From the IMG/VR virus record IMGVR_UViG_3300032308_002775, positions 1 through 64,000 of that record: DNA of 64,000 bases; one strand, given 5' to 3'. The position numbers were made by a program, and so were the translations under genes. The stretch comes from a virus. Positions 1 to 64,000 of the stretch are shown one piece after another. The first letter of the stretch is position 1; each line of letters opens with the position of its first letter. The notes under the pieces are model-generated. The model was given only the letters and a program-made list of their open reading frames with translations. It searched no databases and was not told the origin of the DNA.

Positions 1-35
1 CACCGGCGCTGGCCGGTTCTTGTTCAGGGTTTTTC

Positions 36-63
36 TTGACAAGATACTGCGCTACGCTATCTT
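36..63 (+). promoter_or_regulatory. sigma70-like promoter (TTGACA-N16-TATCTT)
   Basis: TTGACA at 36-41 and TATCTT at 58-63; ATG at 71, so the transcript would be nearly leaderless. Confidence 0.55.
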
Positions 64-70
64 GGCCGCT

Positions 71-874
71 ATGAAAACGCATTATTTCATCTCGGGTCTG
101 CCCCGAGCGGGCTCGACCCTGCTGTGCAACATTCTGGCGCAGAATCCGAAGTTTTACGTGTCGCCCGCAACGTCGGCGTGCCACGACATTCTGTTCAACA
201 TCCGCAATCAGTGGGACAAGCTCACGGAACATCAGGCCGAGGGCGTGGATTACGACCAGCTTCGGCGGGTGCTGGCGGCGGCGCTGAACGCTTATCACAC
301 GACGGACAAAACCACTGTTATCGACAAGGGCCGCGGCTGGCTGAGCCTGATCGAGCTGGCAGAGTTCACCACGGGCGTGCCGGTCAAGATTCTCGTGCCC
401 GTCCGAGACCTGGCCGAGATATTCGCCAGCTTTGAACTTTTGTGGCGCAAGACGTCCGGCCAGACGCAATGGTCGTTCGAGCAGTCGGAGTACTTCAAGG
501 CTCAGACAGTCGAGGGGCGTTGCGACATCTGGGCGGGCGCCAGTCAGCCGGTCGGCCTGGCCTATAACCGCGTGAAGGATGCGCTGGCGCGCGGCTATCA
601 CGACCGCTTGTTGTTCGTCGAGTTCGATGACTTAACGCAGCGACCGCGGGCGACGCTCGAGCGCATCTACGCGTTTCTGGGCGAAGAGCCGTTTACGCAC
701 GACGTCATGCGCGTCGAGCAGGTCACGCGAGAAGACGACGTCAACGTTCACCGGATTCCGGGGCTTCACACCATTCGGCCGCATGTGCAGCCCGTCCCCC
801 GGCGCGCGCTGGAGGTGCTCGGGCCGGAACTGCTCCAGAAATACAGTAACCTGGAGTTGTGGCGCGCGCGCTAA
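71..874 (+). CDS. Sulfotransferase family protein
   Basis: N-terminal PAPS-binding loop FISGLPRAGSTLL, VRD motif; start moved to the ATG at 71. Confidence 0.85.
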   Translation: MKTHYFISGLPRAGSTLLCNILAQNPKFYVSPATSACHDILFNIRNQWDKLTEHQAEGVDYDQLRRVLAAALNAYHTTDKTTVIDKGRGWLSLIELAEFTTGVPVKILVPVRDLAEIFASFELLWRKTSGQTQWSFEQSEYFKAQTVEGRCDIWAGASQPVGLAYNRVKDALARGYHDRLLFVEFDDLTQRPRATLERIYAFLGEEPFTHDVMRVEQVTREDDVNVHRIPGLHTIRPHVQPVPRRALEVLGPELLQKYSNLELWRAR

Positions 875-900
875 GTCGCGGTTATGAGGAAAGATATCTA

Positions 901-1851
901 ATGGGCAGAGCGGCTGAGACCATTCCCGTCGATTTCGTGGAGCATTTCCGCGGGTACTTTCCGCCAGCGCATACAGACACCGCGGCGGTGCTGTGCTACT
1001 TCAACGCCTGCGAGTACAAGGCGCCTTTGGCGAACGCCCTTGCCGTCGTCAACGACTTGCGCCAGGCGAACATCCCGCTGTACCTCATCGAGCTGTGCTA
1101 CGGCGATCAGCTCGGCGTGATGCCGGAACCTACGATGCGCGTCCGGGCGCAGTCGTGGATGTTTCACAAGGAAAACCTGTTCAATCTTGTCACGCCGCAC
1201 ATTCCAGCCCAGTACACGAAGCTGGTCTACCTCGACAGCGATGTGCGTTTCAACTGCGCCGACTGGCTCGACCGGGCGTCGCGCGTCCTGGACCGTTGCG
1301 ACCTGATGCAGCCAATGGACTGGTGTTACTGGTCAGAGTCGTACAACCGCCAGGCGATGGCTGTGCGCGTGTCTCGAAGACTCGCCTGTGACCCAATGCA
1401 GGCGCATCCGGGATTTGCGCTGGGCGTTCGGCGTGAGTGGCTCGCGAAGCTGGGCGGTTTTTTCGAGTTGGCGATGACCGGCTCGGGCGATGCCTGTATG
1501 TGGCACGCCATCGGGAGCGCGCTTAAAGATAATTCCGGGTGGCAAACGTGCGGCTATCCCGGGCACGAAAGCGAGCGCTGGTTAAACAAATGCCCCGGTT
1601 TTGCGAAATATGTTGAGCACGCAAAAGCGCATCCGGCGCGCGTCGGGTTCACCATGGCCTGTTCGATGGGGCACATGCCGCACGGCACGCACAAGAACCG
1701 CCAGTATTACGATCGTGTAGATAAAATGATGCACGCAGGAATTGAAACGACAAGAAACAGCGACGGCGTGCTGGAGCTCGTTCACGAGCAAGATCGGCAG
1801 ATCATCGCTGACTACTTCAAAAGCCGCCGCGATGACGATAATGACGACTGA
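901..1851 (+). CDS. Putative glycosyltransferase (GT-A-like)
   Basis: KENLFN and YLDSDV (DxD) motifs, GSGD; start at ATG 901 after GAGG. Confidence 0.6.
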   Translation: MGRAAETIPVDFVEHFRGYFPPAHTDTAAVLCYFNACEYKAPLANALAVVNDLRQANIPLYLIELCYGDQLGVMPEPTMRVRAQSWMFHKENLFNLVTPHIPAQYTKLVYLDSDVRFNCADWLDRASRVLDRCDLMQPMDWCYWSESYNRQAMAVRVSRRLACDPMQAHPGFALGVRREWLAKLGGFFELAMTGSGDACMWHAIGSALKDNSGWQTCGYPGHESERWLNKCPGFAKYVEHAKAHPARVGFTMACSMGHMPHGTHKNRQYYDRVDKMMHAGIETTRNSDGVLELVHEQDRQIIADYFKSRRDDDNDD

Positions 1852-1872
1852 GCGGCCAGTCGCGCCGCCTGA

Positions 1873-1945
1873 CCCGGAGTGGAGAAATCGGTATCTCGCT
1901 GCCCTCATAAGGCAGAGTTTGCGCGTTCGAGTCGCGCCTCCGGCA
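1873..1945 (+). tRNA. tRNA with CAT anticodon (Met or Ile2), no encoded CCA
   Basis: Cloverleaf: acceptor CCGGAG/CTCCGG, D arm, anticodon stem CTGCC/GGCAG with loop CTCATAA (CAT at 1906-1908), T arm GCGCG-TTCGAGT-CGCGC. Confidence 0.9.
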
Positions 1946-1977
1946 TTGGTATCGTTTCCCGGTCACATGAGGCAAGG

Positions 1978-2358
1978 ATGCCCGCAAAAGACCCTGACGT
2001 ACGCCGCGCAACCTGGCGGCGCTGGTATCAGAACAACAAGCACAAGCAAATTAAACGGGTGCGCAGCCAGTCTCGGCGCAACCGCACAGAGATCCAGCAG
2101 TACAAGAGCGCCACGCCCTGCGCCGACTGCAAGCAGTGCTATCCGCACTACGTTATGGACTTTGATCACGTCACCGGTGAAAAGCTCGCCAACGTCGCCG
2201 ACCTGACACGCACGAATCATTCTCGTAAGCAGGTCTGGGAAGAGATCGCCAAGTGCGAGCTGGTCTGCGCGAACTGCCACCGGGCGCGCACGCACTTCCG
2301 GCGCCAGGAACGGAAGAACAGCAAACACAAAGACGACAACGGCGCTACGGCTGCGTAA
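1978..2358 (+). CDS. HNH endonuclease (putative homing endonuclease)
   Basis: CADC...MDFDHV...CELVCANCHRART; start at ATG 1978 avoids overlapping the tRNA. Confidence 0.85.
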   Translation: MPAKDPDVRRATWRRWYQNNKHKQIKRVRSQSRRNRTEIQQYKSATPCADCKQCYPHYVMDFDHVTGEKLANVADLTRTNHSRKQVWEEIAKCELVCANCHRARTHFRRQERKNSKHKDDNGATAA

Positions 2359-2394
2359 CGCCAGCGATCAGCGGCATCGAACACAGGAGCGACC

Positions 2395-2700
2395 ATGGCA
2401 AACGAGGTAGATGAGATGTCCGCTGCATCGCGTGGTTCTCGGCCGGTGGCTTGGGCGGTCTGGTCGCCTGCCTTTGGCTACCCGTTTGGCGATGCGGCAA
2501 TCTTCAAGCGGAACGAACTTGCAATCGAAATGTGCGTGATGAATGGGTACGGCGTGGACGACATTGTTCCGCTGTATCGCAAGCCGATGCTGGAAGACGA
2601 GGAGTTGAAGGCGATCCGAAGGGCGGCGGCAATGGCGCGAGAGATGCATGACACGCGGCTAGAGGCTGCGTTGGGTGGCCTACTGGAACGACTAGGCTGA
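2395..2700 (+). CDS. Hypothetical protein
   Basis: ORF with AGGAG ribosome-binding site. Confidence 0.65.
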   Translation: MANEVDEMSAASRGSRPVAWAVWSPAFGYPFGDAAIFKRNELAIEMCVMNGYGVDDIVPLYRKPMLEDEELKAIRRAAAMAREMHDTRLEAALGGLLERLG

Positions 2701-2716
2701 GAACGCTGGGTTTCCC

Positions 2717-3640
2717 GTGCATCCGCGCAACTACTCTCACATTCCGCGCCGCAAATACATCGAACGGCAACCGGGCGCGCAGAACCTCGCCGGGTTGGAG
2801 GTCTTGCTTCACCTGGACTCGTTCTGCCTGGGCGACACAGTCTGCCTGGCTTCGTGCCTGCCGGACTTTGTGCGCCACCACCGGCCCAAGAAACTCTGGG
2901 TCACCACGTTCTGGCCCGAACTGTTCGACCAGGCCGCCGAGTTCGAGATCCTGGACGCTGTCTCTGCGAGCGCCGAGCCGCTCGAGTGCGATAAGCTCGT
3001 CCTGGCGGGGTATCGCAAGCAGAGCCTGACGCACACGACCCGCGGCATGTTTTACGCCGCCCGGGACTCGATGGGGCTTCCGGAAGCTCCGCCTGGCGCG
3101 GCGCCCACCCGGCCGCTTCTCCGGCGGCCCATAAGCGGGACTTACCAGCCCAACAAGATCGTGATCGCGCCGGAGAGCACCAAGCAAATTGCGCGTTGGG
3201 ACTATCTGGGCATAGATATCTATGGCTGGCAGGCGGTCGTGGACAACTTAGTTCAGCGCGGTTACGAGGTGCACGATATTTCCTACGAGCACACGCTGAT
3301 GCTCCGCGGCGTCACGAAGCACGGCGGTGACGCAGACATTCAGTCCGCGGTGCAGCATCTCTGCGAAGCGCGCCTGTTCATTGGCCTGAGCTCGGGACTT
3401 GCCTGGCTGGCCTGGGCACATGTAATTCCAGTAGTCATGATCGCGGGTTTCACCAAGCCGCAGAACGAGTTTCCCTGCTACCGGGTCGAGAATCCGTACG
3501 CCTGCTCAGGTTGCTTTAACGTGTTTCCCAACATTCAGCGCGCCTGCCCGCTTTTTCAGGGCACGCCGCGGGAGCACGAGTGCCACCGAACGATTACGCC
3601 CGCGATGGTCCTGGCGCAGGTCGATCGGGCCCTGGTTTGA
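2717..3640 (+). CDS. GT9-like heptosyltransferase (TibC/AAH autotransporter O-heptosyltransferase-like)
   Basis: LGDT motif, FIGLSSGLAWLAWA, C-terminal Cys cluster CSGCFN...CP...EC. Confidence 0.75.
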   Translation: MHPRNYSHIPRRKYIERQPGAQNLAGLEVLLHLDSFCLGDTVCLASCLPDFVRHHRPKKLWVTTFWPELFDQAAEFEILDAVSASAEPLECDKLVLAGYRKQSLTHTTRGMFYAARDSMGLPEAPPGAAPTRPLLRRPISGTYQPNKIVIAPESTKQIARWDYLGIDIYGWQAVVDNLVQRGYEVHDISYEHTLMLRGVTKHGGDADIQSAVQHLCEARLFIGLSSGLAWLAWAHVIPVVMIAGFTKPQNEFPCYRVENPYACSGCFNVFPNIQRACPLFQGTPREHECHRTITPAMVLAQVDRALV

Positions 3641-3683
3641 TATCATTGAGACGTGAAAACTCCAGAAATTCTCGGGTTGCGCC

Positions 3684-4205
3684 ATGGTTCGCAAGAAGAT
3701 CTCCGACCTTGACCCGAAGGGCAATCTGGCGCCGACGGACATCATTCCGATCGTCGACACGGAGCTCAACCGGCGCAAAACCAAGCGCACCACGGTTCAG
3801 GACCTGATTAACGAGGTCAACGCCGTCACGCAGCCCGAAAAGGGCGCAGCAGGCGGCGTGGCGACGCTGGACTCGAACGCCCGGCTGAATACAGCGCAGC
3901 TCCCGGCCCTGGCCGTCACCGAGACGTTCACCGTCAGCTCAGAAGCGGCCATGCTGGCGCTTCCGGCACAGATGGGCGACGTGGCGATTCGCGAAGATCT
4001 CGGCCAGACATACATTTTGCAGGGCCAGAACGCCACGGTGCTTGATAACTGGGCGCTCTTGGCCGTGACCTCGCAGACGCTTGTCGGGTTAACCGACGTA
4101 GCTGATACAATACCGACTGATCGCGCCGCCCTTGTGTACGACCCGGACACAAACCAGTGGCGCCCCGCCAAACTCGACCGCCTCACGGATGGGGGCGCGT
4201 TTTAA
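3684..4205 (+). CDS. Tail fibre-associated protein
   Basis: KISDL N-terminus, GVATLD, AMLAL..AQMGDVAIR, C-terminal DGGAF shared with the next fibre. Confidence 0.6.
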   Translation: MVRKKISDLDPKGNLAPTDIIPIVDTELNRRKTKRTTVQDLINEVNAVTQPEKGAAGGVATLDSNARLNTAQLPALAVTETFTVSSEAAMLALPAQMGDVAIREDLGQTYILQGQNATVLDNWALLAVTSQTLVGLTDVADTIPTDRAALVYDPDTNQWRPAKLDRLTDGGAF

Positions 4206-4246
4206 CAACATTTTGAGCAGGGTTTACGTAACAACGGAGTGCACTC

Positions 4247-7200
4247 ATGGCTAATACGCTTCGCATCAAGCGCCGCACCACTGGCGCGTCTGGCGCCCCT
4301 TCGAGCCTCGCTAACGCCGAGCTGGCGTTTAACGAGGTCAACAACACGCTGTATTACGGCAAGGGCGACAGCGAAGGCGCGGCCACCAGCATCATCGCCA
4401 TCGGCGGCGACGGCACGTTTGCCACGAAGAGCTACGTCGACAGCGCCGTCTCCGGCGCGGCGCCCACGGGCGTGGCTTATTTGGCGCAGGACAACACCTG
4501 GGACGCCACAAAGACCAACACCTTCAACGGCACGGTGAACCTGGAAGGTACGTTCAAGATCGACAACGTCACGGTCTCCACCAGCGCTGACGAGCTGAAT
4601 CTGCTCGATAACGCACAGGCTAACACGGTCGTCAACAGCAAGGCGGTGATCTACGGCTCCGCGGGCCAGATTGCCGCGGCGACGCTGGATACGACCGGCA
4701 ACGTGACGGTGGGCGGCAACCTCACCGTGAACGGCACCACGACCACCGTGAACAGCACGGTAGTCACGATCGACGACCCGATCTTCACCCTCGGCGGCGA
4801 CGTGGCAGCCGCAGCCGACGACAACAAGGACCGCGGCATCGCCTTCCAGTGGCACACCGGCAGCGCGGCCAGAATTGGCTTTTTTGGCTACGACGACAGC
4901 GCGGCTGCGTTTACGTTTATTCCGGACGCTACGATCTCGAGCGAAGTTGTCTCGGGCACAGCGGGCGACCTGATCGTGGGCAAGGTCAACAACGTCACGT
5001 TTACGTCGCCCGCGAGTGCCGCGACGCTGACGCTGGGTTCGGGCAAGACGGTCTCGATCAGCAACACGCTGACGTTCACTGGCACGGACAGCTCTAGCGT
5101 GGCTTTTGGTGCGGGCGGCACGGTGACCTACACGAGCAACACGCTGGCGGTGTTTGCGGCCACCACGTCATCGCAGCTTGCTGGCGTGATCTCTGACGAA
5201 ACGGGCACTGGCGCGCTGGTGTTTGCGAACACGCCGACTCTGGTGACGCCCGTGCTGGGCACTCCCACGTCGGGCACGTTGACGAACTGCACCGGGCTGC
5301 CTGTCGCGACGGGTATCTCCGGCCTGGCTACTGGCGTGGCTACGTTTTTGGCGACGCCGTCTAGTGCGAACCTGGCCAGCGCCGTGACCGATGAGACTGG
5401 TTCGGGCGCCCTGGTGTTTGCCAACACGCCGACGCTCGTGACGCCCAATATCGGCGTGGCGACGGCGACGACCGTCAACAAAGTGACGCTCACGGCTCCG
5501 GCGACCGGCAGCACGCTGACCATTGCTGACAGCAAGACGCTCACCGTGAGCAACACGCTGACCTTCACCGGCACCGACGCCAGCTCGGTGGCTTTCGGTG
5601 CGGGCGGCACGGTGGCCTACACCGGCAACAAGCTCTCCGTGTTCGCGGCGACCAGCTCCAGTGAGCTGGCGGGCGTGATCTCTGACGAGACGGGTACTGG
5701 CGCCCTGGTGTTTGCCAACACCCCGACGCTGGTTACCCCAGTGCTCGGTACGCCGACCTCGGGAACTCTCACGAACTGCACTGGCCTGCCGGTGAGCACG
5801 GGTATCTCCGGCCTGGCTACTGGCGTGGCTACGTTTTTGGCGACGCCTAGCTCGGCCAACCTCGCGTCGGCCGTGACGGATGAGACAGGCACCGGGGCGC
5901 TGGTGTTCGCGAACACGCCGACCCTGGTCACTCCAGTGCTCGGCACGCCGACCTCGGGCACCCTGACCAACTGCACCGGCCTGCCGGTGAGCACTGGCAT
6001 CTCCGGCCTGGCTACTGGCGTGGCCACGTTCCTGGCGACTCCCTCGAGCGCCAATCTCGCCAGCGCCGTGACCGATGAGACTGGTTCGGGCGCTCTGGTG
6101 TTTGGCACGGGTCCAACGATTACCACGAGTATTCTTTCTGGTAGCGCCACGCTGGCTGTGTTCAACACCACGGCCACCACGGTGAACGCCTTTGGCGCCG
6201 CGACGACGCTCAGTATGGGAGCCGGGTCTGGCACGACGACGATTAACAACAATCTGACCGTCACTGGCAACCTGACGATCAACGGCACTACGACCACGGT
6301 GAACAGCACGGTAGTCACGATCGACGACCCGATCTTCACACTCGGTGGAGACACGGCGCCCGGCTCTGACGACAACAAGGACCGCGGCATCGAGTTTCGG
6401 TGGTACAGCGGCTCGGCCAAGGTTGGCTTCTTTGGCTTCGACGACAGCACCGGCAAGTTCACGTTTATCCCCGACGCCACGAACACCAGCGAGGTGTTCT
6501 CGGGCACGCTGGGCACGATCGACGTGGGCGCCGTGCACATCAACGGCTCGCAGATCGCCGCCAGCAACCTGAGCAACGGCACCACCGGCTCGGGCACCAT
6601 CGTCCTGGCCACCAGTCCGACGCTGGTCACGCCTGCCTTGGGTACGCCCAGCTCGGGTACCCTGACCAGCTGCACGGGACTGCCTGTCTCGACGGGCATC
6701 TCGGGCCTGGGCGCGGGCGTGGCGACGTTCTTGGCCACTCCCAGCTCGGCGAACCTGATCTCCGCGGTGAGCGACGAAACTGGCACCGGGGCGCTGGTGT
6801 TTGCGAACACGCCGACGCTCGTGACGCCCGTCCTGGGCACACCTACCAGCGGCACTTTGACCAACTGCACGGGTCTTCCGGTCAGCACGGGCGTTTCGGG
6901 CTTGGGCACTAACGTAGCGACGTTCCTGGCTACGCCCAGTTCCGCGAACCTGGCCGCGGCGCTCACCGACGAGACGGGTTCGGGGAAGGTCGTGTTCGAC
7001 ACGAGTCCTACTCTGGTCACGCCGACGCTCGGCGTCGCTTCGGCCACGAGCATTAACAAGGTCGCGATTACAGCGCCTGCCACCAGCGCGACTTTGACCA
7101 TTGCGAACGGCAAGACGCTCACCGTAAGCAATACGCTCACGTTTACGGGAACCGACAGCTCTTCGGTGGCTTTTGGAGCTGGCGGAACAGTGGTGTACGC

Positions 7201-7255
7201 CGATACGGTCTGCTCGGCCATTGCTAACTGCACGCTGGACGGCGGCACGTTCTAA
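4247..7255 (+). CDS. Long tail fibre protein with internal repeats
   Basis: 1002 aa, Thr/Ser/Gly/Ala-rich; N-terminal LRIKRR...LANAELAFN; repeated DETGTGALVFANTPTLVTP...LTNCTGLP modules; C-terminal DGGTF. Confidence 0.8.
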   Translation: MANTLRIKRRTTGASGAPSSLANAELAFNEVNNTLYYGKGDSEGAATSIIAIGGDGTFATKSYVDSAVSGAAPTGVAYLAQDNTWDATKTNTFNGTVNLEGTFKIDNVTVSTSADELNLLDNAQANTVVNSKAVIYGSAGQIAAATLDTTGNVTVGGNLTVNGTTTTVNSTVVTIDDPIFTLGGDVAAAADDNKDRGIAFQWHTGSAARIGFFGYDDSAAAFTFIPDATISSEVVSGTAGDLIVGKVNNVTFTSPASAATLTLGSGKTVSISNTLTFTGTDSSSVAFGAGGTVTYTSNTLAVFAATTSSQLAGVISDETGTGALVFANTPTLVTPVLGTPTSGTLTNCTGLPVATGISGLATGVATFLATPSSANLASAVTDETGSGALVFANTPTLVTPNIGVATATTVNKVTLTAPATGSTLTIADSKTLTVSNTLTFTGTDASSVAFGAGGTVAYTGNKLSVFAATSSSELAGVISDETGTGALVFANTPTLVTPVLGTPTSGTLTNCTGLPVSTGISGLATGVATFLATPSSANLASAVTDETGTGALVFANTPTLVTPVLGTPTSGTLTNCTGLPVSTGISGLATGVATFLATPSSANLASAVTDETGSGALVFGTGPTITTSILSGSATLAVFNTTATTVNAFGAATTLSMGAGSGTTTINNNLTVTGNLTINGTTTTVNSTVVTIDDPIFTLGGDTAPGSDDNKDRGIEFRWYSGSAKVGFFGFDDSTGKFTFIPDATNTSEVFSGTLGTIDVGAVHINGSQIAASNLSNGTTGSGTIVLATSPTLVTPALGTPSSGTLTSCTGLPVSTGISGLGAGVATFLATPSSANLISAVSDETGTGALVFANTPTLVTPVLGTPTSGTLTNCTGLPVSTGVSGLGTNVATFLATPSSANLAAALTDETGSGKVVFDTSPTLVTPTLGVASATSINKVAITAPATSATLTIANGKTLTVSNTLTFTGTDSSSVAFGAGGTVVYADTVCSAIANCTLDGGTF
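5190..7190 (+). repeat. Degenerate intragenic repeats in the fibre gene (boundaries approximate)
   Basis: Multiple copies of DETG(T/S)GALVFANTPTLVTP, GTPTSGTLTNCTGLPV and GVATFLATPSSANL. Confidence 0.85.
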
Positions 7256-7264
7256 ACTGACGCG

Positions 7265-7296
7265 GCCGGGGCCCAAAGATATCTTTGAGCCCCGGC
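7265..7296. promoter_or_regulatory. 32-bp near-perfect inverted repeat centred on AAAGATATCTTT
   Basis: GCCGGGGCCCAAAGAT/ATCTTTGAGCCCCGGC, one mismatch, just after the fibre stop codon. Confidence 0.7.
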
Positions 7297-7366
7297 TGGT
7301 TGTCGGCTGTTTCGCCAGGCGCTACGATCGGGAGCGGTTTTTGACCTCTAGCGCAGCTGTTTTCTC

Positions 7367-9289
7367 ATGCCAAACAAGATTCAGATCAGGCGCAGCGCGA
7401 CAGCTAGCGCCGCGCCCACTGCCGGGCAGCTCGATGCCGGTGAACTGGCCATCAACACAGCTGATGGACGTCTGTTCGCCAAGAATTCTGCTGGTACGGT
7501 CATTAATCTGCCAGTTACAAGCATTTCTGGGCAGACAATTACGCCAGCCAAGATTGTTGGCGGAAGCGGCACCGCCGCTTTAGGCGCGCTCGCTATGGTC
7601 GGCGGCGGAGCGGAAAACACCGCAACAGGCGACTACTCAGCCGTGCTCGGCGGCCGATACAACACCGCGAGCGGCTTTTATGCCGCAGTCGGCGGCGGGC
7701 AGTACAACCTGGCGACAGCCGACTGGACGACGGTAAGTGGCGGCCGATACAACACTTCGGGCAGCGTGTACGGTACCGTTAGCGGCGGTTATCGTAACTA
7801 CGCGGCTAACACAAGCGCGACGGTCGGCGGCGGCGAATCGAACACGGCGTCTGGAATATTTTCGACTATTTGTGGCGGTAGTGGTCACATCGTTTCTGCT
7901 TGGGGCGCAGTGGTTGGCGGCGGTCAAGTAAATGTCGCGTCTGGTCGCTGGGCCACGGTTTCTGGCGGCGGGTACAACACGGCGTCTGGTGTTAATTCAC
8001 TTTCTGGCGGACTTAAAAACACAGCCAGCGGCGGCTCAAGCGTTATCTCTGGCGGCGGTATTTCTGGCACATTTACTGTCACGATCGCCAGCCCGGCTGT
8101 GATCACCATGTCGCTTCACGGCCTGGTAGCCAATGACACAGTCGTGTTTCAAACCACCGGCGCGTTGCCCACCGGCTTAACGCCGGGCACGACGTATCAC
8201 GTGCTCAGCACGGGCCTGACTGAAAGCGCGTTTCGCGTGGCCGCAACACAGGGCGGCACGGCGATCAACACGAGCGGCACGCAAAGCGGAACGCATACGC
8301 TGTATAGTTTTTCTGTCTTTCAGCTCGCTTCTGGTAACTCAGCAGTGATCAGCGGCGGGCAGAAGAACACTGCGTCTGGCGTAGTCTCTGTCGTAGGCGG
8401 TGGTCGTCGCAATACGGCCAGCGCGCTTGGTGCAGTTGTTGCAGGCGGCCGCGGTTGCATTGCGAGCGGCGCTAATGGATTTGTCGGCGCAGGTCGATAT
8501 AACACGGCCAGCGGCTATGACAGTACAACGGGTGGCGGGTTTAGCAGTCGCGCGACTGGTAATTGGAGCGCCGCGCTCAGTGGTTATGGAAACAGCGCAA
8601 CAGCAAACGTAAGCACTATTTGCGGCGGCAAAAACAACACTACCAGCGGCACGTATTCGAGTATTCTTGGCGGGCAGTCTAATAACACAGCGTCGTTTAG
8701 CAACGCACACATCATTGGCTCAAACATCACGGCCGACGCTGCCGACACGACGTTTGTTAATGCGCTCAAAATTGGCGGCAATGTTGCGCTGCATGCGGGC
8801 AACTACCTGAGCTACGTCACGAAGACGCTGCTGATATTCACACCAGACCAAGGGCAGCCCCCGGCGAGCAGCTTCGCCACGTTTGACACGCGTAATTCGG
8901 TGCTCGTGCTCGATTTTGATCCGCTCGCGGACGAGTCGATTGTGTTTATTGGCTGCGTGCCAACCAACGCCACGCTTACCAGCGGCCTCAAGGTGCGCAT
9001 CAACTGGACGGCCAGCACGGCCACGTCCGGCGCGTGCATCTGGAGTGTTGAGTTTGAGCGGATGAACACCGACATCGACGCTGACTCGTTTGCGACGGCT
9101 GCTACCGGTACCACGACGACCAACGGCACCAGCGGCGTTCCCAACGTCACCGAGATCACGATCACGACGATCGACTCGCTGGCGGCCGGAGAGTTCTTCC
9201 GGCTTAGGATTACTCGAGACGCCGACGCGGCAGGTGACACCATGGCGGGCGACGCGGAGCTGATCTCCGTGGCGGTGGAGATACCATAA
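7367..9289 (+). CDS. Tail fibre/adhesin with beta-helix-like N-x-A-S-G-x-x-S-x-V-x-G-G repeats
   Basis: N-terminal IQIRRS...GELAINTADG fibre motif; many ~14-aa Gly-Gly repeats. Confidence 0.75.
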   Translation: MPNKIQIRRSATASAAPTAGQLDAGELAINTADGRLFAKNSAGTVINLPVTSISGQTITPAKIVGGSGTAALGALAMVGGGAENTATGDYSAVLGGRYNTASGFYAAVGGGQYNLATADWTTVSGGRYNTSGSVYGTVSGGYRNYAANTSATVGGGESNTASGIFSTICGGSGHIVSAWGAVVGGGQVNVASGRWATVSGGGYNTASGVNSLSGGLKNTASGGSSVISGGGISGTFTVTIASPAVITMSLHGLVANDTVVFQTTGALPTGLTPGTTYHVLSTGLTESAFRVAATQGGTAINTSGTQSGTHTLYSFSVFQLASGNSAVISGGQKNTASGVVSVVGGGRRNTASALGAVVAGGRGCIASGANGFVGAGRYNTASGYDSTTGGGFSSRATGNWSAALSGYGNSATANVSTICGGKNNTTSGTYSSILGGQSNNTASFSNAHIIGSNITADAADTTFVNALKIGGNVALHAGNYLSYVTKTLLIFTPDQGQPPASSFATFDTRNSVLVLDFDPLADESIVFIGCVPTNATLTSGLKVRINWTASTATSGACIWSVEFERMNTDIDADSFATAATGTTTTNGTSGVPNVTEITITTIDSLAAGEFFRLRITRDADAAGDTMAGDAELISVAVEIP

Positions 9290-9933
9290 TGGCTTACTCC
9301 TTTAATGGAAGTTCGCAATATCTTAGTTGCCCGACAGGCGACCTTTTCGCCGACCTGCCAATTACTCTGGCCTGCTGGTTTAAGACCGCATCAAACACAA
9401 CAAATCAGGGATTGCTCAACATCTGCGACGCCGCGACAGGCGGGCAAGGCATTCGCATGAATGCGCAGGGCGCTGTTGCCGGAGACCCCATTCGTATTTT
9501 GGCGGTTGGCACTGCGACAACAGCCGTTGATACAACAGCCGGTTTTACAGCGAACACATGGACGCATGCCTGCGGCGTTTTTGCGAGCACGACCAGCCGC
9601 ACGGTGTACATCAACGGCGGAAACGCGAATACAAATACCGCAAGTTCGTCAGCCACCGGCGAGAATCGTTTGTTTATGGGCGCCACCCGTGCCGCGTCCG
9701 CGTTTTCGGGCTATTTGAACGGCCACCTCGCCGAAGTGGGCGTATGGAACGCGGCGCTTACCGCCGCCGAAGTAGCTTCGCTCGCGACCGGTGTATCACC
9801 GCGGTTGATTCGGCCAGAGAGCCTGACGGTTTACGCGCCGTTGCTGCGCGAGCTTATCGACGTGGGCGGCGTGGTTACAATCACCAACAACGGCGCAGCC
9901 ACCGTCTCCGACCACACGCGAGTCTATTCATAA
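9289..9933 (+). CDS. LamG/concanavalin-A-like lectin domain protein
   Basis: FNGSSQYL, TLACWFK, WTHACGVF, VYING, LNGHLAEVGVWNAALTAAEV. Confidence 0.8.
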   Translation: MAYSFNGSSQYLSCPTGDLFADLPITLACWFKTASNTTNQGLLNICDAATGGQGIRMNAQGAVAGDPIRILAVGTATTAVDTTAGFTANTWTHACGVFASTTSRTVYINGGNANTNTASSSATGENRLFMGATRAASAFSGYLNGHLAEVGVWNAALTAAEVASLATGVSPRLIRPESLTVYAPLLRELIDVGGVVTITNNGAATVSDHTRVYS

Positions 9934-10349
9934 TGCTCTACTACAACATCGAAACATACGAACAGGTCGACATTCCCGAGTCGTTGCTCGCGACGTGGGC
10001 GGAGACGAACAATCCCAAGGCTGCGGGTTACCTGCCGGTGCCCGAGAAACCTGCCGAGAATGCCGTCTGGGGGCAGGGCGCGTGGCTTATTCCGCCGCCG
10101 GTCATTCCGGAGAGTGTGACGGCCCGGCAGATCCGGCTGTGGCTCGTGCAGCACGGATACAGTCTGGCGACTGTCGAGGCAGCGATTGAAGCTATTCCCG
10201 ACCCCCTGCAGCGCGACATCGTCCGCATTGAGTGGGAATACGCCCCCTACGTGGAGCGGTCGCACCCCATGGTCATGCCGATTGCCGCCGGTTTGGGCAT
10301 GACCGCCGAGGACGTCGACCAGGCGTTTATCGAAGGAAACCAGCTGTAA
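9933..10349 (+). CDS. Putative tail fibre assembly/accessory protein
   Basis: VTARQIRLWL...IEWEYA...LGMTAEDVDQAF; TAATG-coupled start at 9933. Confidence 0.6.
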   Translation: MLYYNIETYEQVDIPESLLATWAETNNPKAAGYLPVPEKPAENAVWGQGAWLIPPPVIPESVTARQIRLWLVQHGYSLATVEAAIEAIPDPLQRDIVRIEWEYAPYVERSHPMVMPIAAGLGMTAEDVDQAFIEGNQL

Positions 10350-10428
10350 GAGCCGGTCTCCGCCAGCCAGGTATACTGGGGCTCCGCTCGGCAGGGAAGC
10401 CGGGCGCCCCTCATAAGGGACCCTGAGC

Positions 10429-10785
10429 ATGGCGGCTCGTTTTTCGAAGTACCAGGCCCTGGTGCGCATGTTGAAGAAGCACTGTCCTCCCGCTTATCCG
10501 ATTTCGGTGAAGCGCAAAAAGCTGCCCAAAAAGCTTGAAGGTCGGTGCTGGAAGGACGGCAAGCGGTTCTTCATCGAGATCGATAAGTCGATCGACGAAT
10601 ACCGAACCATGGACGTACTACTTCACGAGTGGGCGCACGCCAAGGCCTGGAACCACATGCTGGATGCCGCCAAGGACGACGAGGCGTTCAACAAGCTGGC
10701 CCACGACGCCGCCTGGGGCGTGGCCTATGCCGAGGTCTACTGCGTGTACGAACAGCAGTTCATTCCAGCCGTGTCCCGGATTTGA
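10429..10785 (+). CDS. Small HExxH metallopeptidase-like protein
   Basis: LLHEWAH, with downstream H..AWG. Confidence 0.65.
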   Translation: MAARFSKYQALVRMLKKHCPPAYPISVKRKKLPKKLEGRCWKDGKRFFIEIDKSIDEYRTMDVLLHEWAHAKAWNHMLDAAKDDEAFNKLAHDAAWGVAYAEVYCVYEQQFIPAVSRI

Positions 10786-10805
10786 AAGATATCTTTGAGG
10801 CTGGC

Positions 10806-11012
10806 ATGATCCTGGGACTCTGCTACGCCTGCGACTCCAAGACCGTGGAGATTCGCGGCAAGCGCGTTTGCCAGAATTGCGATATGATCTTGGAGACTTG
10901 CTGCGAGGGTGGCCCTTGTAGCTATTCTCCTGGAGAAGCGGCGCATGACGCTGGACGAGCTGATTTTGAAAGTGGAAGACTGGGCGGAAGCGCGGAAGAT
11001 CGTTCCGAATAG
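10806..11012 (+). CDS. Possible small Cys-rich (Zn-ribbon) protein
   Basis: CYAC...CQNC...CCEG after GAGG; overlaps the next gene. Confidence 0.4.
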   Translation: MILGLCYACDSKTVEIRGKRVCQNCDMILETCCEGGPCSYSPGEAAHDAGRADFESGRLGGSAEDRSE

Positions 11013-11247
11013 CACGCCCGAGGCGCAGCTGCTTAAGTGCATGAGCGAGCTGGGCGAGCTGGCCGACGCAACGCTCAAGAACGACATGCCCGAAAGAATC
11101 GATGGCTTGGGCGACGTGCTGGTCACGTTGATTATCTACGCGCGGCTCTCTGGCCTGAGTTTGCGTGCGTCGCTCGAGAGCGCCTACAACACGATCAAGG
11201 ACCGCAAGGGCACGCTCATGCCCAACGGCGTATTTGTGAAGGAGTAA
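10945..11247 (+). CDS. MazG-like nucleotide pyrophosphohydrolase
   Basis: KCMSELGELADA...DGLGDVLVTL...AYNTIKDRKG. Confidence 0.85.
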   Translation: MTLDELILKVEDWAEARKIVPNSTPEAQLLKCMSELGELADATLKNDMPERIDGLGDVLVTLIIYARLSGLSLRASLESAYNTIKDRKGTLMPNGVFVKE

Positions 11248-11251
11248 ACAC

Positions 11252-11503
11252 ATGCCGCACGAAATCACAACCACAATAACGAAAGACGAAATTGCGGCGC
11301 TCGATCGAGCTTGGGTGTTTCTTGGCCGGTTTAACGATTTGCGCAGCTCAAATGCAACATCCGCGGAACAGTATCGGCGTATGTTGCAGTTGCTCGGCTT
11401 AGACACACTTGCTGAAGCTTTGGTTGCAGACGAAAAAACGTTTAAGCATTTTTTAGTGCGGCTTGATACGGCGCAGGAAAAAAAGGAAAAAAGCAATGGC
11501 TGA
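11252..11503 (+). CDS. Hypothetical protein
   Basis: ORF with AAGGAG ribosome-binding site. Confidence 0.55.
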   Translation: MPHEITTTITKDEIAALDRAWVFLGRFNDLRSSNATSAEQYRRMLQLLGLDTLAEALVADEKTFKHFLVRLDTAQEKKEKSNG

Positions 11504-11924
11504 ACCCGCCAAAAGATTCATTCTCAACGTCGAGCAGCGCGTCTACGTGGAGAAATCCTGGGGCCATGAGGATTGGATCTACAACGGCCGGTATTGCGGC
11601 AAAAAGCTGCACGTCCGGAAGGGCAAGGAATGCTCGTTCCACTACCACCGGGTCAAGGACGAGGTGATGTACCTCGAGTCTGGTAAAATCCTGCTTACGT
11701 ACGGCTGGGACGAGGACCTGAGCCATGCGGCGCAGATTACCCTGACGCCGGACATGGCGTTCCATATTCCGCCCGGAATGTGGCACAAGTTCCAAGGCCT
11801 GGAAGAGTCAGTAATCACGGAGTTCAGCACGCACCACAACGACAAGGACGTGGTGCGCGCGGGCAAAGACGGCATGGAGGCCGCCGACGATGAAGAAGCG
11901 GAAGAAGCAGGCGCCGTTAGGTAA
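11496..11924 (+). CDS. Cupin (mannose-6-phosphate isomerase-like)
   Basis: VEKSWGHE, SFHYHRVKDE, HIPPGMWHKF, EFSTHH. Confidence 0.8.
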   Translation: MAEPAKRFILNVEQRVYVEKSWGHEDWIYNGRYCGKKLHVRKGKECSFHYHRVKDEVMYLESGKILLTYGWDEDLSHAAQITLTPDMAFHIPPGMWHKFQGLEESVITEFSTHHNDKDVVRAGKDGMEAADDEEAEEAGAVR

Positions 11925-14900
11925 TTCTCCCCTGGAATTCGGCATCAAGTTCGCCCAGGGTCCGGCGACGCTAAAACCGGCCGCCACGCCGCCGTCCAAT
12001 GCCCTGCTGCCGTACAACATTCAGGGCTTTGGCGGCACGAGCAGTGCGCTGACCACTCCGCCTCCTGCGCCGCCCGCGAGAACGCCCGCTGTAAATTTCG
12101 CGCGGCGACTGGCCGACCCTACGCCGTTGATTCCAGGTCCGGCAAGCAGTCCAAAACCGCAGCCGCGGACCAACGCGCTAACAGCGTACAACACGTATGG
12201 CGCGGCAGGTCGCGACCTGGAGAACCAGGCGCTTGCGCAGGCCGCGCCTAGTGCGCCCAAGCCACCGGCGAACGCGACTCGCGCCGTAGATTTGGCTCGG
12301 CGACTGGCGGACCCGCGGCCTTTGATTCCGAGGCCGCCCATCAATCCGCAAACCAGCGCCTTGAATGCGTACAACACGTATGGCGCGGCAGGTCGCGACC
12401 TGGAGAACCAGGCGCTTGCGCAGGCAACAGCGCCGCCGCCACCCGCGGCGCCGCCTACGCCGATTCAGCAGGAGCTGCGCGCTCGGCAGACAGCGCTCGC
12501 GGAAGCCCGCGCGCGAAGTGAAGCGGCGGCCCGCGCCGAATCGGGCGACTGGTGGGCCAACCAGCTATCCGCCACCGACTACCTGACGGACGGTGGTGCG
12601 CGTTCCTTTGGCGAGAACGTGGCGTATCCCGCGCGGCAGGCGGTTGGGCAGGGCGTGGGCGCTGTTTCTCAGACTTTGAAAAACCAGGGCGTTCGCGGCG
12701 CCGGTCTTAGCAACACGATCAACTCTGGCATTGGCCAGTGGGGCAAGTGGCTCACGTCGCCGTGGAGCGCGCCCAAGCCGTTTACAGACGCCGAGCTCAA
12801 GGATTACCGCGCGCTGCAGGCGGCGAATACGCTGGGCGAACGCCGGATGACGCCTGAAGAGTTGTCGCGGGCGTCGGCCTACGATGAGCGGCAACGCGCG
12901 TTGAATCAGGAAAGAGTTCGCCAGGACTACTGGGATACCTATTCGACGCAGGCTGTGAACGATTCCGACAAGGCGTTTGCTACGGCGAAAGAAGTCACCG
13001 ATATGCTCGATCGGGGCGACAGCTTCGACGGCGTCAAGGCCGAGATCGTCAAGAGTCCAGGCGGCCAGCAACAGGTCGCCACTGTTCCCGTAGACCCGAT
13101 TCTCCGGGAGAAGCAGCGGCTGAACGAGCAGGCGGGCTACAACGAGTCGCCCTCGACGCTGGGCGCGCTCAGCAACGTCACGTATGGCGTAGGCGACGCG
13201 GCCTCGCAAGCGGCGCCGGGCATGATGGCGCTCAGTGGTGTGGGCACTGCAGCTAACACGGTCAGAGCGCTCAATGCTGCGCGGGCAGGTGGCGCCATGG
13301 CCGGACTGAATACGGCTGCAAACAGCGCCAACATGTTCAACCCGGCGGTGACGTTGAATCCGTTGAACGTCACAACGCTGCCTGGCGCGTTGGGGTACGG
13401 CGGCGCGATGATTGGCGGGGCAACCGCGGCGCCTGGTCTTGCGGAAGCCTTTGGCTCGAACGACGCGCAGCAACAAATGGATGCAGGCGCGGGACTGTTT
13501 AACAATAGCTTGACAGGCGGATTTTTGGGGACCGCCGCCGGGTCGCTCGCGCCCGCCGCGCTTGCTAATCGCGTCTATCCTGCCACCGCGGCCGCGACGC
13601 AGGCGACTACCGCAGCGGCGCCCGCGAGCAGCCTGCTGAATCGGGCGGTTGCCACGGCCGCGCCGCCTGTTGCCGTGGGTGCGGCGGCCGGGTATGCCGA
13701 CGGCGCGCGCAGAGACGCGCAAATGCAGGCCGACGACCAGGCGAGCGAGGTAGAGCCTAACGCGCAAGCGATTGCCGAGCAGCAGCAACAGCCAGGCGCA
13801 GCCAGCACTCTGGACATGGATCGCATTTCGCCTGCGTTTGCGGGCGCTGCTTCCAGGGTCAATGCAGGTAAGGGAACTGGCCAGGTCGGAACGCCGGTGA
13901 TGGGGCGACCTGATCTTGGGCAGCAGGGCGTCGTTCGGACCGAAGAAGATTCGGATTTTTACAACTGGATGCAGAGCAGCGACGCTTATCGCACGCCTGA
14001 CGGCAAGCCGGGCGCGATCGAGACGCAGGCGCTTGGCGCGGGCCAGGCAGCGTACAACGACGTTTTCCAGAAGACAGGCAGCAAGCAACAGGCGCTCGAG
14101 GCGCAGCAGGTGGCTTACGCGCAGACGTACACCGGCGCGTATCGCAAAGATCAGTCCGCGCAGTATGAGACCAGCGCGCAGCAGCTTGAGAAGCTGTTTG
14201 GCGACAACGCACCGCCCGAGCAGATTCAGACGCAGGCGCAGAAGACGATGCAGCATCTGGTGCGCTCTGACCCGCAAAACGCGGAGCAGGTTAAGCAGTA
14301 CACCCAGTGGCTCGATGCGCAGCAACGCGGCGAGCCGGTCGATAATCCTGCGGCCGTGGCCACCGATGAGGCCGCCCGCAAGAGCTTTGCTGCGCAGGCG
14401 GCGAAGGCCGCGCCTGCTGCAGGTGCAGCGCAAAATGATCCCAACGCGTTCGGTCAGTACATGGGCGGGATCATGGACCAGTTCAACAATCTGCCCACTG
14501 AGGCCAAGGCGGCGATCGGCATCGGCCTGCCGCTGGCGCTGGTGGGAATGCTCATGAATGCTTCCGGCGAGGGCGGCGGGCTGGACGGCATGTTATTTAC
14601 GGTCCTCGGCCTGGGCGCTGCCGGTTTGGGCGCTGCCGGTTCAGGCATGCTTGGCGACGGCGCACAGCAAATGGTCGGCAGCGGAATCGGCGGCCTGGCC
14701 AAGCTTTTTGGCGCGAACATTCCCAAGGACGGCGTGGACCTCTCGGCGCTTCTGTCCAAGGACGTCGTGGGGGACATCACCGCGCAGGCAGGCGGAGGCG
14801 GCGTCGGCGGCAAACTTAACGCTCTCTGGAACCTGGCCTCGGGCAACGCCGACGTCGAGGGCAAGCTGAAGCAGGTCGATCAGCTCAAGCAGCTCACCAG

Positions 14901-15162
14901 TCTGCCGAGCTTCATTGCCATTCCGATGTTGCGCTCGCTCGACCCCAAAAACATCCAGACGGCCGAGCAGGCGCAGCTGGCGTACAACAACGCCATGAAA
15001 CTTCGTCAGCAGCTCGACGACCCGAAATCGCAACTGGCGCAGATGATTAATCAGGGGCGGCAACTGGTAGACTCTAAGAAGCAACTCGCCGCCGGTGTCG
15101 ACAAGGCCAAAAGCTGGGCCAGCGATGGTTGGAACAAGGTTGTAGGCGCATTTGGAGGATAA
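11890..15162 (+). CDS. Large Ala/Gly/Gln-rich protein, putative internal virion/ejection protein
   Basis: 1090 aa; Pro-rich duplicated N-terminal segment; Gly-rich hydrophobic segments; GGAGG upstream. Confidence 0.6.
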   Translation: MKKRKKQAPLGNSPLEFGIKFAQGPATLKPAATPPSNALLPYNIQGFGGTSSALTTPPPAPPARTPAVNFARRLADPTPLIPGPASSPKPQPRTNALTAYNTYGAAGRDLENQALAQAAPSAPKPPANATRAVDLARRLADPRPLIPRPPINPQTSALNAYNTYGAAGRDLENQALAQATAPPPPAAPPTPIQQELRARQTALAEARARSEAAARAESGDWWANQLSATDYLTDGGARSFGENVAYPARQAVGQGVGAVSQTLKNQGVRGAGLSNTINSGIGQWGKWLTSPWSAPKPFTDAELKDYRALQAANTLGERRMTPEELSRASAYDERQRALNQERVRQDYWDTYSTQAVNDSDKAFATAKEVTDMLDRGDSFDGVKAEIVKSPGGQQQVATVPVDPILREKQRLNEQAGYNESPSTLGALSNVTYGVGDAASQAAPGMMALSGVGTAANTVRALNAARAGGAMAGLNTAANSANMFNPAVTLNPLNVTTLPGALGYGGAMIGGATAAPGLAEAFGSNDAQQQMDAGAGLFNNSLTGGFLGTAAGSLAPAALANRVYPATAAATQATTAAAPASSLLNRAVATAAPPVAVGAAAGYADGARRDAQMQADDQASEVEPNAQAIAEQQQQPGAASTLDMDRISPAFAGAASRVNAGKGTGQVGTPVMGRPDLGQQGVVRTEEDSDFYNWMQSSDAYRTPDGKPGAIETQALGAGQAAYNDVFQKTGSKQQALEAQQVAYAQTYTGAYRKDQSAQYETSAQQLEKLFGDNAPPEQIQTQAQKTMQHLVRSDPQNAEQVKQYTQWLDAQQRGEPVDNPAAVATDEAARKSFAAQAAKAAPAAGAAQNDPNAFGQYMGGIMDQFNNLPTEAKAAIGIGLPLALVGMLMNASGEGGGLDGMLFTVLGLGAAGLGAAGSGMLGDGAQQMVGSGIGGLAKLFGANIPKDGVDLSALLSKDVVGDITAQAGGGGVGGKLNALWNLASGNADVEGKLKQVDQLKQLTSLPSFIAIPMLRSLDPKNIQTAEQAQLAYNNAMKLRQQLDDPKSQLAQMINQGRQLVDSKKQLAAGVDKAKSWASDGWNKVVGAFGG
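12184..12425 (+). repeat. 59-bp exact direct repeat (12184-12242 and 12367-12425)
   Basis: Both copies encode AYNTYGAAGRDLENQALAQA. Confidence 0.9.
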
Positions 15163-15163
15163 C

Positions 15164-15733
15164 ATGTCGAACTTTCGCGAACTTTACACGCAGTGGGCTG
15201 AGAAGCAGGCGGCCGTTGAGCTCGCCATGAAGGCTGCGCGCTGCTGGTCCGGTTACGAGCCGGTGCCGGGTAAGGCGCCTTACAGCGAAGACTCCTGCCG
15301 CCCGGTCGGCAGCAAGAAGAAGAAGGAAAAGACTAAAGAAAAGAAGGCCGCCAACTCGGCTTTCCCGGCCTCCGGTCGCCCGACGATGACGCAGATGGCG
15401 CCGAAGCCTGCCGGTGCGCCGGTAGCCAAGCGTGTTTTCCCCACGAACTACAAGTACCACTCGGAAGGCCAAGCGGCAGCGGACGCTGCCGCAAAGAAGC
15501 GCGGGCAGAATATGCCCGCTCCGGTCAACACGGTGGTCAAAGGTTCGTCGGTGCGCGCCGCCGTGAAGTGGGCGGCCACGACCGTCTACAAGCTCACCGA
15601 GAAGAAAGATGAGCCCGTGGTTAACGGCGCGAAGCCGTCGCACGAGTGCTCGAAGCAGGTCGAGGTGAAGCGCCCCGAGCCCAGCAAAAGCGAAGACCTT
15701 CGGCCCGAGGAAGTGCAGCCGAGCAAGTCGTAA
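15164..15733 (+). CDS. Hypothetical protein with CWxGY...C motif (putative head protein)
   Basis: RCWSGYEPVPGKAPYSEDSCRP; GGAGG upstream. Confidence 0.6.
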   Translation: MSNFRELYTQWAEKQAAVELAMKAARCWSGYEPVPGKAPYSEDSCRPVGSKKKKEKTKEKKAANSAFPASGRPTMTQMAPKPAGAPVAKRVFPTNYKYHSEGQAAADAAAKKRGQNMPAPVNTVVKGSSVRAAVKWAATTVYKLTEKKDEPVVNGAKPSHECSKQVEVKRPEPSKSEDLRPEEVQPSKS

Positions 15734-15775
15734 TAGATATCTTTCCCGCCTGCCACGGAAAGGAATCCTGGCGTC

Positions 15776-16492
15776 ATGCGGAAACAACCAGCGCGGGCCG
15801 CGGAAAAGAAAACCGCTGAGAAAGCCCGCCGCCGACAAGAGCGCCAGCAAACCCGCGAACAGCAGGTGCGCCAGCCGCTTGAAATCACCTGGCGCACGCC
15901 AGCCCAGAAGTCGGCCTGGGAAGCGTTGGAAAATAACCTCGTCACGTTTCTTCTCGGCTCTGCCGGTTCCGGCAAGACGTTTCTCGCAATGGCGTACGCG
16001 CTGAATGCCGTACTGACCAACCAGGTCGAAAAGATCGTGCTCACCCGGCCGATCGTCGAGGCGGGCGAGAAGCTGGGCTATCTCCCGGGCACCTTTGGCG
16101 AGAAGGTCAACCCGTACATGCAGCCGCTGTACGACGCCATGGACGCCCTGGTCGGCAAGCAGTCGGCCAAGCGGGAGCTGATCAACAAGGCCGTGGTGCT
16201 GGCGCCCTTGTGCTACATGCGGGGTCGCACGTTCAACAACGCCATCTGCGTCTTTGACGAGGCCCAGAACGCGACCTACGGCCAGCTCAAGCTGTTTCTG
16301 TCGCGCTTCGGCGAGAGCAGCAAGATGATTATCACAGGCGACCCGCAGCAGTCCGACCTGCCGTTCTCACCGCCTCCGCTCAAAGAAGTCGTTGGTAAGC
16401 TGGAGAAGGCCAAGAACATTACGGCGATACAGTTTGCCAACAGCGACGTCGTACGGCATCCGATCGTCTCGACCATTCTGGAACGGTTGTAG
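15776..16492 (+). CDS. phoH: PhoH-like ATPase
   Basis: GSAGSGKT, LTRP, LGYLPG, YMRGRTF, DEAQN, GDPQQSD, VRHP. Confidence 0.95.
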   Translation: MRKQPARAAEKKTAEKARRRQERQQTREQQVRQPLEITWRTPAQKSAWEALENNLVTFLLGSAGSGKTFLAMAYALNAVLTNQVEKIVLTRPIVEAGEKLGYLPGTFGEKVNPYMQPLYDAMDALVGKQSAKRELINKAVVLAPLCYMRGRTFNNAICVFDEAQNATYGQLKLFLSRFGESSKMIITGDPQQSDLPFSPPPLKEVVGKLEKAKNITAIQFANSDVVRHPIVSTILERL

Positions 16493-16498
16493 TTTCGC

Positions 16499-16526
16499 TT
16501 GACCTATACACGGGTCGCGCTACACT
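16499..16526 (+). promoter_or_regulatory. sigma70-like promoter (TTGACC-N16-TACACT)
   Basis: Intergenic, upstream of ORF 16569. Confidence 0.5.
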
Positions 16527-16568
16527 CGTGCCACCGCGTGAATTCGTCGCGCGGCCGCAGGAGGCGTT

Positions 16569-17240
16569 ATGTCGGCAACGGCGTGCCGGTACGAGACAAT
16601 TGCGGTTGAGTTTACGCAGGAAGAACGAAAGCTGGTGGCGCATCACGCAGAGCAGGCCAGGCTGCCCGTGGGTCGCTCGAAGATCTTCACAGGCAGCCCC
16701 GACCAGCTTGCCCTGCGCGAGCAGGAGCGCGGCGAAAACCAGTACGTCGGCATGGGCGTCGAGGCGGCGCTTTCGAAGTGGGGCGACTTCCTGGGCGCGG
16801 GCGGTTTCAACGCTTTCGTAACGCGTCGCGAGCTGCGCAACCAGAACAAGTTCGCCGGTGACAACGGCGTGGACTGTTATCTGCTCGACGGCAAGGTTCC
16901 GGTCGACACCAAGGGCTCCGAGCCGCCCAAGGGCTGGGTCTTTGACGAGGACACGGCGATGAAGCTGTGCCTGACCCACGAGCGCGACATGCCGCTCGAA
17001 AAGATGCGCGACATCGTCTACGTGTTTGGTCTGACCGAGCGGGCCCACGGCGAAGAGTGCCTGGCGCCCTACGTCGTGCTCCTGGTGGGCTGGCTTTACG
17101 GCCACGAGCTGCATGGTCGGGAGGACCGCGCGTTTCTTAAAGGGTGGTCGGCCGAGGGGCGTTCGCTCCGCAAGATGCACACGCTGCAGGGCTGTTTGCA
17201 GGCCAAGCTGCCCGTTGCGCCCGTTATCGAGACGGCATAG
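16569..17240 (+). CDS. Hypothetical protein, possibly PD-(D/E)xK nuclease-like
   Basis: E...GVD...VDTK spacing; GGAGG upstream. Confidence 0.45.
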   Translation: MSATACRYETIAVEFTQEERKLVAHHAEQARLPVGRSKIFTGSPDQLALREQERGENQYVGMGVEAALSKWGDFLGAGGFNAFVTRRELRNQNKFAGDNGVDCYLLDGKVPVDTKGSEPPKGWVFDEDTAMKLCLTHERDMPLEKMRDIVYVFGLTERAHGEECLAPYVVLLVGWLYGHELHGREDRAFLKGWSAEGRSLRKMHTLQGCLQAKLPVAPVIETA

Positions 17241-17569
17241 ACTTTTCGTGACGGTTCTGCCCCACACGGAGGACATATGCGGGAGAGGCGCAGGGAGGCG
17301 GTCCCGAGCTGGCCGCGGTCGTCACAAGCGATCGCGCCGCGACGGAAAGAGTACTTGCGGGAGCGGCCTTCCGAACCGGGCCGTGTCTGTACCCCATCGG
17401 GCAGCCGGGGTGCCGGGATGCTGCGGAAAGATATCTTTTCGCGCTTAACGCTGGTTGCTGGGTTTCCAACGCCGTCCGAGCGCCTCCTTCGCCCCAACGA
17501 CACACGAGCACAAGCAGGACGCGAGCGGTCCTGCTGCCAGCGCCCAGCCCGTTTTCTTGGAGTCACGCA

Positions 17570-18046
17570 ATGAAGATTGAACAGTTTCTGGAATTGATGA
17601 ACGAAGACCTGATGCGCGAGTGGACGCATCTGAAGTTTTATCTTTACCACGCCAGCGCCGTGACCGGCCTGCATGCCGTTGAGTTTCGCGAGTGGCTCAC
17701 CAGCGCAGCCAAGGGCGAGCTGGAGCACGTTCAACAGTTTCTGGACCGGCTGTTTGGCTTGAGCTATCAGCGCCCAGCGCAGAGCTCGCACGATTTTCCG
17801 CGGCTCCTCCTGCCCGCCGACATCCTGGCATACGCGGCCAAGCTGGAAAACGAAGTCGTCGTGAACTACACCGAGCGGCTCAAACAGCTCGAACTGCTCG
17901 AGCATCCTGCGGCGGCGTACCTGAAGGTGTTTTACGAGGATCATCTCCAGGACAGCTTCGAGGATTGCGAACGCATTCTGCGCATGCTCAACGGCGAGGT
18001 TGGCGAGGCGCATATCCGCCAGTATCGGTATATTCCCAAAGACTAA
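17570..18046 (+). CDS. Ferritin/bacterioferritin-like protein
   Basis: DLMREW...Y...ELEH...LENEVVVNY four-helix di-iron pattern. Confidence 0.75.
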   Translation: MKIEQFLELMNEDLMREWTHLKFYLYHASAVTGLHAVEFREWLTSAAKGELEHVQQFLDRLFGLSYQRPAQSSHDFPRLLLPADILAYAAKLENEVVVNYTERLKQLELLEHPAAAYLKVFYEDHLQDSFEDCERILRMLNGEVGEAHIRQYRYIPKD

Positions 18047-19651
18047 ATGTTGCTGATAGAGGGAGCGCACATGCGCGTGCTTGCTTTAACAGTGTCGGAT
18101 CGCGTTTTCTTTTCCGGCACGCTGGCCGCAGTTAACTCGCTGTTGCACTATTCTGCGAACTGGCCTGCTGATTGGGTGTTGGATATCGCTGTTGTTTCAA
18201 GTGGCGAATACAACGAAGCGCTGACCGCGCCGCAAATAAACATGCTGACTCGCGGCGGCGTGCAGGTCTACAAACACACGGACTTTACAGCGCCTGGCCG
18301 CGTTCTAGGCGCCTGGCAGCTAAAAGCGTACGCAGCAAATGATCTCGCGCAACGCAATCAACACGCCGTTATTATCGGGTTTGATTCGGATCTTTTGTTC
18401 GCATCAGACGTGCGCGACGTTGTGACTCAGTGTCACGCGGACGGCAACTTTTGTGGCGGCGAAGACGGAAAAGGCGCGACTTACACCGCAGAATACGCCG
18501 CGTACGGAATTCCGGCTGGGTTGTCTGCTCCGTACATGTCGACGTCGTGCTACTTTTGTCCGCTCACCGATACCAATAAACACATCCTGCACGAGTGGGC
18601 GGAAAAAACGAATACGGCAAAATATGGGCCGCAAACAACTAAGGTCTATGCCGGGCACGGTGATCAGGGCGTGCTGAATGCCGTAATTGCGGCACACACG
18701 CGCGCCGTTAATGTCGTGCTTTTACCAAATGCGCTGTGGAGTCAGCACTGGCGCTACGAAACAGATGTTGTTGAATGGGACGGGCAGCATCTTGTTAACT
18801 ACACGGCAAGCAAACAGCCAATGCGAGCGTTGCATTGCGGCGGCAGTGATAAATTTTGGACACCAGCGCATTCGGCGCGCCGACTAAACGGCGGACAAAG
18901 TCAGCGGTGGAGCTACGCGCACTTTTTACGTTTCTTCCACTTTGGCCCGTTGTCGGTATGGGACATCGATCCGTTGATGGTGATTCCTGCCGAGCATCTG
19001 CATCTTTTTTCAGACGTTTTAAACTACCATCAGTTGATTTTTGCTATGGCGCCCGACGTGCGGAAGAAGTGGGCCGCATTGAGCTCGCAGTGGCTAGATC
19101 GCGCCATTTCTTCCGAAAAGGTTCGGCGCGCCATGTCTTTGCACGCCGACGGAAATGGTTCGATGAACGTCTATGTAGAGTTGGCGCGTGAGCTTTCGGC
19201 TGGCGGCACGTTAGTTGAAGTGGGTTCTTTTTACGGCGGCTCTGCAGTAACAGTTGCCGCTGCCACGCGTCATAACAACGTGCGTGTCATCTCGGTCGAA
19301 TCGTTCACGGGCAATCTTGACAATACTGTAGATGGGTTACCGCTTCCCGCAATTACAGAATATGTGCGCAATGTAAAGCAGGTATGGCCGTACCTAAACA
19401 TTGATACGGTAGCTCTGCCGGGGCAATTAGCGGCCGACATGTTCGAAGACAATTCTTTGGACATGGTATTTATTGACGGTGACCACTCAACGGCTGCCGT
19501 CCTGCGCGATATTGCAGTGTGGTGGCCAAAAGTTGCGCTCGGGGGCGTGCTGGCTGGCGATGATTACAGTTGGCGTACAGTAGCGGCTGCAGTCAAAGAA
19601 CGGTTTCCGCACGCGTCAAATAAGCACTCGGTGTGGTGGGTGAAAAAATGA
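18047..19651 (+). CDS. Glycosyltransferase-like domain fused to a class I SAM methyltransferase
   Basis: N-terminal FDSD and GDQGVLN; C-terminal VEVGSFYGGS, FIDGDH, GGVLAGDDY. Confidence 0.75.
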   Translation: MLLIEGAHMRVLALTVSDRVFFSGTLAAVNSLLHYSANWPADWVLDIAVVSSGEYNEALTAPQINMLTRGGVQVYKHTDFTAPGRVLGAWQLKAYAANDLAQRNQHAVIIGFDSDLLFASDVRDVVTQCHADGNFCGGEDGKGATYTAEYAAYGIPAGLSAPYMSTSCYFCPLTDTNKHILHEWAEKTNTAKYGPQTTKVYAGHGDQGVLNAVIAAHTRAVNVVLLPNALWSQHWRYETDVVEWDGQHLVNYTASKQPMRALHCGGSDKFWTPAHSARRLNGGQSQRWSYAHFLRFFHFGPLSVWDIDPLMVIPAEHLHLFSDVLNYHQLIFAMAPDVRKKWAALSSQWLDRAISSEKVRRAMSLHADGNGSMNVYVELARELSAGGTLVEVGSFYGGSAVTVAAATRHNNVRVISVESFTGNLDNTVDGLPLPAITEYVRNVKQVWPYLNIDTVALPGQLAADMFEDNSLDMVFIDGDHSTAAVLRDIAVWWPKVALGGVLAGDDYSWRTVAAAVKERFPHASNKHSVWWVKK

Positions 19652-20634
19652 CCGTGGCGCCCCGCAAAATCATTTTTCAAAACTGGCAAAGCCCGGGCGA
19701 CATCGTGATGCTGCTGTTCGCGCTCGACAGCCTGCATCGTAGCTATCCGGATGTGTTTATCACCGACGTGCGCTGCACGGCGCGCGAGATCTTCCACGGC
19801 AGTCCATTTATTACGCCGCTTGACGATAACGAAGAGGGCGTAATGGTCATCAAGGCCGAGTACCCCTCAATTCACCGTAGCAACACGCACCCGGTGCGCT
19901 TCGTTACCGCCTTTGCCGAGCACATGGAACAGCGCCTCGGCGTGCGAATTCGACCGGGGCCGTTTCATAGCGTGGTGCACATTACGGCAGAAGAAGAACG
20001 CTGGGTTTCCGCGGTGCATGAGGTTCTCAAGCGCGACGTGCCGTACTGGATCATCAACGCGGGGCACAAAAGCGATTTCACGGCGAAGGCCTGGGACTTC
20101 GAGCGCTACCAGGCGCTCGTCGACCGCTTTCCTGAGATCTGGTTTGTGCAGGTTGGTTCGCCGGAGCACACGCATCCGCCGCTGACAGGCCCTAACGTAC
20201 TTAACTTCGTGGGGAAAACCGACACGCGACAGCTCATTCGGCTCGTGTGGCACTCCTTCGGCGTTATTTCTGGCGTCAGCTTCCCGATGCACCTCGCCTA
20301 TGCTGTGCCGCCGCATCCGCGTTTTAATCGCAAAAGCCGCGCCAATATCACGATCGCCGGGGGTCGTGAGCCTGCACACTGGGAGGAGGGCCCGAACCAC
20401 CACTATCTGCACACCTGCGGTATGCTGCCCTGCTGCGACATGGGCGGTTGTTGGAAGAGTCGCGTGGTGCCGCTTGGCGACGGCGACGGGAAAGACAACA
20501 GTCTGTGCGTATCGCCGGTGATGCTTGGCAGCGGCCAGTGGATTGGTCGTTGCATGGAAATGATTAGCGTGGATGACGTGGCCCGGGTTATTGAGAAGTA
20601 CATGACCAACCTCGAGTACGAACCAATATCGTGA
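19648..20634 (+). CDS. GT9 (ADP-heptose transferase-like) glycosyltransferase
   Basis: SPGDIVM, KAW, VQVG, VGKTDTRQLI, SFPMHLA, C-terminal Cys cluster. Confidence 0.8.
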   Translation: MTVAPRKIIFQNWQSPGDIVMLLFALDSLHRSYPDVFITDVRCTAREIFHGSPFITPLDDNEEGVMVIKAEYPSIHRSNTHPVRFVTAFAEHMEQRLGVRIRPGPFHSVVHITAEEERWVSAVHEVLKRDVPYWIINAGHKSDFTAKAWDFERYQALVDRFPEIWFVQVGSPEHTHPPLTGPNVLNFVGKTDTRQLIRLVWHSFGVISGVSFPMHLAYAVPPHPRFNRKSRANITIAGGREPAHWEEGPNHHYLHTCGMLPCCDMGGCWKSRVVPLGDGDGKDNSLCVSPVMLGSGQWIGRCMEMISVDDVARVIEKYMTNLEYEPIS

Positions 20635-20891
20635 ATGATTTCAGCTGGACGACCGCCCTGACGGTGTTCGTCGTGTACGTGTTCTTTGACATCCTCTACG
20701 CTCTTTACGTTTTGTGCGTCAGCCGCAAACAAGCGATGTCTGCTAGCTTGATCAGCTCTGTGCTGTACAGCCTCGGCGCCTACGGGGTAATGAACTACCT
20801 GCATAACCCCTGGTACCTGATTCCTCTTGCGTGCGGCGCTTTCCTAGGCACGTACGTTGCCGTGAAGTACATGGGAGACCTGCACGCATGA
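20631..20891 (+). CDS. Small membrane protein
   Basis: Three hydrophobic segments. Confidence 0.7.
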   Translation: MNDFSWTTALTVFVVYVFFDILYALYVLCVSRKQAMSASLISSVLYSLGAYGVMNYLHNPWYLIPLACGAFLGTYVAVKYMGDLHA

Positions 20892-21307
20892 CGCCGCGCC
20901 GCTCGACGACAATTGGGTTGGATTTTGACTGCACGTTTACCTCAGACATCGAGTTCTGGCGGCTATTCGTGCAACTTTGCGTCAAACGCGGGCACCAGGT
21001 CGTGCTTGTTACGGCGCGACACGACACGCCCGAGAATCACGCATTGGTGCGCGATGTGATTGGGGGGCCGACGCTCTTGCAGCTGGCGGGCGTGGTGTTT
21101 ACGAGCCGCGGACCCAAGCGGCCGCATGCGACTGAGCGCGGATTTCAAATTGATATCTGGATCGACGACTTGCCCGAGTTTGTTGGTAACGCCAGCCTGG
21201 AACTGCTGGAGGTGATCAAGAGCCAGCAGTCCATCCACGAAACGCTGCCCGTGGTGCAGATCGGCGCCGTTGACCCTGACGCAGTGTGGCAGCCCGATGC
21301 AGAGTGA
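20888..21307 (+). CDS. HAD-superfamily phosphatase-like protein
   Basis: LDFDCTF, VTAR, K, WIDD motifs. Confidence 0.75.
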   Translation: MTPRRSTTIGLDFDCTFTSDIEFWRLFVQLCVKRGHQVVLVTARHDTPENHALVRDVIGGPTLLQLAGVVFTSRGPKRPHATERGFQIDIWIDDLPEFVGNASLELLEVIKSQQSIHETLPVVQIGAVDPDAVWQPDAE

Positions 21308-21626
21308 AACTGTTTATCTCCTGCTGGCCTTTGCGCTGGGCTACCTGACCGGCCGGGCGGATTCCCTGTACCGCGCGCTGTGGGACAAGTTTGGCTCTTC
21401 GCCGAAAACCGGGTTCTTCGCCGAGCAGACTCAACCGCCGCGGCCGCAGCACAATGGCCAGCCCGCGCCAAAGATATCTATTGACGAGCGCAAGGTCGTC
21501 TCAGAGATCAGCACGGCGGGCATCGCCAAGTCCGACGCCGCCGCCAGCGAGCTTGGGACGAAAACGGTACAGTCTGATAACATCGACGCGTCGGTGAGCA
21601 AGCTGGCGCAACTCAAAGGGAGATAA
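21297..21626 (+). CDS. Membrane-anchored hypothetical protein
   Basis: N-terminal hydrophobic helix; directly upstream of the actin-like gene. Confidence 0.65.
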   Translation: MQSETVYLLLAFALGYLTGRADSLYRALWDKFGSSPKTGFFAEQTQPPRPQHNGQPAPKISIDERKVVSEISTAGIAKSDAAASELGTKTVQSDNIDASVSKLAQLKGR

Positions 21627-21628
21627 TC

Positions 21629-22633
21629 ATGGCCAAGGGGCTCGACGTCGGTACTTCTTTCGTGGTCCTGGCCAGCGACGCCGCTGACGGCGCGGTGGTT
21701 TACAAGGATTTTCGGGACGCGTTCTACACGATCAAGCCCTCGAGTCCCGTGGCGCTGAAGATGATTGAGAAGGGCCTCGCCGGGCGGGTGTTCGTCAAGG
21801 ACGCCGACGGGACGTTTATCCTGCTCGGTCAGGACGCCATCGAGAAGGCCGTCGAGCGCAACGACTCGGCCAAACGACCCATGCACCGCGGCGTGGTCTC
21901 CGCCAAGGAGAAGGACGCCAAGCGGATCCTGGCCTACATCCTGAAGGAAGTCGCGGGCCAGGCCAGCGAGCCGGGCGAGAAGCTGGTGTTTTGCATTCCC
22001 GCCCAGCCGGTGGACCAGGAGGACGAGGATTTCGACGTCGGCTACCACGAGGACGTTGTCAAAACCATCCTCGCCGAGTGCGGCTACGAGGCCCGGGCGA
22101 TCAACGAAGCCGAGGCCTTGTGCTACTCGGAGCTCGAAAACGACGACTACACCGGCGTGGCTTTGTCTTGCGGCGCCGGGATGGTGAACTGCTGCGTGAT
22201 GCTCAACGGCGAGCCCACGGTCATGTTCAGCACCACCAAAAGCGGCGACTGGATCGACCGGATGACCGCCGTGGCCACCGGTGAGCCCGACTCGGTTGTT
22301 CAGGCCGAGAAGGAGCACGGGGAGTTCACGATCGGCCAGCCCAACGAGAACCCGATCCTGGCGGCCGTTTCGAGCTACTATGAGCGACTTATCGACTACA
22401 CGACCAAGCAGCTCGCTGCCGCTATGACTGGGCACAGGCTGCTTCCCAAGTTCAAGAATCCGCTGCCGGTTGTTATCGCAGGCGGAACCAGCCAGGCGAA
22501 CGGTTTTGTGCCGCGGTTTCACGAAAAGCTCGCGGAGAACGGCTTTCCGCTGGCGCTGAAGGAAGTACGACACGCCAAGGATCCGCTGCACGCGGTAGCC
22601 CGCGGGTGCCTGGTAGCCGCCAAAATCCTGTGA
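21629..22633 (+). CDS. Actin-like ATPase (MreB/ParM/MamK fold)
   Basis: Phosphate-1 GLDVGTS, connect INEAEA, phosphate-2 SCGAGMVN, adenosine IAGGTS, AVARG. Confidence 0.85.
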   Translation: MAKGLDVGTSFVVLASDAADGAVVYKDFRDAFYTIKPSSPVALKMIEKGLAGRVFVKDADGTFILLGQDAIEKAVERNDSAKRPMHRGVVSAKEKDAKRILAYILKEVAGQASEPGEKLVFCIPAQPVDQEDEDFDVGYHEDVVKTILAECGYEARAINEAEALCYSELENDDYTGVALSCGAGMVNCCVMLNGEPTVMFSTTKSGDWIDRMTAVATGEPDSVVQAEKEHGEFTIGQPNENPILAAVSSYYERLIDYTTKQLAAAMTGHRLLPKFKNPLPVVIAGGTSQANGFVPRFHEKLAENGFPLALKEVRHAKDPLHAVARGCLVAAKIL

Positions 22634-22636
22634 GCA

Positions 22637-23671
22637 ATGAGCAACCCGGCTGTCGACGATATTGAACAGCGGTTGCGCGCGCTTCCGTACGGCGCGCCTG
22701 AAACCGGTGAGCTGCATTTGGCGTTGGCGCAAAATGCAGACAGTCTGGACAGGCTGGTCGGCTGCAATTTCGCGCCGCTCGTGATTCCGCCGCGCCATCC
22801 GGGTTGGACGTTCAAAAATCCGAGCATTGCACGGAATCCGGCGGGCGGCTACTACTGTGCGCTCCGGTACTCGTCGTGGCCGCTGATTCGCGGCTTTGCG
22901 TCACACTCCGAGTTGGCGGTGGCGACGCTGAATGATTTGTTAGAGCTTACCAGCGTTCAGTACGTTTACCCGCTCGCGCGCGAAACTATAGTGCCTGTTT
23001 TTGCGGCTTTCGGACCAGAAGACGCGCGGTTGTTTCGGGTGTACGACCGCTGGTTTGCTACGGCCTCGTTTCGTGACGTGCCGGAGTGTGCCGCAACGCC
23101 GCAGTTCTACTACTGCATGGGGTTGATGTCTTTTGACAATAACTTTAATTGGACTCAGCTTTCGATTCTTCCAGGCCGCGTACCGCAATCTGAAAAGAAC
23201 TGGATGCCGATTGAGGGCGAGTTATCGTGGCTCTACAGTCCGTTTAATACGTTAAAGTGTCGCGTTCAACACGAAGATCAAAAACTGGTCTACTCGCCGC
23301 CGCTTGCCACCCCGCCCGACTTGCAGTTCGCCCGAGGCGGAACACAGATCGTCGCCATTAATCAGGACTACTTGATCGGCATTATTCATGAAACGATTAT
23401 GAACGTCCCGGATGCCGAGACGCGCGAGCACGGGTGGCGGCGCGCCTACGTACACCGGTTTGTTCTGTATCGGCGCGAGCCGTTTTGCGTTGCGGCGCTC
23501 TCTCCGCCCTTCCATTTTTTGACGCAGTGCAGCACCGAGTTTGCCGCAGGTCTCGCCTACAAAGACGGCAAACTGATTGTTTCCTTCGGGCACCATGACA
23601 CGTCCAGCTGGCTGGCCGAGGTCCGCCTGGCTGACGTTCAACGTGTTTTGCGGCCCGGTGCGTCGTCGTAA
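22637..23671 (+). CDS. Glycoside hydrolase/phosphorylase-like beta-propeller protein
   Basis: NPSI, GPEDARL, EKNWMP, RGGT, EFAAGL, VSFG. Confidence 0.65.
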   Translation: MSNPAVDDIEQRLRALPYGAPETGELHLALAQNADSLDRLVGCNFAPLVIPPRHPGWTFKNPSIARNPAGGYYCALRYSSWPLIRGFASHSELAVATLNDLLELTSVQYVYPLARETIVPVFAAFGPEDARLFRVYDRWFATASFRDVPECAATPQFYYCMGLMSFDNNFNWTQLSILPGRVPQSEKNWMPIEGELSWLYSPFNTLKCRVQHEDQKLVYSPPLATPPDLQFARGGTQIVAINQDYLIGIIHETIMNVPDAETREHGWRRAYVHRFVLYRREPFCVAALSPPFHFLTQCSTEFAAGLAYKDGKLIVSFGHHDTSSWLAEVRLADVQRVLRPGASS

Positions 23672-23720
23672 CGGTTGCGTATGTTAAAATAGGCCTGCCG
23701 CGGTCAACGCAGGGTTTTTT

Positions 23721-25016
23721 ATGCGCAGCTGGGATTTTTTTGACACGCTTTTTGGGCGGGCTTGCGGCGAGCCGTGGCGCGTGTTTGAGCTCATGGGCGG
23801 CGAAGAGTTTAAGCATTTTCGCCAACAGGCTGAGCAAAAAAGCGACAAGACGTTTGCGGGGATTTATCGGGAACTTCGGCAAATTACAAATTGGCCGCGG
23901 GAGCGCGTAGACACACTGCAGGCAGAAGAGTGGGAGTGGGAGCGGCGGCTTTCCTTTCCGATCTTTGAAAATGTACGCGACGTCAAATCGGGTGATTTGA
24001 TCATCACTGACACTTATTTTGACGCGCAGCAGGTTCGCGAGTTGGCAGACTGCATTCAGTTGCCCGCTGTAGACATCATTGCAACGTACGGCGGAAAACA
24101 TCACGGCACAGTTTGGAAAAATTTGCGCCGGTCGTCGCGCAAAATTGCAACACACACAGGCGATAATCGCCACGCAGACTATGACCAAGCGCGCAAACAC
24201 GGTTTTACGGCAATAAACTATCGCGCAGGTAGTTTTACGGGGCTTGAAAAAACTTTGATTATGGCGGGGCATTGGGACGTTGCAGGCTTAGCGAGAGCCG
24301 TGCGACTCCAAAACCCGCACCGGTCTCCAAGCTTGTTGTGGGGCGCGTGGAACAAACAGGCGCAGTACAATATTCCGTTCCTGTTGTTGTGCGCAGCAAA
24401 ATTACGGCAATATGTTGCCGATAACAATCACCAGCATGTTTGGTTTTTGTCGCGCGATACATGCCTGCTGCAGCGCGTTTTTATGGCGCTGTACCCCGAG
24501 GTTCCCGCGGAGACGTTCTACGCTAGTCGCCAGACGTATACGCACTCGTCGGAATCTTTTATTACCTATGCGCGCGCCGCAATCAACAAACCACGCCCGT
24601 TGTTTGTAGACCTTCAGGGCACCGGCAAAAGCGCGGCTGAATTTATCAACAAAACCCAAATTGCCTTGCCGTACCTGTTTTGCGCCATACCCAGCACGCT
24701 GGCCGCTTTTACGCCAGCATTGTATCGATTGAACTTTATCGGCACTGAGTTAGAAGTCTTCAATTACGATGTTCAAGGGCGGGTAATTGACGTGTTTGAT
24801 GGGCAGCCTGTGCGTGCGGCGCTGGAATACGATAAGAAAATAGTGCAGGCAAGCCACGCCGCAGTGGACTGCCTTTTGAAGCACATTTTTCGTTCGCCCG
24901 GAGCGCCAAGCAATGAGTTAATGGACATGTTGTTCCGGCATGTCCGCCGTCATGCGCCGCGAGAGTTGCTTAAACAACACCAGGCGCATCATCCATTTAT
25001 TCAATCAAAGGATTGA
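23721..25016 (+). CDS. HAD-like hydrolase of polysaccharide loci
   Basis: SWDFFDTL, TDTY, HTGDNRHAD, FLSRD, VDLQGTG. Confidence 0.7.
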   Translation: MRSWDFFDTLFGRACGEPWRVFELMGGEEFKHFRQQAEQKSDKTFAGIYRELRQITNWPRERVDTLQAEEWEWERRLSFPIFENVRDVKSGDLIITDTYFDAQQVRELADCIQLPAVDIIATYGGKHHGTVWKNLRRSSRKIATHTGDNRHADYDQARKHGFTAINYRAGSFTGLEKTLIMAGHWDVAGLARAVRLQNPHRSPSLLWGAWNKQAQYNIPFLLLCAAKLRQYVADNNHQHVWFLSRDTCLLQRVFMALYPEVPAETFYASRQTYTHSSESFITYARAAINKPRPLFVDLQGTGKSAAEFINKTQIALPYLFCAIPSTLAAFTPALYRLNFIGTELEVFNYDVQGRVIDVFDGQPVRAALEYDKKIVQASHAAVDCLLKHIFRSPGAPSNELMDMLFRHVRRHAPRELLKQHQAHHPFIQSKD

Positions 25017-25642
25017 GTGTGGACTACAGTCAGATTCCGGCGTTTTGTGTCAATTTGGCGGCGCGCGCTGACCGCTGGAGTCAAGCACAAATCGAATTTG
25101 CGCGTATTGCGTATCCGGTTACGCGGTGGTTTGCGGCGCATTATGCGCAGTCGCCTTATCCGGGTCTTTCTACTGGCGCCGCCGGGTGTCTAGACAGCCA
25201 CAAGGCGCTCTGGCGGCATTGTCTCAATGAAAACCTAGATATGATTGCTGTTTTTGAGGACGACGTCGTCTTTTCAAGTGATTTTGCCGCCGTGTTTCCA
25301 CTGGCCGCGGCCGAACTACCGGAAGATTGGGACGTTTGGCACCTCCACTCGTCAAAAGTGCCGCAGTCGGGCGCAGGCAAGTACCTCGTGCGCGCGCGCA
25401 ACAAGCTTTGGGGCACGCACGGCTATCTAATCCGCCGCCGCGGCTGCGAAAGGGCGCTAGCGCTGCCTGACGACGTACCGGCGGACTACCGCTTGAGTGA
25501 ATACCTGGATCAGCGGGGCGGGCAGGTGTACGCCACCCGGCAAGAACATGCCCTCGCGTTTCAACAGGGAGACGACTCCGACATTCCCCGTACGGCGCAG
25601 CTTGAGTTTTGGCGCGAACAGCGTCAACGATTTTGTCGTTGA
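25013..25642 (+). CDS. Glycosyltransferase family 25
   Basis: VNLAARADRW, GCLDSH, VFEDDV, GTHGYLI. Confidence 0.85.
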   Translation: MSVDYSQIPAFCVNLAARADRWSQAQIEFARIAYPVTRWFAAHYAQSPYPGLSTGAAGCLDSHKALWRHCLNENLDMIAVFEDDVVFSSDFAAVFPLAAAELPEDWDVWHLHSSKVPQSGAGKYLVRARNKLWGTHGYLIRRRGCERALALPDDVPADYRLSEYLDQRGGQVYATRQEHALAFQQGDDSDIPRTAQLEFWREQRQRFCR

Positions 25643-25746
25643 AACAATCCTTATGGGGCTAGGCACGCGCAGCATCTTGCGCTATTTGTAATGCTGCCCG
25701 CTCGCTGCGTCCTTTGACAACCTGGTTTTGCGCTCGTCTGTTAAGA

Positions 25747-26022
25747 CGTGATAAATTGGTGTTTACGGGCGAAAGTCCGTAAATACCGCGAGTTGGTCGT
25801 GGTGGCCGACTGGTTAGGTGCTATTTCGGGCTGCATGGATGCACCCGGGGTAGCTGGATCCGTGGTCAGAGCATGACGTGAACACGGTCGGAGGCGCGGT
25901 GAATGCCACACGGGGCGAAAATATGCCTTTGTAAGTCACCGCTTAACCCCGGTTCGCCGGGGTCGGACCTGTGGGTAGGGGATCCCAGGAGCTTGCGGTA
26001 TACCAACAGCACTCTTATCGCG
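25747..26022 (+). ncRNA. Candidate large structured non-coding RNA (unknown class)
   Basis: Closing stem CGTGATAA/TTATCGCG, 13-bp GAAA-capped hairpin, TTCG-capped hairpin and nested long-range stems in a ~400-bp intergenic gap. Confidence 0.65.
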
Positions 26023-26037
26023 CCGGGAGCCAGCGGG

Positions 26038-26376
26038 ATGTTTATGGACCTGACTCATCCAATCTGGGTATTTCTCAGCGCCTTTGGAGTGTCGTCTTTT
26101 GCGGGTCTGGCCACGTACTTGCGCTTTTCGCGTAAAATGACGCGGCTTGGGTTATTTAGCGCCATGTTAAACGCGGGCTGCCTGGGCCTGGCCATTGCGC
26201 TGTTCTGGTATGAACACTACCGGGATTCGGAGAACATTTACGGACTGATCGGCATCTGCGTGTTCGCTGGAATGAGCGGCTCAGCGGTGACCGACGTTCT
26301 GTGGTCGATTTTGTCGGGCGCCGGAATCAAGGTAAAAATCACGCACGAGCACAACAGGAGTAACGAAGATGACTGA
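26038..26376 (+). CDS. Holin-like multi-pass membrane protein
   Basis: Three hydrophobic segments and a charged C-terminal tail. Confidence 0.55.
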   Translation: MFMDLTHPIWVFLSAFGVSSFAGLATYLRFSRKMTRLGLFSAMLNAGCLGLAIALFWYEHYRDSENIYGLIGICVFAGMSGSAVTDVLWSILSGAGIKVKITHEHNRSNEDD

Positions 26377-26521
26377 CCGTAAACTTCGACACACGCTCTC
26401 CGCCGCTGCCTGGGCCTGCACGCTGTTGTGGTCGCTTGCTCTGCTGTCGTCTGCCATGGCTGTTTCGAGCCACGCGCGGGCGATTGCGGGCGCGCAGACC
26501 GAAACACGACCGCAACCATGA
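26369..26521 (+). CDS. Small membrane/signal-peptide protein (50 aa; not in the ORF track)
   Basis: AGGAG RBS; MTDRKLRHTLSAAAWACTLLWSLALLSSAMA...; ATGA overlap with the PAS gene. Confidence 0.55.
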   Translation: MTDRKLRHTLSAAAWACTLLWSLALLSSAMAVSSHARAIAGAQTETRPQP

Positions 26522-27084
26522 CTTTTTTTGCCGCCATGATGCTTGAATCGCCTTCTGGAAAGCGGCGCAGCTTTGCGGCCTGGTGGGCCGTAGCCGCGTC
26601 GATTCTTTGCGCCCTCCTGCTCTGGCGGTACGCCGCCGCCCTGAACGCTCGCGAGAGCGAGCTGGTCAAGATCATTAACTACTCAGCGGACGCCGTGATC
26701 GTCTGCGACCGCTCCGGCAAAGTGTTGTTCGCCAATGACGCCGTTTGGGCGATCACCGGCTATACCGAGCGGGATTTGGTAGACCACGGCTTATCACAAC
26801 TCATTCCAGATTACCTGCGCGACCGGCATCTCCAGGGCCTGGATCGCGCCAGGACGAAAAGCGACCGCGGCGTTGAAGGCATTCATTACCGCGCCGTCTA
26901 TCCGGTGCTGCGCAAGCAAGGTTCCCCAGTCATGTGCCTGGTAAGCGTAGGCAGCGTGCTTCATTTCGGCGGGCCGCAGTTTTTTGCGTTTATCACGCCG
27001 ATCGCCAACCTGCCGGAAGAAGAAGAAAAAAAGCCCGCAAACTCGGCTGATCTGTCAGTCATTCCGCCCTCGGATCTGAATTGA
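26518..27084 (+). CDS. Membrane-anchored stand-alone PAS domain protein
   Basis: TM helix, then IINYSADAVIVCDRSGKVLFANDAVWAITGY...LSQLIP. Confidence 0.8.
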   Translation: MTFFAAMMLESPSGKRRSFAAWWAVAASILCALLLWRYAAALNARESELVKIINYSADAVIVCDRSGKVLFANDAVWAITGYTERDLVDHGLSQLIPDYLRDRHLQGLDRARTKSDRGVEGIHYRAVYPVLRKQGSPVMCLVSVGSVLHFGGPQFFAFITPIANLPEEEEKKPANSADLSVIPPSDLN

Positions 27085-27094
27085 GGCGCTGGCC

Positions 27095-28720
27095 ATGGAC
27101 GGCTTTTCTATTCTCGATCCTTTGGCGTGGGACCCGGCGGCTATCAAGCTGCACCCCGCCTACGTCGCTGGCAACACGGCGGCTTGCCTGTCGAAGACCG
27201 GCGCCGCCAACGGCACTAACCACTATCTGGCCGGGCGGCTGTACGTCTCCAAGAGCGGCTGGCTGCTCTTGTCGGTGCCCAACGCCCTGGTGCGCGGCGT
27301 ATTCGACGCCATGACCGCTCCGGGCGCCGAATTACCGCTCGCGGGCGCGCTTAACGTTCCGGACGTTAAACCCGACCTGCTCAACGCCCACATCTCGGTG
27401 ATGACCGCCGAGGAGGTCAGCAAAATCGGCGGCGACAAAATCAACGAGCGAGGGCACAACTTTCACTACGCTTTGGGCCCAGTCAAAGAGATCACGCCCA
27501 AGAACATTGACGGCATCAGCCGCGTCTGGGCGATCCAGGTCGCCAGCCCCGAGCTGGCCGCCCTGCGCAAGAGCTACGGCCTGTCGGCCCTGCCCAACGG
27601 CGACCACCCGTTCCACATCACGGTGGCTGTACGCAGGAAGAACGTCCTGGGCGCCAACGAGGTTGCCAAAGTCGACGGCAGCCGCGGCGAGCTGAAGGCG
27701 GCAGCAGTCTACAACTTTGAAGGCGACGTCCAGGGCGTCAGCCTCCGCAAAACCTTGCACCGGGTGCTCGACGATTTGAATCGCCCCGGCGTGATGTACA
27801 ACAACGCGCGAACCAGTGAGGCCCGCGCGGTGATTCCAGGTTCTAAGATGCAGCGCGAAGAGGTGTTAGATCTGTTGCGTTTCTATCTGTCGACGCGCAG
27901 CGGCCGCAAAGGGCCGCTTCAGGAAGGCGTGGACTACAAGATCACGCCGCTGCCCCAGGAAAAAGAGAAGCTGCGCAAAGTTACCATGCGCCCCGCCGAT
28001 GTGCAGAAGTTCGTCCGCGCGCAAGGTTTCAACCAGCTGGCAGCGGAGAACGAGGACTATCAGAAGCAGTGGCTCGGCGAGCGTTACCGTCTGCAACCTG
28101 ACGCCCGCGGCAATCTTCGCGGCGCCGTGCCTGATCTGGCGCACAAACAGCTCTTTAGCGGCGAGCCGGTTTACAACTATCAGCTGACGCCCGGCTGGAA
28201 CGGCACAAAAGACGCCCAAGAACTGTTGTCCGGCGGCGAGGCGGACCACAAGCCCGATAGCGAGTTTCCCCAGGAGGCCTTGGCAGAAGGCAAGAAGCAT
28301 GAGCGCGAGCACACAGACAATGCAGAAGTCGCCAAAGAAATTGCCAAGGATCACCTGTCCGAAGACCCGGCCTACTACGAAAAAGCCGAAATCCTAGAGA
28401 AGCTGTCAAACAGCGTTTACTTCAACCAGGCGCTGCAGGCGTTTAATCCCGCCGCGATCAACGCGCCGATTGCGTACGATCCCAACAAGCCAGTTTTTGA
28501 GAATCTCAGGAATCAGCTCGGCGAGGCCAAGCGCCGCGGCGACTTCATTCTGCAGACGCAGCGCAACCAACGGGCTTGGCAATCGGCGCTCGACCCGCAG
28601 TACCGTTACCAGCTGGCGATGCAGGCGATCCGCGGCGAGATGCCCCAGCCGAGCGTCACTGACCAGCTCATCGAGATGTACGGCGACCAGGCGCTAGCTC
28701 GTACCGGACTTGGGAGATAA
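27095..28720 (+). CDS. Multidomain protein: 2H phosphoesterase + acylphosphatase-like + EH..D...IAKDHL.E...YY domain
   Basis: HISV and HITV motifs; FEGDVQGVSLR; EREHTDNAEVAKEIAKDHLSEDPAYY. Confidence 0.6.
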   Translation: MDGFSILDPLAWDPAAIKLHPAYVAGNTAACLSKTGAANGTNHYLAGRLYVSKSGWLLLSVPNALVRGVFDAMTAPGAELPLAGALNVPDVKPDLLNAHISVMTAEEVSKIGGDKINERGHNFHYALGPVKEITPKNIDGISRVWAIQVASPELAALRKSYGLSALPNGDHPFHITVAVRRKNVLGANEVAKVDGSRGELKAAAVYNFEGDVQGVSLRKTLHRVLDDLNRPGVMYNNARTSEARAVIPGSKMQREEVLDLLRFYLSTRSGRKGPLQEGVDYKITPLPQEKEKLRKVTMRPADVQKFVRAQGFNQLAAENEDYQKQWLGERYRLQPDARGNLRGAVPDLAHKQLFSGEPVYNYQLTPGWNGTKDAQELLSGGEADHKPDSEFPQEALAEGKKHEREHTDNAEVAKEIAKDHLSEDPAYYEKAEILEKLSNSVYFNQALQAFNPAAINAPIAYDPNKPVFENLRNQLGEAKRRGDFILQTQRNQRAWQSALDPQYRYQLAMQAIRGEMPQPSVTDQLIEMYGDQALARTGLGR

Positions 28721-28722
28721 CT

Positions 28723-28998
28723 ATGCCAATCTTTCCGTGGAAACCCAAGAAGCCCGACAATCCAGAACCGCCGCCGGAACCGGCCCCCGCGCCGGTCAAC
28801 CCGGACGACGTGGCCAATCCGGCCCGCGCTGCCTGGTTAAAAGCCTGGCTGCTCCTGCGGCAGATCGACAAGCAGAAGCTCGGCGCGGCGGTGTTCACCG
28901 TTCCCGTAATGGTGTTCCTGGCCCTGTCGGGCGTGGTACTCTGGGGCTATGTCGCAATTCGCGGCCTGGTTCGCCTGGTAAGGGCCGCCTTCCGATGA
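28723..28998 (+). CDS. Membrane protein
   Basis: Pro-rich N-terminus, C-terminal TM helix; GGGAG upstream. Confidence 0.6.
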   Translation: MPIFPWKPKKPDNPEPPPEPAPAPVNPDDVANPARAAWLKAWLLLRQIDKQKLGAAVFTVPVMVFLALSGVVLWGYVAIRGLVRLVRAAFR

Positions 28999-29107
28999 AG
29001 ATCCGTAAGCGACCCGCCGACCCGATCGCGCGATTCATCTACACCATGATCGCCCTGGCTGCGCTTCTCGCAGGGGGCTTAGTGGTATTTATCCGACAGT
29101 AACAGCG

Positions 29108-30112
29108 ATGACGACAGCCAAAGATATCTTTGAGTGGCAGCGGGTTCCCGAGCGGGTGGCAGCATTGCTTCCCGAGGCGGCGAAGATCCGCGTAGCCCAC
29201 GAGAAGGCCGCTCTGGCGTCGCACATCTTGCCGCTTGCCGTGGCGACGTGGATGCCCGAGGCAAACGTCGTCACTCTTTGGTCGCACAAGCCGCTCGCCG
29301 AGAAACAGGCCGCCGCGTATCGCGAGCACCTGGGCGATTACGGCTGCACGCGCCGCATTCTGACTGCAGAGTTGCCCGCTGATGAGATTCTTATCAAGTG
29401 TGGCAGCGCAGTTTTAATTCCGGGCCTTGATAAGGTCTGGCAGTACGGTAACAAGGCTTTGGGCGGACCTACGCCCCTGTCCAACGGCATCGTCTCGGCG
29501 TTGCTGTTGGGCGGCCTGGGTTACGGTGGCGGCGCCCTGGCCGAGAACCTGTTTCCTGAGCGATACCTCGAGCGCGGGAAACTGCGCCGGTCGCTCGGAA
29601 CCGTGGGCGCGCTTTCCGGCCTGGGCCTGGGCGCCATGAACGCCTACGCCAACAGTCGTGCGATGAACACCGGCTTTCTCAAAGGCCTGGTCACCGACAA
29701 TCGCGCGATTCCGCCCTATCTGGAAGAGAAGAAGTCGTATTACACGCCCGCCGGGCCGGGCTTTTACTACCAGGGAATCAACGTTCCCCAGTTCAACCAG
29801 GCGGCCTGGAACGACGTCAACAAAGGGTTCTACAACCCCATGGGGATGCACAGCCCGCCGCAGTTCGCCGCCGTGACCACTGGCATGATGAGCGGAATCA
29901 GCGCGGGAATGAACTCGCCGATCATCCGCCCCTCCGACGTGGTCAAGGGCTTCGTCTCGGCGGGCGTGGGGCTGGCGACGGCCAATATTGCCGGGAAAAC
30001 CTTGGCCGCCCTGGCCGGGTTAACCCCCGAGGCCCAAAACAAACTGCAGGATATGGGACTTTGGGCCGGAATGATGCACGCGGTAGTTCCTCCCCTTTTT
30101 GGGCGGCGCTAG
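29108..30112 (+). CDS. Glycine-zipper-containing putative virion protein
   Basis: LLLGGLGYGGG and GALSGLGLG segments. Confidence 0.6.
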   Translation: MTTAKDIFEWQRVPERVAALLPEAAKIRVAHEKAALASHILPLAVATWMPEANVVTLWSHKPLAEKQAAAYREHLGDYGCTRRILTAELPADEILIKCGSAVLIPGLDKVWQYGNKALGGPTPLSNGIVSALLLGGLGYGGGALAENLFPERYLERGKLRRSLGTVGALSGLGLGAMNAYANSRAMNTGFLKGLVTDNRAIPPYLEEKKSYYTPAGPGFYYQGINVPQFNQAAWNDVNKGFYNPMGMHSPPQFAAVTTGMMSGISAGMNSPIIRPSDVVKGFVSAGVGLATANIAGKTLAALAGLTPEAQNKLQDMGLWAGMMHAVVPPLFGRR

Positions 30113-30178
30113 GAGTTGCGCAAAGTGGCCTGTCTTGGCAGAATAGCCGCGCCTTGTAGCAAAAGGAGAAAAACCGCT

Positions 30179-30547
30179 ATGGCGACTAAGAAGCCGATTT
30201 CGACGATTCGTGCTGAGTTGCGTGAGCTGGGAGAAGCCGCTGATGAAGTGGCGCCGTCCGGCTCGAATGATTGGTTCACCCCCGAGTTTTGGACGATGGT
30301 CGTTTCGGCCATCACCAACCTAGTCGCGGTGGGCGTGGTGCTGGGTTGGATCAGCGGCAGCGACGCCGAGACGATCAACAAGAGCCTTGCGGCGCTGCTC
30401 GGCGCTGCGCAGGTGATCATCGTCAACGCGGCGATCGTCTGGAAGTACATCTCGGCCCGCGTGGCCGTGAAGGAAGCCATGATCGACGCCCGGTACCGTT
30501 ACATGGAAGCCATTGCTGTCGAGCGCATTCGCGCCGAGAAGGAATGA
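30179..30547 (+). CDS. Holin-like two-TM protein
   Basis: WFTPEFW followed by two hydrophobic helices; AAGGAG RBS. Confidence 0.55.
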   Translation: MATKKPISTIRAELRELGEAADEVAPSGSNDWFTPEFWTMVVSAITNLVAVGVVLGWISGSDAETINKSLAALLGAAQVIIVNAAIVWKYISARVAVKEAMIDARYRYMEAIAVERIRAEKE

Positions 30548-30548
30548 C

Positions 30549-30962
30549 ATGACTCCCGATGATCTCCAGGAGCGGATCGAGAACTCCCCGGCACTGAAGA
30601 AGCTGCGCAACCGACTTCAGGATGAAATCGCGTTTCGCTCTCCGCAGGGCTACGAGTTCAGTCCGCTCCTGGTGATCTCGGTCATCTCGATCATCGTCCA
30701 GATCGTGATCCACTGCCGTGAGAAGCGCACCGCCAGCGACGTGCGCCTCGACATGCGCGACCTGCGAAACCTGGGTCCCATTCAGACTGTGCGGCTGCAG
30801 CGCAAGTTGAACCGGCTGTGGCAAGACCATTGCCCGCCTGACTTGTTACAATCAGAGAATCCACTGCTGGAGGCTGTTTACGACCTCAGCGACAGCGCCG
30901 ACGACGAGGCGCTCGACGAGTTGCTGTGGCTGGGAGACAGGTATAAGCCGCCCGGCGAATAA
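30549..30962 (+). CDS. Single-TM hypothetical protein
   Basis: PLLVISVISIIVQIVIHC. Confidence 0.65.
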   Translation: MTPDDLQERIENSPALKKLRNRLQDEIAFRSPQGYEFSPLLVISVISIIVQIVIHCREKRTASDVRLDMRDLRNLGPIQTVRLQRKLNRLWQDHCPPDLLQSENPLLEAVYDLSDSADDEALDELLWLGDRYKPPGE

Positions 30963-30991
30963 CCGTATTTCTCGCAGGGACGCGACTTATC

Positions 30992-31801
30992 ATGGCAAGG
31001 ACGCCATCAAATCACGTTCTGCCGACCGGAGAAATCCTGCGCAAGCTTTTTGCGTTCGGATACTTTGGCTCAAAGACCTGGGCCAAGGTTCGGCAGATCA
31101 AAGGCGCAGAGCTGACGCGCGCCATCCGCGAGTACCAGCGTTTTCACGGCCTGGATCCGGATGGCCGCGTCGACGAAACCACGGCGCACGTACTTGAACG
31201 GCGCCGCTGCGGGCTGCCCGACTTCAACTTTTCGGCGGGCGACACGGAGTGCAAGTGGCCGCACAAGGCGATCACCTACCACCCCAAGCTTGTGCTGCCA
31301 GGCATCAACGCCGAGCAGGCCAAGCAGGCGTTCGACATCGCTTTCAGTCAGTGGGCTCGTGTTTGCAACATTGAGCCGGAGTACGTGGAGGATCCGAAAA
31401 AAGCCAACATCCTGGCGCGTTCGGGCAAGGGCAAGAAGAGCGGCCTGGACGCCCGCGGCGGAACACTGGCCTGGAGTGAGCTGCCCTGCGGCGTTCACGA
31501 GAACATCCAGCTCGACCAGATGTACGACGAGGCGGAGGCCTGGAGCTTTAACATGGCCGTCGCCGTGATGTGCCACGAGCTGGGGCACGCCCTGGGCCTG
31601 CCCCACCTGGCCAACGGCAACCTGATGGCGCCCTACTACGACCCGAACGTCACCGAGCCCCAGGAAGGCGACATCCGTGAGATCCAGGACCTGTACGGCA
31701 AGCGCAAGGTGCCGTACTCCAAGCTCAAGGACGCGTCGATCGAGCTGGGCGGCACGATCATCATCAACGGCAAGCCTTACGTCCTCGTCCCAAAAACTTG
31801 A
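30992..31801 (+). CDS. Matrixin (M10A) metalloprotease with PG-binding-like prodomain
   Basis: AIREYQRFHGL..DG, cysteine switch RCGLPD, HELGHALGLPH, Met-turn LMAPYY. Confidence 0.9.
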   Translation: MARTPSNHVLPTGEILRKLFAFGYFGSKTWAKVRQIKGAELTRAIREYQRFHGLDPDGRVDETTAHVLERRRCGLPDFNFSAGDTECKWPHKAITYHPKLVLPGINAEQAKQAFDIAFSQWARVCNIEPEYVEDPKKANILARSGKGKKSGLDARGGTLAWSELPCGVHENIQLDQMYDEAEAWSFNMAVAVMCHELGHALGLPHLANGNLMAPYYDPNVTEPQEGDIREIQDLYGKRKVPYSKLKDASIELGGTIIINGKPYVLVPKT

Positions 31802-31850
31802 GTTCTGCTAGACTCTGTCAGGTTATGCCAGTTTTGCGCACGGAGGTACC

Positions 31851-32156
31851 ATGACCACGTTTCAGCTCCTCGCCCTGCTTCTGTTTGCCGGTGTGGTCCT
31901 CGCGGCCTACGGCAAAGATATCTATGGCTGGGTCAAGGCCCGCCTGCCCAAGCTTCCCGAGCCGGTGGTAAACCCCGCCGCGCCGGTCACGCCAGGCGCC
32001 CCGGACGTCCCCACGGGCGACCTGCTCGTTGACGACCTGCTCGACGTCGCTGCGATGCGCGACCGCTTCGAGGCCGAGGGTTGCGCCGAGGGTGTCGAGG
32101 CCTGTTCGCTCCTGCTCAAGATCCTGATCGACCACAAGCATCCGCACGCGGGGTGA
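31851..32156 (+). CDS. Membrane-anchored hypothetical protein
   Basis: N-terminal TM, Pro-rich linker; GGAGG. Confidence 0.7.
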   Translation: MTTFQLLALLLFAGVVLAAYGKDIYGWVKARLPKLPEPVVNPAAPVTPGAPDVPTGDLLVDDLLDVAAMRDRFEAEGCAEGVEACSLLLKILIDHKHPHAG

Positions 32157-32161
32157 ATATC

Positions 32162-32665
32162 ATGAAGAAGCTCATTTGGCCTGCCGGGATCCTGCTCGCC
32201 GTTGCCATGCTGTTTCCCAACGGCATCTCTATCAAGCTGCCCAGCGGCCCCGTGACGCCCGTGGCGCCGGTGAACCCGGTCACGCCCGTGGTGCCGGAGC
32301 CGGTGGTCAAGGACGCCAAGACCGCGGAGCTGCTCGCCAGCGCGTCGCCCGCGGACAAGGGGCGCATCCGAGGCATTTACTCGGCCATGGCGACGGTCTT
32401 GCAGCGCGACAGCAAGACGGGGCTCATCAAGACGACGGAGCAGGCGGCGCTGTGGCAGGCGAACACGCTCAAGGCCGCCGTGGACGACTCGATGCGGGGC
32501 AAGTACCCCGGACTCGACGTCGCCATCGAGGCGGTCTTTGACAAGAAGATGCGCGAGCTGGATCCCGAAGGAAAGCGCGACCCCAAGGACGTGCAGTCGG
32601 TCGACGACGCGGTGCGCGCCAAGTTGATCGAGGCCTGTACGCTGATCGCGGATTCGGCCCGTTAA
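32162..32665 (+). CDS. Exported/membrane-anchored hypothetical protein
   Basis: Signal-like N-terminus, PVTPV repeats. Confidence 0.7.
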   Translation: MKKLIWPAGILLAVAMLFPNGISIKLPSGPVTPVAPVNPVTPVVPEPVVKDAKTAELLASASPADKGRIRGIYSAMATVLQRDSKTGLIKTTEQAALWQANTLKAAVDDSMRGKYPGLDVAIEAVFDKKMRELDPEGKRDPKDVQSVDDAVRAKLIEACTLIADSAR

Positions 32666-32674
32666 GGGGCCCCG

Positions 32675-33169
32675 ATGAACACAGCGTTTGTCACCATACT
32701 TGTTGTTTACGCGTTGGCGTTAATCATCGCGTGGTGGTTAACAGACGTTAAAACTGTTCCAACGCCGGTAGAGTTGAAAACCAGTCAAATCGGGAGAGAT
32801 GTTATGGCAGATGTGCTTGTGTACAAGGTTTCCGTCGGCCCGGTGGTCGACAAGGACGTGGTGGAGCGCCAGCTGGTCGTCGCCGTGAATGGCGTCGGCT
32901 CGCCGGACGAATTCGTGGTCTTCTCGGCTGATTCCACGGATCTCGGTGAAATCCGGGCGAAGCAGAACGACAAGGTCCTTCTCACGCTCGTCGACGTCGA
33001 CGACGCGGGCAACCGCTCGGAGCCCGCGGTGCTTGAGTTCGTGGCCAGCGACACGCTGCCCCCGGCGCAGCCCGGCGCGTTCGGTGTGACGCTCGTGGCC
33101 GAGGAGGAAGAGGTTGAGGTCGAGGAGGACGAGGGCGAAGAACCTGAGACTCCGTCGGACAACGCCTGA
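32675..33169 (+). CDS. Hypothetical beta-rich protein with acidic tail (alternative start 32804)
   Basis: VDDAGNRSEP Ig/FN3-like motif. Confidence 0.6.
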   Translation: MNTAFVTILVVYALALIIAWWLTDVKTVPTPVELKTSQIGRDVMADVLVYKVSVGPVVDKDVVERQLVVAVNGVGSPDEFVVFSADSTDLGEIRAKQNDKVLLTLVDVDDAGNRSEPAVLEFVASDTLPPAQPGAFGVTLVAEEEEVEVEEDEGEEPETPSDNA

Positions 33170-33190
33170 ACGAAGTAACCGGAGGTTGCC

Positions 33191-34216
33191 ATGGACGGCG
33201 AAGTTTTCTTTGAATCGGTTTTCGACGTACAGAAGGCCTACGAAGAGGGTTTCGTCGGCGCGATGTGCGACCCTGAGCATACGGACATGCTCAAGGCCGC
33301 CATTGCGGAGGCAGGCGGCCTTCCTGAAGGCGCGATGGCCTGCGCGGCCTACGGTCTTCAGGAAACCGGCAAGGGAAAGCTCAGCGCCCCGTTCCTGGAC
33401 GTTCTGTCGCTCTACCCGGACTGCCTCCCGGGTGGCGCCCAGGGACGCGGCGACTGCGTTTCGTGGTCGACCCGCAACGCCGGGCTGGTCACGATGTGCA
33501 CCGACATTACCAGCGGACTGGCCGACGAGGAGACTGGTAACGTCGAAGGCGCGCCGGAGATCTCCGACAAGGCCCGACTGAACGGCGTGCTCAGCACCGA
33601 GGCGATTTACAACTGGCGCCGTCATGGCGGGGACGGCTGGTTCTGCTCGGACGCCGCTCGGGTCGTCATGAAGGAATCGGGTCTCTGGATTCGCAGGGCG
33701 TATCCCGAGATTAACGTCGACTTCGAAACGTACTCTTCGCGCAACGCCGGGCTTTACGGTTCGCGCACGCCGCCGGAGTCCTGGCTCAAGATCGGTCAGC
33801 AGCACCTGATCCGCTCGACCACGGTGCTCGAGAGTTACGAAGAGGTTCGCGACATGCTCGCGAACGGTTACGGAATTAGCTCCTGCGGCGGCGAGTCGTT
33901 CTCGTCGGAGCGTGACGCAAATGGCGTGTCGCGACGCACGGCAAAGGGCTGGGCGCACGCGATGGCCTACATTGCGGTTGATGAGCGCCCCGAGATTATC
34001 GAGGTTTACAAAGAGCCCCTGATTTGCGTCCAAAACAGTTGGGGAAATTGGAATGACGGAAGTCGCAAGATCATGGATACGAACCTCCTGATCCCCATCG
34101 GCGCCTTCTGGGCGCGCTGGAGCGACCTGAAGAACCGCGACGCGATCGCCTTCTCGAGCTTTAACGGCTGGAAGCGCAAACCGCTGCGCAACTGGGGCGC
34201 GCTGGGCAACATTTAA
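33191..34216 (+). CDS. Papain-like (C1) cysteine protease
   Basis: QGRGDCVSW, WAHAM, QNSWG. Confidence 0.85.
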   Translation: MDGEVFFESVFDVQKAYEEGFVGAMCDPEHTDMLKAAIAEAGGLPEGAMACAAYGLQETGKGKLSAPFLDVLSLYPDCLPGGAQGRGDCVSWSTRNAGLVTMCTDITSGLADEETGNVEGAPEISDKARLNGVLSTEAIYNWRRHGGDGWFCSDAARVVMKESGLWIRRAYPEINVDFETYSSRNAGLYGSRTPPESWLKIGQQHLIRSTTVLESYEEVRDMLANGYGISSCGGESFSSERDANGVSRRTAKGWAHAMAYIAVDERPEIIEVYKEPLICVQNSWGNWNDGSRKIMDTNLLIPIGAFWARWSDLKNRDAIAFSSFNGWKRKPLRNWGALGNI

Positions 34217-34239
34217 CTCCTCGCACGGGAGACGGTAAC

Positions 34240-34740
34240 ATGATCGAGTGGCTTTACATCATGCTGTTCGCGCCGGTGGTGTCCTATGCCGACCCCGCAC
34301 CAACCCCCGACTATATCGGCATGGTCGCTGCAGAGGCTGCTTATGCTGCTCTGCTTCCTGCGGCGCCCCAGCCCGACAAGCCCGAACCGCAGCCCATTGA
34401 TCCGAATTGTCCGACCTGCAAAGGCACCGGCCGAGTCCGCTCCGGCGACGGCCACGAGTGGACGAAGTGCCCGACCTGTCAGCCGCTAGCGGCGCCTGCC
34501 GCGCTGCCCCGCGCGAAGTCGACGTTGCCGCCGGGCCCGTTTGCTAAGCCGCAACAAACGTCGGTTGTTCCGCCTGCGCCAGCGCCTAAGACTGCTGCAG
34601 CCGCGCCAGTTATTGTGCCGCACGCGCCTTGCGCGACTGGAGCCTGTCCCGTAGAAAAAGCGGCGCCTGCGGCGCCGCTCATGGGAGTTCCGTTCGTCAC
34701 GGCGCCAGTGCCGTCTAGGCGCGTCTTTCGGAGAAGGTAA
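34240..34740 (+). CDS. Exported Pro-rich protein with DnaJ-like Zn finger
   Basis: CPTCKGTG...GDG...CPTC. Confidence 0.65.
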   Translation: MIEWLYIMLFAPVVSYADPAPTPDYIGMVAAEAAYAALLPAAPQPDKPEPQPIDPNCPTCKGTGRVRSGDGHEWTKCPTCQPLAAPAALPRAKSTLPPGPFAKPQQTSVVPPAPAPKTAAAAPVIVPHAPCATGACPVEKAAPAAPLMGVPFVTAPVPSRRVFRRR

Positions 34741-34743
34741 GTA

Positions 34744-35235
34744 ATGCCTGTCGAGAACACAGTCGGTAAGTGCTACTCCTGGCGCGACCTGAAGTTTTAC
34801 GCCAAAAACGGCTTTATCTGCCTTCACGACGAGGAAGACGGCTCGTTCATCGTCCTCACCCGCAAGGAGTTTCTCCAGCGCGCCCAGGCGCTCTCGGACG
34901 AAACCAAGCGGCTTCGCGAGCAAGCCGTAAAAAACCCTGGAAAGGCCTGGATCCTGGCCGATCGTTTGGAGTTACAGCAGGCAATTGAGAACATGGTGGA
35001 GTGTTGCAAGGATGCGAAGGAGCAGGGCGACCGGAACGATCCGGAGGTCGCCGCCTGGTTTTCGCGTCACCGGCCGCACAAGCGAGGTCGGGTGTCGATG
35101 GCAACCGCGGCGAATTTCACCACGGCGCTGCCGGGCGCTTTGCCGCTGGGCAAAGACACCGGAAAGTACGTCACACCAGACTTCTCGGCCGGGCAGACCA
35201 ACCCCAAGAAACTGATCTTGCCAGGAGATTTCTGA
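34744..35235 (+). CDS. Hypothetical protein
   Basis: Tightly packed ORF in the operon. Confidence 0.7.
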   Translation: MPVENTVGKCYSWRDLKFYAKNGFICLHDEEDGSFIVLTRKEFLQRAQALSDETKRLREQAVKNPGKAWILADRLELQQAIENMVECCKDAKEQGDRNDPEVAAWFSRHRPHKRGRVSMATAANFTTALPGALPLGKDTGKYVTPDFSAGQTNPKKLILPGDF

Positions 35236-35567
35236 TGTCCGACGAAAACAAGGACGCGTTCAAACTCGGCTTTTTGACCCGTTGCGCCGAAGAGGGCCTG
35301 ACGGGCGAAAAGCTCGCCTCGCGGCTCGACCTGGCTGAAAAAGCCGCTGAGGGCAAACTTACGGGCGCACTGACTGCGCTGTACGGCGTGCCGATCGGCC
35401 TTGGACTTCTTGGCGGCGGCGCGCTCGGTTACGGCACGGCCAAGCTGATGGAGCCGAAACTCTCCGATGACGAAATCAAGGCGCAGGAACTCGCCCACAC
35501 CTATCGCGTGATGGGCGATCGGTTAAAGGCGCGTCGACGGATGAAGCAATATCGCCCCGGCATGTGA
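35235..35567 (+). CDS. Small glycine-zipper protein (putative virion)
   Basis: AFKLGF...EKAA...GLGLLGGGALGYG; TGATG-coupled start. Confidence 0.65.
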   Translation: MSDENKDAFKLGFLTRCAEEGLTGEKLASRLDLAEKAAEGKLTGALTALYGVPIGLGLLGGGALGYGTAKLMEPKLSDDEIKAQELAHTYRVMGDRLKARRRMKQYRPGM

Positions 35568-35577
35568 GGATTGTTGC

Positions 35578-35928
35578 GTGAGCATGCGCAAGTATCACGG
35601 CGAAATGGCTGGGCCGCAGCACGGAGATTCCGTGCTTAACTGGCCGGGCACGATGGACGGCTTTCCGGTGCTTGGGCCGCGCGGCCAGGTCAACGATCTC
35701 AAGAAAGAAGAGCTCGACAACCTCGATCTCCGATTCGACTTCAAATCGCGGATGTTTGAGCTGTGGGAGCCGGATCAGAAGGCCGATTTTGACGACGTAA
35801 ATGATAAGATAGTGAACGGTTGGTACCGGCTCGTGAAACGGTCCGACAACTGGGACGACGAGAAAAAACACTTTCGCGTGTGGATGGAATGGTTCCAGGT
35901 TTACGGAATGATTCCACCGAGGCAGTAA
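35578..35928 (+). CDS. Hypothetical protein
   Basis: ORF in the operon. Confidence 0.7.
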   Translation: MSMRKYHGEMAGPQHGDSVLNWPGTMDGFPVLGPRGQVNDLKKEELDNLDLRFDFKSRMFELWEPDQKADFDDVNDKIVNGWYRLVKRSDNWDDEKKHFRVWMEWFQVYGMIPPRQ

Positions 35929-35931
35929 ACC

Positions 35932-36849
35932 ATGGCAGAAACCAAACAAAGCGCTTCGAACTGGACCAGCTATTTTCTCGGCGAGTCCACCAGCCCGGCC
36001 ACGCAGATGTTTAACAAGGCGCGGGAGGCTGTAACCGCTGCGGATACAGCCAAGTGGAATCAGCAGCACGGCCAGACCCTGCTCAACACGATGGCGCTCA
36101 CGGGCGGCGTCGGCATGGGCGGCCTGGCGCTCTACCACCTGCTCCGCGGCCTGAAGCCGACCGGCAAGAAGGAGCGGAAGTACCAAAACATTGCCGCGGG
36201 TTCGCCGGTCATGGCCAAGTCGCCGCTTGAGGCGCCGCAGGAGAAGGCGGCTGTTCTCGACCAAATCGTCAGCGGTGTCGGATCCGTGCCGGGCGCGATT
36301 GTTGACTCTTTCCCCAGGCTGTTCAAGTCGCTGGGTGAAGCTGGCGCCGCGCCCAAAGATCCCAACATGCTGCGCGGTGCGGTCGCCACGACGCTCGGCA
36401 CCGGCCTGGGCCTGGGCGCCCTGTACGGCGGCGGCAAGCTGATCAACTCGATCATGGCAAAGAAGCAGAAGGACGACGCGACCGACGAAGTCGAAGAGGC
36501 CCGCGCCCGGTATCACGCCATTCTCGCGGGCAAGGAAGCCGCCGCGCTCGACAAGCTGTATGCCCGTTATCAGGAAAAGCGCGCCGAGGGCTGGCTGGAC
36601 GGTTTGTTGGAAATTGGCACGGATTCGGCGCCCCGCGTGGCTTTGACGTCCATGCTGCTGGCCGGACTCGGCGCGGGCGGCATTGGCGCGAAGTACATGT
36701 ACGACCAGACGGCAGCGAAGACCCGCGGCGAAAACCTGGCCAAGGCCCAGGCATCGCGCGCGCGCATGAAGGGCCTGCCGACGATGTGGGTTGACCCGGA
36801 AGAACTTGTGAAGGTTAAGCAGCTGGCAGAACAAAGCAGCGATGAGTGA
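35932..36849 (+). CDS. Glycine-zipper protein (putative virion/ejection protein)
   Basis: Three Gly-rich hydrophobic segments separated by EKAA/KEAA/EKRA. Confidence 0.65.
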   Translation: MAETKQSASNWTSYFLGESTSPATQMFNKAREAVTAADTAKWNQQHGQTLLNTMALTGGVGMGGLALYHLLRGLKPTGKKERKYQNIAAGSPVMAKSPLEAPQEKAAVLDQIVSGVGSVPGAIVDSFPRLFKSLGEAGAAPKDPNMLRGAVATTLGTGLGLGALYGGGKLINSIMAKKQKDDATDEVEEARARYHAILAGKEAAALDKLYARYQEKRAEGWLDGLLEIGTDSAPRVALTSMLLAGLGAGGIGAKYMYDQTAAKTRGENLAKAQASRARMKGLPTMWVDPEELVKVKQLAEQSSDE

Positions 36850-39800
36850 GCGCAATGCCAGACTCGATCCTCTCCGGTCCGCCTGCGCCCATCACGCCGA
36901 CGCCGCAACCACAAGCGCCGCTGCAGACGCGCTCGTTCGGTGACATCGGCGCGCTGCGCACCAACATCTTTGATCGGGCGCTGCAGAGCGCTTCTTCTCT
37001 CGAGCCGATCAAGAACGACCTCTACACGCTGCAGCTTGCGAACGTCGCATACACCGGGCCGGAAAGGTTCACCAAGGCCGATCAAAAGAAGGCCGTGCTC
37101 ACGGGCAACTCGCTCCATCGGCGGCTCACGGGCACCTGGAACCTGATCGACAACACCACCGGTGCGCCGATCGCCACCCGGCAGCAGACGATCGCCCACG
37201 TGCCGTATCTCACCGACTCTGGCACGTTCGTGAACCGGGGTGTCGAGTACACCCTGGCCCACCAGATGCGGCTCAAGGCGGGCGTCTACACCCGCGAGAA
37301 GGACAACGGCGAGCTGGAGGCCCACGTCAACGTGCTGCCCGGCAAGGGGCGCATGCACCGGTACTTCCTCGACCCGAAGACCGGCGTGATGAACATCAAC
37401 ATCGGCCAGGCGAAGATTCCGCTGATGCCGCTGCTCAAGGCGATGGGCGCCAAGGACTCCGACATCCGCGCCGCTTGGGGCAACGAGATCACCGCCGTCA
37501 ACATGGAGAAGGGCGATGCGGGAACGCTCGACAAGCTCTACCAGCGTTTGGTCTACCGGCAGACTCCCGGCATCGACGCAGCTGCCAAGCAAAAGGCAAT
37601 TGCGGACGAGTTTGCCCGCATGGAACTCGACCCCGACGTTACGCGGCGCACTCTTGGCAAGGAATACAAGAACCTTACCCCCGAAGCAATTCTCGACATT
37701 ACGAAAAAGCTCATCGCCCTCAATCGCAAAGAGGCCGACCCCGATGACCGTGACGCAATGGCGTATCAAAGCATCGTTGGGCCCGAGGATCTGATCTCCG
37801 AACGGTTCACCAAAGACAAGCAGGCGCTGCGCAAGTTGCTCTGGAAGGCGACGGCTAAGAAGAACCTTGACCACGTCCCGACCGGCGTGTTCAACAAGGC
37901 CATCCAGGCCGCGCTGATTGGCTCTGGGTTGGGCAGTTCGCTCGAGGAAATCAACCCGGCCGAGATTTTCGACCACCAGGGCCGCGTGACTCGCATGGGC
38001 GAGGGCGGCATCGGCTCGCTTGACGCCGTGCCCCAAGAGTCGCGCTCTGTGCAGCCCAGCCACCTGGGCTTTGTGGACTTCCTGCGCACGCCAGAGTCTG
38101 GCAAGGTGGGCGTCGACATGCGTTTTGCCCGCGGCGCCATGAAGGGCACCGACGGCAAGATCTACACGCCGGTCGTGAACATACAGACCGGCGAGACAGA
38201 GATGAAGACGCCAGGCGAGCTGGCCGAGACGCCGCTCGCTTTTCCGGGCGAGGAAAAGACCGACATGCCGATGGTCGCGGCACTCGTTGGCGGCAAGATG
38301 CAGTACGTGCCGCGTGAGGAAGTCCAGTTCTCGCTGCCCAACATGGACAGCACGTTCTCCGCGCTTTCGAACATGGTTCCGCTGAAGAGCATGATGAAGG
38401 GCCAGCGCGCGGTGATGGCCAGCCGCATGTTTACCCAGGCGCTGCCGCTCTCGGGAGCCGAGGCGCCGCTCGTGCAGTCGGCCGTCGTCGACAAGGACGG
38501 CGTGTCCCACGAGGACGAGATGGGCGAGAAGCTCGGCGCCGTGAAGGCCCAGTTTCACGGCCAGGTCGTTTCGGCCGAGCCGGGCATGATCGTGCTGCGC
38601 GATCGTGAGGGCAAGAAGCACGAGATCGACCTGTACAACGACATGCCCTTTAACCGGAAGACATTCTGGCACCAGACGCCGGTCGTGAAGCCAGGCGACG
38701 TGATTAAGCCGGGGCAGCTTCTGGCCCACTCGAACTTCACGGACCCTAGCGGCACAGCGGCGATGGGCAAGAACTTACGTGTCGCCTATTTGCCGTACCA
38801 GGGGAAAAACTACGAAGACGCCGTGGTGATCTCGGAATCGGCGGCCAAGAAGCTCACCAGCGAGCACATGTACCAGCACGAGGCTGAGTGGACCGAGAAC
38901 AGCCACGTCGGGAAGAAGGCGTTCGTTGCGCTGTTTCCGGGCGAGTACGACAAGAAGCAGCTCGAGAACTTCGACGACAAGGGCGCGATCAAGAAGGGCA
39001 CGGTCGTGAACTACGGCGACCCGCTGATCCTCCAGGCCAAGGCCAAGGAGACAACCTACGGCAAGGTGCATCGCGGCCGGGCGGGAAACTTCATGAACGA
39101 GACGCTGACTTGGGAGCACCACTCGCCGGGCGTGGTTACCGACGTTGAGCACACCGACAAGGGCGTCTCGGTCGTTGTGAAGAGCCAGGCCGAAATGCAG
39201 GTGGGCGACAAACTTACGGGGCGCTACGGCGACAAGGGCGTGGTAGCCGACATTGTTCCAGACCACCGCATGCCACAAGACAAGGACGGCAGTCCGTACG
39301 AGGTGCTTGTTTCGCCGCTGGGTCTGATCTCCCGCGTGAACCCGGCGCAGGTCGTCGAAGCGGCGCTCGGCAAGATTGCGGCGAAGACCGGGCAGCCGTT
39401 CAAACTCAAAGACTTCGACAGCGCGCAGGACCTCGTAGAGTTTGCCCAGAACGAGCTTGGGAAGCACGGCCTCTCCGATACTGAGGACGTCACGGATCCG
39501 GAAACCGGTCGTAAGATCAAAAGCGTGCTGACCGGCAACCGGTTCTTCATGAAGCTCCATCACACCGCGGAGTCCAAGGGCCAAGGCCGCGCGATGAGCA
39601 GCTACACGGCGGAGGGCACTCCGGCCAAGGGCGGCAGCGAGGGCGCCAAGCGCGTCGGCATGCTGGACCTGGGCGCGCTGCTCTCCCACGGCGCGGGCAA
39701 AGTCATTCGTGACGCCAAGATGGTCCGCGGGCAGGCGAACCCCGAGTACTGGTCGCAGTTCATGGCGGGCTACACTCCGCCGCTGCCCAAGGTGCCGCAC

Positions 39801-41261
39801 GTCTACGAGAAGTTTGTTAACCAGCTCAAGGGCGCTGGAATTAACACCGTGCGCGAAGGGACAAAGACGCACATCATGGCGGTGACCGACCGCGACATCG
39901 ATGAGCTGGCCGGGGCCCGCGAGGTCACCAACTCCGAGACAGTCGACTGGAAGGGGCGGCTCAAGCCGATCAAGGGCGGCCTGTTCGATGAAACGCTCAC
40001 CGGCGGCCACGGCGGCAACCGCTGGAGCAAGATCACGCTTCACGAACCGATGCCCAACCCGGTCATGGAGGAGCCAATCCGCCGGGTGCTCGGGCTTACC
40101 GAGAAAGAGTTCCGCGGAGTGCTCGCCGGGCAGGTGCAGCTGTTCGACAAGACCGGCCCGGAGGCCATCCAGGGCGCCCTGGGGCGGATCAACCTGCCCA
40201 AGGCGATCGAGCAGGCCAGGTTAGATATCAAATCGGGACGCAAGACTTTGCGCGACGCCGCCGTGCGGAAGCTGGGATACCTCAAGAACGCTGAATCGAC
40301 CGGCGTCCATCCCAAGGACTGGATGATGAGCAAGGTCGGCGTGCTCCCGCCGATTTTTCGGCCCGTCTCCACGATGGGCGCCAAAAAGTTACCGCTCGTG
40401 GCCGACGCGAATTACCTCTACAAGGAACTGCTCGACGCGAACGACACGCTCAAGGAAGCCTCCGGCGCCCTGAGCGAATACAGCGACGAACGGCTGGGCC
40501 TGTACGACGCCATGAAGGCCGTCTCCGGGTTGGGCGATCCGACGCAGCCCAAGAATCAGGAACGCCGTGTGAAGGGCTTTTTGCAGCACGTCTTCGGCAG
40601 TTCGCCCAAGTACGGCACCGTGCAGCGCAAGCTTCTCTCGACCACGGTCGACTTGGTGGGGCGGGCAGTTATTACGCCGAACCCGGACCTCGACATGGAC
40701 CAGGTCGCGCTTCCCGAGGACAAGGCCTGGGAGGTCTACAAGCCGTTCGTGGTGCGGGGCCTGGTGCGCCGCGGAATGCCCCGGATGAATGCGCTGGACG
40801 CCGTCGAAAACCGCAACAAGGCGGCGTACGACGAGCTGAACACGCAGATGTCGTCCCGGCCGATCGTCATTAACCGTGCGCCGGTGCTCCATCGATACGG
40901 TATGATGGCGTTTTATCCGAAGCTCACCAAGAACAAGGTTATGGAGGTTAACCCGGTCATTACCAAGGGTTTTGGCGCCGACTTTGACGGGGACGCGATG
41001 CAGTATCACGTTCCCAGCACCGAGGACGCCGCCAAGGAAGCCGTCGAAAAAATGCTTCCAAGCAAAAATCTCTTTTCGACGGCAAGCTTCAAGGCCCACT
41101 TTGTTCCGAACAGGGACTATCAGACCGGGGTTTACCTGGCTTCGAGCCGGGTCGACAAGAAACAGAAGCCGAGGGTATACAAGTCACGGCAGGACGCCAT
41201 GAACGCCTATCGCCGCGGGGAGATTGACGTCGACACCCCGGTGCATATCGTCGAGAGTTAA
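36846..41261 (+). CDS. Phage DNA-directed RNA polymerase: beta subunit fused to the N-terminal (catalytic) half of beta'
   Basis: Beta motifs RTPESGKVG, NYEDAVVIS, GDKLTGRYGDKGVV, SPLGLISRVN, MKLHH; beta' motifs VLPPIFRP, VDLVGRAVI, NRAPVLHR, GADFDGDAM. Confidence 0.95.
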   Translation: MSAMPDSILSGPPAPITPTPQPQAPLQTRSFGDIGALRTNIFDRALQSASSLEPIKNDLYTLQLANVAYTGPERFTKADQKKAVLTGNSLHRRLTGTWNLIDNTTGAPIATRQQTIAHVPYLTDSGTFVNRGVEYTLAHQMRLKAGVYTREKDNGELEAHVNVLPGKGRMHRYFLDPKTGVMNINIGQAKIPLMPLLKAMGAKDSDIRAAWGNEITAVNMEKGDAGTLDKLYQRLVYRQTPGIDAAAKQKAIADEFARMELDPDVTRRTLGKEYKNLTPEAILDITKKLIALNRKEADPDDRDAMAYQSIVGPEDLISERFTKDKQALRKLLWKATAKKNLDHVPTGVFNKAIQAALIGSGLGSSLEEINPAEIFDHQGRVTRMGEGGIGSLDAVPQESRSVQPSHLGFVDFLRTPESGKVGVDMRFARGAMKGTDGKIYTPVVNIQTGETEMKTPGELAETPLAFPGEEKTDMPMVAALVGGKMQYVPREEVQFSLPNMDSTFSALSNMVPLKSMMKGQRAVMASRMFTQALPLSGAEAPLVQSAVVDKDGVSHEDEMGEKLGAVKAQFHGQVVSAEPGMIVLRDREGKKHEIDLYNDMPFNRKTFWHQTPVVKPGDVIKPGQLLAHSNFTDPSGTAAMGKNLRVAYLPYQGKNYEDAVVISESAAKKLTSEHMYQHEAEWTENSHVGKKAFVALFPGEYDKKQLENFDDKGAIKKGTVVNYGDPLILQAKAKETTYGKVHRGRAGNFMNETLTWEHHSPGVVTDVEHTDKGVSVVVKSQAEMQVGDKLTGRYGDKGVVADIVPDHRMPQDKDGSPYEVLVSPLGLISRVNPAQVVEAALGKIAAKTGQPFKLKDFDSAQDLVEFAQNELGKHGLSDTEDVTDPETGRKIKSVLTGNRFFMKLHHTAESKGQGRAMSSYTAEGTPAKGGSEGAKRVGMLDLGALLSHGAGKVIRDAKMVRGQANPEYWSQFMAGYTPPLPKVPHVYEKFVNQLKGAGINTVREGTKTHIMAVTDRDIDELAGAREVTNSETVDWKGRLKPIKGGLFDETLTGGHGGNRWSKITLHEPMPNPVMEEPIRRVLGLTEKEFRGVLAGQVQLFDKTGPEAIQGALGRINLPKAIEQARLDIKSGRKTLRDAAVRKLGYLKNAESTGVHPKDWMMSKVGVLPPIFRPVSTMGAKKLPLVADANYLYKELLDANDTLKEASGALSEYSDERLGLYDAMKAVSGLGDPTQPKNQERRVKGFLQHVFGSSPKYGTVQRKLLSTTVDLVGRAVITPNPDLDMDQVALPEDKAWEVYKPFVVRGLVRRGMPRMNALDAVENRNKAAYDELNTQMSSRPIVINRAPVLHRYGMMAFYPKLTKNKVMEVNPVITKGFGADFDGDAMQYHVPSTEDAAKEAVEKMLPSKNLFSTASFKAHFVPNRDYQTGVYLASSRVDKKQKPRVYKSRQDAMNAYRRGEIDVDTPVHIVES

Positions 41262-41274
41262 CACGGAGGTTTCC

Positions 41275-42009
41275 ATGAGTTTCACGGTCAATCCCGAACT
41301 GCTGAAGATGGCGCGCCATGCCCTCGAAAAGTCGGCGGTGGTGCCATCCGACGCGGCGATGATGGCGGCAGGCGGCGCGCCCCCAATGGGCGGCGAACCG
41401 CCCGATCCTTCCATGCTTGGCGTTCAGGGCGCCGCCCAACCGGTTGACCCAGCGACTGCTGCCATGGGCGCCGCGCCGCCTCCGGGCGCTGACCCGACTG
41501 GCGCGGCCACCGCTGCGGCGCCCCCTGCCGCGGCGGCCCCGGCTCCGATGCCACCGGCCACGCCGACTGGCGGCGCACCTGGCCAGCAGAAGCTCAAGCC
41601 CGAGCAGATGATGCAGATGCTCGACTACCGGCTTTACAACATGCAGCAGCAGCTCACGGCGATCATGAACGCCATGGGCGTTCAGGTTCCCCCCGAGTCG
41701 CTCGTCCTGCCGCCCGGCACGACCGGCGCGCCTCCAGCCGAGACCGCGCTGCCCGGCGGACCGATGGCTCCGCCGCCCCAGGACCCTAACGCCGCTGGTG
41801 GTCCGATGCCTCCAGGCGGCCCGGTGCCCCCGGGCGGCCCGATGGATCCCAGCCAGCCTCCGATGGACCCCGCCGCTGCCAAGCAGGCGAACTGGTGGGA
41901 TAAGCCGTTGGCGAAGTTTGCTGAAGAACAACCTGACGAGCCGACGTCGATCCAGAATCTGGCGGCGGCGGCGGGCATCCTGCTGAGGAACATGGGGCGT
42001 GCGCGTTAG
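41275..42009 (+). CDS. Pro/Ala-rich low-complexity protein
   Basis: GGAGG RBS; Pro-rich arms around a short Met/Gln-rich helix. Confidence 0.7.
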   Translation: MSFTVNPELLKMARHALEKSAVVPSDAAMMAAGGAPPMGGEPPDPSMLGVQGAAQPVDPATAAMGAAPPPGADPTGAATAAAPPAAAAPAPMPPATPTGGAPGQQKLKPEQMMQMLDYRLYNMQQQLTAIMNAMGVQVPPESLVLPPGTTGAPPAETALPGGPMAPPPQDPNAAGGPMPPGGPVPPGGPMDPSQPPMDPAAAKQANWWDKPLAKFAEEQPDEPTSIQNLAAAAGILLRNMGRAR

Positions 42010-42241
42010 ATTTCAGAGCAAGTTGCAGCCGACCGTCGCACCCGCGGACAGCGTGGTGATCGAGGACGACCTGGGAAACCCGCTCTTCGTGGCGTCTCAG
42101 CTCACCGACTCGATCATTTTTGCTGATGCGCGGGATGCAGATTTTCACGCGCTTATACGCCAGCTCGGCATCGACAAAGTGGTTTCCGTTAACGAGGTCG
42201 CGCCTAAACCGCTGAACAAGAACGTGATCTGGACGCCGTAA
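41999..42241 (+). CDS. Small hypothetical protein
   Basis: Fills the gap before the beta'-C gene. Confidence 0.6.
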   Translation: MRVRFQSKLQPTVAPADSVVIEDDLGNPLFVASQLTDSIIFADARDADFHALIRQLGIDKVVSVNEVAPKPLNKNVIWTP

Positions 42242-42242
42242 C

Positions 42243-44123
42243 ATGCTCAAGACGACGCTCGGTCAAATTCTCGTAAACGAGGCGCTGCCCGAGGACATGC
42301 GCAACTACGAGCGCGTCCTGACCAAAAAGGAAATGGGCAAGCTGGCCACGGAGCTGGCGCAGAAGTACCCGGACAAATACCGGGACGTCATGAAGCGCCT
42401 GCACGACGTGGGCCGCGACGCTGCGTACACCACGAACGGCCTGTCGTTTGGGCTGAAAGATATCAAACCGACGGTGGCCGCCCGCGACGTACAACTGCGG
42501 GTGCAGCGGCAGCTCCGCGGCATTCTGGCAAACCGCGACCTGGACGATAAGACCCGCTCGCTGGCCATTCTCAAGCTGGCCGCTGGCGCGCAGAAAGAGC
42601 TTGTCGAGCGCGTTTACGATGAGGCGCGCGGCAACGACAACCCGCTCGCGCATCAGGTAACCGGGTCTGCCGTCGGCAACAAGTTCAGCCTGAATTCGCT
42701 GATCGGCGCCGACATGCAGTATGTCGACCACAAGAACGACCCAATTCCGATTCCGGTGATGCGGAGTTACGGCCAGGGGCTTCGACCCGTGGAATATTTT
42801 GCGGGCGCCTTCGGCACCCGCAAGGGGTTGATGGACCTAAAAACGGCGACGGCCGACGCGGGCTTTTTCGGCAAACAGCTCGCCCAGATGACGCACCGGC
42901 TGCTCGTCACGGCCGACGATGACGACGATCAAGAGCGCAATGCCACTGCGCAAGACCGCGGCTTTCCGACCGACGTGGACGACGTCGACAACGAGGGCGC
43001 GCTTCTGGCGCGACCGGTGGGGCCGTACAAGCGCAACACCGTCCTGACGCCAAAGATTCTTAAAGACATCAAGGAGATGGGCATTCAGGACATCCTGGTG
43101 CGCAGCCCGCTCACCGGCGGCCCGGACGACGGCGGCGTCTACGCCAAAGACGTCGGCTACCGCGAGAAGGGCAAGCTGCCTCCAATCGGCGACTATGTCG
43201 GTATCGCCGCCGCCCAGGCCCTCTCCGAGCCGGTGACTCAGGCGCAGATCAGCTCGAAGCACTCCGGCGGCGTGGGCGGCGCGGCCTCAATCTCGGGCTT
43301 CAAGGCGATTAACGCGCTAGTCCAGGTCCCGAAAAAGTATCCCGGCGGCGCCGCGCATTCTCAGCTTGACGGATTCGTGCAGGAAATCCGCGAAGCGCCC
43401 CAGGGCGGCCATTACGTTCAAATCGGCGGCGAAGATCATTACGTGCCGGTCGACCAGGAGCTGACGGTCAAGAAGGGGCAAGAGGTCGAGGCGGGCGACT
43501 CGATCACCAATGGCATGCCCAATCCGGCCGAAGTCGTCCGGCACAAGGGCATCGGCGAGGGGCGCAGGTACTTTGTGCAGGCCATGCGCCAGGTTCTCCA
43601 GAACTCCGGCGTGTCGCCTCACCGCCGTAACATTGAACTGCTCTCGCGCGGGCTGGTCAACCACGTTCGCATGACCGACGAATACGGTGATTACAACCCC
43701 GACGACGTGGTGCCGTACTCGATGCTCGAGCGTGCTTGGCAGCCGCGTCAAGGAAGCGTGACGGGCGTGCCCAAAAGCCTGCAGGGGCATTACCTGGAGC
43801 GGCCCGTGCTCCACTACTCGGTCGGCACGAAGATCGGCAAGAATGTCGCCAGCACGCTTCAAAAGTACGGCATTAACAATGTCGAAGCGCACCGGGAACC
43901 GCCGCCCTTCCAGCCTGAAATGGTGCGCGGCATGTCGAACATCTCGAACGACCCAGACTGGATGACCCGAATGCTCGGTTCTTACCAGCAAAAGGGCCTG
44001 CTCAGCAGCGTGCACCGCGGTTCGACCAGCGACGCGGCTGGAAGCAGCTTCGTTCCCGCGCTGGCCCGCGGCGAAACGTTCGGCGTGACCGGCGCGACGA
44101 GCGGATGGCGCCCGCAAACGTGA
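42243..44123 (+). CDS. Phage RNA polymerase beta' C-terminal half (bridge helix and trigger loop)
   Basis: TTLGQILVN, SYGQGLRPVEYF, GTRKGLMD..TADAGF, VRSPLT, AAAQALSEPVTQ, RNIELL. Confidence 0.92.
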   Translation: MLKTTLGQILVNEALPEDMRNYERVLTKKEMGKLATELAQKYPDKYRDVMKRLHDVGRDAAYTTNGLSFGLKDIKPTVAARDVQLRVQRQLRGILANRDLDDKTRSLAILKLAAGAQKELVERVYDEARGNDNPLAHQVTGSAVGNKFSLNSLIGADMQYVDHKNDPIPIPVMRSYGQGLRPVEYFAGAFGTRKGLMDLKTATADAGFFGKQLAQMTHRLLVTADDDDDQERNATAQDRGFPTDVDDVDNEGALLARPVGPYKRNTVLTPKILKDIKEMGIQDILVRSPLTGGPDDGGVYAKDVGYREKGKLPPIGDYVGIAAAQALSEPVTQAQISSKHSGGVGGAASISGFKAINALVQVPKKYPGGAAHSQLDGFVQEIREAPQGGHYVQIGGEDHYVPVDQELTVKKGQEVEAGDSITNGMPNPAEVVRHKGIGEGRRYFVQAMRQVLQNSGVSPHRRNIELLSRGLVNHVRMTDEYGDYNPDDVVPYSMLERAWQPRQGSVTGVPKSLQGHYLERPVLHYSVGTKIGKNVASTLQKYGINNVEAHREPPPFQPEMVRGMSNISNDPDWMTRMLGSYQQKGLLSSVHRGSTSDAAGSSFVPALARGETFGVTGATSGWRPQT

Positions 44124-44204
44124 TTCTGTAGGATGTAAGAGCTGCGACACGGTAAATTGTTGCTTACACGTGTCTTAAGATTGTGCCGCACGGAGGTGGC
44201 TACT

Positions 44205-46580
44205 GTGTACAACCGGAAGAAGACTGCGTCGTCGACGGCGCACTGGCTGAATGTGGTCCGTTCGCATAGTCGGACCCAGACCAAGCAGGCCAATTTCGGC
44301 GGGAAGGGCGACTCGGCCTCGTTCGAGCAGGCCTTTAGCAATCTGGCGCACGCCTACCTCCGCGACTCGGCGCCGAAGCTGCTTGATCACGAGATCGGCT
44401 TTCAGCTGCTCGACCGGGACCGCGAAAACACCAAGGCGATTGGCGTTTTTGCTTTCAAAGTCGGCTCTAACTGGCTGTACGCCCCGGTTTTTTTCCTGAA
44501 CGGCGACCTCAAGGGCCACGAACTCCTGTACATCAAGAACCAGGACATGTTCGTGCCGCTCAAGGAAAACTGGATTAACTACCTTGTCAACCGCAAGCCC
44601 AACATCCTGGGCAATTCGGTGGACCGCAACATGTCCCAGCTGGGCATGCGGCAGCCCGACTTCACGCAGCTCTCGCGCAGCCCGGCCAAGTTCGGCTCCG
44701 CGCGGCCGACGCTCAAGGAGATGATGACGGCCGTTATGCCGACCCTGGCCAAGACGGCCACGATGAACACGGCGCTGGCGTTCCAAGAAATTGGCCGCGT
44801 GCTCGATCTGCCGAAGTTTCTCAAGGAAGCTCGCGTCACGACGATCGACATGCTCGTCAAGACGTTTCAGGACGCCCCGGCGCTCGCCAAGGCGTTTAAC
44901 GACTTTCACGGCCTGGACGTGATCAAGGAGGCCATCGCGGTCGCAAAGGACCGCGAAAGCCGCCCGAAGATCGCCAGCGTGCTGTCGGAAGCCCCGGAAA
45001 AGAGCCCGGCTGTCGCCGGGCTCAAGATCATTTCCTACTCGAAGACCGTGCAGACGATGCTGCCGCCGGAAACGACTGAGGAAGACCAGGAGAAGCTGCT
45101 GCGCGACGGCGTGCTTATCCTCGACCAGCGCGACCGTGACAACGTCTCGATTCCCTACCACATCCAGGTTGAAAAGAAGCTTTGGAACCCGACAAAGAGC
45201 GGGCTGTACGACATCCTCGTTAAGCCGGGCAACATCGAACGGGTTTACATCGCCATGTTCCCGATGGGCGCCGCAAAGCGTTCAAACTTCTGCACGATTG
45301 TTCGGACCGAGGGCAAGCCCGAGTGGATCAACACTCGTAGCGACCAGGTCTTCTGCATCGCGTGCCCTTCTCAGAAAGAGGAGGAAGCGTGGTTTGACGG
45401 CTTGCCCGACGCCGATAGCCTGCCTTCTGGGGGCCGGTACATGCTCATCAGCAAGCGCGGTGACGCCACCGTCCCGGTCCGCGTGATCCGCGAGTACGGC
45501 GAGAGCGCGTACGGCACGACGAGCTACGAGGTCCACATGGAGGACCACTCGAAGTTCCCGCCCAAGGGATCAATCGGCCCGTGCGGCTACATCGACCCGC
45601 TGAATTACGACAAGTACCGCGACGGCGTGCGGCTGCACCTCAACGGCAAGAAGGGCAGCCAGCTCCGCGCGAGCATGGGCGACATCTTCGTGCCCGAGGG
45701 CTTCAAGCTTCTCAAGTGCGCCCCTGGCGAGGACGACGCCGAGACAGCCGAGGACCAGGGCGCCTGCGGCTGCGGTCAAAGCGAGATGCCGCCGCTGATG
45801 CCGGGCAACCTGGCGGATGCCCAGCTCGAACTGATGGGCAAAACGGCCAGCCTTGAGGTCTACCACAACGGCACCGAGGTCACGATCAACAAGGAGGCGG
45901 CCCGCAGCCCGATCGCCGCGCTGGTGACGCTCGTCGAGCATCACGGCCTGCGCGAGGACGCCGCGCGCGAGATTCTCAAGCAGGCGGCCGCCAAGCGGAA
46001 GTTCTCCTGCCATGTGAAGTACGCCAACCCTTATGGCGCGCCGATGATGGTCAACCAAGGCCCGACCGCCCCGAGCGATCCGGGCCCGGTGATGGGCGGC
46101 GAGACGATCATGGGCGCCGACGTGCCGACCCAGATGGGCATCGACATCGGCATGCCGGTGGCGGACATGTCGGCCAGTCTCACGGACCGGCAGATCTACA
46201 ACCCGAACACGCGGCTCGACAAGAAGGACGTCCGCAGCGTGCTGCAGGCGGCCCAGTCCGGCCAGAAGGAAGTGTTCGACACGGCGATGATCGGCAGCAT
46301 GCTCCGCGCCGTCCGCGACGACTCGATGGTTGATCGCTACATGGGCGACCTGACCAACGGGCTCGACAAGCTCGGCCGCATCCTGTTCATGTTCTACTGG
46401 CACGGCGACCGGTTTGCTGATCGGTACGGCAAGTCTGACATGCCGGAGCTGGAGGACTCGCTGCGCAACGCCTTCGAGATGCTCGGCGACGTGATTCTCT
46501 TCCTCAAGCAGAAGACTATCGAGCCGTATCCGGAAGAGGTTGGCTCAGACGCCGATCTCTCTAATGTCGCAAGCGCTTAA
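44205..46580 (+). CDS. Large hypothetical protein (putative head/virion protein)
   Basis: GTG start after GGAGG; many K-x-A motifs. Confidence 0.65.
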   Translation: MYNRKKTASSTAHWLNVVRSHSRTQTKQANFGGKGDSASFEQAFSNLAHAYLRDSAPKLLDHEIGFQLLDRDRENTKAIGVFAFKVGSNWLYAPVFFLNGDLKGHELLYIKNQDMFVPLKENWINYLVNRKPNILGNSVDRNMSQLGMRQPDFTQLSRSPAKFGSARPTLKEMMTAVMPTLAKTATMNTALAFQEIGRVLDLPKFLKEARVTTIDMLVKTFQDAPALAKAFNDFHGLDVIKEAIAVAKDRESRPKIASVLSEAPEKSPAVAGLKIISYSKTVQTMLPPETTEEDQEKLLRDGVLILDQRDRDNVSIPYHIQVEKKLWNPTKSGLYDILVKPGNIERVYIAMFPMGAAKRSNFCTIVRTEGKPEWINTRSDQVFCIACPSQKEEEAWFDGLPDADSLPSGGRYMLISKRGDATVPVRVIREYGESAYGTTSYEVHMEDHSKFPPKGSIGPCGYIDPLNYDKYRDGVRLHLNGKKGSQLRASMGDIFVPEGFKLLKCAPGEDDAETAEDQGACGCGQSEMPPLMPGNLADAQLELMGKTASLEVYHNGTEVTINKEAARSPIAALVTLVEHHGLREDAAREILKQAAAKRKFSCHVKYANPYGAPMMVNQGPTAPSDPGPVMGGETIMGADVPTQMGIDIGMPVADMSASLTDRQIYNPNTRLDKKDVRSVLQAAQSGQKEVFDTAMIGSMLRAVRDDSMVDRYMGDLTNGLDKLGRILFMFYWHGDRFADRYGKSDMPELEDSLRNAFEMLGDVILFLKQKTIEPYPEEVGSDADLSNVASA

Positions 46581-46589
46581 AGGTGAAAC

Positions 46590-46985
46590 ATGGCAAGTAC
46601 GATTTGGTCCGGCGAGACGACGTTTGAAGCAACCAGCGGTTCACAGACTGTAGTCCCGATTCGGGTGCCGCACCGCGGTATTCTCCGCGGCTACAGCCTC
46701 ACGCAGACCAGCGGCGCCAACGCCGGTGCCGCCGCGGCTTTGTACACCAGCAAGCAGGACACCGCGCCAAACAACACGCTTCCCGCCGAGGCGTTTCACA
46801 TTCTCGACATCACGCTACCCACGGCGGCCAAGGTCGACGACCACAGCGCCGAAGTTGCGTACATCAACCGAGATGGCACGCCCACGAACCCGCAAAGATA
46901 TCTTTACTTGAAGATCACTCCGGCGGGGTCGGGCGCCAAGAACTTTGTGTTCTCGGTGACGATTGAAGTCCCGAAGATGGGCTAA
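46590..46985 (+). CDS. Hypothetical beta-rich protein
   Basis: AAGGTG upstream; ORF in the operon. Confidence 0.7.
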   Translation: MASTIWSGETTFEATSGSQTVVPIRVPHRGILRGYSLTQTSGANAGAAAALYTSKQDTAPNNTLPAEAFHILDITLPTAAKVDDHSAEVAYINRDGTPTNPQRYLYLKITPAGSGAKNFVFSVTIEVPKMG

Positions 46986-47914
46986 TGCTTCAAGCACTCC
47001 GCGATAACCCGCGCCGCGCACCGAACTGGCGCTGGCTGCGGGCTGTTCAGATCGACGGCGGCGGCCCCAAGGCGACTCGCGCCATGGACGGCGAAGAGGG
47101 TTTTGCCTGGATCCGCCGAGCGTCGCGAATGAAGCGGCGTTACGAAAAAGCAGGCAACCGCCCCGACGCGCTGTACCGGCTGATCCAGTATGACCGGGAC
47201 ATGTTCTGGGCGCACTCGATGTGGCTCGACGAAAAGCAACCCACGCGGTGGGCCGTCGAAGCCTGCATTCTGGCGGGTGAGGAAACCACGAAGATCGCTG
47301 AGCGCCTGGGAACCAATCCGGCGATCATCGAGGCATACGAGAAGGTGTTTTTCGACGTTCGAGACCGTCTTGCCGAGAAGCTTTACATCGTGAACGTGGT
47401 CATGGCCGACGCCGTGGTTCGCGGCGTTTCCGAACGCCAGTACGACCTGCTTTGGAAGCTTTTCGGTTATCACGGCGGGCCCCACGTCCTGGACGCTGTG
47501 ATTTCCAAGGTTTCTCCGATCGCCAAGCCGGAGCGGGCGGACGACGTTGGCCAGTTCTTCCAGGACTTTGCCGTGAATACCGTGAAGCACAAGGCGGCCA
47601 TCGCCACCTTGACCGTGCCCATTAACACCCACACCCAGCTGGCGATCATCGACAGCTTCGTGCAGTACTCGCAGATCGAGAAAACCAGCGAGAACGCCGG
47701 AAAGGCTCACGCCACGATCGTCGAAAATATCGGTGCCATGCTCGGCGCGTTGCCCTTCAAAATCGGCACAAAACTGGATTCGGCAGCCGACAAAATGTTA
47801 CCGTATGACAATGGCGCGGCGGAGCTGCGCAACGACGAACTCATGATCGTGGCTGCGGGTGGTAAACTATCTACCCAGCAAACCATCGAAAACCTGCGGT
47901 TCCCGGGAGAATAA
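46985..47914 (+). CDS. Hypothetical protein with possible helix-turn-helix
   Basis: TTKIAERLGTNPAIIEAY resembles an HTH. Confidence 0.55.
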   Translation: MLQALRDNPRRAPNWRWLRAVQIDGGGPKATRAMDGEEGFAWIRRASRMKRRYEKAGNRPDALYRLIQYDRDMFWAHSMWLDEKQPTRWAVEACILAGEETTKIAERLGTNPAIIEAYEKVFFDVRDRLAEKLYIVNVVMADAVVRGVSERQYDLLWKLFGYHGGPHVLDAVISKVSPIAKPERADDVGQFFQDFAVNTVKHKAAIATLTVPINTHTQLAIIDSFVQYSQIEKTSENAGKAHATIVENIGAMLGALPFKIGTKLDSAADKMLPYDNGAAELRNDELMIVAAGGKLSTQQTIENLRFPGE

Positions 47915-47916
47915 CC

Positions 47917-49860
47917 ATGCAGCCACTTTCCAAGGCCGCGGAAACCAAGCTAATCGGCGCCATCGAGCGCGCCGCGGCTTATGTGAACGGCGGACTGGCG
48001 CCCAACGACGCCATCGTGAAGAGCGCCGCCGAGTCCGATATTCCGGCGGGGCATATCAACCTCATGGTCCACGCCTACAACACGGGCCGGACCACCAAGC
48101 AGCGCGAACAGGGCAGCGACACCCTGGAAAAGGCGGCCGACTTTCCGCTCGCTGACGCGCAGACTGTGCTCGACGCGCTTTATCCCAAGGCCGTGAAGAC
48201 CTCCGCTGAGATTTCACGCGCTCATGTGGTTTCTGCTGAATACGCTGTGAGCCCCGCCGGAATGCTGGCGCGCCGCAAGGCGACTCAGTCCAAGGAGGCG
48301 GCCGCAAAGATATCTTTGCCCGAGAAGACGTGGACCCCTCCGCCCCGTGACGAAGAGGCTGCTGCCCGCCGGGCTGCCTCGGAGAAGCGCGCCGCAGAGT
48401 TGGCCCAGCAGGAGCTGCGACGCCAGGCCACGGTTGCCTACACAAAGGCTGCTGCGGCGATGGAAGAGCTTCACGAGTATTTCCGTCATCCGGGCAATAT
48501 GAGTTTCCAGGACGCCGTGCGCGAGACCGAGCTGCGCTACGGCGAAGACGGCGTTAACGTGCTGAACAAGCTCGCCGCCGTCTATCCGCATTTGACGAAG
48601 CAGGCCGCCACCGGTGACGTGTTCATGGGCGAGTGCCAGCCCTGCAAGCTGGCCGAGACCGTGCTCAGCGCGATCGAGGCTTACAACGAGGCGCAGGCGC
48701 GGGTGCCTGTGGCGAAGCAGGCCTCGTCAAAAAAAGCTGAACCAGCGGTCGTCACCGGGAGCATTCTGTACGACCCGGTCGCCGAACCGCTGGAGTTGAA
48801 GAACGCCATGGCCGCGGGCGATCGCTACGGCCTGGTCGATCCGCCGCGTAAAGGACAAGAGGGCGCGCCGCGACTCGGTAATAAAGGTGTCGAGGTCGAC
48901 CCAGCGGCGCACGCGTCTTTTGTACAGCGCCGCCCGCCGCCGGGTGATCCGGCAGAATTTCGCCTGGTTATGCCGGACAGAAAGCGCGGCAACCCAATTT
49001 GGGTGCATCTGAACGAAATAATGGCTGAGGACGCATTCGACCGGATGAAGGCAGAGCAACTTGCGCACGAGGCTGCTAATCGCGCTGCGCGCCAGCAGCA
49101 ACAGGCGGGCGGAGGTTCTGGCAACGGCGGATCTGGTGGTGGTGGTCCCGGCGGCCCGGGTGGTGGCGGGAGCGGCTCGCTTGTTGACATGCTGAATGCT
49201 TGGGTGGCGGGTGGTGCCGGTGGCGGTGGCGCTGGAGGTGGCGGTGGCGCTGGAGGTGGCGGTGGCGCTGGAGGTGGAGGCGGCGCTGGAGGTGGAGGCG
49301 GGGCAGGCGGCAATCCACCGGCCGGGCCGATTCAACTTCTCACGCGAAACGTAGCCGCGCGAAATCAAAACAACCAGCGCAACAACCAGCGTAACGACGG
49401 CGGCCAACGGCGCGGCGGTAACAACAAGACGCCAGAAAAGCCTGGTTTGATGTCAGCGCCCGGTCGAATTGCTGGCGGCATGGTGCGCGGAATGCTCGCC
49501 AATCAGACGACGCCTGCGGATTTGCGGCGCGGCGCTTTTGAAAGCTTGACCGATCCGGAGCACGAGACTGAACTGCGCAACATTCGCGCGCAAAGCATTC
49601 TCCACGACCTGGTCATGAACGACCCGGTTATTTCCGGTTATGATCCGGCCGAGGTGGCCAACGCGTTTAACGAATTGGCCGACGTTGCCCCGAACTTTGT
49701 GAACTCGCCTGCTACAATGCAAGCTCTCCTGCGCAAGCGCCTCGAAGCCGGACAGATGGCCGACTTCGACGTGAAGCAGCTCATTGACATGGAAAAGTCG
49801 AGAGCTGAAACGGACAAGGCGCGCATCGAGGCGTTGCAGAAAGAACGCGAACTGATCTGA
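47917..49860 (+). CDS. Putative virion protein with Gly-rich insertion
   Basis: K-x-A motifs; poly-Gly and Asn/Gln-rich segment. Confidence 0.65.
   Translation: MQPLSKAAETKLIGAIERAAAYVNGGLAPNDAIVKSAAESDIPAGHINLMVHAYNTGRTTKQREQGSDTLEKAADFPLADAQTVLDALYPKAVKTSAEISRAHVVSAEYAVSPAGMLARRKATQSKEAAAKISLPEKTWTPPPRDEEAAARRAASEKRAAELAQQELRRQATVAYTKAAAAMEELHEYFRHPGNMSFQDAVRETELRYGEDGVNVLNKLAAVYPHLTKQAATGDVFMGECQPCKLAETVLSAIEAYNEAQARVPVAKQASSKKAEPAVVTGSILYDPVAEPLELKNAMAAGDRYGLVDPPRKGQEGAPRLGNKGVEVDPAAHASFVQRRPPPGDPAEFRLVMPDRKRGNPIWVHLNEIMAEDAFDRMKAEQLAHEAANRAARQQQQAGGGSGNGGSGGGGPGGPGGGGSGSLVDMLNAWVAGGAGGGGAGGGGGAGGGGGAGGGGGAGGGGGAGGNPPAGPIQLLTRNVAARNQNNQRNNQRNDGGQRRGGNNKTPEKPGLMSAPGRIAGGMVRGMLANQTTPADLRRGAFESLTDPEHETELRNIRAQSILHDLVMNDPVISGYDPAEVANAFNELADVAPNFVNSPATMQALLRKRLEAGQMADFDVKQLIDMEKSRAETDKARIEALQKERELI
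49219..49308 (+). repeat. 18-bp tandem repeat x5 (GGTGGCGGTGGCGCTGGA) encoding GGGGAG
   Basis: Three exact and two degenerate units. Confidence 0.9.
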
Positions 49861-49871
49861 GAGGACACGGC

Positions 49872-50981
49872 ATGGACGCCGAAAAGCTAGACGACATTTC
49901 GCGTTCCCTTGCGCTTTGCGCCGTGACGGGTAACCGCTCGGAGCTTGTCAAGGTCGCTGCGGAATACACCAAGCAAGCGGCCGGGCCCATGGATTACCTG
50001 GCCAATCCCTATGTGCGCAATGCGCTGCTGGGTCTTGGTGCCGGTGGCCTGGTTGGAATGCTGCAGCCCAAGCGCAAGCTGCGTAACGCGCTGACGTATG
50101 GTCTCGTCGGCGGCCTGGGCGGCGTGGGTTTGACTCCGCTGCTCAATCAACTTGGCGCGGCTGAAGCAGCTGAACCAAAACCCGATCAAACGGCCGGGCG
50201 CGAAGTTAAAGATCTTGGCGCCGCGGCAGAGATGGTGGCAAACGCCGACCCCGAGGCGCGCCGCGCTGTCGGCGCTGGAATCGGCGCCCTTACCGGCGCC
50301 TCAGCAGGTTATCGCGGCACCGTCGGTTTGCTGAAAAACCGTAACGCGCTGCAAAACCTGCTGGACGTGGAGACGAACGCCGCCAATGCTCGCAACTGGC
50401 GAGGGGCGCCGCGGCCCGCGCAGGTCAGTAACGACACTCTCGCTGCGCGCCAGGCGTTGCTGCCCGTGCGAAATGCGCTACAGCCGGGTGCGCCCAGGCC
50501 GCAGCAGCAGGCGTTTGTTGATGAAGTCATCCGCACCGCGCCTGGAGCAAGCCCGTCGGCGTCCCCCGACACGCGGCGGCTTCAGGCATTGGCGACACTC
50601 GGCGACGCCAGCGAAGCGGTGCGCCCTGGCGGCGTTCCGTTTTTACGTCGCGAGTCTCTTCCCGCTTTTATCCGCAACAGGCTCCCTGGGACCGACGGCA
50701 CGCGCGCGCTGGCGGCGCTTTCCGAAGCGGCCCAGGCCGCTGAAACTAGCGGCGCAGCGGCTGCTGGCGCCCCGGTCCGCGCAACACCGTCGGCAAACCA
50801 GCTTCACAGAGCGCTTGCCGAAGCAAACCGGCTTGCGCCCACGACCTGGCGGCAGCGCGCCGCCGGTGGGTTGGGCGCAATGGGCTTGGGCTATCTCGGC
50901 AGCCTTCTTGGTGGCTCGCTTGGCGAAGGTCAGGCAAACTTTGCAAACAGAGCCTTCCAGCAGAAAGCGTTCGGGCAATAA
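49872..50981 (+). CDS. Glycine-zipper protein (putative virion/ejection protein)
   Basis: KVAA..TKQAA, then several GxxxG hydrophobic segments. Confidence 0.65.
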   Translation: MDAEKLDDISRSLALCAVTGNRSELVKVAAEYTKQAAGPMDYLANPYVRNALLGLGAGGLVGMLQPKRKLRNALTYGLVGGLGGVGLTPLLNQLGAAEAAEPKPDQTAGREVKDLGAAAEMVANADPEARRAVGAGIGALTGASAGYRGTVGLLKNRNALQNLLDVETNAANARNWRGAPRPAQVSNDTLAARQALLPVRNALQPGAPRPQQQAFVDEVIRTAPGASPSASPDTRRLQALATLGDASEAVRPGGVPFLRRESLPAFIRNRLPGTDGTRALAALSEAAQAAETSGAAAAGAPVRATPSANQLHRALAEANRLAPTTWRQRAAGGLGAMGLGYLGSLLGGSLGEGQANFANRAFQQKAFGQ

Positions 50982-50982
50982 C

Positions 50983-52440
50983 ATGAGCATGATCAAAGTT
51001 ATCCAGCCGAACTCGCAGGACTTCAGCGAGCCGGTGGCGTCGCTGATCAAAATCTCCAGCCACGGCTTGCTGGGCGCCGACCGCGACGCGTTTGTGAAGC
51101 GCGCTGGGCACGAGTTCGCCGAAAAGCTTGAGCAGGTCAAGTTTGCTGCGGACGAGATTCCCGTCCACCTGATCGCCATTGGCGCCACCGAGGACTACGG
51201 CCCGAACCGTAATGCCGACGGGTTCACGCGTGATTGCTGCCGCAAGTATCACCACACGTTTGAGAAGTACGCGAAGTTTTATCGCGACCACCTCAACAAG
51301 AACCCGGCCAAGAGTTACGGCGTTATCAAGGTCGCTGCCTACAACGAGCCGATGAAACGGATTGAGCTGGTCTGCGCGCTGAACGGCTCCAAAGAGGCGG
51401 CCGAGCGCAACGGCGGTCTACTCGCTGACAAGGAAATGGAGAAGCTGGCGCGGGGCGATGATATCGGCGTCTCGATGGCCTGCAAGATCCCATTCGACGT
51501 CTGCTCCGGCTGCGGCAACAAGGCGCGCACCCGGGCCGAGTACTGCGATTCCGTTGAAAACGGCGGCATGTGCAAGGCAGGCGGCCTGAGACACAACCTG
51601 GGGCGGGTCCTCGACGACGGGCACATCCTGCACGCCGACAACCCTAATCCCAGCTTCTTTGATATCTCGCACGTGTTTCGCCCCGCGGACCGAATTGCCT
51701 ACATTTCTGGGCAACTCAAGGCGGCCAGTGCTGGAGTTCTCTCTGGCGCCGCGCTGGCCGAGGAACTGGGCGTTACGGCGCCGAGCGGTTTTGATCGCGA
51801 GCCCGGCGCATCGCTTCGTTTGGCAACGCAGCTCGACGCGCTCGACAAGCTCGCCGCCGCGGAGGCCGCTGCGGCAAGCAACCTCGCTGGTTGGGGCCAG
51901 GTTGCGTTGGCTGCCAACTCCGCGGTTCAGCCGCGCGTCGACTTTGTCCCCTGCGAGCACGTCAAGCTGGCCGAGGCTCTCCGGGCGCTGGCCGACGCGG
52001 GCGTAATCCTTCCGGTCCGCGAGTTCCTGGCGCTCACCGTAAAGTCGGCGGGCGACGAATTAGTTCATGCTGTTACTAGCGCGCTGGACGGCGTCTTCAC
52101 TAAACTAGCGAGTGACCCCGATGTTGTCGTGGCGCTCGAAACTAACGCGTATTTCCCGGCTGCTGTTGCTTCTGGCAAGGTTCGCGCGTGGGCGGAGAAA
52201 GTCGCGTTAACGCACAGTATTCTTCCGCAAGCGGTGGAGAAGCGCGCCTATCAGGCCGCGCTACGAAACGCGCAGGTGGGTGAGTTAGTTAGGGAGAAGG
52301 GCGCCAGTTCGACCTCGGCGGTGGGCCTTGCGCGGCAGTACGCTTTCTATAAGATTGCTGCCTACGCGTCCCTTAGCGAGAAATATGGAAACTGCTGGTT
52401 GACAGCAAACCATTGTGTTCTGCAAAATTATGTCACGTGA
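50983..52440 (+). CDS. Putative prohead (maturation) protease
   Basis: NRNADGF, RDHLN, GVSMAC...CSGCGN (His/Ser, HK97/assemblin-like); upstream of scaffold and capsid; start moved to ATG 50983. Confidence 0.7.
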   Translation: MSMIKVIQPNSQDFSEPVASLIKISSHGLLGADRDAFVKRAGHEFAEKLEQVKFAADEIPVHLIAIGATEDYGPNRNADGFTRDCCRKYHHTFEKYAKFYRDHLNKNPAKSYGVIKVAAYNEPMKRIELVCALNGSKEAAERNGGLLADKEMEKLARGDDIGVSMACKIPFDVCSGCGNKARTRAEYCDSVENGGMCKAGGLRHNLGRVLDDGHILHADNPNPSFFDISHVFRPADRIAYISGQLKAASAGVLSGAALAEELGVTAPSGFDREPGASLRLATQLDALDKLAAAEAAAASNLAGWGQVALAANSAVQPRVDFVPCEHVKLAEALRALADAGVILPVREFLALTVKSAGDELVHAVTSALDGVFTKLASDPDVVVALETNAYFPAAVASGKVRAWAEKVALTHSILPQAVEKRAYQAALRNAQVGELVREKGASSTSAVGLARQYAFYKIAAYASLSEKYGNCWLTANHCVLQNYVT

Positions 52441-52485
52441 ACGGAATCCGCGCGCTAAAGCGTGTGGGGCCTAAAGGAGAGAATC

Positions 52486-53796
52486 ATGGCACGGATGCAA
52501 CGATCGCTTTTCGCGCAGCTTAACGCACTGGCTGAAGAGATTTCACAGAACTCTGTGAAGTCCGCCGCTGAGAAGAAGGCGGAAGGCGGCCCCACCCCCG
52601 CGGACCCGGGCGGATACATGGGTGCTTCTTCGCACCCCAGCGCTCACGTCGACAACGACGTGCAGAAAGCCGACACCGGCGCCCGCGCGGCCGAGTACGA
52701 AGCCGACATCAAGAAGCAGCAAGGCGCGCTCGCGGTGGACAACACCCCCGAGCTTCCCTACGAGGGTCGCCAGGACGAGGTGCAGCAGAACATTGGCACC
52801 AACGTCGCGGCCACCGGAGAAGACCCGGCTGCCGAGCACGACTACAAGGGCACGAAGGACGATCCGGGCACCGCGCATCCGGCCAAGACCAACGACGGCG
52901 AGAAGTACAGCTCGGTGACGTTCAAGGAAGCGCGCGACCGCGCGGCCGCCCTGGGCAACGACATTCTTGCCGCGCTGGTTAACGCCAGCACCGAGAAGGC
53001 GGCCGAGATGCCCGCCTTTCTCAAGGACAAGAAAGAAGAGTCCAAGAGCGAGTCCAAGAGCGAGTCCAAGGGCGAGCTGAAGGGCGACCAGCACAAGCTG
53101 GACGTCGATAACGACGGCAAGATCGAGGGCTCGGACCTCAAGGCGCTCCGCGAAGGCAAGGAAGCCGCTTTCAAGGCAGGTTACGACCTGGCCAAGGAGC
53201 TGGGGCTTTCGAAGGAAGCGGCTGAAGCTTCCGTGCGCGAGATCTGCGCCAACACGCTCCGCGAGGCCGACGAAATGGCCGACCTGTTCATCGGTTTTGT
53301 CAGCCAGAAGGCTGCCGCGGCCGACCCGAGCGAAGAGGCCGCTGAGGGCGAGGATCACTCGGCTCCCGGCGACGACGAGTCGGGCGCGAGTCCGATGGGC
53401 GAAGCGGGCGGTGCTCCGGCGGGTCTCGAGGGCATGATGGGCGGCGAGGCCCCGATGCCCGAAGGCGATCCGATGGCCGGTGGCGCTGGCGCTCCGTCTG
53501 AGGACGAAGCGGTCCAGGAGTTGGCCATGGCGCTGGAAGAGCTGGGCATCCCGCCCGAGGCTCTGCTCCAGGCTGTCCAGGGCGGCGCTGGCGCTGCTCC
53601 GATGGGCGCTGGCCCTGAAATGGCACCCGAGATGGCTCCCAAGATGGCTGCTGCGAATGACCTGAAGTCGATCGGCACCGCCGTGCTCAACTTCAAGCGG
53701 AGCGGCAAGTTCCAGGTCAAGGAAGCCCGCACCAAGCGGTCGCGTCAGCTGCGCGACATCATGAAGCAGCACGTCCTGGAACTCGTCAACCGGTAA
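52486..53796 (+). CDS. Putative scaffolding/head core protein
   Basis: Acidic and low-complexity; between protease and capsid; EF-hand-like DVDNDGKIEGSD. Confidence 0.6.
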   Translation: MARMQRSLFAQLNALAEEISQNSVKSAAEKKAEGGPTPADPGGYMGASSHPSAHVDNDVQKADTGARAAEYEADIKKQQGALAVDNTPELPYEGRQDEVQQNIGTNVAATGEDPAAEHDYKGTKDDPGTAHPAKTNDGEKYSSVTFKEARDRAAALGNDILAALVNASTEKAAEMPAFLKDKKEESKSESKSESKGELKGDQHKLDVDNDGKIEGSDLKALREGKEAAFKAGYDLAKELGLSKEAAEASVREICANTLREADEMADLFIGFVSQKAAAADPSEEAAEGEDHSAPGDDESGASPMGEAGGAPAGLEGMMGGEAPMPEGDPMAGGAGAPSEDEAVQELAMALEELGIPPEALLQAVQGGAGAAPMGAGPEMAPEMAPKMAAANDLKSIGTAVLNFKRSGKFQVKEARTKRSRQLRDIMKQHVLELVNR

Positions 53797-53817
53797 ATCA
53801 CACGGAGGTTTGAAATC

Positions 53818-54246
53818 ATGTCCAACTGCACCAACCCGCTTGTCCAAAACATCGTCGACTACATCGGTTACTCCGATGCGGCGATGACCAAGGCCGCGGC
53901 GGTTCTCAAGGAGCGCGAGGAGCAGGTCGAAAAGCTTGCCAACCTCATCCCCGAGGCCGTCAAGGTCTGTCTCGAGAACGAGCGGATCGAGCCGCACCAG
54001 AAAGAGGCGCTTGCAAAGGCCCTCGAGAATCCGGTGCGCGCCGTGGAACTCGTGATCAAGCTCGCGGCGCATAAGAACGCTGCCGAGATGGCACGCCTGG
54101 GCACCCCGGTGGCTTCGACGAAGGCCGCCGGTTATGACCCGTCGAACAGCCTGACGAGCGGGTATGTGGGCGCTCGTGATGGCAAGCTCAAGGCCTCGGA
54201 TATCAAACTGTTCCAGGGTCTTGGTCTGAACCCGCCCACTGCCTGA
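53818..54246 (+). CDS. Hypothetical head protein
   Basis: GGAGG RBS; helical; within the head module. Confidence 0.6.
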   Translation: MSNCTNPLVQNIVDYIGYSDAAMTKAAAVLKEREEQVEKLANLIPEAVKVCLENERIEPHQKEALAKALENPVRAVELVIKLAAHKNAAEMARLGTPVASTKAAGYDPSNSLTSGYVGARDGKLKASDIKLFQGLGLNPPTA

Positions 54247-54294
54247 TTTCACATGGATCTGTGATTACCACGAAAAAGACATGGAGGTCTTAAC

Positions 54295-54840
54295 ATGGCA
54301 ACTGCTCCCAATCTGATCACTGAGAAGGGGCTCGACGTCAAAAAGGGCTGGTTCCAAATGGCCGCCCTCGACTACGACGCCAAGCTCGCTTCGGCTGTCT
54401 CCTTCGACGTTCCGCGCGGTCGCGTGGTCCACGTCGACTCGGACGGCAACTTCCGCCCTGGTGCGCACAACACCGGCGTTGCGATCTTCCTGCTCAACGG
54501 CTCGGCCGAGGCGGACGTCAGCAACCCCGGCACCACGGCTTCTGGCAACTTCATGCACCGGGCCATCGCCCCGACCGGCAAGATGTCCGGCCTCGTGGCG
54601 ACGGGTGGTTACGAGATTGCGTCGACTGAGTTCGACTCGTCCCGCACCTACACCCCGGGCGATCTGCTCACCGCGACGGCTTCGGATTCGAACGCCACGA
54701 CCGGTGGTCGGATCACGAACCAGTCGGTCACGCAGTTTGTGACGCCGGTGGTCGGCGTTGTGTCGTCCGGTAAGGCCAAGAACCACAACGGGGTCTACGC
54801 GCTGTCCTTCTGGTCGGCGTGGCTCCCGGGCGAAGCCTGA
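54295..54840 (+). CDS. Putative capsid decoration/cement protein
   Basis: Beta-rich ~180 aa immediately upstream of the capsid gene; YTPGDLLTA. Confidence 0.6.
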   Translation: MATAPNLITEKGLDVKKGWFQMAALDYDAKLASAVSFDVPRGRVVHVDSDGNFRPGAHNTGVAIFLLNGSAEADVSNPGTTASGNFMHRAIAPTGKMSGLVATGGYEIASTEFDSSRTYTPGDLLTATASDSNATTGGRITNQSVTQFVTPVVGVVSSGKAKNHNGVYALSFWSAWLPGEA

Positions 54841-54880
54841 ATCCATCCTTAGTCACACCCGGAACATGGAGGTTCCTTAA

Positions 54881-55807
54881 ATGCCTACTCAGCAAGAAAT
54901 CCAGCTGCTCAACGAGACCCTCTTCGAGCAGCTCGACACCCCCGGCATGCAGAAGCAGGCCGTTGACGCTGTTAACGACTTCACGCGCACCAAGATGCGT
55001 GAAGACGGGTTCTATCGGCGGATTATGCCGCCGCTCACCATCACCAATGACGAGCTCGACCGCCAGGTCGATACCGACAAGCCGGTGAAGGTGGTCGACA
55101 AGGAACCCGATTCCCCCGCGGCTGTGTCGCTTCCGTTCGCGACGCTCCCGATCAACTTCTACATCCGTGGCCCGCGCTACCGCGTCATGTTTGACCGGAT
55201 CGTGTCGCCCCGCGCTGTGAAGGACGTCGACGAGCTGCGCACCTACGTGATCGACATCCGGCAGGTTCTTTCCGACAACATGATCAAGGACATGTTGGCG
55301 GAAGAGGACTCGAAGTTCATCGCGGCCCTCGACGCCGTCCTCCCGACCCCGGGTGTGGCGAACGTCGCTTCGGGTGCGGTGCAGTACGAGGAAATCCACG
55401 GCGGCATCACGCGTGAGACGATTGTCGACGCGCTGAAGGTCATGCCGCGGACGCCCTCGCACTTCGAGGTCGAGACCTGCCTGGTGAACAACATCACCAT
55501 CAAGGAGCTGCTGAAGTTTGGCCGCGACGAGATGGGTGGTGACTTCTCGCAGGACATCATCAAGAACGGTTGGGCGGAGACCAACTTCCTCAACTGCCGC
55601 TGGATCGTCACGATCAAGCGCGACCTTGTTGACGACGACACGATGTACATGTTCGCGTCGCCCAAGTTCATTGGCAAGAATTACGAGCTCGAGCCGACCA
55701 CGATGTACATCCGTCGTGAGGCTTACATGCTCGAGTACTTCGCCTACAACACGCAGGGCGGCTCGTTCGGTCACACGAACGGCCTGGCCCGCGTGGACTT
55801 CAAGTGA
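54881..55807 (+). CDS. Major capsid protein (HK97 fold, putative)
   Basis: Position after protease/scaffold/decoration genes, strong RBS, strongly biased codons, 3' hairpin; MLAEEDSKFI backbone-helix-like segment. Confidence 0.75.
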   Translation: MPTQQEIQLLNETLFEQLDTPGMQKQAVDAVNDFTRTKMREDGFYRRIMPPLTITNDELDRQVDTDKPVKVVDKEPDSPAAVSLPFATLPINFYIRGPRYRVMFDRIVSPRAVKDVDELRTYVIDIRQVLSDNMIKDMLAEEDSKFIAALDAVLPTPGVANVASGAVQYEEIHGGITRETIVDALKVMPRTPSHFEVETCLVNNITIKELLKFGRDEMGGDFSQDIIKNGWAETNFLNCRWIVTIKRDLVDDDTMYMFASPKFIGKNYELEPTTMYIRREAYMLEYFAYNTQGGSFGHTNGLARVDFK

Positions 55808-55825
55808 TGCCGTGAGACTCGGAAC

Positions 55826-55860
55826 GGGAGGGCGGGCGCCTCGTAAACGCCCGCCCTCCC
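55826..55860 (+). terminator. 13-bp GC hairpin after the capsid gene (no U-tract; stabiliser or partial terminator)
   Basis: GGGAGGGCGGGCG / CGCCCGCCCTCCC. Confidence 0.6.
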
Positions 55861-55884
55861 CGACCACCCCCAAGGAGAGCACAG

Positions 55885-56280
55885 ATGGATAACGTTAAGG
55901 TTGCGGCTGAGCAGGCTTACAGCACGATCGTGTCGGAACTTGCCGCGCCGTATTTTTTCGAGAAGCTCGCCGCGCACGGCCTGTCGCCGCGTTCGGAGAA
56001 GGAGGCTGCGGACATGTGGACCGCCGCCACCAAGCTTCATGTGCTCTTCACGGCTGAGCGGGAAAAGGCGGCCGCGGCGAGCGCGACGAATCTGGACGCC
56101 GTGAACGAGCGGCTGGACCAGATGCTCGACGCTGCGGGTCTCGGCTCCTCGAACACTGTCGCTGAAAAGTCGGCTGCGTTCTATGGGGCTGCGGACGTTG
56201 CGGCCGAGCAGCCCGAGATTGCAAAGGCGGTTCTGACGCTGCAAGCCGCCGCCTTCGCGGCCTCGCAGCACGCCGAGTGA
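55885..56280 (+). CDS. Hypothetical head protein
   Basis: AAGGAG RBS; K-x-A-rich. Confidence 0.65.
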   Translation: MDNVKVAAEQAYSTIVSELAAPYFFEKLAAHGLSPRSEKEAADMWTAATKLHVLFTAEREKAAAASATNLDAVNERLDQMLDAAGLGSSNTVAEKSAAFYGAADVAAEQPEIAKAVLTLQAAAFAASQHAE

Positions 56281-56298
56281 AGAGAAACGGAGTAAATC

Positions 56299-56664
56299 AT
56301 GCCCTACGCCCCCATTGCTACTGGTTTGTATACGACGGTTGAGAACACCTCCGGCTCTACCAAGGTGTTCGGCTTCCTCGGCACGCACGGCAAGCGACTT
56401 GACGCCAACGAGACCTACACGGTCCCCGGCGATCTGGTCAGCAAGCTCGGCGCGCTGCGAAGCCAGCGGAAGTTCAAGGCGCTCGAGACCGCGCTGACCG
56501 AGGGCAATCTCAAGATTGTCAGCTCGCCAGCCGTCTACCTCTACGACGCCGACAACGAAGAGACCCGCGAGCTGTCGCTTGCGGCCGGTGTGCTCGGTAC
56601 GGTCGACCCCCAGTGGGATCCGGCTGGTACTGGCACCTCGGATTTCGTTGACAACGACGGTTGA
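56299..56664 (+). CDS. Hypothetical virion protein
   Basis: GGAG RBS. Confidence 0.65.
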   Translation: MPYAPIATGLYTTVENTSGSTKVFGFLGTHGKRLDANETYTVPGDLVSKLGALRSQRKFKALETALTEGNLKIVSSPAVYLYDADNEETRELSLAAGVLGTVDPQWDPAGTGTSDFVDNDG

Positions 56665-56690
56665 TCGCGCTCAATCGACGAGCTGTTCAA

Positions 56691-56726
56691 GAGGAAGGCT
56701 GGCTGCATACGCGGCCAGCCTTCTTC
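56691..56726 (+). terminator. Hairpin/terminator
   Basis: GAAGGCTGGCTGC-ATAC-GCGGCCAGCCTTC followed by TTC. Confidence 0.55.
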
Positions 56727-56851
56727 GCTATCGGGAGCGCGCCATGCGCAACTTCTTTGTGCTGATAACCGCCGCGACCCTGGTCTTCTGGCCTGAGATT
56801 GCTGTCGGTGCGGCGGTCGCCTTGATTATTCGTTCATTCATGGAGTGAATC

Positions 56852-57868
56852 ATGGTCGTCATCGCCACGCCGAATCCGTACCCCCAGGTGCCGTATCCCG
56901 AGCCCCAACTCTCCAACGGGCAGCTCAATCCGGTTCCCTGCGCCGGGCAGAACATTGTCAGCGCCCCGATCTCCACGGTGAACGGTGCCCCGGTTTACGG
57001 CCGCATGCGGGCCGTCAACTTCACCCAAGGGCAATGCGGCTTTCTGGACTGGCAGATGCACGACAAGGACGGGCACCCAGTCAATTTGGAGCCCTGCGGC
57101 CTTACGGACGGCTCCCAGAGCGTTGCTGACGCCGATTTCAAGGTCGTCCTGCGGCTCAAGGAGCAGCTCGCGCTGGGCAACGCCAAGCGCCCCCTGGAAG
57201 TCGAGGCGGCCATCGTGGACGCGTCCGAGGGGCGCGTACGGGCCGAGCTGACCAAAGGCATGACCGACCTGCCCGGCGTTTACTACGGCGAGATGGCCCT
57301 GGTGAGCACGCAGGCCGAGGCTGCCGGGCAGCCCTGCGTCATCTTCTCGAACATCTTCTCGGTAATCATCAACCGCGGCACCTTCGCGCCCCAGGGCCAG
57401 GAGGGCGGCCCGCCGTCGATTGCTGAGATTCGCCTGCACCTCCGGGACAGTGCGCCCGGGGAAAGCTACCTGCTCGACAACCTGATGTTCGACGACGCCG
57501 AGATCGCTCTGGCCATCGCCCGGCCAATCATGTACTGGAACGAGACGCCGCCACCCCTGGACGACAACTACAACACCCAGAACTTCCCCTTCCGCTACCA
57601 CTGGCTCGAGGGAATCTGCGCCAACCTGTTCATGATGGTCGCCGAGCAGTTCCGCCGTAACGACTTCCAGTACGCCGCCGCGGGTTTGCAGATCAACGAC
57701 CAGAACAAGTCCCAGGCTTATGAGCAGGCCGGGCAGATGCGCTGGCAGGCCTACCGGGAGTGGGTTCGGGCCACCAAGGCCACGATCAACCTCGAGAGCT
57801 GCTACGGCGAGGTCACGAGCACCTACAAGTACTCGGCCTACACCAGCGGCGCCAGGATGCGCTACTAA
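56852..57868 (+). CDS. Putative head-tail adaptor/neck protein
   Basis: C-terminal IRLHLRD...FDDAEI...WNETPP; position after the capsid gene. Confidence 0.6.
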   Translation: MVVIATPNPYPQVPYPEPQLSNGQLNPVPCAGQNIVSAPISTVNGAPVYGRMRAVNFTQGQCGFLDWQMHDKDGHPVNLEPCGLTDGSQSVADADFKVVLRLKEQLALGNAKRPLEVEAAIVDASEGRVRAELTKGMTDLPGVYYGEMALVSTQAEAAGQPCVIFSNIFSVIINRGTFAPQGQEGGPPSIAEIRLHLRDSAPGESYLLDNLMFDDAEIALAIARPIMYWNETPPPLDDNYNTQNFPFRYHWLEGICANLFMMVAEQFRRNDFQYAAAGLQINDQNKSQAYEQAGQMRWQAYREWVRATKATINLESCYGEVTSTYKYSAYTSGARMRY

Positions 57869-58053
57869 AACGGGCGGGAAACGCGGGCATATTACATGCT
57901 CCCTGGTTTTGCGGTCAGGGGGGCTTCCGAGGCACATTTTGGCGCGGTAGATTCACGCCAATCTGTGAAACGGGGTTAGATATCTTTGGCGGCCCTATTT
58001 TGGGGCGCCGGGGAGCTGGGCACTTTCCCAGTCACCTGCGGAGGAGACCGACC

Positions 58054-58344
58054 ATGCCAGTGGTGATGGTCAACAAAGAAACCCAGATTGCTCTGCGCGC
58101 CATTCGCGACATCAACAAGCGGACGAACGGTCAGCTTGTCGAGAAAGCCGTGGAGAAGGCGCGGGGAGAGACCGTGGAGAGCCTGGGTTTGGGCGAGGCG
58201 CTGGCTCAAGCGATTCGTATCGCCTACGCGCCGTTCGTCATGCTGGCGCCGCCGCCCACGGTGGCGCTGCTCAACGCCTTCATGGCCAAGGTCGATTGGA
58301 ACTATATCGTCGACAACCTTCTGATCCGGCCGGAGCTGAACTAA
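58054..58344 (+). CDS. Hypothetical protein (paralog of the next gene)
   Basis: GGAGGAG RBS; IRIAY...VDW..I. Confidence 0.65.
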   Translation: MPVVMVNKETQIALRAIRDINKRTNGQLVEKAVEKARGETVESLGLGEALAQAIRIAYAPFVMLAPPPTVALLNAFMAKVDWNYIVDNLLIRPELN

Positions 58345-58631
58345 TGAGCCAAACGGCGCAACTGAATCAGATGAGCACGCTGATCCTAGATTGGATCCGC
58401 AGCATGGACGCCGAGGAAGGCCCCACGCTCCGAGAGGTCACGGAACAGTTCGGCTACGAGGGCGACATCGAGAAGATCGGCGAGTCGATTCGTCTGGCTT
58501 ACATGAGCCTGAACGCCGTGTTCTTGCCCGTGGCGCCGCAGTTCCTGCGCGCCGTCTTCGACGACTGCGTCGCCCAAATCGACTGGGTCGGCATCGCTCG
58601 GCAGCGGATGGCCGAGACCAAAAACGAATGA
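58344..58631 (+). CDS. Hypothetical protein (paralog of the previous gene)
   Basis: TAATG coupling; IRLAY...IDW..I. Confidence 0.65.
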   Translation: MSQTAQLNQMSTLILDWIRSMDAEEGPTLREVTEQFGYEGDIEKIGESIRLAYMSLNAVFLPVAPQFLRAVFDDCVAQIDWVGIARQRMAETKNE

Positions 58632-58636
58632 ACTTC

Positions 58637-58684
58637 AGAAAAGCGTTCGCGCACCGCCCTTCGGGGCGGGCGCGGCGTTTTTCT
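58637..58684 (+). terminator. Intrinsic terminator
   Basis: CCGCCC-TTCG-GGGCGG hairpin with extended stem and T-tract. Confidence 0.7.
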
Positions 58685-58716
58685 TAGCTATCAGCGCGCC
58701 CAGCTACAATAAGCCT

Positions 58717-60024
58717 ATGTCCAGCTTCAAGCGCTTATTTCCGTTCCGCCAGGTGGCCGTGGATCACATGGTCCGCGGCGTCACCCGGGTCTGGTGGCAG
58801 CTGGAGCGCAACTTTAACGACCCCGGCCCGTACGTCTTCCAGCTCCAGTACGGCAACACGCCGCTCAACGACGCCACGGACTGGCGCAACGTCGGCAGCC
58901 CAGTCACCGACGGCTACGTGGCCTACGACGACGCTTGGCGCGCTGCCGGGACGGACATCGTCACCCATTACCGGGTAACACTGACGACCGAGAAAGATAT
59001 CTATGTCAGCGCCCCGGTGAACTGCTTCGGGGAGCTGGCCGAGCGCGACTGGAACATCGCCCGGGAGATCATCCGCAAGGAGCAGCTGCGCCACAAGTAT
59101 GTCTCGGTCTCGGGCTACCTGATCAAGCCGTTCCGTTTCGGGCGGCCCTGCACCCGCTGCCGCGACCAGCTCACCGGCGAAGTGCTCGATTCCAACTGCC
59201 CGGTCTGCTCGGGAACCGGCTTCGAAGTCGGCTACCACCCGGCTCTGCCGCTGCAATGCTGGGACGTGGCGCCCTATACGATTACTGAGGATCAGGAGAT
59301 TAACTCCCTGGGCACGACCCGCAAAGACCACATGACGCGGGCCCGGGTAATTGGCTTTCCGACGCTCAACACCAACGATATCTGGGTTAACGGCACCTCC
59401 GACGAGCGTTGGATCATCCACAGCATTAAGGTCGCCGCGGCCATTCGGGGCGTGCCGCTGATCTACGAGGTTGAAATGGGTTTGGTGCCCCTAACCAACG
59501 CGATCTACGCGCTGGAAGTGGGCGGCGAGCCTCCGGAGCGCCCAGGCCCGACCCTGCCGATCATTGGTTGCGGCTCCGTGGTGGTCGACCACAATTACGG
59601 CGGCGTCGATAACCTGACTTACCGGGATGCCACCGGCTACAGCATCGTCGGCGCTAACGTCTATGTGTTTCCCAAAGATATCTTTGACGCCGCCTACCCG
59701 GACTTGCCCAACCGAAACCTGGCCGTCGCCGGAACCACGACGCGCGTTAACGGCCGCTGGACTGAGTCGCTACTCCTGAATCCGGGCGACTACGCCGTCC
59801 TGTATGAAAAGCCCGGCGAGTGGGGACCGGACACCGATCTGATTACTGTGGTTCCCGCTGACGCGGAAAGCTCCTTTACCTGGGTGCCGAACATCGCCCT
59901 GGCCGCCGAGGAGGGCAGCTCGATTCCTGACGCCACGCTGGCCACAGAGTCGAGCGAGGCGGTCACCACCGAGACCGAGGAAAAGGTTCGGGCGCCGCTG
60001 GACGACGATTTCTGGGCCTTCTAA
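58717..60024 (+). CDS. Putative head-closure/neck protein with Zn finger
   Basis: CTRC...CPVCSGTGF; position between adaptor and tail genes. Confidence 0.55.
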   Translation: MSSFKRLFPFRQVAVDHMVRGVTRVWWQLERNFNDPGPYVFQLQYGNTPLNDATDWRNVGSPVTDGYVAYDDAWRAAGTDIVTHYRVTLTTEKDIYVSAPVNCFGELAERDWNIAREIIRKEQLRHKYVSVSGYLIKPFRFGRPCTRCRDQLTGEVLDSNCPVCSGTGFEVGYHPALPLQCWDVAPYTITEDQEINSLGTTRKDHMTRARVIGFPTLNTNDIWVNGTSDERWIIHSIKVAAAIRGVPLIYEVEMGLVPLTNAIYALEVGGEPPERPGPTLPIIGCGSVVVDHNYGGVDNLTYRDATGYSIVGANVYVFPKDIFDAAYPDLPNRNLAVAGTTTRVNGRWTESLLLNPGDYAVLYEKPGEWGPDTDLITVVPADAESSFTWVPNIALAAEEGSSIPDATLATESSEAVTTETEEKVRAPLDDDFWAF

Positions 60025-60144
60025 TAGCGCGCAACTGTTAAACCGTGTATCGTATGGATAACGACAAGAAACCAAGCCCGATGCTCCCCAAGATCAAGCT
60101 CCGGGGCGCGAAAATCCGGATGCTGCCCCAAATAAAGCTGCGCG

Positions 60145-60885
60145 GTGAAAGCGCGGCAAAGGACGGCTCGCGTGACCGACTGCAACGACCTGCCGAATCC
60201 GCCGGAAGTTGAGGCGCTGTTCCCCGAGGGGAGCGTGCCGGAACCGCGCCTGAACAAGGTCAGTGCGCTGTGTTCCTACGGTATGCGGCCGCACGTTATG
60301 ACCGGCCTGATCCGGCAGCTGCTGCTCGGGCACTTTTCGGACCCAGACAATATTGAAGAACCCCGCGTCCGGCGGCAGCTGGCTGAGATCGGCATGTGGC
60401 GGCCGAGTGATAACGGTTTGAACGCGGGCGGCATTCTGATAGAAAGTATTACGCGTTGGCAACCCGCAACCGCTGACAAGCGCCCGGCTGTGTTAATTCG
60501 CAGAAATTCCTGGCGTTGGCAGCGGCAAGGAGTTGGCGACCAAATCGGCGGCAATGTATACGAGGGTTCGCTGAGCTACGCCGGAATGTGGGAGGGCAGC
60601 CACACGTTGTTCTGCCTCTGTCCGAGCGGTGCCGAAACCGAGTTCCTTGCCACGGAAGTCGTTAAGTTTTTACACCAATTCTCCCCCTGGATTCGCGAGC
60701 AGATGAATCTTCACCGGTTCATGGTGAGCGAAGTTGGCGGGATCGGAGAAGTTCAAGAAGCGTTACAGGGTTACGCCGTTCCTGTAACGGTTGCATATGT
60801 TGCCGAGGAAGCCTGGACGCTCCAGCCGTATGCGCCGCGCCTTAAGCGGATTGTTCTGAAGGCGACTGACCTCTTGTCGTACTAA
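60145..60885 (+). CDS. Putative tail terminator/completion protein (start may be 60172)
   Basis: RPAVLIRR; immediately upstream of the sheath gene. Confidence 0.5.
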   Translation: MKARQRTARVTDCNDLPNPPEVEALFPEGSVPEPRLNKVSALCSYGMRPHVMTGLIRQLLLGHFSDPDNIEEPRVRRQLAEIGMWRPSDNGLNAGGILIESITRWQPATADKRPAVLIRRNSWRWQRQGVGDQIGGNVYEGSLSYAGMWEGSHTLFCLCPSGAETEFLATEVVKFLHQFSPWIREQMNLHRFMVSEVGGIGEVQEALQGYAVPVTVAYVAEEAWTLQPYAPRLKRIVLKATDLLSY

Positions 60886-60991
60886 GGAAAACCAATCACC
60901 CGCGTGAACAGGTATTTTTTTTCATGACAACGGGTTGGATATACTAACCCAGTCACTACCGTTCACGACACTAGGCATGGAGGCCTGACGC

Positions 60992-63811
60992 ATGTCGAGC
61001 TACGTCAAACCACAAGTTCTTGTTTTTCAAGAATTCCGGATCGTCCCGACCGAGATCACTGAGCCGCTTCGCGCTCACGTCTCCGGCCCGCACGGCGTCC
61101 TGCATCGTTACAGCGACGTCGACGAAAAGCCGCTCTGCAGGCTGGGTCTCTATGACTACCTGAGCGACGTTTGCTACGCCTGGCCGGACCGGCTTCCCGG
61201 TTCGCGCGTCGACACGGGTTACACCAAGCTCTACATCGACGATGCGCTGCTCCTTTATTACGAGCACACGCTCGGCGAAACCGACACCGCGATCACCGCC
61301 GTCTCGGGCCGGACGAACTGGATCGAGGCCAGCGATCTGGCGTTCAAGAGCAACGGCGCGGCGTACCCGCGTAGCTCTGTTTTCGCTGATCGCGATGTGC
61401 AGCTCGGCGACGTTGTTCAGCTTCGCGCTGTCAGCCCCGACTCGGATTGCGAAGAGACGGTCCTTAACACCATTGTGACCGGCTTCGCGAGCGAGACCGT
61501 GGCGGCGGATGTCGGCGCAGCGTCGAACGACGACGACAACCAGGGAACCATCTCGGCCGACACCGACTGGGAAAAGATCGGCGGGCCGGACAACTGCGTC
61601 GACATCGATTCGGTTGACGGCACAGCCTACGACGGCCGCGTCCCGGGCGACGTGACCGAAGAGTACACCATCACCGTGGTCAAGAGCTCTGTCCCGGGCT
61701 GCGCTGCCGCCCGGCTGCGCGTCCGCTCGGCCAGCGGCAACGACGATCAGGACGAGGTGGTGCCGGAGGATTTCGGCACCCCGACGCCGATCGGCACCCG
61801 CGGGCTGACGGTGACGTTCGACTACGACCCCGATTCGGGTTGCTCGCTCTCGGCCGATGAAGCCGAAGTGGCTCCTGATGCGTTTGTCGTGGGTCAGCGG
61901 TGGCAGGTCACCGTGCAGCAGGCGTTCACCGAGGTTAACGCGACTTCGGGTGGCGACTACGTGGGCGACAAGAACGACATCTACGTCGTTGAGTGCACCA
62001 AGGGCGGCACGTGGGCCGAGCTTCCCGAGATCACCGTCCGTACGGTGAAGGGACTCGACTTCTCTGGCCCGACCGAGGTCACCGGCGCGACCACGTTCGT
62101 GAGCATTGGCTCTAAGGGCGTGGAGATCAAGTTCCACGGCGCCACGGAGTCCACGAGCGTCCCTGCGCTTCGCAAGGGCGACAAGTGGTACATCACGGTG
62201 CTTTCCAGCCAGGCTGGCTCGGTGCGCCGATTGATCCTCCGGGATGATATCCCGGTGGACATGGTCGACGCCGCCGACATGGATCTGCGCCTGTTCATTA
62301 AGGACAACATCCAGGTCTCGGAGAATCGGATCGGGTTTGCGCCCCAGACGAACTACGAGCAGGAGCCCACGCAGATCTGCGTGCATGAAGGCGTCATCGC
62401 TTACCACCCCGAGTGGACGAGCGGCGGCGTCGAGCAGCCGCTTGAAGTGCGCGCGGGCACGCTGTACGTCGAGTACCGCGAGTGGCTCACCGACCTCGCC
62501 GACGAGGTAAACGCGATTGGCGACGTGGCCGACCTTGACCAGATCAAGGGCCAGCTCCACCCCGATAACCCGCTGAAGTGGGGCGTTTACAAGGCGCTCT
62601 CCAACAGCAACGGGACCGTGGTGAAGTACACGGCAGTTGCCGAGCCGGAAGACCTCGACAGCTGGGTCCAGGTGCTCGAGCGGGTCAAGGGCCGGGACGA
62701 TCTTTACAACCTCGTCCCGCTGACCTTCGACCGTCGGGTGCAGAACCTGTACGCGGCCCAGATCGACGCCGAGTCCAGCGAAATCAACAACAACTGGAAG
62801 AGCGGCTTCTTCGCTCTGAAGGCTGTGACGAGCAAGATGATCGTCGGCGAAGGCGCCACGATCGCCGGTGTCTCGGGCAACACGATTGCCGACCCGGTCC
62901 TCGCGACCCTTTCGGACGATCCCAACGCCACCAACACGCAGTACACGCTGCTCCGGGTGCTTGAGGGGTCGGGCTACTTCATCACCAACAACGTCCAGCC
63001 GGGCGACCTCGTCCGGTATCTGTACACGACGGACGCGTTCGGTGAGGAGCAGTACGAGGAGTTCGTGGTGGATCGCGTGGTCTCCGAGAACTCGCTCGTG
63101 CTGTTCTCCGGCGCCGACGCTGCGGTCACCGTGGCGGCTCGCGTCGAGATTTACCACAACCTCAACCGCAACGAGATCGCCGACGATCTGGCCGAGCAGG
63201 CCGGATCGCTGTCGAATCGCCGGGTCTGCGCCGTGTGGCCTGATCAGGTGGGCGAGGCGGGCACGCTGATGCCGGGTTACTACCTGGCCGCGGCGCTGGC
63301 CGGTCTTGCTTCGGGCGTTGTCCCGCAGCAGGGTCTCACGAACGTCGAGGTCGCCGGTTTCGACGACTTCACGCGCAGCTACAAGTACTTCAACGAGACG
63401 CAGCTGAATCGGATGGCCGAGGCGGGAGTGTGGATTGTGACTGAAGATCGCGACGGTACGCCGCACTCGCGGCATGCGCTGACGACGGACAACCTCGACC
63501 TGAACCGTCGGGAAGAGATGATCCGCCGCAACGTGGACTCGATGTCGTACCTGTTCCTGCGTCGGTTGCGTCCGTACATCGGCCGCACCAATGCCACGCC
63601 GGGAATGGTCGACCTGCTCGCGAACGAAGTCACCGAGCTGATCGACTTCTTCAAGTCGAATGGCGTGACCGCGGAACTCGGCTCGCAGCTCATCGACGGC
63701 ACGATTCGGATCCTCCGCATTCACCCGCTGTTGCGCGATCGGATCGAGATTGTCCTCGATCTGGTGGTCCCGGCACCGCTCAACAACATCGAACTCCACC
63801 TTGTTGTCTGA
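60992..63811 (+). CDS. Contractile tail sheath protein
   Basis: YVKPQVLV N-terminus; AAALAGL...QGLTN, QLNRMAEAG, RHALTT, PAPLNNIEL C-terminus. Confidence 0.85.
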   Translation: MSSYVKPQVLVFQEFRIVPTEITEPLRAHVSGPHGVLHRYSDVDEKPLCRLGLYDYLSDVCYAWPDRLPGSRVDTGYTKLYIDDALLLYYEHTLGETDTAITAVSGRTNWIEASDLAFKSNGAAYPRSSVFADRDVQLGDVVQLRAVSPDSDCEETVLNTIVTGFASETVAADVGAASNDDDNQGTISADTDWEKIGGPDNCVDIDSVDGTAYDGRVPGDVTEEYTITVVKSSVPGCAAARLRVRSASGNDDQDEVVPEDFGTPTPIGTRGLTVTFDYDPDSGCSLSADEAEVAPDAFVVGQRWQVTVQQAFTEVNATSGGDYVGDKNDIYVVECTKGGTWAELPEITVRTVKGLDFSGPTEVTGATTFVSIGSKGVEIKFHGATESTSVPALRKGDKWYITVLSSQAGSVRRLILRDDIPVDMVDAADMDLRLFIKDNIQVSENRIGFAPQTNYEQEPTQICVHEGVIAYHPEWTSGGVEQPLEVRAGTLYVEYREWLTDLADEVNAIGDVADLDQIKGQLHPDNPLKWGVYKALSNSNGTVVKYTAVAEPEDLDSWVQVLERVKGRDDLYNLVPLTFDRRVQNLYAAQIDAESSEINNNWKSGFFALKAVTSKMIVGEGATIAGVSGNTIADPVLATLSDDPNATNTQYTLLRVLEGSGYFITNNVQPGDLVRYLYTTDAFGEEQYEEFVVDRVVSENSLVLFSGADAAVTVAARVEIYHNLNRNEIADDLAEQAGSLSNRRVCAVWPDQVGEAGTLMPGYYLAAALAGLASGVVPQQGLTNVEVAGFDDFTRSYKYFNETQLNRMAEAGVWIVTEDRDGTPHSRHALTTDNLDLNRREEMIRRNVDSMSYLFLRRLRPYIGRTNATPGMVDLLANEVTELIDFFKSNGVTAELGSQLIDGTIRILRIHPLLRDRIEIVLDLVVPAPLNNIELHLVV

Positions 63812-63833
63812 GATCACTTAGGAGAAAGAATCT

Positions 63834-64000
63834 ATGGCTAATAGCGCATTTGCAGCTGGCGGCGGTAAGGACCAGTTTTTCAACGGTGCCTTTCGCGCTG
63901 ACGATGTGAAGTTGACGTGGACCGGCGGTGGCGCGGGAGAGGGCGCGCTCGTGCAGAGCGCCCAGTGGACCTGCCAGCGGACGGTAAACATGCTGTACGA
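63834..64000 (+). CDS. Tail tube protein (partial, runs off the window)
   Basis: AGGAG RBS; follows the sheath; MANSAF...LVQSAQWTCQRTVNMLY. Confidence 0.6.
   Translation, partial: MANSAFAAGGGKDQFFNGAFRADDVKLTWTGGGAGEGALVQSAQWTCQRTVNMLY

Follow-up and report, generated by a model that had tools for sequence, protein, structure and literature searches.

Dispersed sites in described systems

NBS, SBS and matS, the sites of Noc, SlmA and MatP, are 12-14-bp palindromes that are read by dimers, occur in tens of copies, lie mostly within genes and function independently of gene expression. HIP1 (GCGATCGC) and the USS/DUS are highly iterated, frame-independent short words, and DUS exist in lineage-specific 'dialects'. 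The stoperators of Cluster A mycobacteriophages comprise about 30 repressor-binding sites distributed genome-wide, many of them in short junctions between genes, and are asymmetric, pointing one way relative to transcription. Plasmid RK2 carries 12 OB sites on 60 kb. The OB operator of this IncP plasmid is a 13-bp palindrome with A/T-rich arms, at which the clamp KorB loads before sliding across kilobases of DNA (PMC11790492). Cluster O mycobacteriophages carry more than 30 copies of 17-bp dyad-symmetric repeats, TGTTCGGNNNCCGAACA, some of them in coding regions (Cresawn et al. 2015, PMC4351075). The authors of that study, which also mentions the Cluster A stoperators, gave the function of the Cluster O repeats as unknown and suggested a dimeric regulatory protein (PMC4351075).

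We analysed a window of 64,000 nt within the 153,669-bp record (60.4% GC) of a large uncultured phage (G000). Its sequence statistics indicate that a 12-letter AT-rich palindrome is kept about every 4,000 bases along the whole GC-rich chromosome. The Cluster O repeats resemble this element in kind, both being short dyad repeats dispersed through a phage genome and partly located in genes. They differ, however, in sequence, in host group and in belonging to an unrelated phage family. [quoted passage not shown] The likeness to KorB-OB lies in a mobile element that carries a palindrome at intervals of roughly 5 kb, many copies being far from promoters, but OB sites, unlike the phage sites, do not lie within coding sequence in every frame. 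As in ParB/KorB/Noc-type arrays of dispersed 12-16-bp palindromes, 40 copies of 12-14 bp were found over 153.7 kb. KorB is a ParB-family CTPase, whereas no ParB_N protein was found alongside the phage sites: six-frame searches with PF02195 in G000 and five relatives (G001-G005, four of them complete) yielded nothing at E <= 0.1, and control genomes were matched.

Noc, SlmA and MatP act regionally on host chromosomes, where sites occur about every 50-200 kb, as opposed to every 4 kb genome-wide in this phage, and no homologue of a reader of this type was detected in it. Stoperators are oriented, whereas the phage sites are palindromic, and copies in the relatives with only one A/T-rich flank are oriented 24:21, 19:19, 15:15 and 15:17 with respect to the gene strand. 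HIP1 and USS/DUS are host-genome words; USS/DUS are asymmetric, unlike the phage sites, and HIP1 is linked to methyltransferases, none of which were found in the phage genomes searched. The genome-wide pattern agrees with the original prediction in being closer to marks of the Noc, SlmA, MatP or KorB type than to promoter operators.

Enrichment and coding cost of the palindrome

The original prediction had listed 14 copies of AGATATCT in the window, and all 14 coordinates proved right, with two A/T bases on both sides of every copy (W-W in 14/14). Dinucleotide shuffles yielded 0.19 expected copies, and none of 100 reached 14. The weaker copies reported at 3636, 40221 and 42456 were all real, and the full element WWWGATATCWWW occurs 17 times in the window, with 0.00 expected. 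The sites are given below without strand.

890..901, AAAGATATCTAA: 15 nt past the upstream stop codon; its final base is the A of the following ATG
3212..3223, ATAGATATCTAT: within CDS 2717-3640, frame 0, I-D-I-Y, rare ATA codon
3636..3647, variant TTTGATATCATT: overlaps the stop codon of CDS 2717-3640
7275..7286, AAAGATATCTTT: intergenic, stop codon 19 nt before; sole copy within a long GC-rich dyad
10785..10796, AAAGATATCTTT: abuts the TGA stop of CDS 10429-10785
15733..15744, ATAGATATCTTT: abuts the TAA stop of CDS 15164-15733; PhoH-like gene downstream
17427..17438, AAAGATATCTTT: in a conserved 329-nt spacer following the PD-(D/E)XK gene; equivalent in G004, TTTGATATCAAA
21470..21481, AAAGATATCTAT: within CDS 21297-21626, frame 2, K-I-S
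29120..29131, AAAGATATCTTT: within CDS 29108-30112, frame 0, K-D-I-F, 12 nt after the start; kept in G001
31914..31925, AAAGATATCTAT: within CDS 31851-32156, frame 0, K-D-I-Y; kept in G001
40221..40232, variant TTAGATATCAAA: within RNA polymerase gene 36855-41261, L-D-I-K; relatives have E-D-I-K without the motif
42456..42467, variant AAAGATATCAAA: within second RNA polymerase gene 42243-44123, K-D-I-K; kept in G004
46894..46905, AAAGATATCTTT: within CDS 46590-46985, frame 1, Q-R-Y-L; kept in G001 and G005
48306..48317, AAAGATATCTTT: within CDS 47917-49860, frame 2, K-I-S; kept in G001
57976..57987, TTAGATATCTTT: intergenic, between 56852-57868 and 58054-58344
58993..59004, AAAGATATCTAT: within CDS 58717-60024, K-D-I-Y; in G004, AAGGACACCTAC, K-D-T-Y
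59674..59685, AAAGATATCTTT: within CDS 58717-60024, K-D-I-F

As originally described, six of the 14 copies lie at gene boundaries and eight within CDSs, in all three frames (K-D-I-F/Y and I-D-I-Y; K-I-S; Q-R-Y-L), and motif sites do use the rare ATA codon, which accounts for 3% of Ile codons. The motif encodes all six K-D-I-F and all three K-D-I-Y peptides, even though the codons involved have frequencies of 0.28, 0.24, 0.62 and 0.46/0.24. Comparison with relatives revealed that some sites also incur amino-acid changes; at 58993, the difference from the G004 peptide puts the price at one amino-acid change and four synonymous changes.

The whole record contains 30 copies of AGATATCT, which is its most over-represented 8-mer (z 45), 40 of WWWGATATCWWW and 59 of GATATC. 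The codon-preserving shuffle proposed as a check was run 300 times, exchanging synonymous codons only and keeping every protein and the codon usage. Inside genes, 20 copies of AGATATCT were observed compared with 1.36 +/- 1.06 after shuffling (largest value 5), and 28 of WWWGATATCWWW compared with 1.05 +/- 1.0 (largest value 4). GATATC lacking A/T flanks was at chance level, neither enriched nor avoided, with 19 copies in the whole record; 21.7 copies with any flanks are expected inside genes alone. An assembly artefact was ruled out, as the element is also dense in several independently assembled relatives. The in-gene excess, the codon choice and the conservation of the core support the proposal that the motif is selected at the DNA level.

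Anatomy and placement of the sites

The element consists of an invariant GATATC core with A/T flanks, and no conservation was seen past +/-7. Palindromes of 14-32 bp had been claimed for several copies; the long dyad at 7275 is real, but it is the only one; symmetry is at background more than 6-7 bases from the centre and palindromy ends at 12-14 bp. In G000, G001 and G004, symmetric flank pairs occurred at the frequency predicted by independent half-sites, and covariation between half-sites was looked for in these three genomes and not found. The +/-4 positions were non-complementary in 9 of 40 sites (type AAAGATATCAAA or TTTGATATCTTT). Judged from sequence, independent half-sites fit reading by a dimer and do not fit a base-paired stem, and the anatomy, including the missing orientation, is as expected for the dimeric protein originally suggested.

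An intrinsic terminator or RNA hairpin was rejected on the basis of the arms, which do not covary, and of the short symmetry; a polar word of the Chi, KOPS or USS type on the basis of the palindromic form and the unoriented one-flank variants. A sigma-dependent phage promoter was likewise rejected, the sites being symmetric, unoriented and, in 28 of 40 cases in G000, inside genes, where they occupy any relative position. For these intragenic sites, the distance to the next start often exceeds 300 nt and reaches 1.7 kb. Gene boundaries hold 12/40, 17/49 and 17/40 of the sites compared with 8-10% non-coding DNA, a 4-5x enrichment, and 29 of the 46 intergenic copies in G000, G001 and G004 lie within about 21 nt of the upstream stop codon. 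This proximity may indicate some connection to gene ends, which a lattice of sites would not explain. Nearly all genes are on one strand, so that nearly every site is transcribed.

Spacing, turnover and spelling in relatives

The gaps between sites had coefficients of variation of 0.60 in G000, 0.59 in G001 and 0.66 in G004, compared with about 0.96 for random placement, and even spacing was supported with P values of 0.0005, <0.0001 and 0.003, respectively. The largest gaps in these genomes were 9.7-13.3 kb and the smallest 424-700 bp. G005 was also evenly spaced (P = 0.011); even spacing was not detected in G016, G022 and G002, for which one-flank sites were counted. GATATC without A/T flanks showed random spacing in every genome examined.

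The density is maintained at one site per 3-5 kb in seven relatives with RNA polymerase identities of 83% or more. The densest complete relative is the 204-kb G001, with 49 sites; G002 has four, and G003 is motif-free. Conservation in relatives, which the original prediction had named as a test, was evident: the core was identical at 23 of 30 aligned G001 sites, compared with 22.9% of control hexamers from the same alignments, which have about 77% identity (P = 7e-10). Seven of the nine sites present only in G001 lie within 1 kb of a site present only in G000 (null 1.7, P = 0.0002), and for G004 the corresponding figure was 9 of 13 (null 4.9, P = 0.023). A lost site thus appears usually to be compensated by a replacement within 1 kb. 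The element is also respelled between lineages. One sister phage writes it as WTTGATATCAAW, sometimes at the same positions. G004 contains 31 copies of TGATATCA, with an 18-bp consensus of CTCATTGATATCAATGAG, and some of these coincide with places of AAAGATATCTTT in G000 and G001, for example at 17427.

Candidate readers and alternative explanations

Neither of the partners proposed for the motif is supported. The actin-like protein encoded at 21629 (Pfam Volactin) is missing from G001 with its 49 sites and present in G002 with four, and the supposedly HTH-like ORF at 46985, which lies among virion and RNA polymerase genes, could not be matched to Pfam or PDB sequences, nor meaningfully to the Atlas, and is retained even by the motif-free G003. 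A 475-aa ORF considered as ParB-like had no Pfam match. Six-frame searches of the complete relatives revealed no HU/IHF, HTH_3 or RHH_1 domains, and most small ORFs have no family assignment. The DNA methyltransferase families PF02086 and PF00145 and the Vsr family PF03852 had no match in G000-G005, and PF01555 had none in G000, the one genome searched for it. Nothing favours a role in packaging or modification; none of three methyltransferase families was found in the phage genomes searched.

We consider it unlikely that the sites are operators of a global transcription regulator, as in KorB-OB on IncP plasmids or the Cluster A stoperators, or promoters recognised by the sigma-RNA polymerase that the phage itself encodes. 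The phage does encode a fused beta/beta' RNA polymerase and a sigma70-like factor, gene boundaries are enriched, and one site per few genes would correspond to the scale of operons. However, most sites are intragenic and often far from the next start, they are symmetric and unoriented despite the one-sided arrangement of the genes, and the intergenic copies adjoin stop codons with no set distance to starts. Moreover, ordinary TTGACN-17-TAnAnT promoters and GC-hairpin/T-run terminators were seen in the spacers. Salmonella phage Arash, the nearest cultured relative (32% RNA polymerase identity), possesses the asymmetric promoter-like word GGTATAAGTA in 16 copies and no palindrome lattice. Its RNA polymerase and sigma70-like proteins are located in the virion (PMC10585845).

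It is rather improbable that the sites are targets of a phage PD-(D/E)XK nuclease or nickase, kin to homing and type II restriction enzymes, that would introduce programmed regular nicks or breaks, comparable to the nicks in the phage T5 genome, or start recombination-dependent replication with the SbcC and SbcD proteins that the phage encodes. Gene 16569-17240, whose slot adjoins a conserved site, shows the E...D...D-x-K signature of this superfamily, with E65, D102, D113 and K115 invariant in 16 sequences. The confident structure model of its product (pLDDT 82) has a restriction-endonuclease-like fold, matching best I-Ssp6803I (Z 7.7, rmsd 3.5, 122 aligned), followed by Hjc (Z 6.0) and several restriction enzymes, among them PvuII, DpnI and the GATATC-specific EcoRV; all scores are nevertheless below Z 8, a range reachable by chance arrangement. 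G019 and G011 carry a different gene of this kind (Pfam PDDEXK_5) in the same slot, and either type is present in 7 of 7 motif-dense genomes compared with 7 of 17 others, counts that are not independent because the genomes are related. Yet PDDEXK_5 genes also occur in the motif-poor G002, G009, G020 and G023, and both types are absent from G005, G016 and G022, which still have about 45 flanked GATATC sites. Such a sporadic distribution would be expected if the gene encoded a mobile homing endonuclease or an exchangeable junction resolvase. Since no protective methyltransferase was found in the phage genomes searched, an enzyme cutting both strands would destroy the genome that encodes it. As a reader of the sites, the nuclease is a weak candidate.

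A word read on single-stranded DNA or RNA, such as a primase start, a Chi-like nuclease signal or an RNA hairpin or processing site, seems highly doubtful. Chi, uptake sequences and priming words are also typically evenly spaced, a palindrome offers the same word on both strands for the price of a single site, and nearly every site is transcribed. Against this, complementary flank pairs are not in excess, the halves vary independently as for duplex reading by a dimer, and strand polarity is absent. The recognition words of DnaG-type enzymes are trinucleotides, and the search revealed no Prim-Pol domain, just a weak DnaG-type zinc ribbon.

The least probable explanation, that the palindrome is non-adaptive and results from biased repair, methylation or restriction pressure exerted by a phage or host enzyme, as proposed for HIP1 in cyanobacteria, would suit the frame-independent enrichment through point substitution, the core that is a classic type II restriction/methylation site and the lineage-specific spelling reminiscent of methyltransferase specificities, but mutational drive predicts neither even spacing nor replacement within 1 kb, unflanked GATATC is at chance level, and a restriction-modification or HIP1-like palindrome was rejected because no cognate Dam-type, N6/N4 or C5 methyltransferase and no Vsr-type repair gene was found in the phage genomes searched.

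A putative genome-wide lattice of binding sites

Promoters, terminators, RNA hairpins, Chi-like words and restriction or methylation footprints do not fit the lattice. With a probability of roughly 55%, the copies of WWWGATATCWWW form a genome-wide lattice of putative binding sites, whose reader would be a symmetric DNA-binding protein, sequence-specific and probably a homodimer; all support for this view comes from sequence statistics of uncultured phages. We infer that a protein reads the sites, that this reader is encoded by the phage and that the lattice may serve to mark or organise the chromosome; the reader may instead be a host protein, or the word a host repeat. Each monomer would read one half-site, (C/G)-A-W-A-G-A-T here and C-A-T-T-G-A-T in the sister phage, and DNA bending or deformation is probably aided by the TpA step at the centre together with the A/T flanks. 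The protein would act on double-stranded DNA irrespective of genes or strand, and the phage would require about one site in each neighbourhood of roughly 4 kb. Our best guess is that a factor would nucleate or load at the sites and extend a few kb from them by spreading, sliding or bridging, leaving the entire chromosome marked, coated or organised as 'self'.

Over-representation of the palindrome and selection at the DNA level

The palindrome AGATATCT was found to be the most over-represented 8-mer of the record, with no unrelated word close to it. The original prediction had placed 14 copies in the window, each with two A/T bases on both sides, and all 14 were present at those positions with these flanks, against an expectation of 0.19. 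When three weaker copies are counted in, the window contains 17 copies of the full element WWWGATATCWWW, in which the GATATC core carries A/T flanks, against 0.00 expected. The whole record comprises 59 GATATC, among them 30 AGATATCT and 40 WWWGATATCWWW, and the remaining 19 are present at about chance level. Three other palindromes are over-represented in the record: GTGTT-N4-AACAC (5 copies), TTCATGAA (9 copies) and TTCAC-N8-GTGAA (5 copies), the last of which lies in several instances directly before a ribosome-binding site.

The view that the motif is selected at the DNA level was supported by a codon-preserving shuffle, in which synonymous codons were permuted within each gene while every protein and its codon usage were kept. 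Within genes, 20 AGATATCT were observed against 1.36 +/- 1.06 in the shuffled controls, and 28 WWWGATATCWWW against 1.05 +/- 1.0. Wherever K-D-I-F (six cases) or K-D-I-Y (three cases) occurs in the proteome, the peptide is encoded via the motif, with codons that are minority choices (AAA 0.28, GAT 0.24, TTT 0.46, TAT 0.24), and the sites in frame 2 employ ATA, which accounts for 3% of Ile codons. Alignments to relatives show that sites originate by point substitution, at times with an amino-acid change; at 58993, the record (G000) encodes K-D-I-Y and the related genome G004 encodes K-D-T-Y.

Site anatomy, gene context and spacing

The sequence logo consists of the half (C/G)-A-W-A-G-A-T followed by the half A-T-C-T-W-T-(G), and no conservation is observed further outward. 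Several copies had been proposed to extend into long palindromes; this holds only for the copy at 7275, which lies in a long dyad, and symmetry over the sites is at background past 6-7 bases from the centre. In G000 and in the two motif-dense relatives G001 and G004, left and right flanks match each other at the rate expected for independent halves at each position, and the +/-4 positions are non-complementary in 9 of the 40 sites. The halves therefore do not covary as a base-paired stem would require. At the level of sequence, this independence and the non-complementary +/-4 positions are the signature of two half-sites, which would be read separately on duplex DNA.

With regard to genes, 28 of the 40 sites of G000 lie within them, at any relative position and in all three frames (17, 7 and 4 sites), and 12 lie at gene boundaries, the latter class comprising 17 of 49 sites in G001 and 17 of 40 in G004. 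Most boundary copies touch the stop codon upstream of them or share bases with it (29 of 46 are within about 21 nt of it), and their distance to the next start ranges from 0 to more than 2 kb. Some bases of the motif can come from a stop codon, as with the TGA within TTGATATC, but this does not fully explain the preference.

The sites are distributed more evenly than random placement would produce. Against a random expectation of about 0.96, the gap CV was 0.60 in G000 (n = 40, P = 0.0005), 0.59 in G001 (n = 49, P < 0.0001) and 0.66 in G004 (n = 40, P = 0.003), with neither clusters nor long empty stretches between sites in these three genomes. The sites of a further relative, G005, are also evenly spaced (P = 0.011). 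As an internal control, GATATC without A/T flanks was found to be randomly spaced in all genomes.

The phage and its genes

The window covers the first 64 kb of a virus record that consists of one contig of 153,669 bp, has a GC content of 60.4% and is 75% complete according to CheckV. A codon-usage gene caller identified about 179 genes, 174 of them on the + strand. The phage encodes a tail sheath, a gpA-type terminase, SbcC/SbcD and a DnaB-like helicase, together with the following features.

Features of the record relevant to the analysis
36855-41261 and 42243-44123: fused beta/beta'-type multisubunit RNA polymerase, bacterial-type, among virion genes
Record 75232-76044: sigma70-like factor (Sigma70_r3), in the tail/baseplate region
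21629-22633: actin-like ATPase, Pfam Volactin match over its full length (1e-62)
16569-17240: family-less 223-aa gene with an invariant E...D...D-x-K nuclease signature and a confident structural model

The closest cultured phage is Salmonella phage Arash, with 32% identity over the polymerase, and polymerase subunits and a sigma factor are present and abundant in Arash virions (PMC10585845). When the polymerase gene was used as a nucleotide query against the phage collection, no match was obtained. IMG/VR contains 46 related contigs, a large share of them around 200 kb in length, and whole genomes were compared for eight relatives, namely six uncultured ones and the cultured Arash and Vibrio phage D69. 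The 'direct terminal repeats' annotated in G001, G002 and G022 are only 73-127 bp long and are probably assembly overlaps. A scan of bacterial genomes for the host returned just two short contigs, both from the unclassified MAG 'bacterium WB9_2_064' and both probably phage fragments.

Several further features were observed. A large sugar-nucleotide/glycosyltransferase set (11496-11924, 19648-20634, 25241-25642; record 95164-97005, 129714-130682, 139400-140914 and 141991-142800) includes cupin/lyxose-isomerase-like, GT9 heptosyltransferase-like, GT25, GT2-like, NAD epimerase and HldE-like kinase/adenylyltransferase members, and several genes of this kind are confined to motif-dense genomes; their products may act on DNA, on virions or on the host envelope. 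A PAS-domain protein and a 2H phosphoesterase-domain protein (26518-27084 and 27095-28720) are both unusual for a phage. The record also exhibits a stretch of 3.8 kb without a called gene (about 90.8-94.6 kb) and tRNA-like T-arm sequences directly before two genes, upstream of 135415 and 141991.

Conservation, turnover and re-spelling among relatives

Seven relatives with a polymerase identity of at least 83% have one site per 3-5 kb, the group at 76-80% mostly has one per 9-25 kb with almost none in a few genomes, and density is near zero below this range. In the intermediate group, GATATC still occurs at about twice its expected frequency, with about 30-45 copies per genome carrying A/T on at least one side after our rough correction for chance, and for such one-flank sites neither orientation to the gene strand is preferred. 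This excess of flanked GATATC indicates that the core is the constant part of the element and the flank rule the variable one.

Of the 30 sites aligned between G000 and G001, 23 share an identical core, compared with 22.9% of the hexamers used as controls in these alignments (P = 7e-10); between G000 and G004 it is kept at only 6 of 19. G004 uses a different spelling, with 31 copies of TGATATCA and the consensus CTCATTGATATCAATGAG, and shared positions can be re-spelled on both sides, as at 17427, where AAAGATATCTTT of G000 corresponds to TTTGATATCAAA of G004. Sites private to one genome usually have a private site of the other genome within 1 kb, which was the case for 7 of 9 in the G001 comparison (null 1.7, P = 0.0002) and for 9 of 13 in the G004 comparison (null 4.9, P = 0.023). 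Selection thus keeps a site per neighbourhood rather than a fixed nucleotide.

The GATATC lattice is absent from the distant relative G003 (229 kb), which contains the palindromes TCAAT-N8-ATTGA and AGATC-N5-GATCT (8 copies each) and may carry a different mark. Arash and Vibrio phage D69, both cultured and only distantly related, likewise lack it. Arash exhibits an asymmetric word, GGTATAAGTA, in 16 copies counted on both strands against 0.26 expected, which looks like an extended -10 promoter element.

Search for a protein reading the sites

Neither of the two partners originally suggested could be retained. The Volactin-type actin-like gene occurs in 9 of 11 near-complete relatives, the exceptions being G001 and G003, and its presence does not follow that of the lattice: the complete G001, with its 49 sites, lacks the gene, and G002 carries it with 4 sites. 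The ORF at 46985, proposed as HTH-like, showed no detectable DNA-binding domain, no Pfam or PDB sequence match and Atlas scores of at most 0.76.

Six-frame HMM searches did not find ParB_N, PF02086 (Dam-type) or PF01555 in G000, nor ParB_N, PF02086, C5 methylase, Vsr or topoisomerase IV/GyrA in G001-G005. Across seven genomes, HTH_3, RHH_1 and HU/IHF were not found above threshold, and sub-threshold HTH_3 matches occurred only in the motif-poor G002 and G003. Phylogenetic profiling for genes present only in G000, G001 and G004 yielded mostly family-less ORFs. The most basic and best conserved of these encodes 110 aa (record 106631-106963) with a predicted SH3-like fold and weak Atlas neighbours only, and we regard it as a lead only.

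The nuclease-like gene at 16569-17240 was the best lead. Its model is closest in fold to I-Ssp6803I (a homing endonuclease; Z 7.7), to Hjc and to several restriction enzymes, EcoRV among them. The gene occupies a variable slot flanked by PhoH-like and ferritin-like genes (15776-16492 and 17570-18046); in G019 and G011 its place there is taken by a Pfam PDDEXK_5 nuclease. It has the look of a mobile nuclease of the homing type or of a junction resolvase that can be exchanged. One of the two nuclease types is present in each dense genome; however, PDDEXK_5 is found in motif-poor genomes too, and some genomes that retain flanked GATATC sites carry neither type. Given that this distribution does not track the lattice closely enough, the gene is kept only as a rival candidate. 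The adjoining 329-nt spacer (17241-17569) is 88% conserved in G001 and 81% in G004, above many neighbouring genes, and contains an Arg-rich ORF of 98 codons that has a good Shine-Dalgarno sequence and was rejected by the gene caller; the spacer may represent a small gene or else a structured RNA.

Discussion

The most economical reading of these sequence patterns is that the lattice provides docking sites for a symmetric dimeric DNA-binding protein, encoded by the phage or possibly by its host. Such a reader would act on duplex DNA independently of genes and would be required about once in every 4 kb. That sites are evenly spaced, and are replaced nearby when lost, suggests that the factor has a limited reach per site, which could be achieved by spreading, sliding or bridging. 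The lattice may serve, for example, self-marking, protection, compaction or timing.

Among more specific forms of this reading, we give a probability of about 0.3 to the possibility that this family of phages of about 200 kb with a virion-type RNA polymerase evolved its own non-ParB chromosome-marking system, with a putative fast-evolving dimeric reader. The dimer would nucleate at one site per about 4 kb and coat the phage genome over its whole length, bridge it or tether it, and the specificity of the dimer would co-evolve with about 40-50 sites simultaneously. Possible purposes include discrimination of phage from host DNA, a shield from host nucleases, and organisation of replication or packaging. 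In a variant of the marking reading, an I-Ssp6803I-like nuclease would generate a programmed lattice of nicks.

Avoidance of restriction, or drive linked to methylation, is an unlikely cause, since unflanked GATATC is at chance level, no Dam-type, N6/N4 or C5 methyltransferase and no Vsr was found in the genomes searched, and drive predicts neither even spacing nor local replacement. A promoter or terminator role is ruled out by position, symmetry and the absence of orientation, and the spacers contain ordinary -35/-10 promoters and hairpin/T-run terminators. An RNA hairpin or cruciform stem is ruled out by the lack of covariation and by symmetry that stops at 12-14 bp. Polar words such as Chi, KOPS and uptake sequences are asymmetric, unlike the symmetric lattice site.

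Dispersed palindromes read by dimers organise bacterial chromosomes and plasmids, as with Noc, SlmA, MatP and KorB. To our knowledge, only a few unexplained repeat arrays are on record for phages. The proposed factor would resemble the KorB-OB, Noc-NBS and SlmA-SBS systems in its limited reach from each site; as ParB_N was not found in G000-G005, the lattice is not a member of these families. No relevant literature on the 8-mer, or on phage palindromes at even spacing, was found beyond the papers cited here. Among published phenomena, the closest is a 17-bp dyad repeat, itself unexplained, in Cluster O mycobacteriophages (PMC4351075), from which the lattice differs in being mostly in genes and evenly spaced, and in showing compensatory turnover and re-spelling in a sister lineage.

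Selection has written about 40-50 evenly spaced sites through the genes of a phage, with local replacement and with re-spelling of the whole set in a sister lineage. The two lineage spellings, AAAGATATCTTT and ATTGATATCAAT, constitute a natural specificity swap, and the site is a concrete bait for finding its reader, for instance as duplexes of CAAAGATATCTTTG and CATTGATATCAATG. As evidence that a viral chromosome has a genome-wide function independent of its genes, the lattice is unusually clear, and marking of the whole chromosome would be a function not yet described for phages.

Follow-up and report, generated by a model that had tools for sequence, protein, structure and literature searches.

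We found that about 16 phage genes, including those for the major capsid, decoration and tail sheath proteins, carry short CsrA/RsmE-type hairpins over the SD or start codon. These hairpins are far more frequent than chance would give, specific to particular genes and preserved by compensatory change, and csrA and the hairpins are co-distributed across the phage family. We put a probability of roughly 65% on these conserved cis-acting elements being bound by the phage's own CsrA, possibly together with host CsrA, and regulating translation of the genes that carry them. Judging from sequence, the phage probably controls the synthesis of its own particle proteins post-transcriptionally.

The window, that is, the whole 64-kb stretch of DNA initially analysed (IMGVR_UViG_3300032308_002775), comes from an uncultured freshwater jumbo phage. 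A first-pass annotation had described hairpins of this type over many of its translation starts, and all 12 that it quoted (12/12) were found exactly as written; a systematic scan of the window recovered these 12 plus two new ones (15757..15768 and 25005..25016). Twelve of the 16 target genes lie in the window, versus 68 of all 183 genes (p = 0.002). Sites at starts fall into an SD class, with the GGA at −15 to −9, and a start-codon class, with the GGA at −2 to +7; all sites given here are on the plus strand.

Over the SD of virion genes are aagac-ATGGAG-gtctt (54276..54291; gene 54295-54840, assigned to head decoration from its position alone), ggaac-ATGGAG-gttcc (54861..54876; major capsid gene 54881-55807) and (t)aggc-ATGGAG-gcct(g) (60972..60987; gene 60992-63811, tail sheath by PHROGs). 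Other SDs are covered by cggc-ATGGAG-gccg (11870..11883), which appears in the minimum-energy fold and precedes a 1090-aa gene with no family match (11890-15162), by aac-ACGGAG-gtt (41260..41271; gene 41275-42009), and by the two new hairpins, gga-AAGGAA-tcc with an A-U closing pair (15757..15768; PhoH-like gene 15776-16492) and tca-AAGGAT-tga (25005..25016; gene 25019-25642, a weak match to a glucosyltransferase PHROG). The weakest example, gccgc-ACGGAG-gtggc (44185..44200; SD of gene 44205-46580), requires G-U pairs, with a single Watson-Crick pair ahead of the first of them, and was neither in the minimum-energy fold nor conserved in 8 relatives.

In the start-codon class, the loop of ggc-AAGGAT-gcc (1971..1982) overlaps the ATG (1978) of an HNH endonuclease gene (1978-2358; HNH by PHROGs), and the start codon lies in the loop of ggcc-ATGGAC-ggct (27091..27104; gene 27095-28720, with a 2H phosphoesterase domain), ttgcc-ATGGAC-ggcga (33186..33201; gene 33191-34216) and cggc-ATGGAC-gccg (49868..49881; gene 49872-50981). 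Gene 33191-34216 has no family match, and neither Pfam nor PHROGs supported its earlier label, papain. At gene 30992-31801, which encodes a matrixin with a peptidoglycan-binding domain (Pfam PF00413 and PF01471), there is a tandem pair with a GGA-to-GGA distance of 21 nt: an upstream half, tcgc-AGGGAC-gcga (30972..30985), for which the minimum-energy fold favours an alternative pairing, and atggc-AAGGAC-gccat (30992..31007), whose stem contains the ATG. Two further hairpins may be an accessory site (a perfect 7-bp hairpin, tgagcat-ACGGAC-atgctca, 33274..33293, 90 nt into gene 33191-34216) and a leader site (an 8-bp hairpin, cgctcggc-AGGGAA-gccgggcg, 10385..10406, 34 nt 5' of gene 10429-10785). 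The targets had been summarised as structural and lysis genes; the HNH endonuclease, PhoH-like and glucosyltransferase-like targets fall outside that description, and the matrixin may have a role in lysis.

Enrichment was assessed across the phage genome (153.7 kb, ~184 genes, 60% G+C, with about 25% of the genome missing), taking as start-associated sites ANGGAN with the GGA between −20 and +12 relative to a called start and as hairpins those with at least 3 flanking Watson-Crick pairs. Hairpins were present at 17/78 such sites. When left flanks were permuted among the same SD-containing start sites (5000 permutations), the mean was 1.8 and the maximum 11, and 0/5000 reached 17; the frequency at starts is thus about ninefold that of composition-matched, SD-containing controls, a comparison set beforehand as one that could refute the idea. 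Away from starts, ANGGAN hairpins were found at 16/405 sites on the coding strand (Fisher 1e-6 versus starts), and the opposite strand had only 2 at ~210 sites. Defining sites without gene calls gave the same picture. A pattern produced by chance, base composition or SD context might be expected in a 60% G+C genome, where a T after GGAGG makes partial self-complementarity more likely, but we give it almost no credence: this origin is refuted by the permutation (0/5000), by the strand asymmetry, by the compensatory changes described below and by csrA-less relatives of 49–66% G+C, which are not enriched.

The hairpins are also specific in shape. With A at loop position 1, 17/78 start-associated sites formed a hairpin, versus C 0/37, G 0/37 and T 1/24; the signal required the NNGGAN loop register (18/176 versus 1–5/176 for others); and the closing pair was C-G in 16/20 stems (G-U allowed), yielding CANGGANG, and in 132/174 hairpins across csrA-positive relatives. 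This consensus matches the apical hexaloop described for CsrA/RsmE (PMC4894983), and the sequences have the features of a high-affinity site, namely GGA at positions 3–5, A1, C-G closure and overlap with the SD or start. Minimum-energy folds recovered 7/8 hairpins examined. Local fold energies at the hairpins were not below those of shuffled sequences, which indicates that the hairpins are weak and defined by their shape and do not act as strong roadblocks.

These modest energies, together with the many loops that coincide with the SD core GGAG(G), would suit hairpins that work independently of CsrA, as SD-presenting tuners of ribosome loading, as mRNA stabilisers or as sites for another phage RNA-binding protein or nuclease. 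Precedents exist in T4-type phages, which have other translational operators (RegA) and a GGAG-specific nuclease (RegB). SD function does not, however, explain the strict A1, the fixed hexaloop register or the C-G closure; the loops AAGGAT, ATGGAC and AAGGAC lack GGAG, and some loops contain the AUG rather than the SD. In addition, csrA-less relatives have equal numbers of SD sites and lack the hairpins. As weak evidence against a 5'-terminal stabiliser, a metatranscriptome contig extends from 110 nt upstream of the capsid hairpin through it. A CsrA-independent role seems to us quite unlikely.

The first-pass annotation had noted that no csrA is visible in the window, which is correct, and had suggested a homolog search, naming the lack of any homolog as a second outcome that could refute the idea; the search located an intact csrA in the same phage genome (C1:101016-101219, 67 aa), 37 kb past the window end. 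The protein matches PF02599 (74.5 bits versus a cut-off of 27, E 1e-21, profile positions 1–50 of 53), the PHROG 'CsrA-like regulator' (2e-14) and PDB CsrA/RsmE chains (E about 1e-8). Its sequence (MLVLSRK...QVSVVRAEL) retains L2, L4, R6, K7, V40, V42, R44, E46 and L47, and we take the RNA-binding residues of CsrA, on strands beta1 and beta5, to be L2, L4, R6/R7, V40, V42, R44 and I47 (E. coli numbering). Because of its homology to the CsrA/RsmA family, the default expectation is an interdigitated homodimer with two RNA-binding faces. CsrAs of this phage's clade carry a conserved basic tract and an 'NGLERP' tail, and some relatives have a tandem-fused, single-chain CsrA.

Among 18 near-complete relatives, csrA was found in 15. 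Hairpins per site in csrA-positive genomes were 17/79, 17/81, 43/174, 18/121, 27/92 and, in G010, where enrichment is weak even though csrA is present, 8/130; G011 has 46 hairpins. The csrA-negative near-complete relatives gave 1/117, 2/133 and 2/148, equal to the permutation expectation, although they have as many SD sites; as these three form one clade, the co-distribution of csrA and hairpins may stem from a single evolutionary event.

It could also be that host CsrA/RsmA is the main reader of the hairpins, with the phage csrA serving another purpose (host physiology or defence) and both features tracking Csr-bearing hosts. Phage csrA is known to correlate with host csrA, and host-directed roles have been proposed (Campa et al, 2021; PMC8450108). 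Further points in favour are that the loops follow the consensus common to bacteria in general and that G019, whose sister G012 is csrA-positive, has no csrA at the syntenic site and retains an attenuated hairpin set (8/99 versus 1.6 expected), in a record that is only 84% complete. Against a host reader, hairpin load peaks in a relative with a tandem-fused CsrA, and two unrelated csrA-bearing GenBank phages, Pseudomonas phi297 (0/39) and Vibrio 431E45.1 (2/31), lack SD hairpins. Since the genera of their hosts presumably carry CsrA/RsmA, such a host need not produce hairpins. We regard a host CsrA as main reader as unlikely.

Conservation singles out the same genes. In a comparison of 65 related loci, the capsid, decoration and sheath hairpins are conserved, with stem changes that compensate one another: the decoration-gene hairpin (54276) is retained at 45/58 loci with compensatory stems and the sheath-gene hairpin (60972) at 28/44 with variant stems, compared with 0–10 of 16–59 loci for nine neighbouring genes. 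For the capsid hairpin, 87.9% of cells were paired versus 68.4% after shuffling, and double-change cells numbered 32 versus 8.4 (0/500 shuffles). Orthologs of this phage's targets had a hairpin in 16/29 cases, versus 20/211 for non-target orthologs; in G009, for example, the matrixin ortholog has tggc-ACGGAA-gcca and the ortholog of gene 41275-42009 has tttac-ATGGAG-gtaaa, and at gene 49872-50981 ggc-ATGGAY-gcc is retained in 2/4 relatives. The CsrA-type translational regulon suggested by the first-pass annotation thus gains sequence-level support from the csrA gene, the conserved targets, the compensatory stems and the csrA-less relatives that have no hairpins.

Among bacterial post-transcriptional regulators, CsrA is one of the best studied. 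The elements here are short stems, mostly with a C-G closing pair, that display an A-N-G-G-A-N hexaloop on the SD or AUG, and the core of the target set is formed by the virion's most abundant proteins, namely major capsid, decoration and tail sheath. In the regulon that we favour, these hexaloops are predicted to be clamped by the phage CsrA dimer, perhaps jointly with any host CsrA; clamping would occlude the ribosome-binding site or start codon, and occlusion would set the timing or dose of translation of the target mRNAs. Physical binding, the identity of the CsrA that binds and the mode of relief are what we infer, and the effect would be repression, by analogy with every known SD-overlapping CsrA site. 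It is hard to see why the most needed late proteins would be repressed if nothing releases them, and the searches reported below (FliW, Rfam sponge RNAs, hairpin clusters) revealed no such mechanism. Such a regulon would add a layer of late-gene control above these phages' own RNA polymerase, and it would warn against dismissing phage hairpins that overlap an SD as incidental, since they can have regulatory roles. The system is testable (a 67-aa protein and ~16-nt RNAs), and the family provides natural contrasts: csrA-less relatives, one relative that has lost csrA from its usual position, and a tandem-fused CsrA.

Phages have translational repressors with operators of their own, such as T4 RegA, gp32 and gp43, in which a phage protein likewise acts on the initiation regions of several phage mRNAs; their folds and RNA motifs are unrelated to those here, and RegA acts on early mRNAs whereas the genes here are virion genes. 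Closer in form are RsmE-hcnA (PDB 2jpp) and E. coli CsrA-glgC, which share the short stem, C-G closure and A-N-GGA-N loop on the SD and involve the same protein family, with key residues retained in the phage CsrA. They differ in that here regulator and targets are both viral, the targets being the phage's own virion genes, and in that phage targets mostly have a single hairpin. Second sites are not clearly enriched: in the dimer-bridging range (~10–63 nt), GGA and ANGGA density at targets equalled that at non-targets, and an excess of second hairpins (10.8% versus 2.2%) was driven by one genome (6/128 versus 18/919 without it, p = 0.06). Searches for a sponge RNA were negative: Rfam gave no family for the window or for genome 88.6–94.7 kb, and the 153.7 kb, from which about 25% of the genome is missing, contain no cluster of at least 3 hairpins in 300 nt.

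In the CsrA-FliW-flagellin system (B. subtilis hag, C. jejuni flaA; PMC4894983), GGA hexaloops likewise lie at the SD of the most abundant subunit of a self-assembling structure, and the GGAs of the flaA leader, like those of the phage matrixin pair, lie 21 nt apart. It differs in that the phage genome has no FliW homolog and many phage genes are targeted rather than one dominant mRNA. A link between the phage CsrA circuit and assembly state is speculative. We consider it a long shot that an autonomous phage CsrA circuit couples capsid, decoration and sheath translation to the state of particle assembly, as a viral counterpart of that checkpoint, in which the basic tract and 'NGLERP' tail would be the handle for a phage antagonist and tandem-fused CsrAs a further elaboration.

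Homologs of csrA/rsmA have been catalogued in phages and plasmids, including IMG/VR contigs (Sobrero and Valverde, 2020 (PMC7366521); Campa et al, 2021 (PMC8450108); plasmid RsmQ (PMC9928087)). As here, a mobile element carries a CsrA-family gene, but its action was proposed or shown on host mRNAs (behaviour, CRISPR-Cas) and phage copies were interpreted only as tools of host manipulation; our literature search found no paper on cognate sites in an element's own structural genes. In this phage, cognate sites lie on its own virion mRNAs, are kept through compensatory changes in a large freshwater jumbo phage family and are absent from the one clade of csrA-less relatives. Together, these features point to a translational regulon that is internal to the virus and relies on a regulator borrowed from bacteria.

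Stems closing an ANGGAN hexaloop are concentrated at the translation starts of this phage. We scanned its whole 153.7 kb genome for ANGGAN with complementary flanks, counting as start sites those with the GGA from -20 to +12 of a called start, and found at least 3 Watson-Crick flanking pairs at 17/78 start sites (at least 4 at 9). As a GC-matched, SD-containing control, left flanks were permuted among the same 78 start sites; this gave a mean of 1.8 and a maximum of 11, and 0/5000 permutations reached the observed 17. Stems were found at 16/405 coding-strand ANGGAN sites away from starts (Fisher 1e-6 vs starts), at 2 of about 210 opposite-strand sites, and at 0/37, 0/37 and 1/24 start sites with C, G or T, respectively, instead of A as the first loop base. 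The NNGGAN register gave 18/176 and other loop sizes or registers 1–5 of 176, except for one count of 9, in which these hairpins are read again as nested 8-nt loops. The closing pair was C-G in 16/20 stems (G-U allowed), giving CANGGANG. Target genes, which include those for capsid, decoration protein, tail sheath and matrixin, are concentrated in the window (12/16, vs 68/183 of all genes; p = 0.002). All of the hairpins quoted in the first-pass annotation are present where it had placed them, and its observation that several loops are something other than the SD also holds: besides an SD class, in which the loop is the SD and the GGA lies at -15 to -9, there are hairpins with the AUG inside or abutting the loop (ATGGAC at 27095, 33191 and 49872; also 1974 and 30997). 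Its hairpin at 44185 is likewise present, but is the weakest example, as it depends on G-U pairing, lies outside the minimum-energy fold and lacks conservation. With RNAfold, 7/8 tested hairpins were the minimum-energy local structure; their fold energies were no better than those of shuffles, which marks the hairpins as small and shape-specific.

No csrA gene had been seen in the window from the sequence alone, and an HMM search of the phage genome located a Pfam CsrA match elsewhere on the contig (C1:101016-101165, where C1 is the whole contig; E 1e-21, 74.5 bits vs a cut-off of 27). It belongs to an intact 67-aa ORF, which can be aligned over its full length with CsrA/RsmE proteins of known structure and retains L2, L4, R6, K7, V40, V42, R44 and L47. 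The closest sequences are CsrAs encoded on other large viral contigs (58–91% identity), past which identity drops to the generic bacterial level of about 55%. The viral proteins vary in architecture: a C-terminal basic tract that leads into a conserved NGLERP-like motif, perhaps a tail for binding a partner, is found in this phage (G000) and in relatives G001, G002, G006, G007, G008 and G009, and is absent from the G011–G014 type, while the G015 CsrA has a ~25-aa insertion after beta1. In G011 (224 kb, 69% G+C), a single 184-aa minus-strand ORF holds two tandem CsrA domains (hits at G011:C1:11292-11729), the second with a ~35-aa insertion after beta1, and may act as a single-chain pseudo-dimer. 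Gene position differs as well. In G000 and G009, csrA follows immediately 3' of a 224-aa core gene on the strand that carries most genes, and in G011–G013 it stands by itself on the other, rarely used strand, some 36 kb upstream of capsid; these differing places between subclades suggest relocation or repeated acquisition. The 224-aa gene ends 15 nt before csrA and carries a hairpin over its own SD (ggaa-AAGGAT-ttcc, C1:100312-100325, outside the window); if both genes are co-transcribed, CsrA might thereby feed back on the operon that encodes it. This gene order mirrors the fliW-csrA arrangement; a FliW-like role for the 224-aa protein was rejected, since its gene belongs to the core set, occurs in csrA-less relatives too and adjoins csrA in the closest clade only. 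No FliW homolog was found in the phage.

The relatives are uncultured jumbo phages of 190–235 kb, and csrA was found in 16/25 of their records (15/18 among those at least 90% complete). We repeated the enrichment test on the whole records of 13 relatives. Among csrA-positive genomes, counts of hairpins per start sites were 17/79 for G000, 17/81 for G015, 43/174 for G012, 18/121 for G013, 27/92 for G009 and 8/130 for G010, all far above their own permutation means (about 2–4) apart from G010, where enrichment was weak. G011 has the highest load, with 46 hairpins at starts, 37/92 at the SD position and 24/90 in leaders. In the near-complete csrA-negative genomes G018, G017 and G016, counts of 1/117, 2/133 and 2/148 equalled the permutation expectation, and a gene-call-free count had the same outcome. 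In a ten-core-protein tree these three genomes are set apart from the others by one branch with full support, so one evolutionary event could explain the co-distribution. Four further records (G019, G020, G021 and G025) are 68–84% complete and were counted neither way, except for a syntenic deletion in G019: hairpins are enriched in G019, G021 and G025 with no csrA in the recorded part, and G020 has neither. At the syntenic site of G019, whose sister G012 is csrA-positive, both csrA and half of a flanking gene are gone; hairpins nevertheless occur at 8/99 sites vs 1.6 expected, in a record missing 16%. The gene may have been lost recently, leaving a regulon in decay, it may lie within the missing 16%, or the hairpins may be read by host CsrA. 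An alternative to reading by the phage CsrA is that hairpins and phage csrA both track hosts with a Csr system; phage csrA has been reported to correlate with host csrA (PMC8450108). Against an origin driven purely by the host, two GenBank phages that carry csrA but are unrelated, Pseudomonas phi297 and Vibrio 431E45.1, lack SD hairpins (0/39 and 2/31 sites).

Using the capsid protein as query, we collected 65 related loci (55–98% identity), across which the capsid hairpin has an invariant core, C-A-Y-GGAG-G, and stems that vary with compensation (ggaac/gttcc, agaac/gttct, aagac/gtctt, ggac/gtcc, gcac/gtgc and gatc/gatc). For 38 distinct sequences, 87.9% of hairpin cells were paired vs 68.4% after shuffling, and double-side changes occurred in 32 cells vs 8.4; 0/500 shuffles reached either value, and the signal collapsed in slid registers. 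The decoration-gene and sheath hairpins, each with several stem variants, are kept in 45/58 and 28/44 loci, respectively, and nine neighbouring genes have hairpins in just 0–10 of 16–59 loci. In csrA-positive genomes, hairpins occur at 16/29 orthologs of this phage's targets vs 20/211 non-targets; in csrA-negative genomes, they occur at 0/10 and 0/37. In close relatives, the genes for decoration protein and capsid are represented among the contigs (Logan) of a freshwater metatranscriptome. One contig extends from 110 nt before the capsid hairpin through it, a hint that the hairpin is internal to the transcript and not a stabiliser at its 5' end.

The CsrA-type regulon proposed in the first-pass annotation thus gains sequence-level support from the enrichment, the csrA gene and the conserved, compensating hairpins. 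We put the probability that the hairpins are CsrA-family binding sites at roughly 0.8. With somewhat less assurance, we consider it likely that the phage's own CsrA is their main reader and that translation is repressed. To our knowledge, every known SD-overlapping CsrA site represses initiation. In the best-supported model, a predicted CsrA dimer would occlude the initiation region, the loop being the SD or the AUG itself. Most targets have one hairpin each, and extra GGA motifs around them are not enriched. At the matrixin gene, where there are two, the GGAs are separated by 21 nt, a distance shared with the flaA leader and near the 18-nt optimum cited for dimer bridging (PMC4894983).

A search for RNAs that might lift repression returned no Rfam RNA within the 64-kb window and no sponge-like hairpin cluster in the 153.7 kb of contig. 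An intergenic stretch at 25740-26045 (+), before the gene at 26038-26376, folds at -130 kcal/mol (z = -3.3 vs shuffles) and includes a hairpin, tgc-ATGGAT-gca, at 25832-25843; it had no match in Rfam. The region at 88.7–94.6 kb was considered as a non-coding sponge RNA and ruled out, as it proved to be coding: four + strand genes of atypical codon composition (C1:88753-94503, outside the window) had been missed by the gene caller, including a 684-aa collagen-triple-helix-repeat protein (PF01391, 1e-29) that is probably a fibre. The window is the first part of a viral contig of IMG/VR type, 153,669 bp long and 75% complete by CheckV, which has ~60% G+C and nearly all genes on the + strand, with 184 genes called by a codon-usage and RBS scorer (92% of the genome covered). 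Window products include virion proteins, tail sheath, major capsid protein and a multisubunit RNA polymerase beta-like chain. The latter, a 1468-aa protein at 36855-41261 (+), matches phage RNA polymerase beta-subunit PHROGs, which identifies this as a phage with its own multisubunit RNA polymerase, encoded inside the virion-gene region. An AlphaFold2 capsid model (14-sequence alignment; mean pLDDT 46.8) was too poor for fold search, so the capsid label is based on a profile match to PDB 6wkk and Atlas neighbours; the capsid region as nucleotide query had no match among GenBank phages. Runs with shared words (small shares; Logan contigs) were labelled lake, freshwater or aquaculture.

Phage and plasmid csrA genes have already been catalogued (PMC7366521, PMC8450108), and the plasmid protein RsmQ is described as taking global regulatory control over its Pseudomonas host (PMC9928087). 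Our literature search found no report of a phage whose structural genes carry cognate CsrA sites. Here, both RNA element and protein qualify at the sequence level as members of their own families, and on that basis we class the system as a predicted CsrA regulon internal to the virus.

Follow-up and report, generated by a model that had tools for sequence, protein, structure and literature searches.

A structured plus-strand RNA of about 215 nt with a conserved multibranch fold occupies a noncoding gap in the genome of an uncultured phage. The DNA analyzed, referred to here as the window, comprises the initial 64 kb of an IMG/VR virus record that measures 153.7 kb and is estimated to be 75% complete. 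The gap, approximately 395 nt without a credible ORF, lies between the gene for a GT25-type glycosyltransferase and that for a 112-aa membrane protein; the latter is followed by genes for a PAS-domain protein and a 2H-SAK/DUF5661 phosphoesterase, all three being on the plus strand (Table 1). The RNA family is absent from Rfam 15 and represents a new fold within a known kind of element, the structured mRNA leader. With respect to its function, we favor with modest confidence that it is a new cis-acting control leader of the downstream gene, which encodes a holin-like protein. The original prediction, made from the sequence of the window, had placed a structured RNA at positions 25747 to 26022; such an RNA is real, whereas the limits and about half of the stems assigned to it did not stand.

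Identification and distribution of the RNA family

Twelve related viral loci were reached via the membrane protein, and all of them contained the element, with 71 to 88% identity; the GT25 neighbor, used as a search handle, led to no related viral loci. The family was widened by a covariance model (R1) plus two scans for invariant motifs. Full-length copies of the core were retrieved with model R1 at 63 IMG/VR loci and at 21 loci on JGI metagenome contigs, and the copies of the RNA collapse to 50 distinct sequences. The RNA is present as a single copy in its source genome, and the family was seen only in uncultured phage contigs of about 200 kb. (i) The 185,579 species-representative bacterial and archaeal genomes scanned gave eight motif matches, none of which was the RNA. 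(ii) The GenBank phages gave no match, either by DNA or by the holin-like protein.

Candidate structured RNAs from the same data source, 10,006 in total, have been compiled by Fremin, Bhatt and Kyrpides (2023; PMC10690425). As described in the text of that article, they include covarying intergenic elements that are found consistently 5' of one gene, like the RNA described here. A holin-associated motif is not named in that text, and the candidate tables that accompany it may still list the family.

Architecture of the fold

The closing helix was placed at CCGCGAGTT/AGCTTGCGG by RNAalifold on plain MAFFT alignments, and the structure was then refined by hand. In the resulting architecture, P1 encloses six helices, namely, P2, P3, P4, P5/P5a, P6, and P7 (Table 1). 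Indels blur the structure-blind alignment at the base of the long P3 arm, and the pairs that close the P3 tip are conserved in sequence. P7 has a consensus of 6 bp, C(C/U)(U/C)G(U/C)G with C(A/G)C(A/G)(G/A)G, of which at least seven fully complementary versions exist; in the clade of the window, it contains a single T-C mismatch. Its loop, L7, ends in an invariant GGGGAT (25978 to 25983).

TABLE 1 Features of the RNA locus, its flanks, and the phage csrA homologue (positions refer to the window unless stated otherwise)
Feature	Position	Strand	Evidence or remarks
GT25-type glycosyltransferase gene	25013-25642		Immediately 5' of the RNA-bearing gap
Terminator-like hairpin, T-rich tail	25667-25682	+	Consensus scan; putative end of the GT25 transcription unit
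CTTTGACAA motif (CTCTTTGACAA in most relatives)	25712-25720	+	Upstream flanks of most of the 49 members
Promoter-like element	25728-25757	+	TTGCGC 25728-25733, 18-nt spacer, TG 25749-25750, TAAATT 25752-25757
P0, extra 5' hairpin, GAAA loop	25758-25787	+	Subclade of the window only
Conserved RNA core (P1 to P1')	25785-25999	+	Full-length matches of covariance model R1
P1, ACCGCGAGTT/AGCTTGCGGT	25785-25794/25990-25999	+	10 bp; 99.4% of cells paired; double changes in 7/10 pairs
P2 hairpin, GGTCG/CGACT	25795-25811	+	7-nt loop TGGTGGC; 100% paired; double changes in 2 pairs
Pseudoknot, P2-loop GTGGC/P5 internal-loop GCCAC	25802-25806/25905-25909	+	5 bp; 100% paired on alignment A6
J2/3 joining strand, GGTTAGG	25812-25818	+	Nearly invariant; alignments A5 and A6
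P3, long variable arm	25820-25854	+	Double changes at every tested basal pair
P3 tip, GCATGGATGC (GCAGGGAUGC in most relatives)	25833-25842	+	CsrA-type hairpin, GGA in loop
P4, CCGTG/CACGG	25860-25887	+	Encloses invariant GTCAG and a variable loop; 100% paired; 2 double-change pairs
J4/5, GGAGG	25890-25894	+	GG-N-GG invariant; alignments A5 and A6
P5, GCGGTGA/TCACCGC, plus P5a	25896-25942	+	Internal loop AATGCCACA//TAAG; P5, 100% of cells paired, double changes in 6/7 pairs; P5a (25912-25917/25924-25929), 93.8% paired, double changes in 5/6 pairs
P6 hairpin, UUCG-type loop	25946-25963	+	Double changes in 7/7 pairs
P7, CCTGTG/CCCAGG	25968-25973/25984-25989	+	97.6% paired; double changes in 4/6 pairs
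Linker	26000-26037	+	Sequence; RBS GGGAG 26025-26029, GGGATG 26035-26040 across the start codon
Holin-like gene	26038-26376	+	112 aa, three hydrophobic segments, charged C-terminal tail
PAS-domain protein gene	26428-27084	+	PF00989, E = 6.8e-10; clade of the window only
2H-SAK phosphoesterase/DUF5661 gene	27095-28720	+	PF22547, PF18905; conserved end of the unit
Phage csrA homologue	Genome 101016-101219, outside the window (locus L137:1501-1704)		PF02599

The contact between the P2 loop and the internal loop of P5 is, as judged from the alignments, a kissing pseudoknot. Its two strands are fully complementary in all 50 distinct sequences, with a C-G pair replaced by U-A in eight of them and a G-C pair replaced by A-U in one. 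An all-versus-all covariation screen for tertiary pairs was too noisy, owing to clade structure, and this pseudoknot was the sole candidate from it that survived inspection. Two other contacts were considered and rejected: (i) a pairing of L7 (GGAU) with J3/4 (AUCC), which is complementary only in some clades and does not covary, and (ii) a two-layer G-quadruplex formed by GGUUAGG and GGAGG, which is broken by GGUUAGC in the L033 clade.

Covariation, strand, and coding potential

The refined fold was tested on a fresh, structure-blind MAFFT alignment (A6) of 35 distinct members. On this alignment, 93.3% of the cells pair, versus 35 to 45% when the partners are slid by 1 to 3 columns; double (compensatory) changes occur in 42 of the 60 pairs, and the covariation score was reached by none of 500 shuffles. 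The model-based alignment agrees with this structure-blind picture. Covariation among homologs had been proposed as a check on the RNA, as had a comparison of its folding energy with that of shuffled sequences, and the latter also came out in its favor: the plus strand of positions 25747 to 26022 folds with -124 kcal/mol (z = -4.3), and none of 200 shuffles was as good. For the minus strand of the same segment, z was -2.7. The plus strand is fixed by P1 and P5a, in which U-G and G-U pairs are conserved; read from the opposite strand, these pairs would turn into A-C mismatches.

No ORF is conserved across the RNA; a frame stays open through the core in just 8 of 50 members. The median identity to the window is 74% for the RNA core versus 70% for the adjoining coding DNA. 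We considered whether the locus could be a chance fold, or an element conserved at the protein-coding or DNA level instead of as RNA. A chance fold would agree with the fact that the three long-range stems of the first drawing, the outer stem included, do no better than chance; it is contradicted by the compensatory changes, which extend to the pseudoknot, and the ORF and covariation analyses likewise speak against a coding element. The probability of either is, in our view, close to negligible.

The comparative fold also permits an appraisal of that first drawing, in which all quoted strings sit at the coordinates assigned to them. Covariation backs four of its elements: CCGTG/CACGG corresponds to P4, GCGGTGA/TCACCGC to P5, ACCCCGG-TTCG-CCGGGGT to P6, and the hairpin with the ATGGAT loop to the upper part of P3. 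The three long-range stems, namely, the terminal stem 25747/26015, GGTGCT/AGCACT, and AGCTGGATCC/GGATCCCAGGAGCT, are not supported, as only 55 to 83% of their cells pair, which is no better than in shuffles. The 8-bp hairpin at 25791 to 25811 was drawn in the wrong register because four of its bases (AGTT) belong to P1; the true helix is P2. A 13-bp hairpin with a GAAA loop at 25758 to 25787 does exist (P0) but is confined to the subclade of the window, where it shows compensating changes; it has no counterpart in other clades (alignment A1). The string CGTGATAA overlaps a conserved extended -10-like motif and is therefore probably promoter DNA, not RNA. As far as it went the drawing was incomplete, P1, P7, and the pseudoknot having been overlooked.

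Association with the holin-like gene

The RNA and the holin-like gene are strictly linked when the association is approached from either side. Starting from the RNA, the same gene follows on the same strand, 11 to 56 nt after P1, at each of the 59 loci whose downstream sequence is long enough; starting from the gene, all 80 loci fetched by protein profile carry a full-length RNA just upstream. The proposal that the RNA has the position of a 5' leader thus holds for every relative.

The holin-like protein forms more than 300 clusters, all of them unnamed, on contigs of up to 206 kb. Inspection of its sequence shows three hydrophobic segments followed by a charged tail, which would suit a class I holin; the holin call itself is weak. 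It is based on a match to phrog_6384 ("holin") at E = 9.8e-5, a weak match found for 5 of 19 members, and on the nearest Atlas clusters, which belong to holin superfamily III (cosine, 0.90 to 0.91); there was no Pfam or PDB match for the protein. Control of the lysis genes by the RNA, as suggested originally, we infer solely from its position.

The unit that follows ends in a conserved manner with the 2H-SAK/DUF5661 gene, whose cluster is present in 34 neighborhoods. In 9 of 20 relatives (for example, L208:1976-2049 and L156:1996-2068, plus seven others), a tRNA-Asn(GUU) gene lies 130 to 200 nt 3' of the holin-like gene and before the 2H-SAK gene. It was not found in two relatives from the clade of the window, nor at the matching place in the window, which is occupied by the PAS gene. 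A spare tRNA beside a 2H enzyme of the RNA repair type could serve in defense against anticodon nucleases. A 50-aa ORF (26369 to 26521) overlaps the end of the holin-like gene, and a counterpart of 60 to 65 aa is found at the same place in 31 relatives; its product is possibly a small membrane partner.

Promoter-like signals and the linker

The terminator-like hairpin that may end the GT25 transcription unit has a GCTAyATTT-like tail, which was seen again in relatives. Downstream of it, TTGCGC and TAAATT, separated by 18 nt and with a TG before the latter, constitute a better promoter candidate than the TTGACA at 25714 that had been pointed out originally: no -10 sequence is located 16 to 18 nt from this TTGACA or from the CTTTGACAA motif that contains it. 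A sequence of the extended -10 type, TGnTAnnnT, is present in 44 of the 49 members. In 34 of these, its end lies 6 to 9 nt ahead of P1, and in the clade of the window, it is found 27 to 28 nt before P1, with P0 in between. Genome-wide, TGnTAnnnT is not enriched (7 copies versus 4.7 expected). The CTTTGACAA/CTCTTTGACAA motif lies 30 to 60 nt 5' of the -10-like element and may be the site of a regulator or a signal for a phage polymerase; CTTTGACAA has just two copies in the window, at 25712 to 25720 and 32536 to 32544.

A consensus scan of the window revealed no terminator-like site between the RNA and the gene. Since there is no such site before the gene and a promoter-like motif is present upstream, the RNA is most likely the 5' end of an mRNA. 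We also considered P1 together with a U-run as a terminator; this was unconvincing, since the run comes 4 to 8 nt after the long-range helix and is missing in the window. The linker between P1 and the start codon varies from 11 to 56 nt among relatives, and different clades share no conserved sequence in it. In the largest clade (L025/L036/L018 type), the start region is without a Shine-Dalgarno sequence and has a conserved A(A/G)GC(A/G)GUUA about 10 nt before the AUG.

Comparison with known RNA classes

At gathering thresholds, no Rfam 15 family matched anywhere in the 64-kb window. A search of the RNA region with E values of up to 10 returned only two chance matches to microRNAs, both with E > 1, and in 20 diverse relatives, the only match to Rfam 15 was the downstream tRNA. 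ARAGORN detected a single tRNA in the window, a tRNA-Met at 1873 to 1945, and neither a tRNA nor a tmRNA at the RNA locus. The novelty claimed at the outset is thus upheld with respect to Rfam 15, and so are the statements that the element is not a tRNA, a tmRNA, or a group I intron.

These results bear on the possibility that a known class, or a variant of one, was missed, be it a group I intron, T-box, RNase P, tmRNA, or cobalamin, lysine, or M-box riboswitch. Strings resembling known consensus elements do occur, namely, GGUGAAUGCC with GCCAC (cobalamin), GUUAGGUG (M-box), GGAGGCGC (lysine), and UGGN (T-box); these similarities are leads only. Given that no Rfam gathering score was reached in the window or the 20 relatives and that ARAGORN finds nothing at the locus, we regard a missed class as very improbable. 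Two classes were rejected individually. (i) For a group I intron, there is no Rfam intron match, the genes upstream differ among relatives, and an intron is not required, since the downstream protein starts with a conserved Met of its own. (ii) A T-box was suggested by UGGN in the loop of P2 together with the tRNA-Asn gene downstream in 9 of 20 relatives; there is no match to RF00230, the downstream gene encodes a membrane protein, and UGGN is taken up by the internal pseudoknot.

Proposed mechanism and the riboswitch alternative

In the model that we favor, transcription would probably start at the extended -10-type promoter just 5' of the RNA, and the fold would therefore begin at, or close to, the 5' terminus of the transcript. 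The RNA would constitute the 5' end of an mRNA for the holin-like protein and the genes behind it, which in the window are those for the PAS protein and the 2H phosphoesterase, and it would set the translation or stability of a membrane protein that could be lethal. A CsrA dimer, of phage or host origin, that grips the invariant GGGAU/UGGAU loops on P3 and P7 would be the likeliest effector; the main alternative input would be a small molecule that binds as a ligand to the invariant junction (GGUUAGG and GG-N-GG). Transcription, cis action, CsrA binding, and the direction of control are all elements that we infer from the sequences. No expression platform was recognized, in that neither a terminator nor a helix that pairs with the RBS recurs across clades, and the predicted accessibility of the start region was intermediate and inconsistent. 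One candidate platform, in which the linker sequence GGUUAC, a copy of the P3 3' strand, competes for the P3 5' strand, was rejected: it fits one clade, whereas in others (L018 and L058) the linker sequence does not change along with P3.

Covariation of this extent combined with a pseudoknot and invariant junctions usually means a precise molecular job. One such job would be that of a metabolite- or ion-sensing riboswitch, in which the junction and the pseudoknot form a pocket whose ligand stabilizes P1 and alters translation of the holin-like operon. The lysine, cobalamin, and SAM-I aptamers resemble the RNA in being P1-closed elements of the 5' UTR, with variable arms, an invariant junction or joining strands, and a loop-loop or pseudoknot contact, and its complexity is similar to that of large aptamers. 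The location at an mRNA 5' end and the strict tie of a conserved fold to one gene, seen at 59/59 and 80/80 loci, also fit a riboswitch. It differs from these aptamers in that the gene controlled would be a phage holin-like gene, a recognizable platform is missing (neither a terminator nor a recurring RBS-sequestering helix was found), the downstream genes offer no clue to a metabolic ligand, and no Rfam riboswitch matched, even at E values of up to 10. These differences make a riboswitch unlikely in our judgment. If the input were nevertheless a small molecule, the family would be a new riboswitch class, and a viral one.

CsrA as a candidate effector

The cis-acting leader model receives its most concrete effector from the P3 tip, which reads GCAUGGAUGC in the window and GCAGGGAUGC in most relatives (GCA(G/U)GGAUGC in every member) and consists of a 3-bp stem with an NGGA loop. 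The SELEX consensus for CsrA is reportedly RUACARGGAUGU (Dubey et al. 2005), and we take the P3 tip to fit this consensus hairpin, with GGA in the loop. GGA is present in the P3 tip in 49 of 50 sequences and in L7 in all 50, and both loops share GGGAU. Furthermore, the phage itself encodes a canonical 67-aa CsrA (MLVLSRK...VRLGIEAP...VSVVRAEL) that scores 74.5 bits with PF02599, above the Pfam cutoff, and CsrA homologues are encoded in all five complete relatives of 197 to 205 kb. As CsrA and the RNA co-occur inside one phage lineage, this is not independent evidence.

Known CsrA/RsmE-binding RNAs, such as the glgC, flhDC, and moaA leaders and the CsrB and RsmZ sponges, share several features with the phage RNA: (i) a short hairpin with a GGA loop (CA-N-GGA-N-G); (ii) a second GGA loop, here invariant and suited to a dimer; (iii) a CsrA gene in the same genomes; and (iv), in the case of flhDC, GGA sites near the 5' end and away from the RBS. 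In flhDC, 5'-proximal binding of CsrA alters the fate of the mRNA. The differences are also considerable. Conserved GGA loops number only two in the phage RNA, and none of its sites over the RBS is conserved. In the clade of the window, additional GGA motifs are found in the RBS (GGGAG, 26025) and across the start codon (GGGAUG, 26035), whereas in most clades, GGA is absent from the RBS/start region in the linker, unlike in classical CsrA-repressed leaders. GGA is not enriched in the RNA (median of 7 versus 5.6 expected), nor is CANGGATG enriched in the window. In addition, the candidate sites are part of a rigid, covarying, pseudoknotted fold of seven helices, and we know of no Csr target or sponge with such a fold. 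The fold is more ornate than known CsrA sites require, which counts against the CsrA model. A CsrA dimer that clamps the P3 and P7 loops is possible as an effector, and we put it forward tentatively.

A stand-alone RNA as an alternative to a leader

The two identical protein-type loops would suit a dimeric partner also if the RNA acted on its own, as an RNP scaffold, a CsrA sponge or decoy, or a ribozyme that is cotranscribed with the gene or processed from the front of the transcript. The fold is ornate and compact and extends from the predicted transcript start to a clean P1 end, its conservation is at least equal to that of the neighboring gene, and many members have a U-rich run 4 to 8 nt after P1. 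There is also precedent, as GOLLD and ROOL are large phage-borne RNAs. Like the RNA described here, GOLLD (RF01998) and ROOL (RF03087) are phage encoded, elaborate, and strongly covarying; they measure roughly 600 to 800 nt, in contrast to about 215 nt for our RNA, which has no Rfam match, and they are found near tRNA clusters, whereas our RNA is fixed in place ahead of a single protein gene. This fixed position weighs against independent action, since the RNA is never seen away from the holin-like gene and always lies within 56 nt of its start; moreover, it is single copy and is not followed by a canonical terminator. A sponge in particular would be atypical, since known sponges of the CsrB/RsmZ type contain 4 to 22 GGA motifs, whereas this RNA has two conserved GGA loops, no overall GGA enrichment, and no terminator after it. 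We therefore rate a stand-alone RNA as improbable.

Potential significance

Very few structured RNAs of this kind are known in phages, to our knowledge, and holin genes usually need tight timing. The one-to-one tie between the RNA and the holin-like gene extends across a whole lineage of uncultured 200-kb phages. A more far-reaching reading, which we regard as rather doubtful, is that the family is a new class of phage riboregulator, the pseudoknotted leader being a dedicated receptor of the phage CsrA dimer or of a small signal molecule. It would then gate translation of the holin-like protein, together with the tRNA-Asn/2H-phosphoesterase unit, and would act as a posttranscriptional timer or checkpoint for lysis or counterdefense in giant phages; with CsrA as the input, no RNA target of a phage CsrA would have been defined earlier. 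What CsrA does when encoded by a phage was first tested in a knockdown study in 2025 (PMC11879866). The invariant CsrA-type hairpin on the phage leader offers a concrete RNA with which this role can be probed.

Genes upstream of the RNA

The genes 5' of the RNA vary among relatives. In many of them, the RNA is adjoined upstream by a gene for a Volactin-family actin-like protein (PF25216, E = 6.6e-63; L014:3022-4023, minus strand), which is conserved in 56 neighborhoods. In the window, a second extended -10-like motif, TGTTAAAAT, is located at 23682 to 23690, within the short gap before an ORF of 431 aa (23721 to 25016).

Follow-up and report, generated by a model that had tools for sequence, protein, structure and literature searches.

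In Helicobacter and Wolbachia, the β and β′ subunits of RNA polymerase are naturally fused, with the C-terminus of β joined directly to the N-terminus of β′; in these fusions β′ is full-length, and α and ω are still used. In the cyanobacterial and plastid enzymes, β′ is instead cut into two chains (γ/rpoC1 and rpoC2) shortly past the catalytic double-psi barrel. The RNA polymerases of phiKZ- and AR9-type jumbo phages have no α or ω, carry β′ cut after the barrel and β in two to three pieces, come in two sets without sigma, with one enzyme of each pair carried in the virion, and have diverged much further (PMC7598289). Among phages with enzymes closer to the cellular type, the mReC screen required separate COG0085 and COG0086 subunits of at least 800 aa, together with the motif NADxDGD (PMC7481178). 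Finally, the polymerase chains of Salmonella phage Arash were annotated as β and β′, without mention of a fusion (PMC10585845). The locus analyzed here combines fusion and splitting, in that β runs into the N-terminal part of β′ on one chain while the rest of β′ is encoded separately; it is a real, widespread and undescribed variant of a known enzyme.

The locus lies in a window of 64,000 nt, the whole stretch of DNA that was analyzed, taken from the roughly 200-kb genome of an uncultured phage (IMG/VR record rated 75% complete). The genome is high in GC. Positions below refer to the window, and the features within it lie on the + strand unless noted.

The first chain (P0001, 1471 aa; 36846..41261) was delimited from its open reading frame, Pfam domains and profile matches, and translation probably begins at the ATG at 36855, because a Met at residue 4 is nearly invariant in the alignment of relatives. 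The β portion (aa 1 to ~1006; 36846..39863) aligns to residues 111-222, 420-888, 1049-1147 and 1207-1337 of an E. coli-type β, and lacks the lineage-specific insertions around β 225-400 and 940-1040. It contains the active-site motif GDKLTGRYGDKG (aa 787-798; 39204..39239) with both conserved lysines, as well as SRVN (aa 829-832) and MKLHH (aa 902-906); judged by eye, the flap-tip helix, to which sigma region 4 binds, seems shortened. At the junction (39837..39884), GINTVREG is followed by a two-residue spacer and then THIMAV, with neither a linker nor a stop, and the chain enters β′ from about residue 16, an arrangement kept in 27 aligned relatives. The β′-N portion (aa ~1007-1471; 39864..41258) gives a profile match to β′ 156-550 and includes the Mg-binding loop GADFDGD (aa 1377-1383; 40974..40994), which retains all three Asp but begins with Gly where bacterial enzymes have Asn. 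Pfam places Rpb2_2, Rpb2_3 and Rpb2_6 across aa 175-921 (E = 2e-50 for Rpb2_6) and Rpb1_1 and Rpb1_2 across aa 1150-1401 (E = 1e-23 for Rpb1_2). Altogether, P0001 covers a compact β plus β′ ~16-555 (E. coli numbering), so a single chain carries the two double-psi barrels together with the Mg loop.

The second chain (P0002, 626 aa; 42243..44123) supplies β′ from residue ~570 to the end. It matches β′ 571-946 and 1188-1287 as well as region H, and Pfam detects Rpb1_5 (E = 2e-23). Its translation contains the bridge helix (aa 185-213; 42795..42881) and a trigger-loop segment with the conserved His (aa 328-343; 43224..43271), but neither SI3 nor the second zinc site. The end of the first chain and the start of the second are separated by about 15 loop residues of β′, and the pair retains the features of a bacterial-type core: two β lysines, a DxDxD Mg loop, bridge helix, trigger loop and region H. 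An initial annotation, made from the letters of the window, had described this partition, and its reading of the chains held up, apart from the probable start of the first. The open reading frames and quoted motifs were recovered at its coordinates by ORF check and translation, including GADFDGD in the catalytic loop; Pfam and profile searches agreed that β runs straight into β′-N with both barrels on one chain; and the bridge helix and trigger loop are indeed in a second 626-aa ORF, placed about 1 kb downstream and found to start after a gap of 981 nt. The HMM domain mapping that it had proposed was run, and the Pfam Rpb2 and Rpb1 domains and the matches to solved structures fit β and β′.

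The 981-nt gap between the chain genes holds two ORFs, neither of which belongs to a family. P3 (41273..42009) is a Pro/Ala-rich, low-complexity ORF that is variable or undetected in relatives. P4 (41999..42241), a β-rich ORF of 80 aa, is conserved, and its stop falls 1 nt ahead of the β′-C start. These had been called two unrelated genes, which stands insofar as both lack a family, but P4 is conserved and adjoins β′-C in ~40 relatives. The AlphaFold model of P4 is small and β-rich (pLDDT 77). We considered P4 as an ω-like subunit and rejected this, as it had no PDB fold match and no informative Atlas match. It was also rejected as a missing piece of β′: no longer, fused homologues were found, and P4 is not needed to complete β′ because so few loop residues separate the two chains. 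An apparent in-frame fusion of P4 with β′-C in one relative (L046) proved to be two ORFs separated by a TGA stop. Arash and Vibrio phage D69 have no detectable counterpart of P4, which shows no similarity to the small ORFs that precede β′-C in those phages.

No gene for α, ω or sigma was found within the window by HMM search, in agreement with the initial annotation. PF01000, PF01193 and PF01192 are absent from this genome by HMM search, in which the positive controls worked, and PF01000 and PF01192 are absent from five relatives with a CheckV completeness of 98-100% (PF01193 was run on this genome only). The polymerase is present as a single copy, with no second polymerase in the genome; each of the five relatives likewise has one copy, and each has a sigma-like gene. 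Both zinc sites of β′ have been lost. The N-terminal zinc ribbon (E. coli C70, C72, C85 and C88) is deleted from P0001, and the positions of the second site (E. coli C814/888/895/898) are Asp, Gly or gaps in P0002. Indeed, there is no Cys in the 2097 aa of the two chains, compared with 1.35% Cys genome-wide (P ~7e-14), and none in the sigma-like protein or its 11 orthologues. This cysteine-free composition is also seen in a few very large ORFs.

The sigma-like gene (270 aa; G000:75232-76044) lies 31 kb downstream, outside the window, among baseplate genes. Its product matches Pfam Sigma70_r3 with 38.4 bits (cut-off 25.3) and, weakly, the region 4 helix-turn-helix; its profile matches residues 413-594 of sigma70 in the PDB (E = 8e-10), and its predicted model, of moderate confidence (pLDDT 68), matches sigma chains in Foldseek with probability 1.0 over 225-270 columns. 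Pfam sigma region 2 had no match in this genome. The initial description of a minimal two-chain RNA polymerase is therefore right in that α and ω are missing, but elsewhere the genome has a conserved gene that is probably of the sigma-70 family. The enzyme therefore probably consists of a two-chain core that works with sigma. A search for a repeated promoter motif (k-mer enrichment in 74 intergenic gaps) gave nothing convincing, and a scan for sigma-70 promoters and terminators around the genes returned no more sites than shuffled sequence.

The layout recurs far beyond this genome. Among IMG/VR loci, 46 have this fused ORF, at 54-91% identity, and PF00562 plus PF00623 are found with the same chain ends in at least 120 protein clusters of ~1460 aa. 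In all 79 IMG/VR loci that include the upstream flank, the chain ends agree, down to 47% identity, with the fusion ending at query residue 1469-1471 and β′-C starting at residue 1-6. β′-C itself has 1093 cluster representatives at 50% identity (E ≤ 1e-30), and nearly all of the best 150 of these begin at the same N-terminus. Across relatives at 47-91% identity, the catalytic motifs (three Asp, the β lysines, the bridge helix and the trigger-loop His) are invariant. Fusion plus split is thus found in hundreds of related metagenomic phages, and also in four cultured phages: Salmonella phage Arash and Vibrio phages D69, D148 and D181. The novelty that the initial annotation saw in the architecture survives in that no description of the fusion-plus-split layout was found in the searchable literature; the layout itself, however, is already present in those four isolates and hundreds of metagenomic phages.

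The polymerase genes are part of a tightly packed, co-directional structural block. Directly 5′ of the fused gene is a cysteine-free 305-aa ORF (35932..36849) with no family and no informative Atlas match, whose position is weakly kept in relatives. On the 3′ side of β′-C, an 807-aa ORF (44157..46580) shows weak similarity to gp218, a virion protein of Arash, and its position is conserved in relatives. A homologue of the major capsid protein (54881..55807; 30% identity to Arash gp226) places the polymerase genes within the structural module, in line with the position among head genes noted initially, and the gene order agrees with the Arash structural module. An ORF on the opposite strand, 54728-55882(-), is an antisense shadow over the capsid gene and was ruled out as a gene by homology. 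PHROGs and Pfam searches of 20 neighboring ORFs gave almost no matches. A megablast search against deposited phages returned nothing.

We think it fairly likely that the two ORFs encode the catalytic core of an RNA polymerase, the only one that this phage has, which would work with sigma, be made late, be packed into the capsid and be delivered with the DNA. Since α and ω are both absent, we infer that the enzyme assembles without α, the covalent β-β′ tether replacing the scaffold that α2 and ω provide in bacteria. Promoter recognition would most likely fall to the phage's own putative sigma-70-family protein (270 aa), on which the enzyme would depend. The location of the polymerase genes in a co-directional structural block suggests that the enzyme is probably made late and packed; after ejection with the DNA it would transcribe early genes, and new copies may transcribe later ones. 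Packaging in the virion is plausible because the Arash orthologues were top matches in virion mass spectrometry. In purified Arash virions, gp206, gp216 and the sigma gp10 were all detected, and gp206 had the most spectra of any protein (3516, compared with 1333 for the capsid protein; PMC10585845). For this phage, the argument is carried over from an orthologue at 25-32% identity, and draws also on the structural-module position and the cysteine-free chains.

An alternative that we consider unlikely, albeit the most serious one, is that the two-chain polymerase is functional but stays out of the virion, serving middle or late transcription only, with early genes left to the host polymerase. 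In its favor, this phage has a single set of polymerase genes, whereas phiKZ-like phages have a virion and a non-virion enzyme, and redirection of the host enzyme is known from other phages with sigma factors (PMC7824862). Carry-over of abundant proteins, enzymes included, into virion preparations is also allowed for by the Arash authors themselves (PMC10585845). Against this, gp206 outnumbered the capsid protein itself in spectra, the genes lie within the structural block (next to the portal gene in Arash and D69), and the chains and sigma share their cysteine-free make-up with a few very large ORFs. It is very improbable that the two proteins are a degenerate relic, kept as a non-catalytic internal head or ejection protein: loss of the Mg-loop Asn and of both zinc sites, and the absence of α and ω, might be read in this way, but the invariance of the three Asp, both β lysines, the bridge helix and the trigger-loop His among relatives at 47-91% identity, and the co-conservation of the sigma-like gene, argue for catalysis. 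An artefact (frameshift or misassembly), or two chains rejoined by a split intein, is effectively refuted: relatives of both genes often contain inteins, but the open frame and chain ends recur in hundreds of independent assemblies and in four isolates, Arash gp206 had 100% peptide coverage, the chains lack cysteine altogether, and neither chain end resembles an intein.

Should the enzyme be active in this form, it would be, with its two chains and sigma, the smallest known sigma-dependent RNA polymerase of the cellular type, and the α dimer, ω and both zinc sites would be dispensable once β and β′ are tethered. The clade is very large, with more than 1000 β′-C clusters at 50% identity. More tentatively, it may constitute a class, very large and so far undescribed, of minimal RNA polymerases that depend on sigma but not on α, ω, zinc or cysteine; in this class the tether would replace the α scaffold, and the enzyme would travel with its sigma in the capsid and leave through the tail, so that these ~200-kb phages could do without the host polymerase from the very start of infection. 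Because cultured members infect Salmonella and Vibrio, the biochemistry, structure, packaging and ejection of the enzyme are directly testable.

The closest relative among described phages is Arash, in which gp206 (1525 aa), gp216 (606 aa) and the sigma gp10 (OQ632216; PMC10585845) form the same β::β′-N fusion with a separate β′-C. The sequences have diverged strongly: the Arash-type fused chain aligns with P0001 as a single stretch (aa 43-1468) at 32% identity, and the β′-C chains are 25-28% identical. Both phages have a fusion that ends just past the barrel, a separate β′-C, a phage sigma homologue and a structural-module location, and they share capsid and other virion genes. They differ in that nine genes separate the two chains in Arash, compared with two ORFs here; in addition, Arash and D69 have the loop AADYDGD and keep a few cysteines, whereas this phage has GADFDGD and none.

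The cyanobacterial cut had been noted as broadly similar but without a β fusion, and alignments to 8h3v show it to be near but not exact: the phage cut, at about E. coli β′ 555/570, lies some tens of residues ahead of the cyanobacterial one, γ (625 aa) runs ~64 residues past the end of the first phage chain, and rpoC2 residue 34 aligns with P0002 residue 51. In cyanobacteria, moreover, β is free and α, ω and the zinc sites are present, whereas here β is fused and none of these remains. Unlike the Helicobacter and Wolbachia fusions, the first phage chain stops after the barrel. In contrast to phiKZ and AR9, β is whole and fused, there is a single set, and a sigma-like gene is present. The mReC phages, Vibrio phage Va2 and Rhizobium phage RHph_Y65 are tailed phages that resemble this phage in having recognizably bacterial-type subunits, but their β′ is unsplit and unfused (~1130-1190 aa); with its fused chain, a β′-C of 626 aa and the loop GADFDGD, the present enzyme falls outside the mReC definition. 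The layout adds a further partition of β and β′ to the conventional, cyanobacterial and phiKZ-like partitions already known.

The 64-kb window opens an IMG/VR virus record that totals 153,669 bases and is rated 75% complete by CheckV. Its + strand carries two open frames, a 1471-aa ORF (chain 1, 36846-41261) and a 626-aa ORF (chain 2, 42243-44123). Pfam searches assigned aa 175-921 of chain 1 to Rpb2 domains 2, 3 and 6 and aa 1150-1401 to Rpb1 domains 1 and 2; chain 2 gave Rpb1 domain 5. PHROGs matches agreed, with chain 1 matching a beta family and then positions 1-540 of a 1216-position beta' family, and chain 2 covering positions 616-1095 of that same family. When compared with solved bacterial polymerases, chain 1 matched beta (E=1e-62) and beta' (6e-48), while chain 2 matched beta' (2e-40). 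The initial annotation had read these ORFs as a beta::beta'-N fusion with a separately encoded beta'-C and had proposed HMM domain mapping as a check; both kinds of domain map bear it out.

We mapped the chains onto E. coli-type numbering using Salmonella rpoB and rpoC, which are present in the phage collection, and phage-family profiles. The beta part of chain 1 aligned to beta 111-222, 420-888, 1049-1147 and 1207-1337, its beta'-N part to beta' 156-550, and chain 2 to beta' 571-946 and 1188-1287. Thus, judging from the aligned segments, the phage enzyme is compact, having neither the lineage-specific insertions of beta nor SI3 of beta'. At the beta/beta' junction (39837-39884), the end of beta is followed by two spacer residues and then by beta' from about residue 16. 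Only ~15 residues of beta', from the loop linking the barrel to the next conserved segment, are lost at the cut.

This layout recurs widely. The same fused ORF was found at 46 loci in an IMG/VR scan (54-91% identity), many of them on contigs of 195-229 kb, and the protein collection held at least 120 clusters of ~1460 aa with both PF00562 and PF00623, a minority being ~1800 aa and intein-bearing. A beta'-C profile scan returned 80 loci, 79 of them with upstream flank. In 79/79 of the latter the fused gene lay upstream on the same strand, the fused chain ended at query residue 1469-1471 and beta'-C began at residue 1-6; the spacer between the chains was 0.86 to 6.7 kb at the scanned loci. An exhaustive search (E<=1e-30) gave 1093 beta'-C representatives at 50% identity, and nearly all of the best 150 shared the same N-terminus. 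Of the 50,697 deposited phage records, just four had the layout: Salmonella phage Arash and Vibrio phages D69, D148 and D181. The remaining matches came from contaminating host rpoBC or from phages in which the layout differs. The conserved layout across relatives led us to set aside intein trans-splicing of the two chains. A frameshift or misassembly as the source of the fusion was dismissed on the constant chain ends across loci, clusters and the four isolates. The layout characterises a very large clade that is uncultured apart from four members. The original observation of a fusion plus a separate beta'-C was correct, its chain ends being the same in all flanked loci, but the layout is not peculiar to this phage.

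In relatives, both polymerase genes often carry inteins (fused proteins P0010, P0012, P0117 and others; beta'-C proteins P0137, P0166, P0170 and others), and the ~1800-aa fused-chain variants contain PF14528 and PF14890. In chain 2 numbering, the breaks in beta'-C homologues fall close to residues 209/210 and 336/337. In D181 (locus L077, 3399-8913), the fused gene is broken after ~515 aa by ~950 bp that contain a homing endonuclease gene, and the annotation gives two ORFs; D148 has the same arrangement. The interruption may represent either an intron or a genuine additional split, and illustrates how such genes can become cut. A sister group at ~50% identity (P0126-P0245; loci L129, L139, L142-L145, L149, L152, L155 and L157) has a beta'-C with a C-terminal extension of ~600-1500 aa that has no counterpart in the window, and some extensions contain DUF5661 (PF18905) and AAA_33-type kinase domains. 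A fused chain 84% identical to ours, P0032, is labeled at NCBI as derived from a Betaproteobacteria MAG, which is either a weak hint to the host or a binning artefact.

Between the two chains lie P3 (41273..42009), a variable Pro/Ala-rich ORF, and P4 (41999..42241, 80 aa), which is 35-65% identical in relatives and, in ~40 of them, always terminates just a few bases from where beta'-C begins. Elsewhere in the window, a 541-aa ORF (27095-28720, +) joins a 2H phosphoesterase domain to DUF5661. Because the latter is the domain fused to beta'-C in some relatives, its presence is a hint that the ORF encodes a polymerase-linked enzyme for RNA-end processing. A PhoH-like ATPase is encoded at 15776-16492 (+; PF02562, E=5e-70). 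Minus-strand ORFs at 36570-38729, 54728-55882 and 60971-63817 are not genes; they are long antisense "shadows" of genuine genes on the + strand, as is typical of 62% GC DNA.

In HMM searches with working positive controls, we found neither alpha (PF01000, PF01193) nor omega (PF01192) in this genome, and neither PF01000 nor PF01192 in five relatives rated 98-100% complete by CheckV. Each of those relatives has one catalytic beta' copy, and no second polymerase was found in this genome. A sigma-like gene lies outside the window (G000:75232-76044, in whole-record coordinates), adjoining a Baseplate_J gene. It is a homologue of Arash gp10, annotated as sigma, and is present in 5/5 near-complete relatives. 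The protein clears the Pfam threshold for Sigma70_r3 and gives a weak match to the region 4 helix-turn-helix. A 12-orthologue profile aligned to residues 413-594 of sigma70 in solved holoenzymes (E=8e-10), and an AlphaFold model (pLDDT 68) matched sigma chains over 225-270 columns with probability 1.0. In this genome, region 2 had no Pfam match, so the protein is likely a sigma-70 family member, though not a complete one. The interpretation in the initial annotation is largely right, but its minimal two-chain RNAP omits sigma and would be better described as a two-chain core with a phage sigma.

The two chains contain 0 cysteines in 2097 residues, versus a mean of 1.35% in the genome's long ORFs (P about 7e-14). 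Among the 120 fused homologues listed, 108 likewise lack cysteine, and the exceptions rich in it are those with inteins. Of the two beta' zinc sites, the N-terminal ribbon is deleted, and the second has Asp, Gly or gaps at its four positions. The Mg loop keeps all three Mg-binding Asp; its first residue among the listed relatives is G (n=101), N (n=17) or A (n=2), and Arash and D69 read AADYDGD. In bacterial enzymes the first-position Asn aids recognition of the substrate ribose, and its loss may therefore alter sugar discrimination.

The polymerase genes sit within a tightly packed + strand block that continues into homologues of Arash virion proteins gp218, gp222, the major capsid protein (54881-55807) and gp236, the last represented by a 939-aa ORF (60992-63811, +) with a weak tail-sheath domain match and 27% identity to this structural protein. 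In Arash and D69, a portal gene precedes the fused gene. In purified Arash virions, the chain 1 orthologue gp206 had the top spectra count (3516 vs 1333 for the capsid protein), the chain 2 orthologue gp216 was also near the top and gp10 reached 100% coverage, with the authors' caveat that abundant enzymes may be carry-over in the preparation (PMC10585845). Neither the sigma-like protein nor 11 orthologues contain cysteine. The zero-cysteine set also takes in the ORF immediately preceding the polymerase and two unannotated ORFs without family (1090 and 1168 aa); its members lie at 3684-4205, 11890-15162, 35932-36849 and 54295-54840 in the window and at G000 68744-72250, 72776-73582, 75232-76044 (sigma-like) and 80297-80941 (genome mean 1.35%). 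These ORFs may encode ejected virion proteins, tentatively ones that would leave the capsid via the tail. On balance, we lean toward packaging of the polymerase in the virion.

The fusion with a separate beta'-C is undescribed in the searchable literature, including three reviews (PMC7598289, PMC7824862, PMC13282480) and the Arash paper (PMC10585845). The criteria of the mReC study, NADxDGD together with separate subunits of 800 aa or more, excluded this layout (PMC7481178). As a variant layout of a known enzyme, it is of solid interest for specialists in transcription and phage biology. In phages such as Vibrio Va2 and Rhizobium RHph_Y65, beta' is of the ordinary kind and not split. In alignments with the cyanobacterial enzyme (8h3v), gamma extends ~64 residues beyond the point where chain 1 ends, and residue 34 of rpoC2 corresponds to chain 2 residue 51; the phage cut is therefore near the cyanobacterial cut, but upstream of it. 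According to a review, the virion and non-virion enzymes of phiKZ-like phages have a common split site in this same region (PMC7598289).
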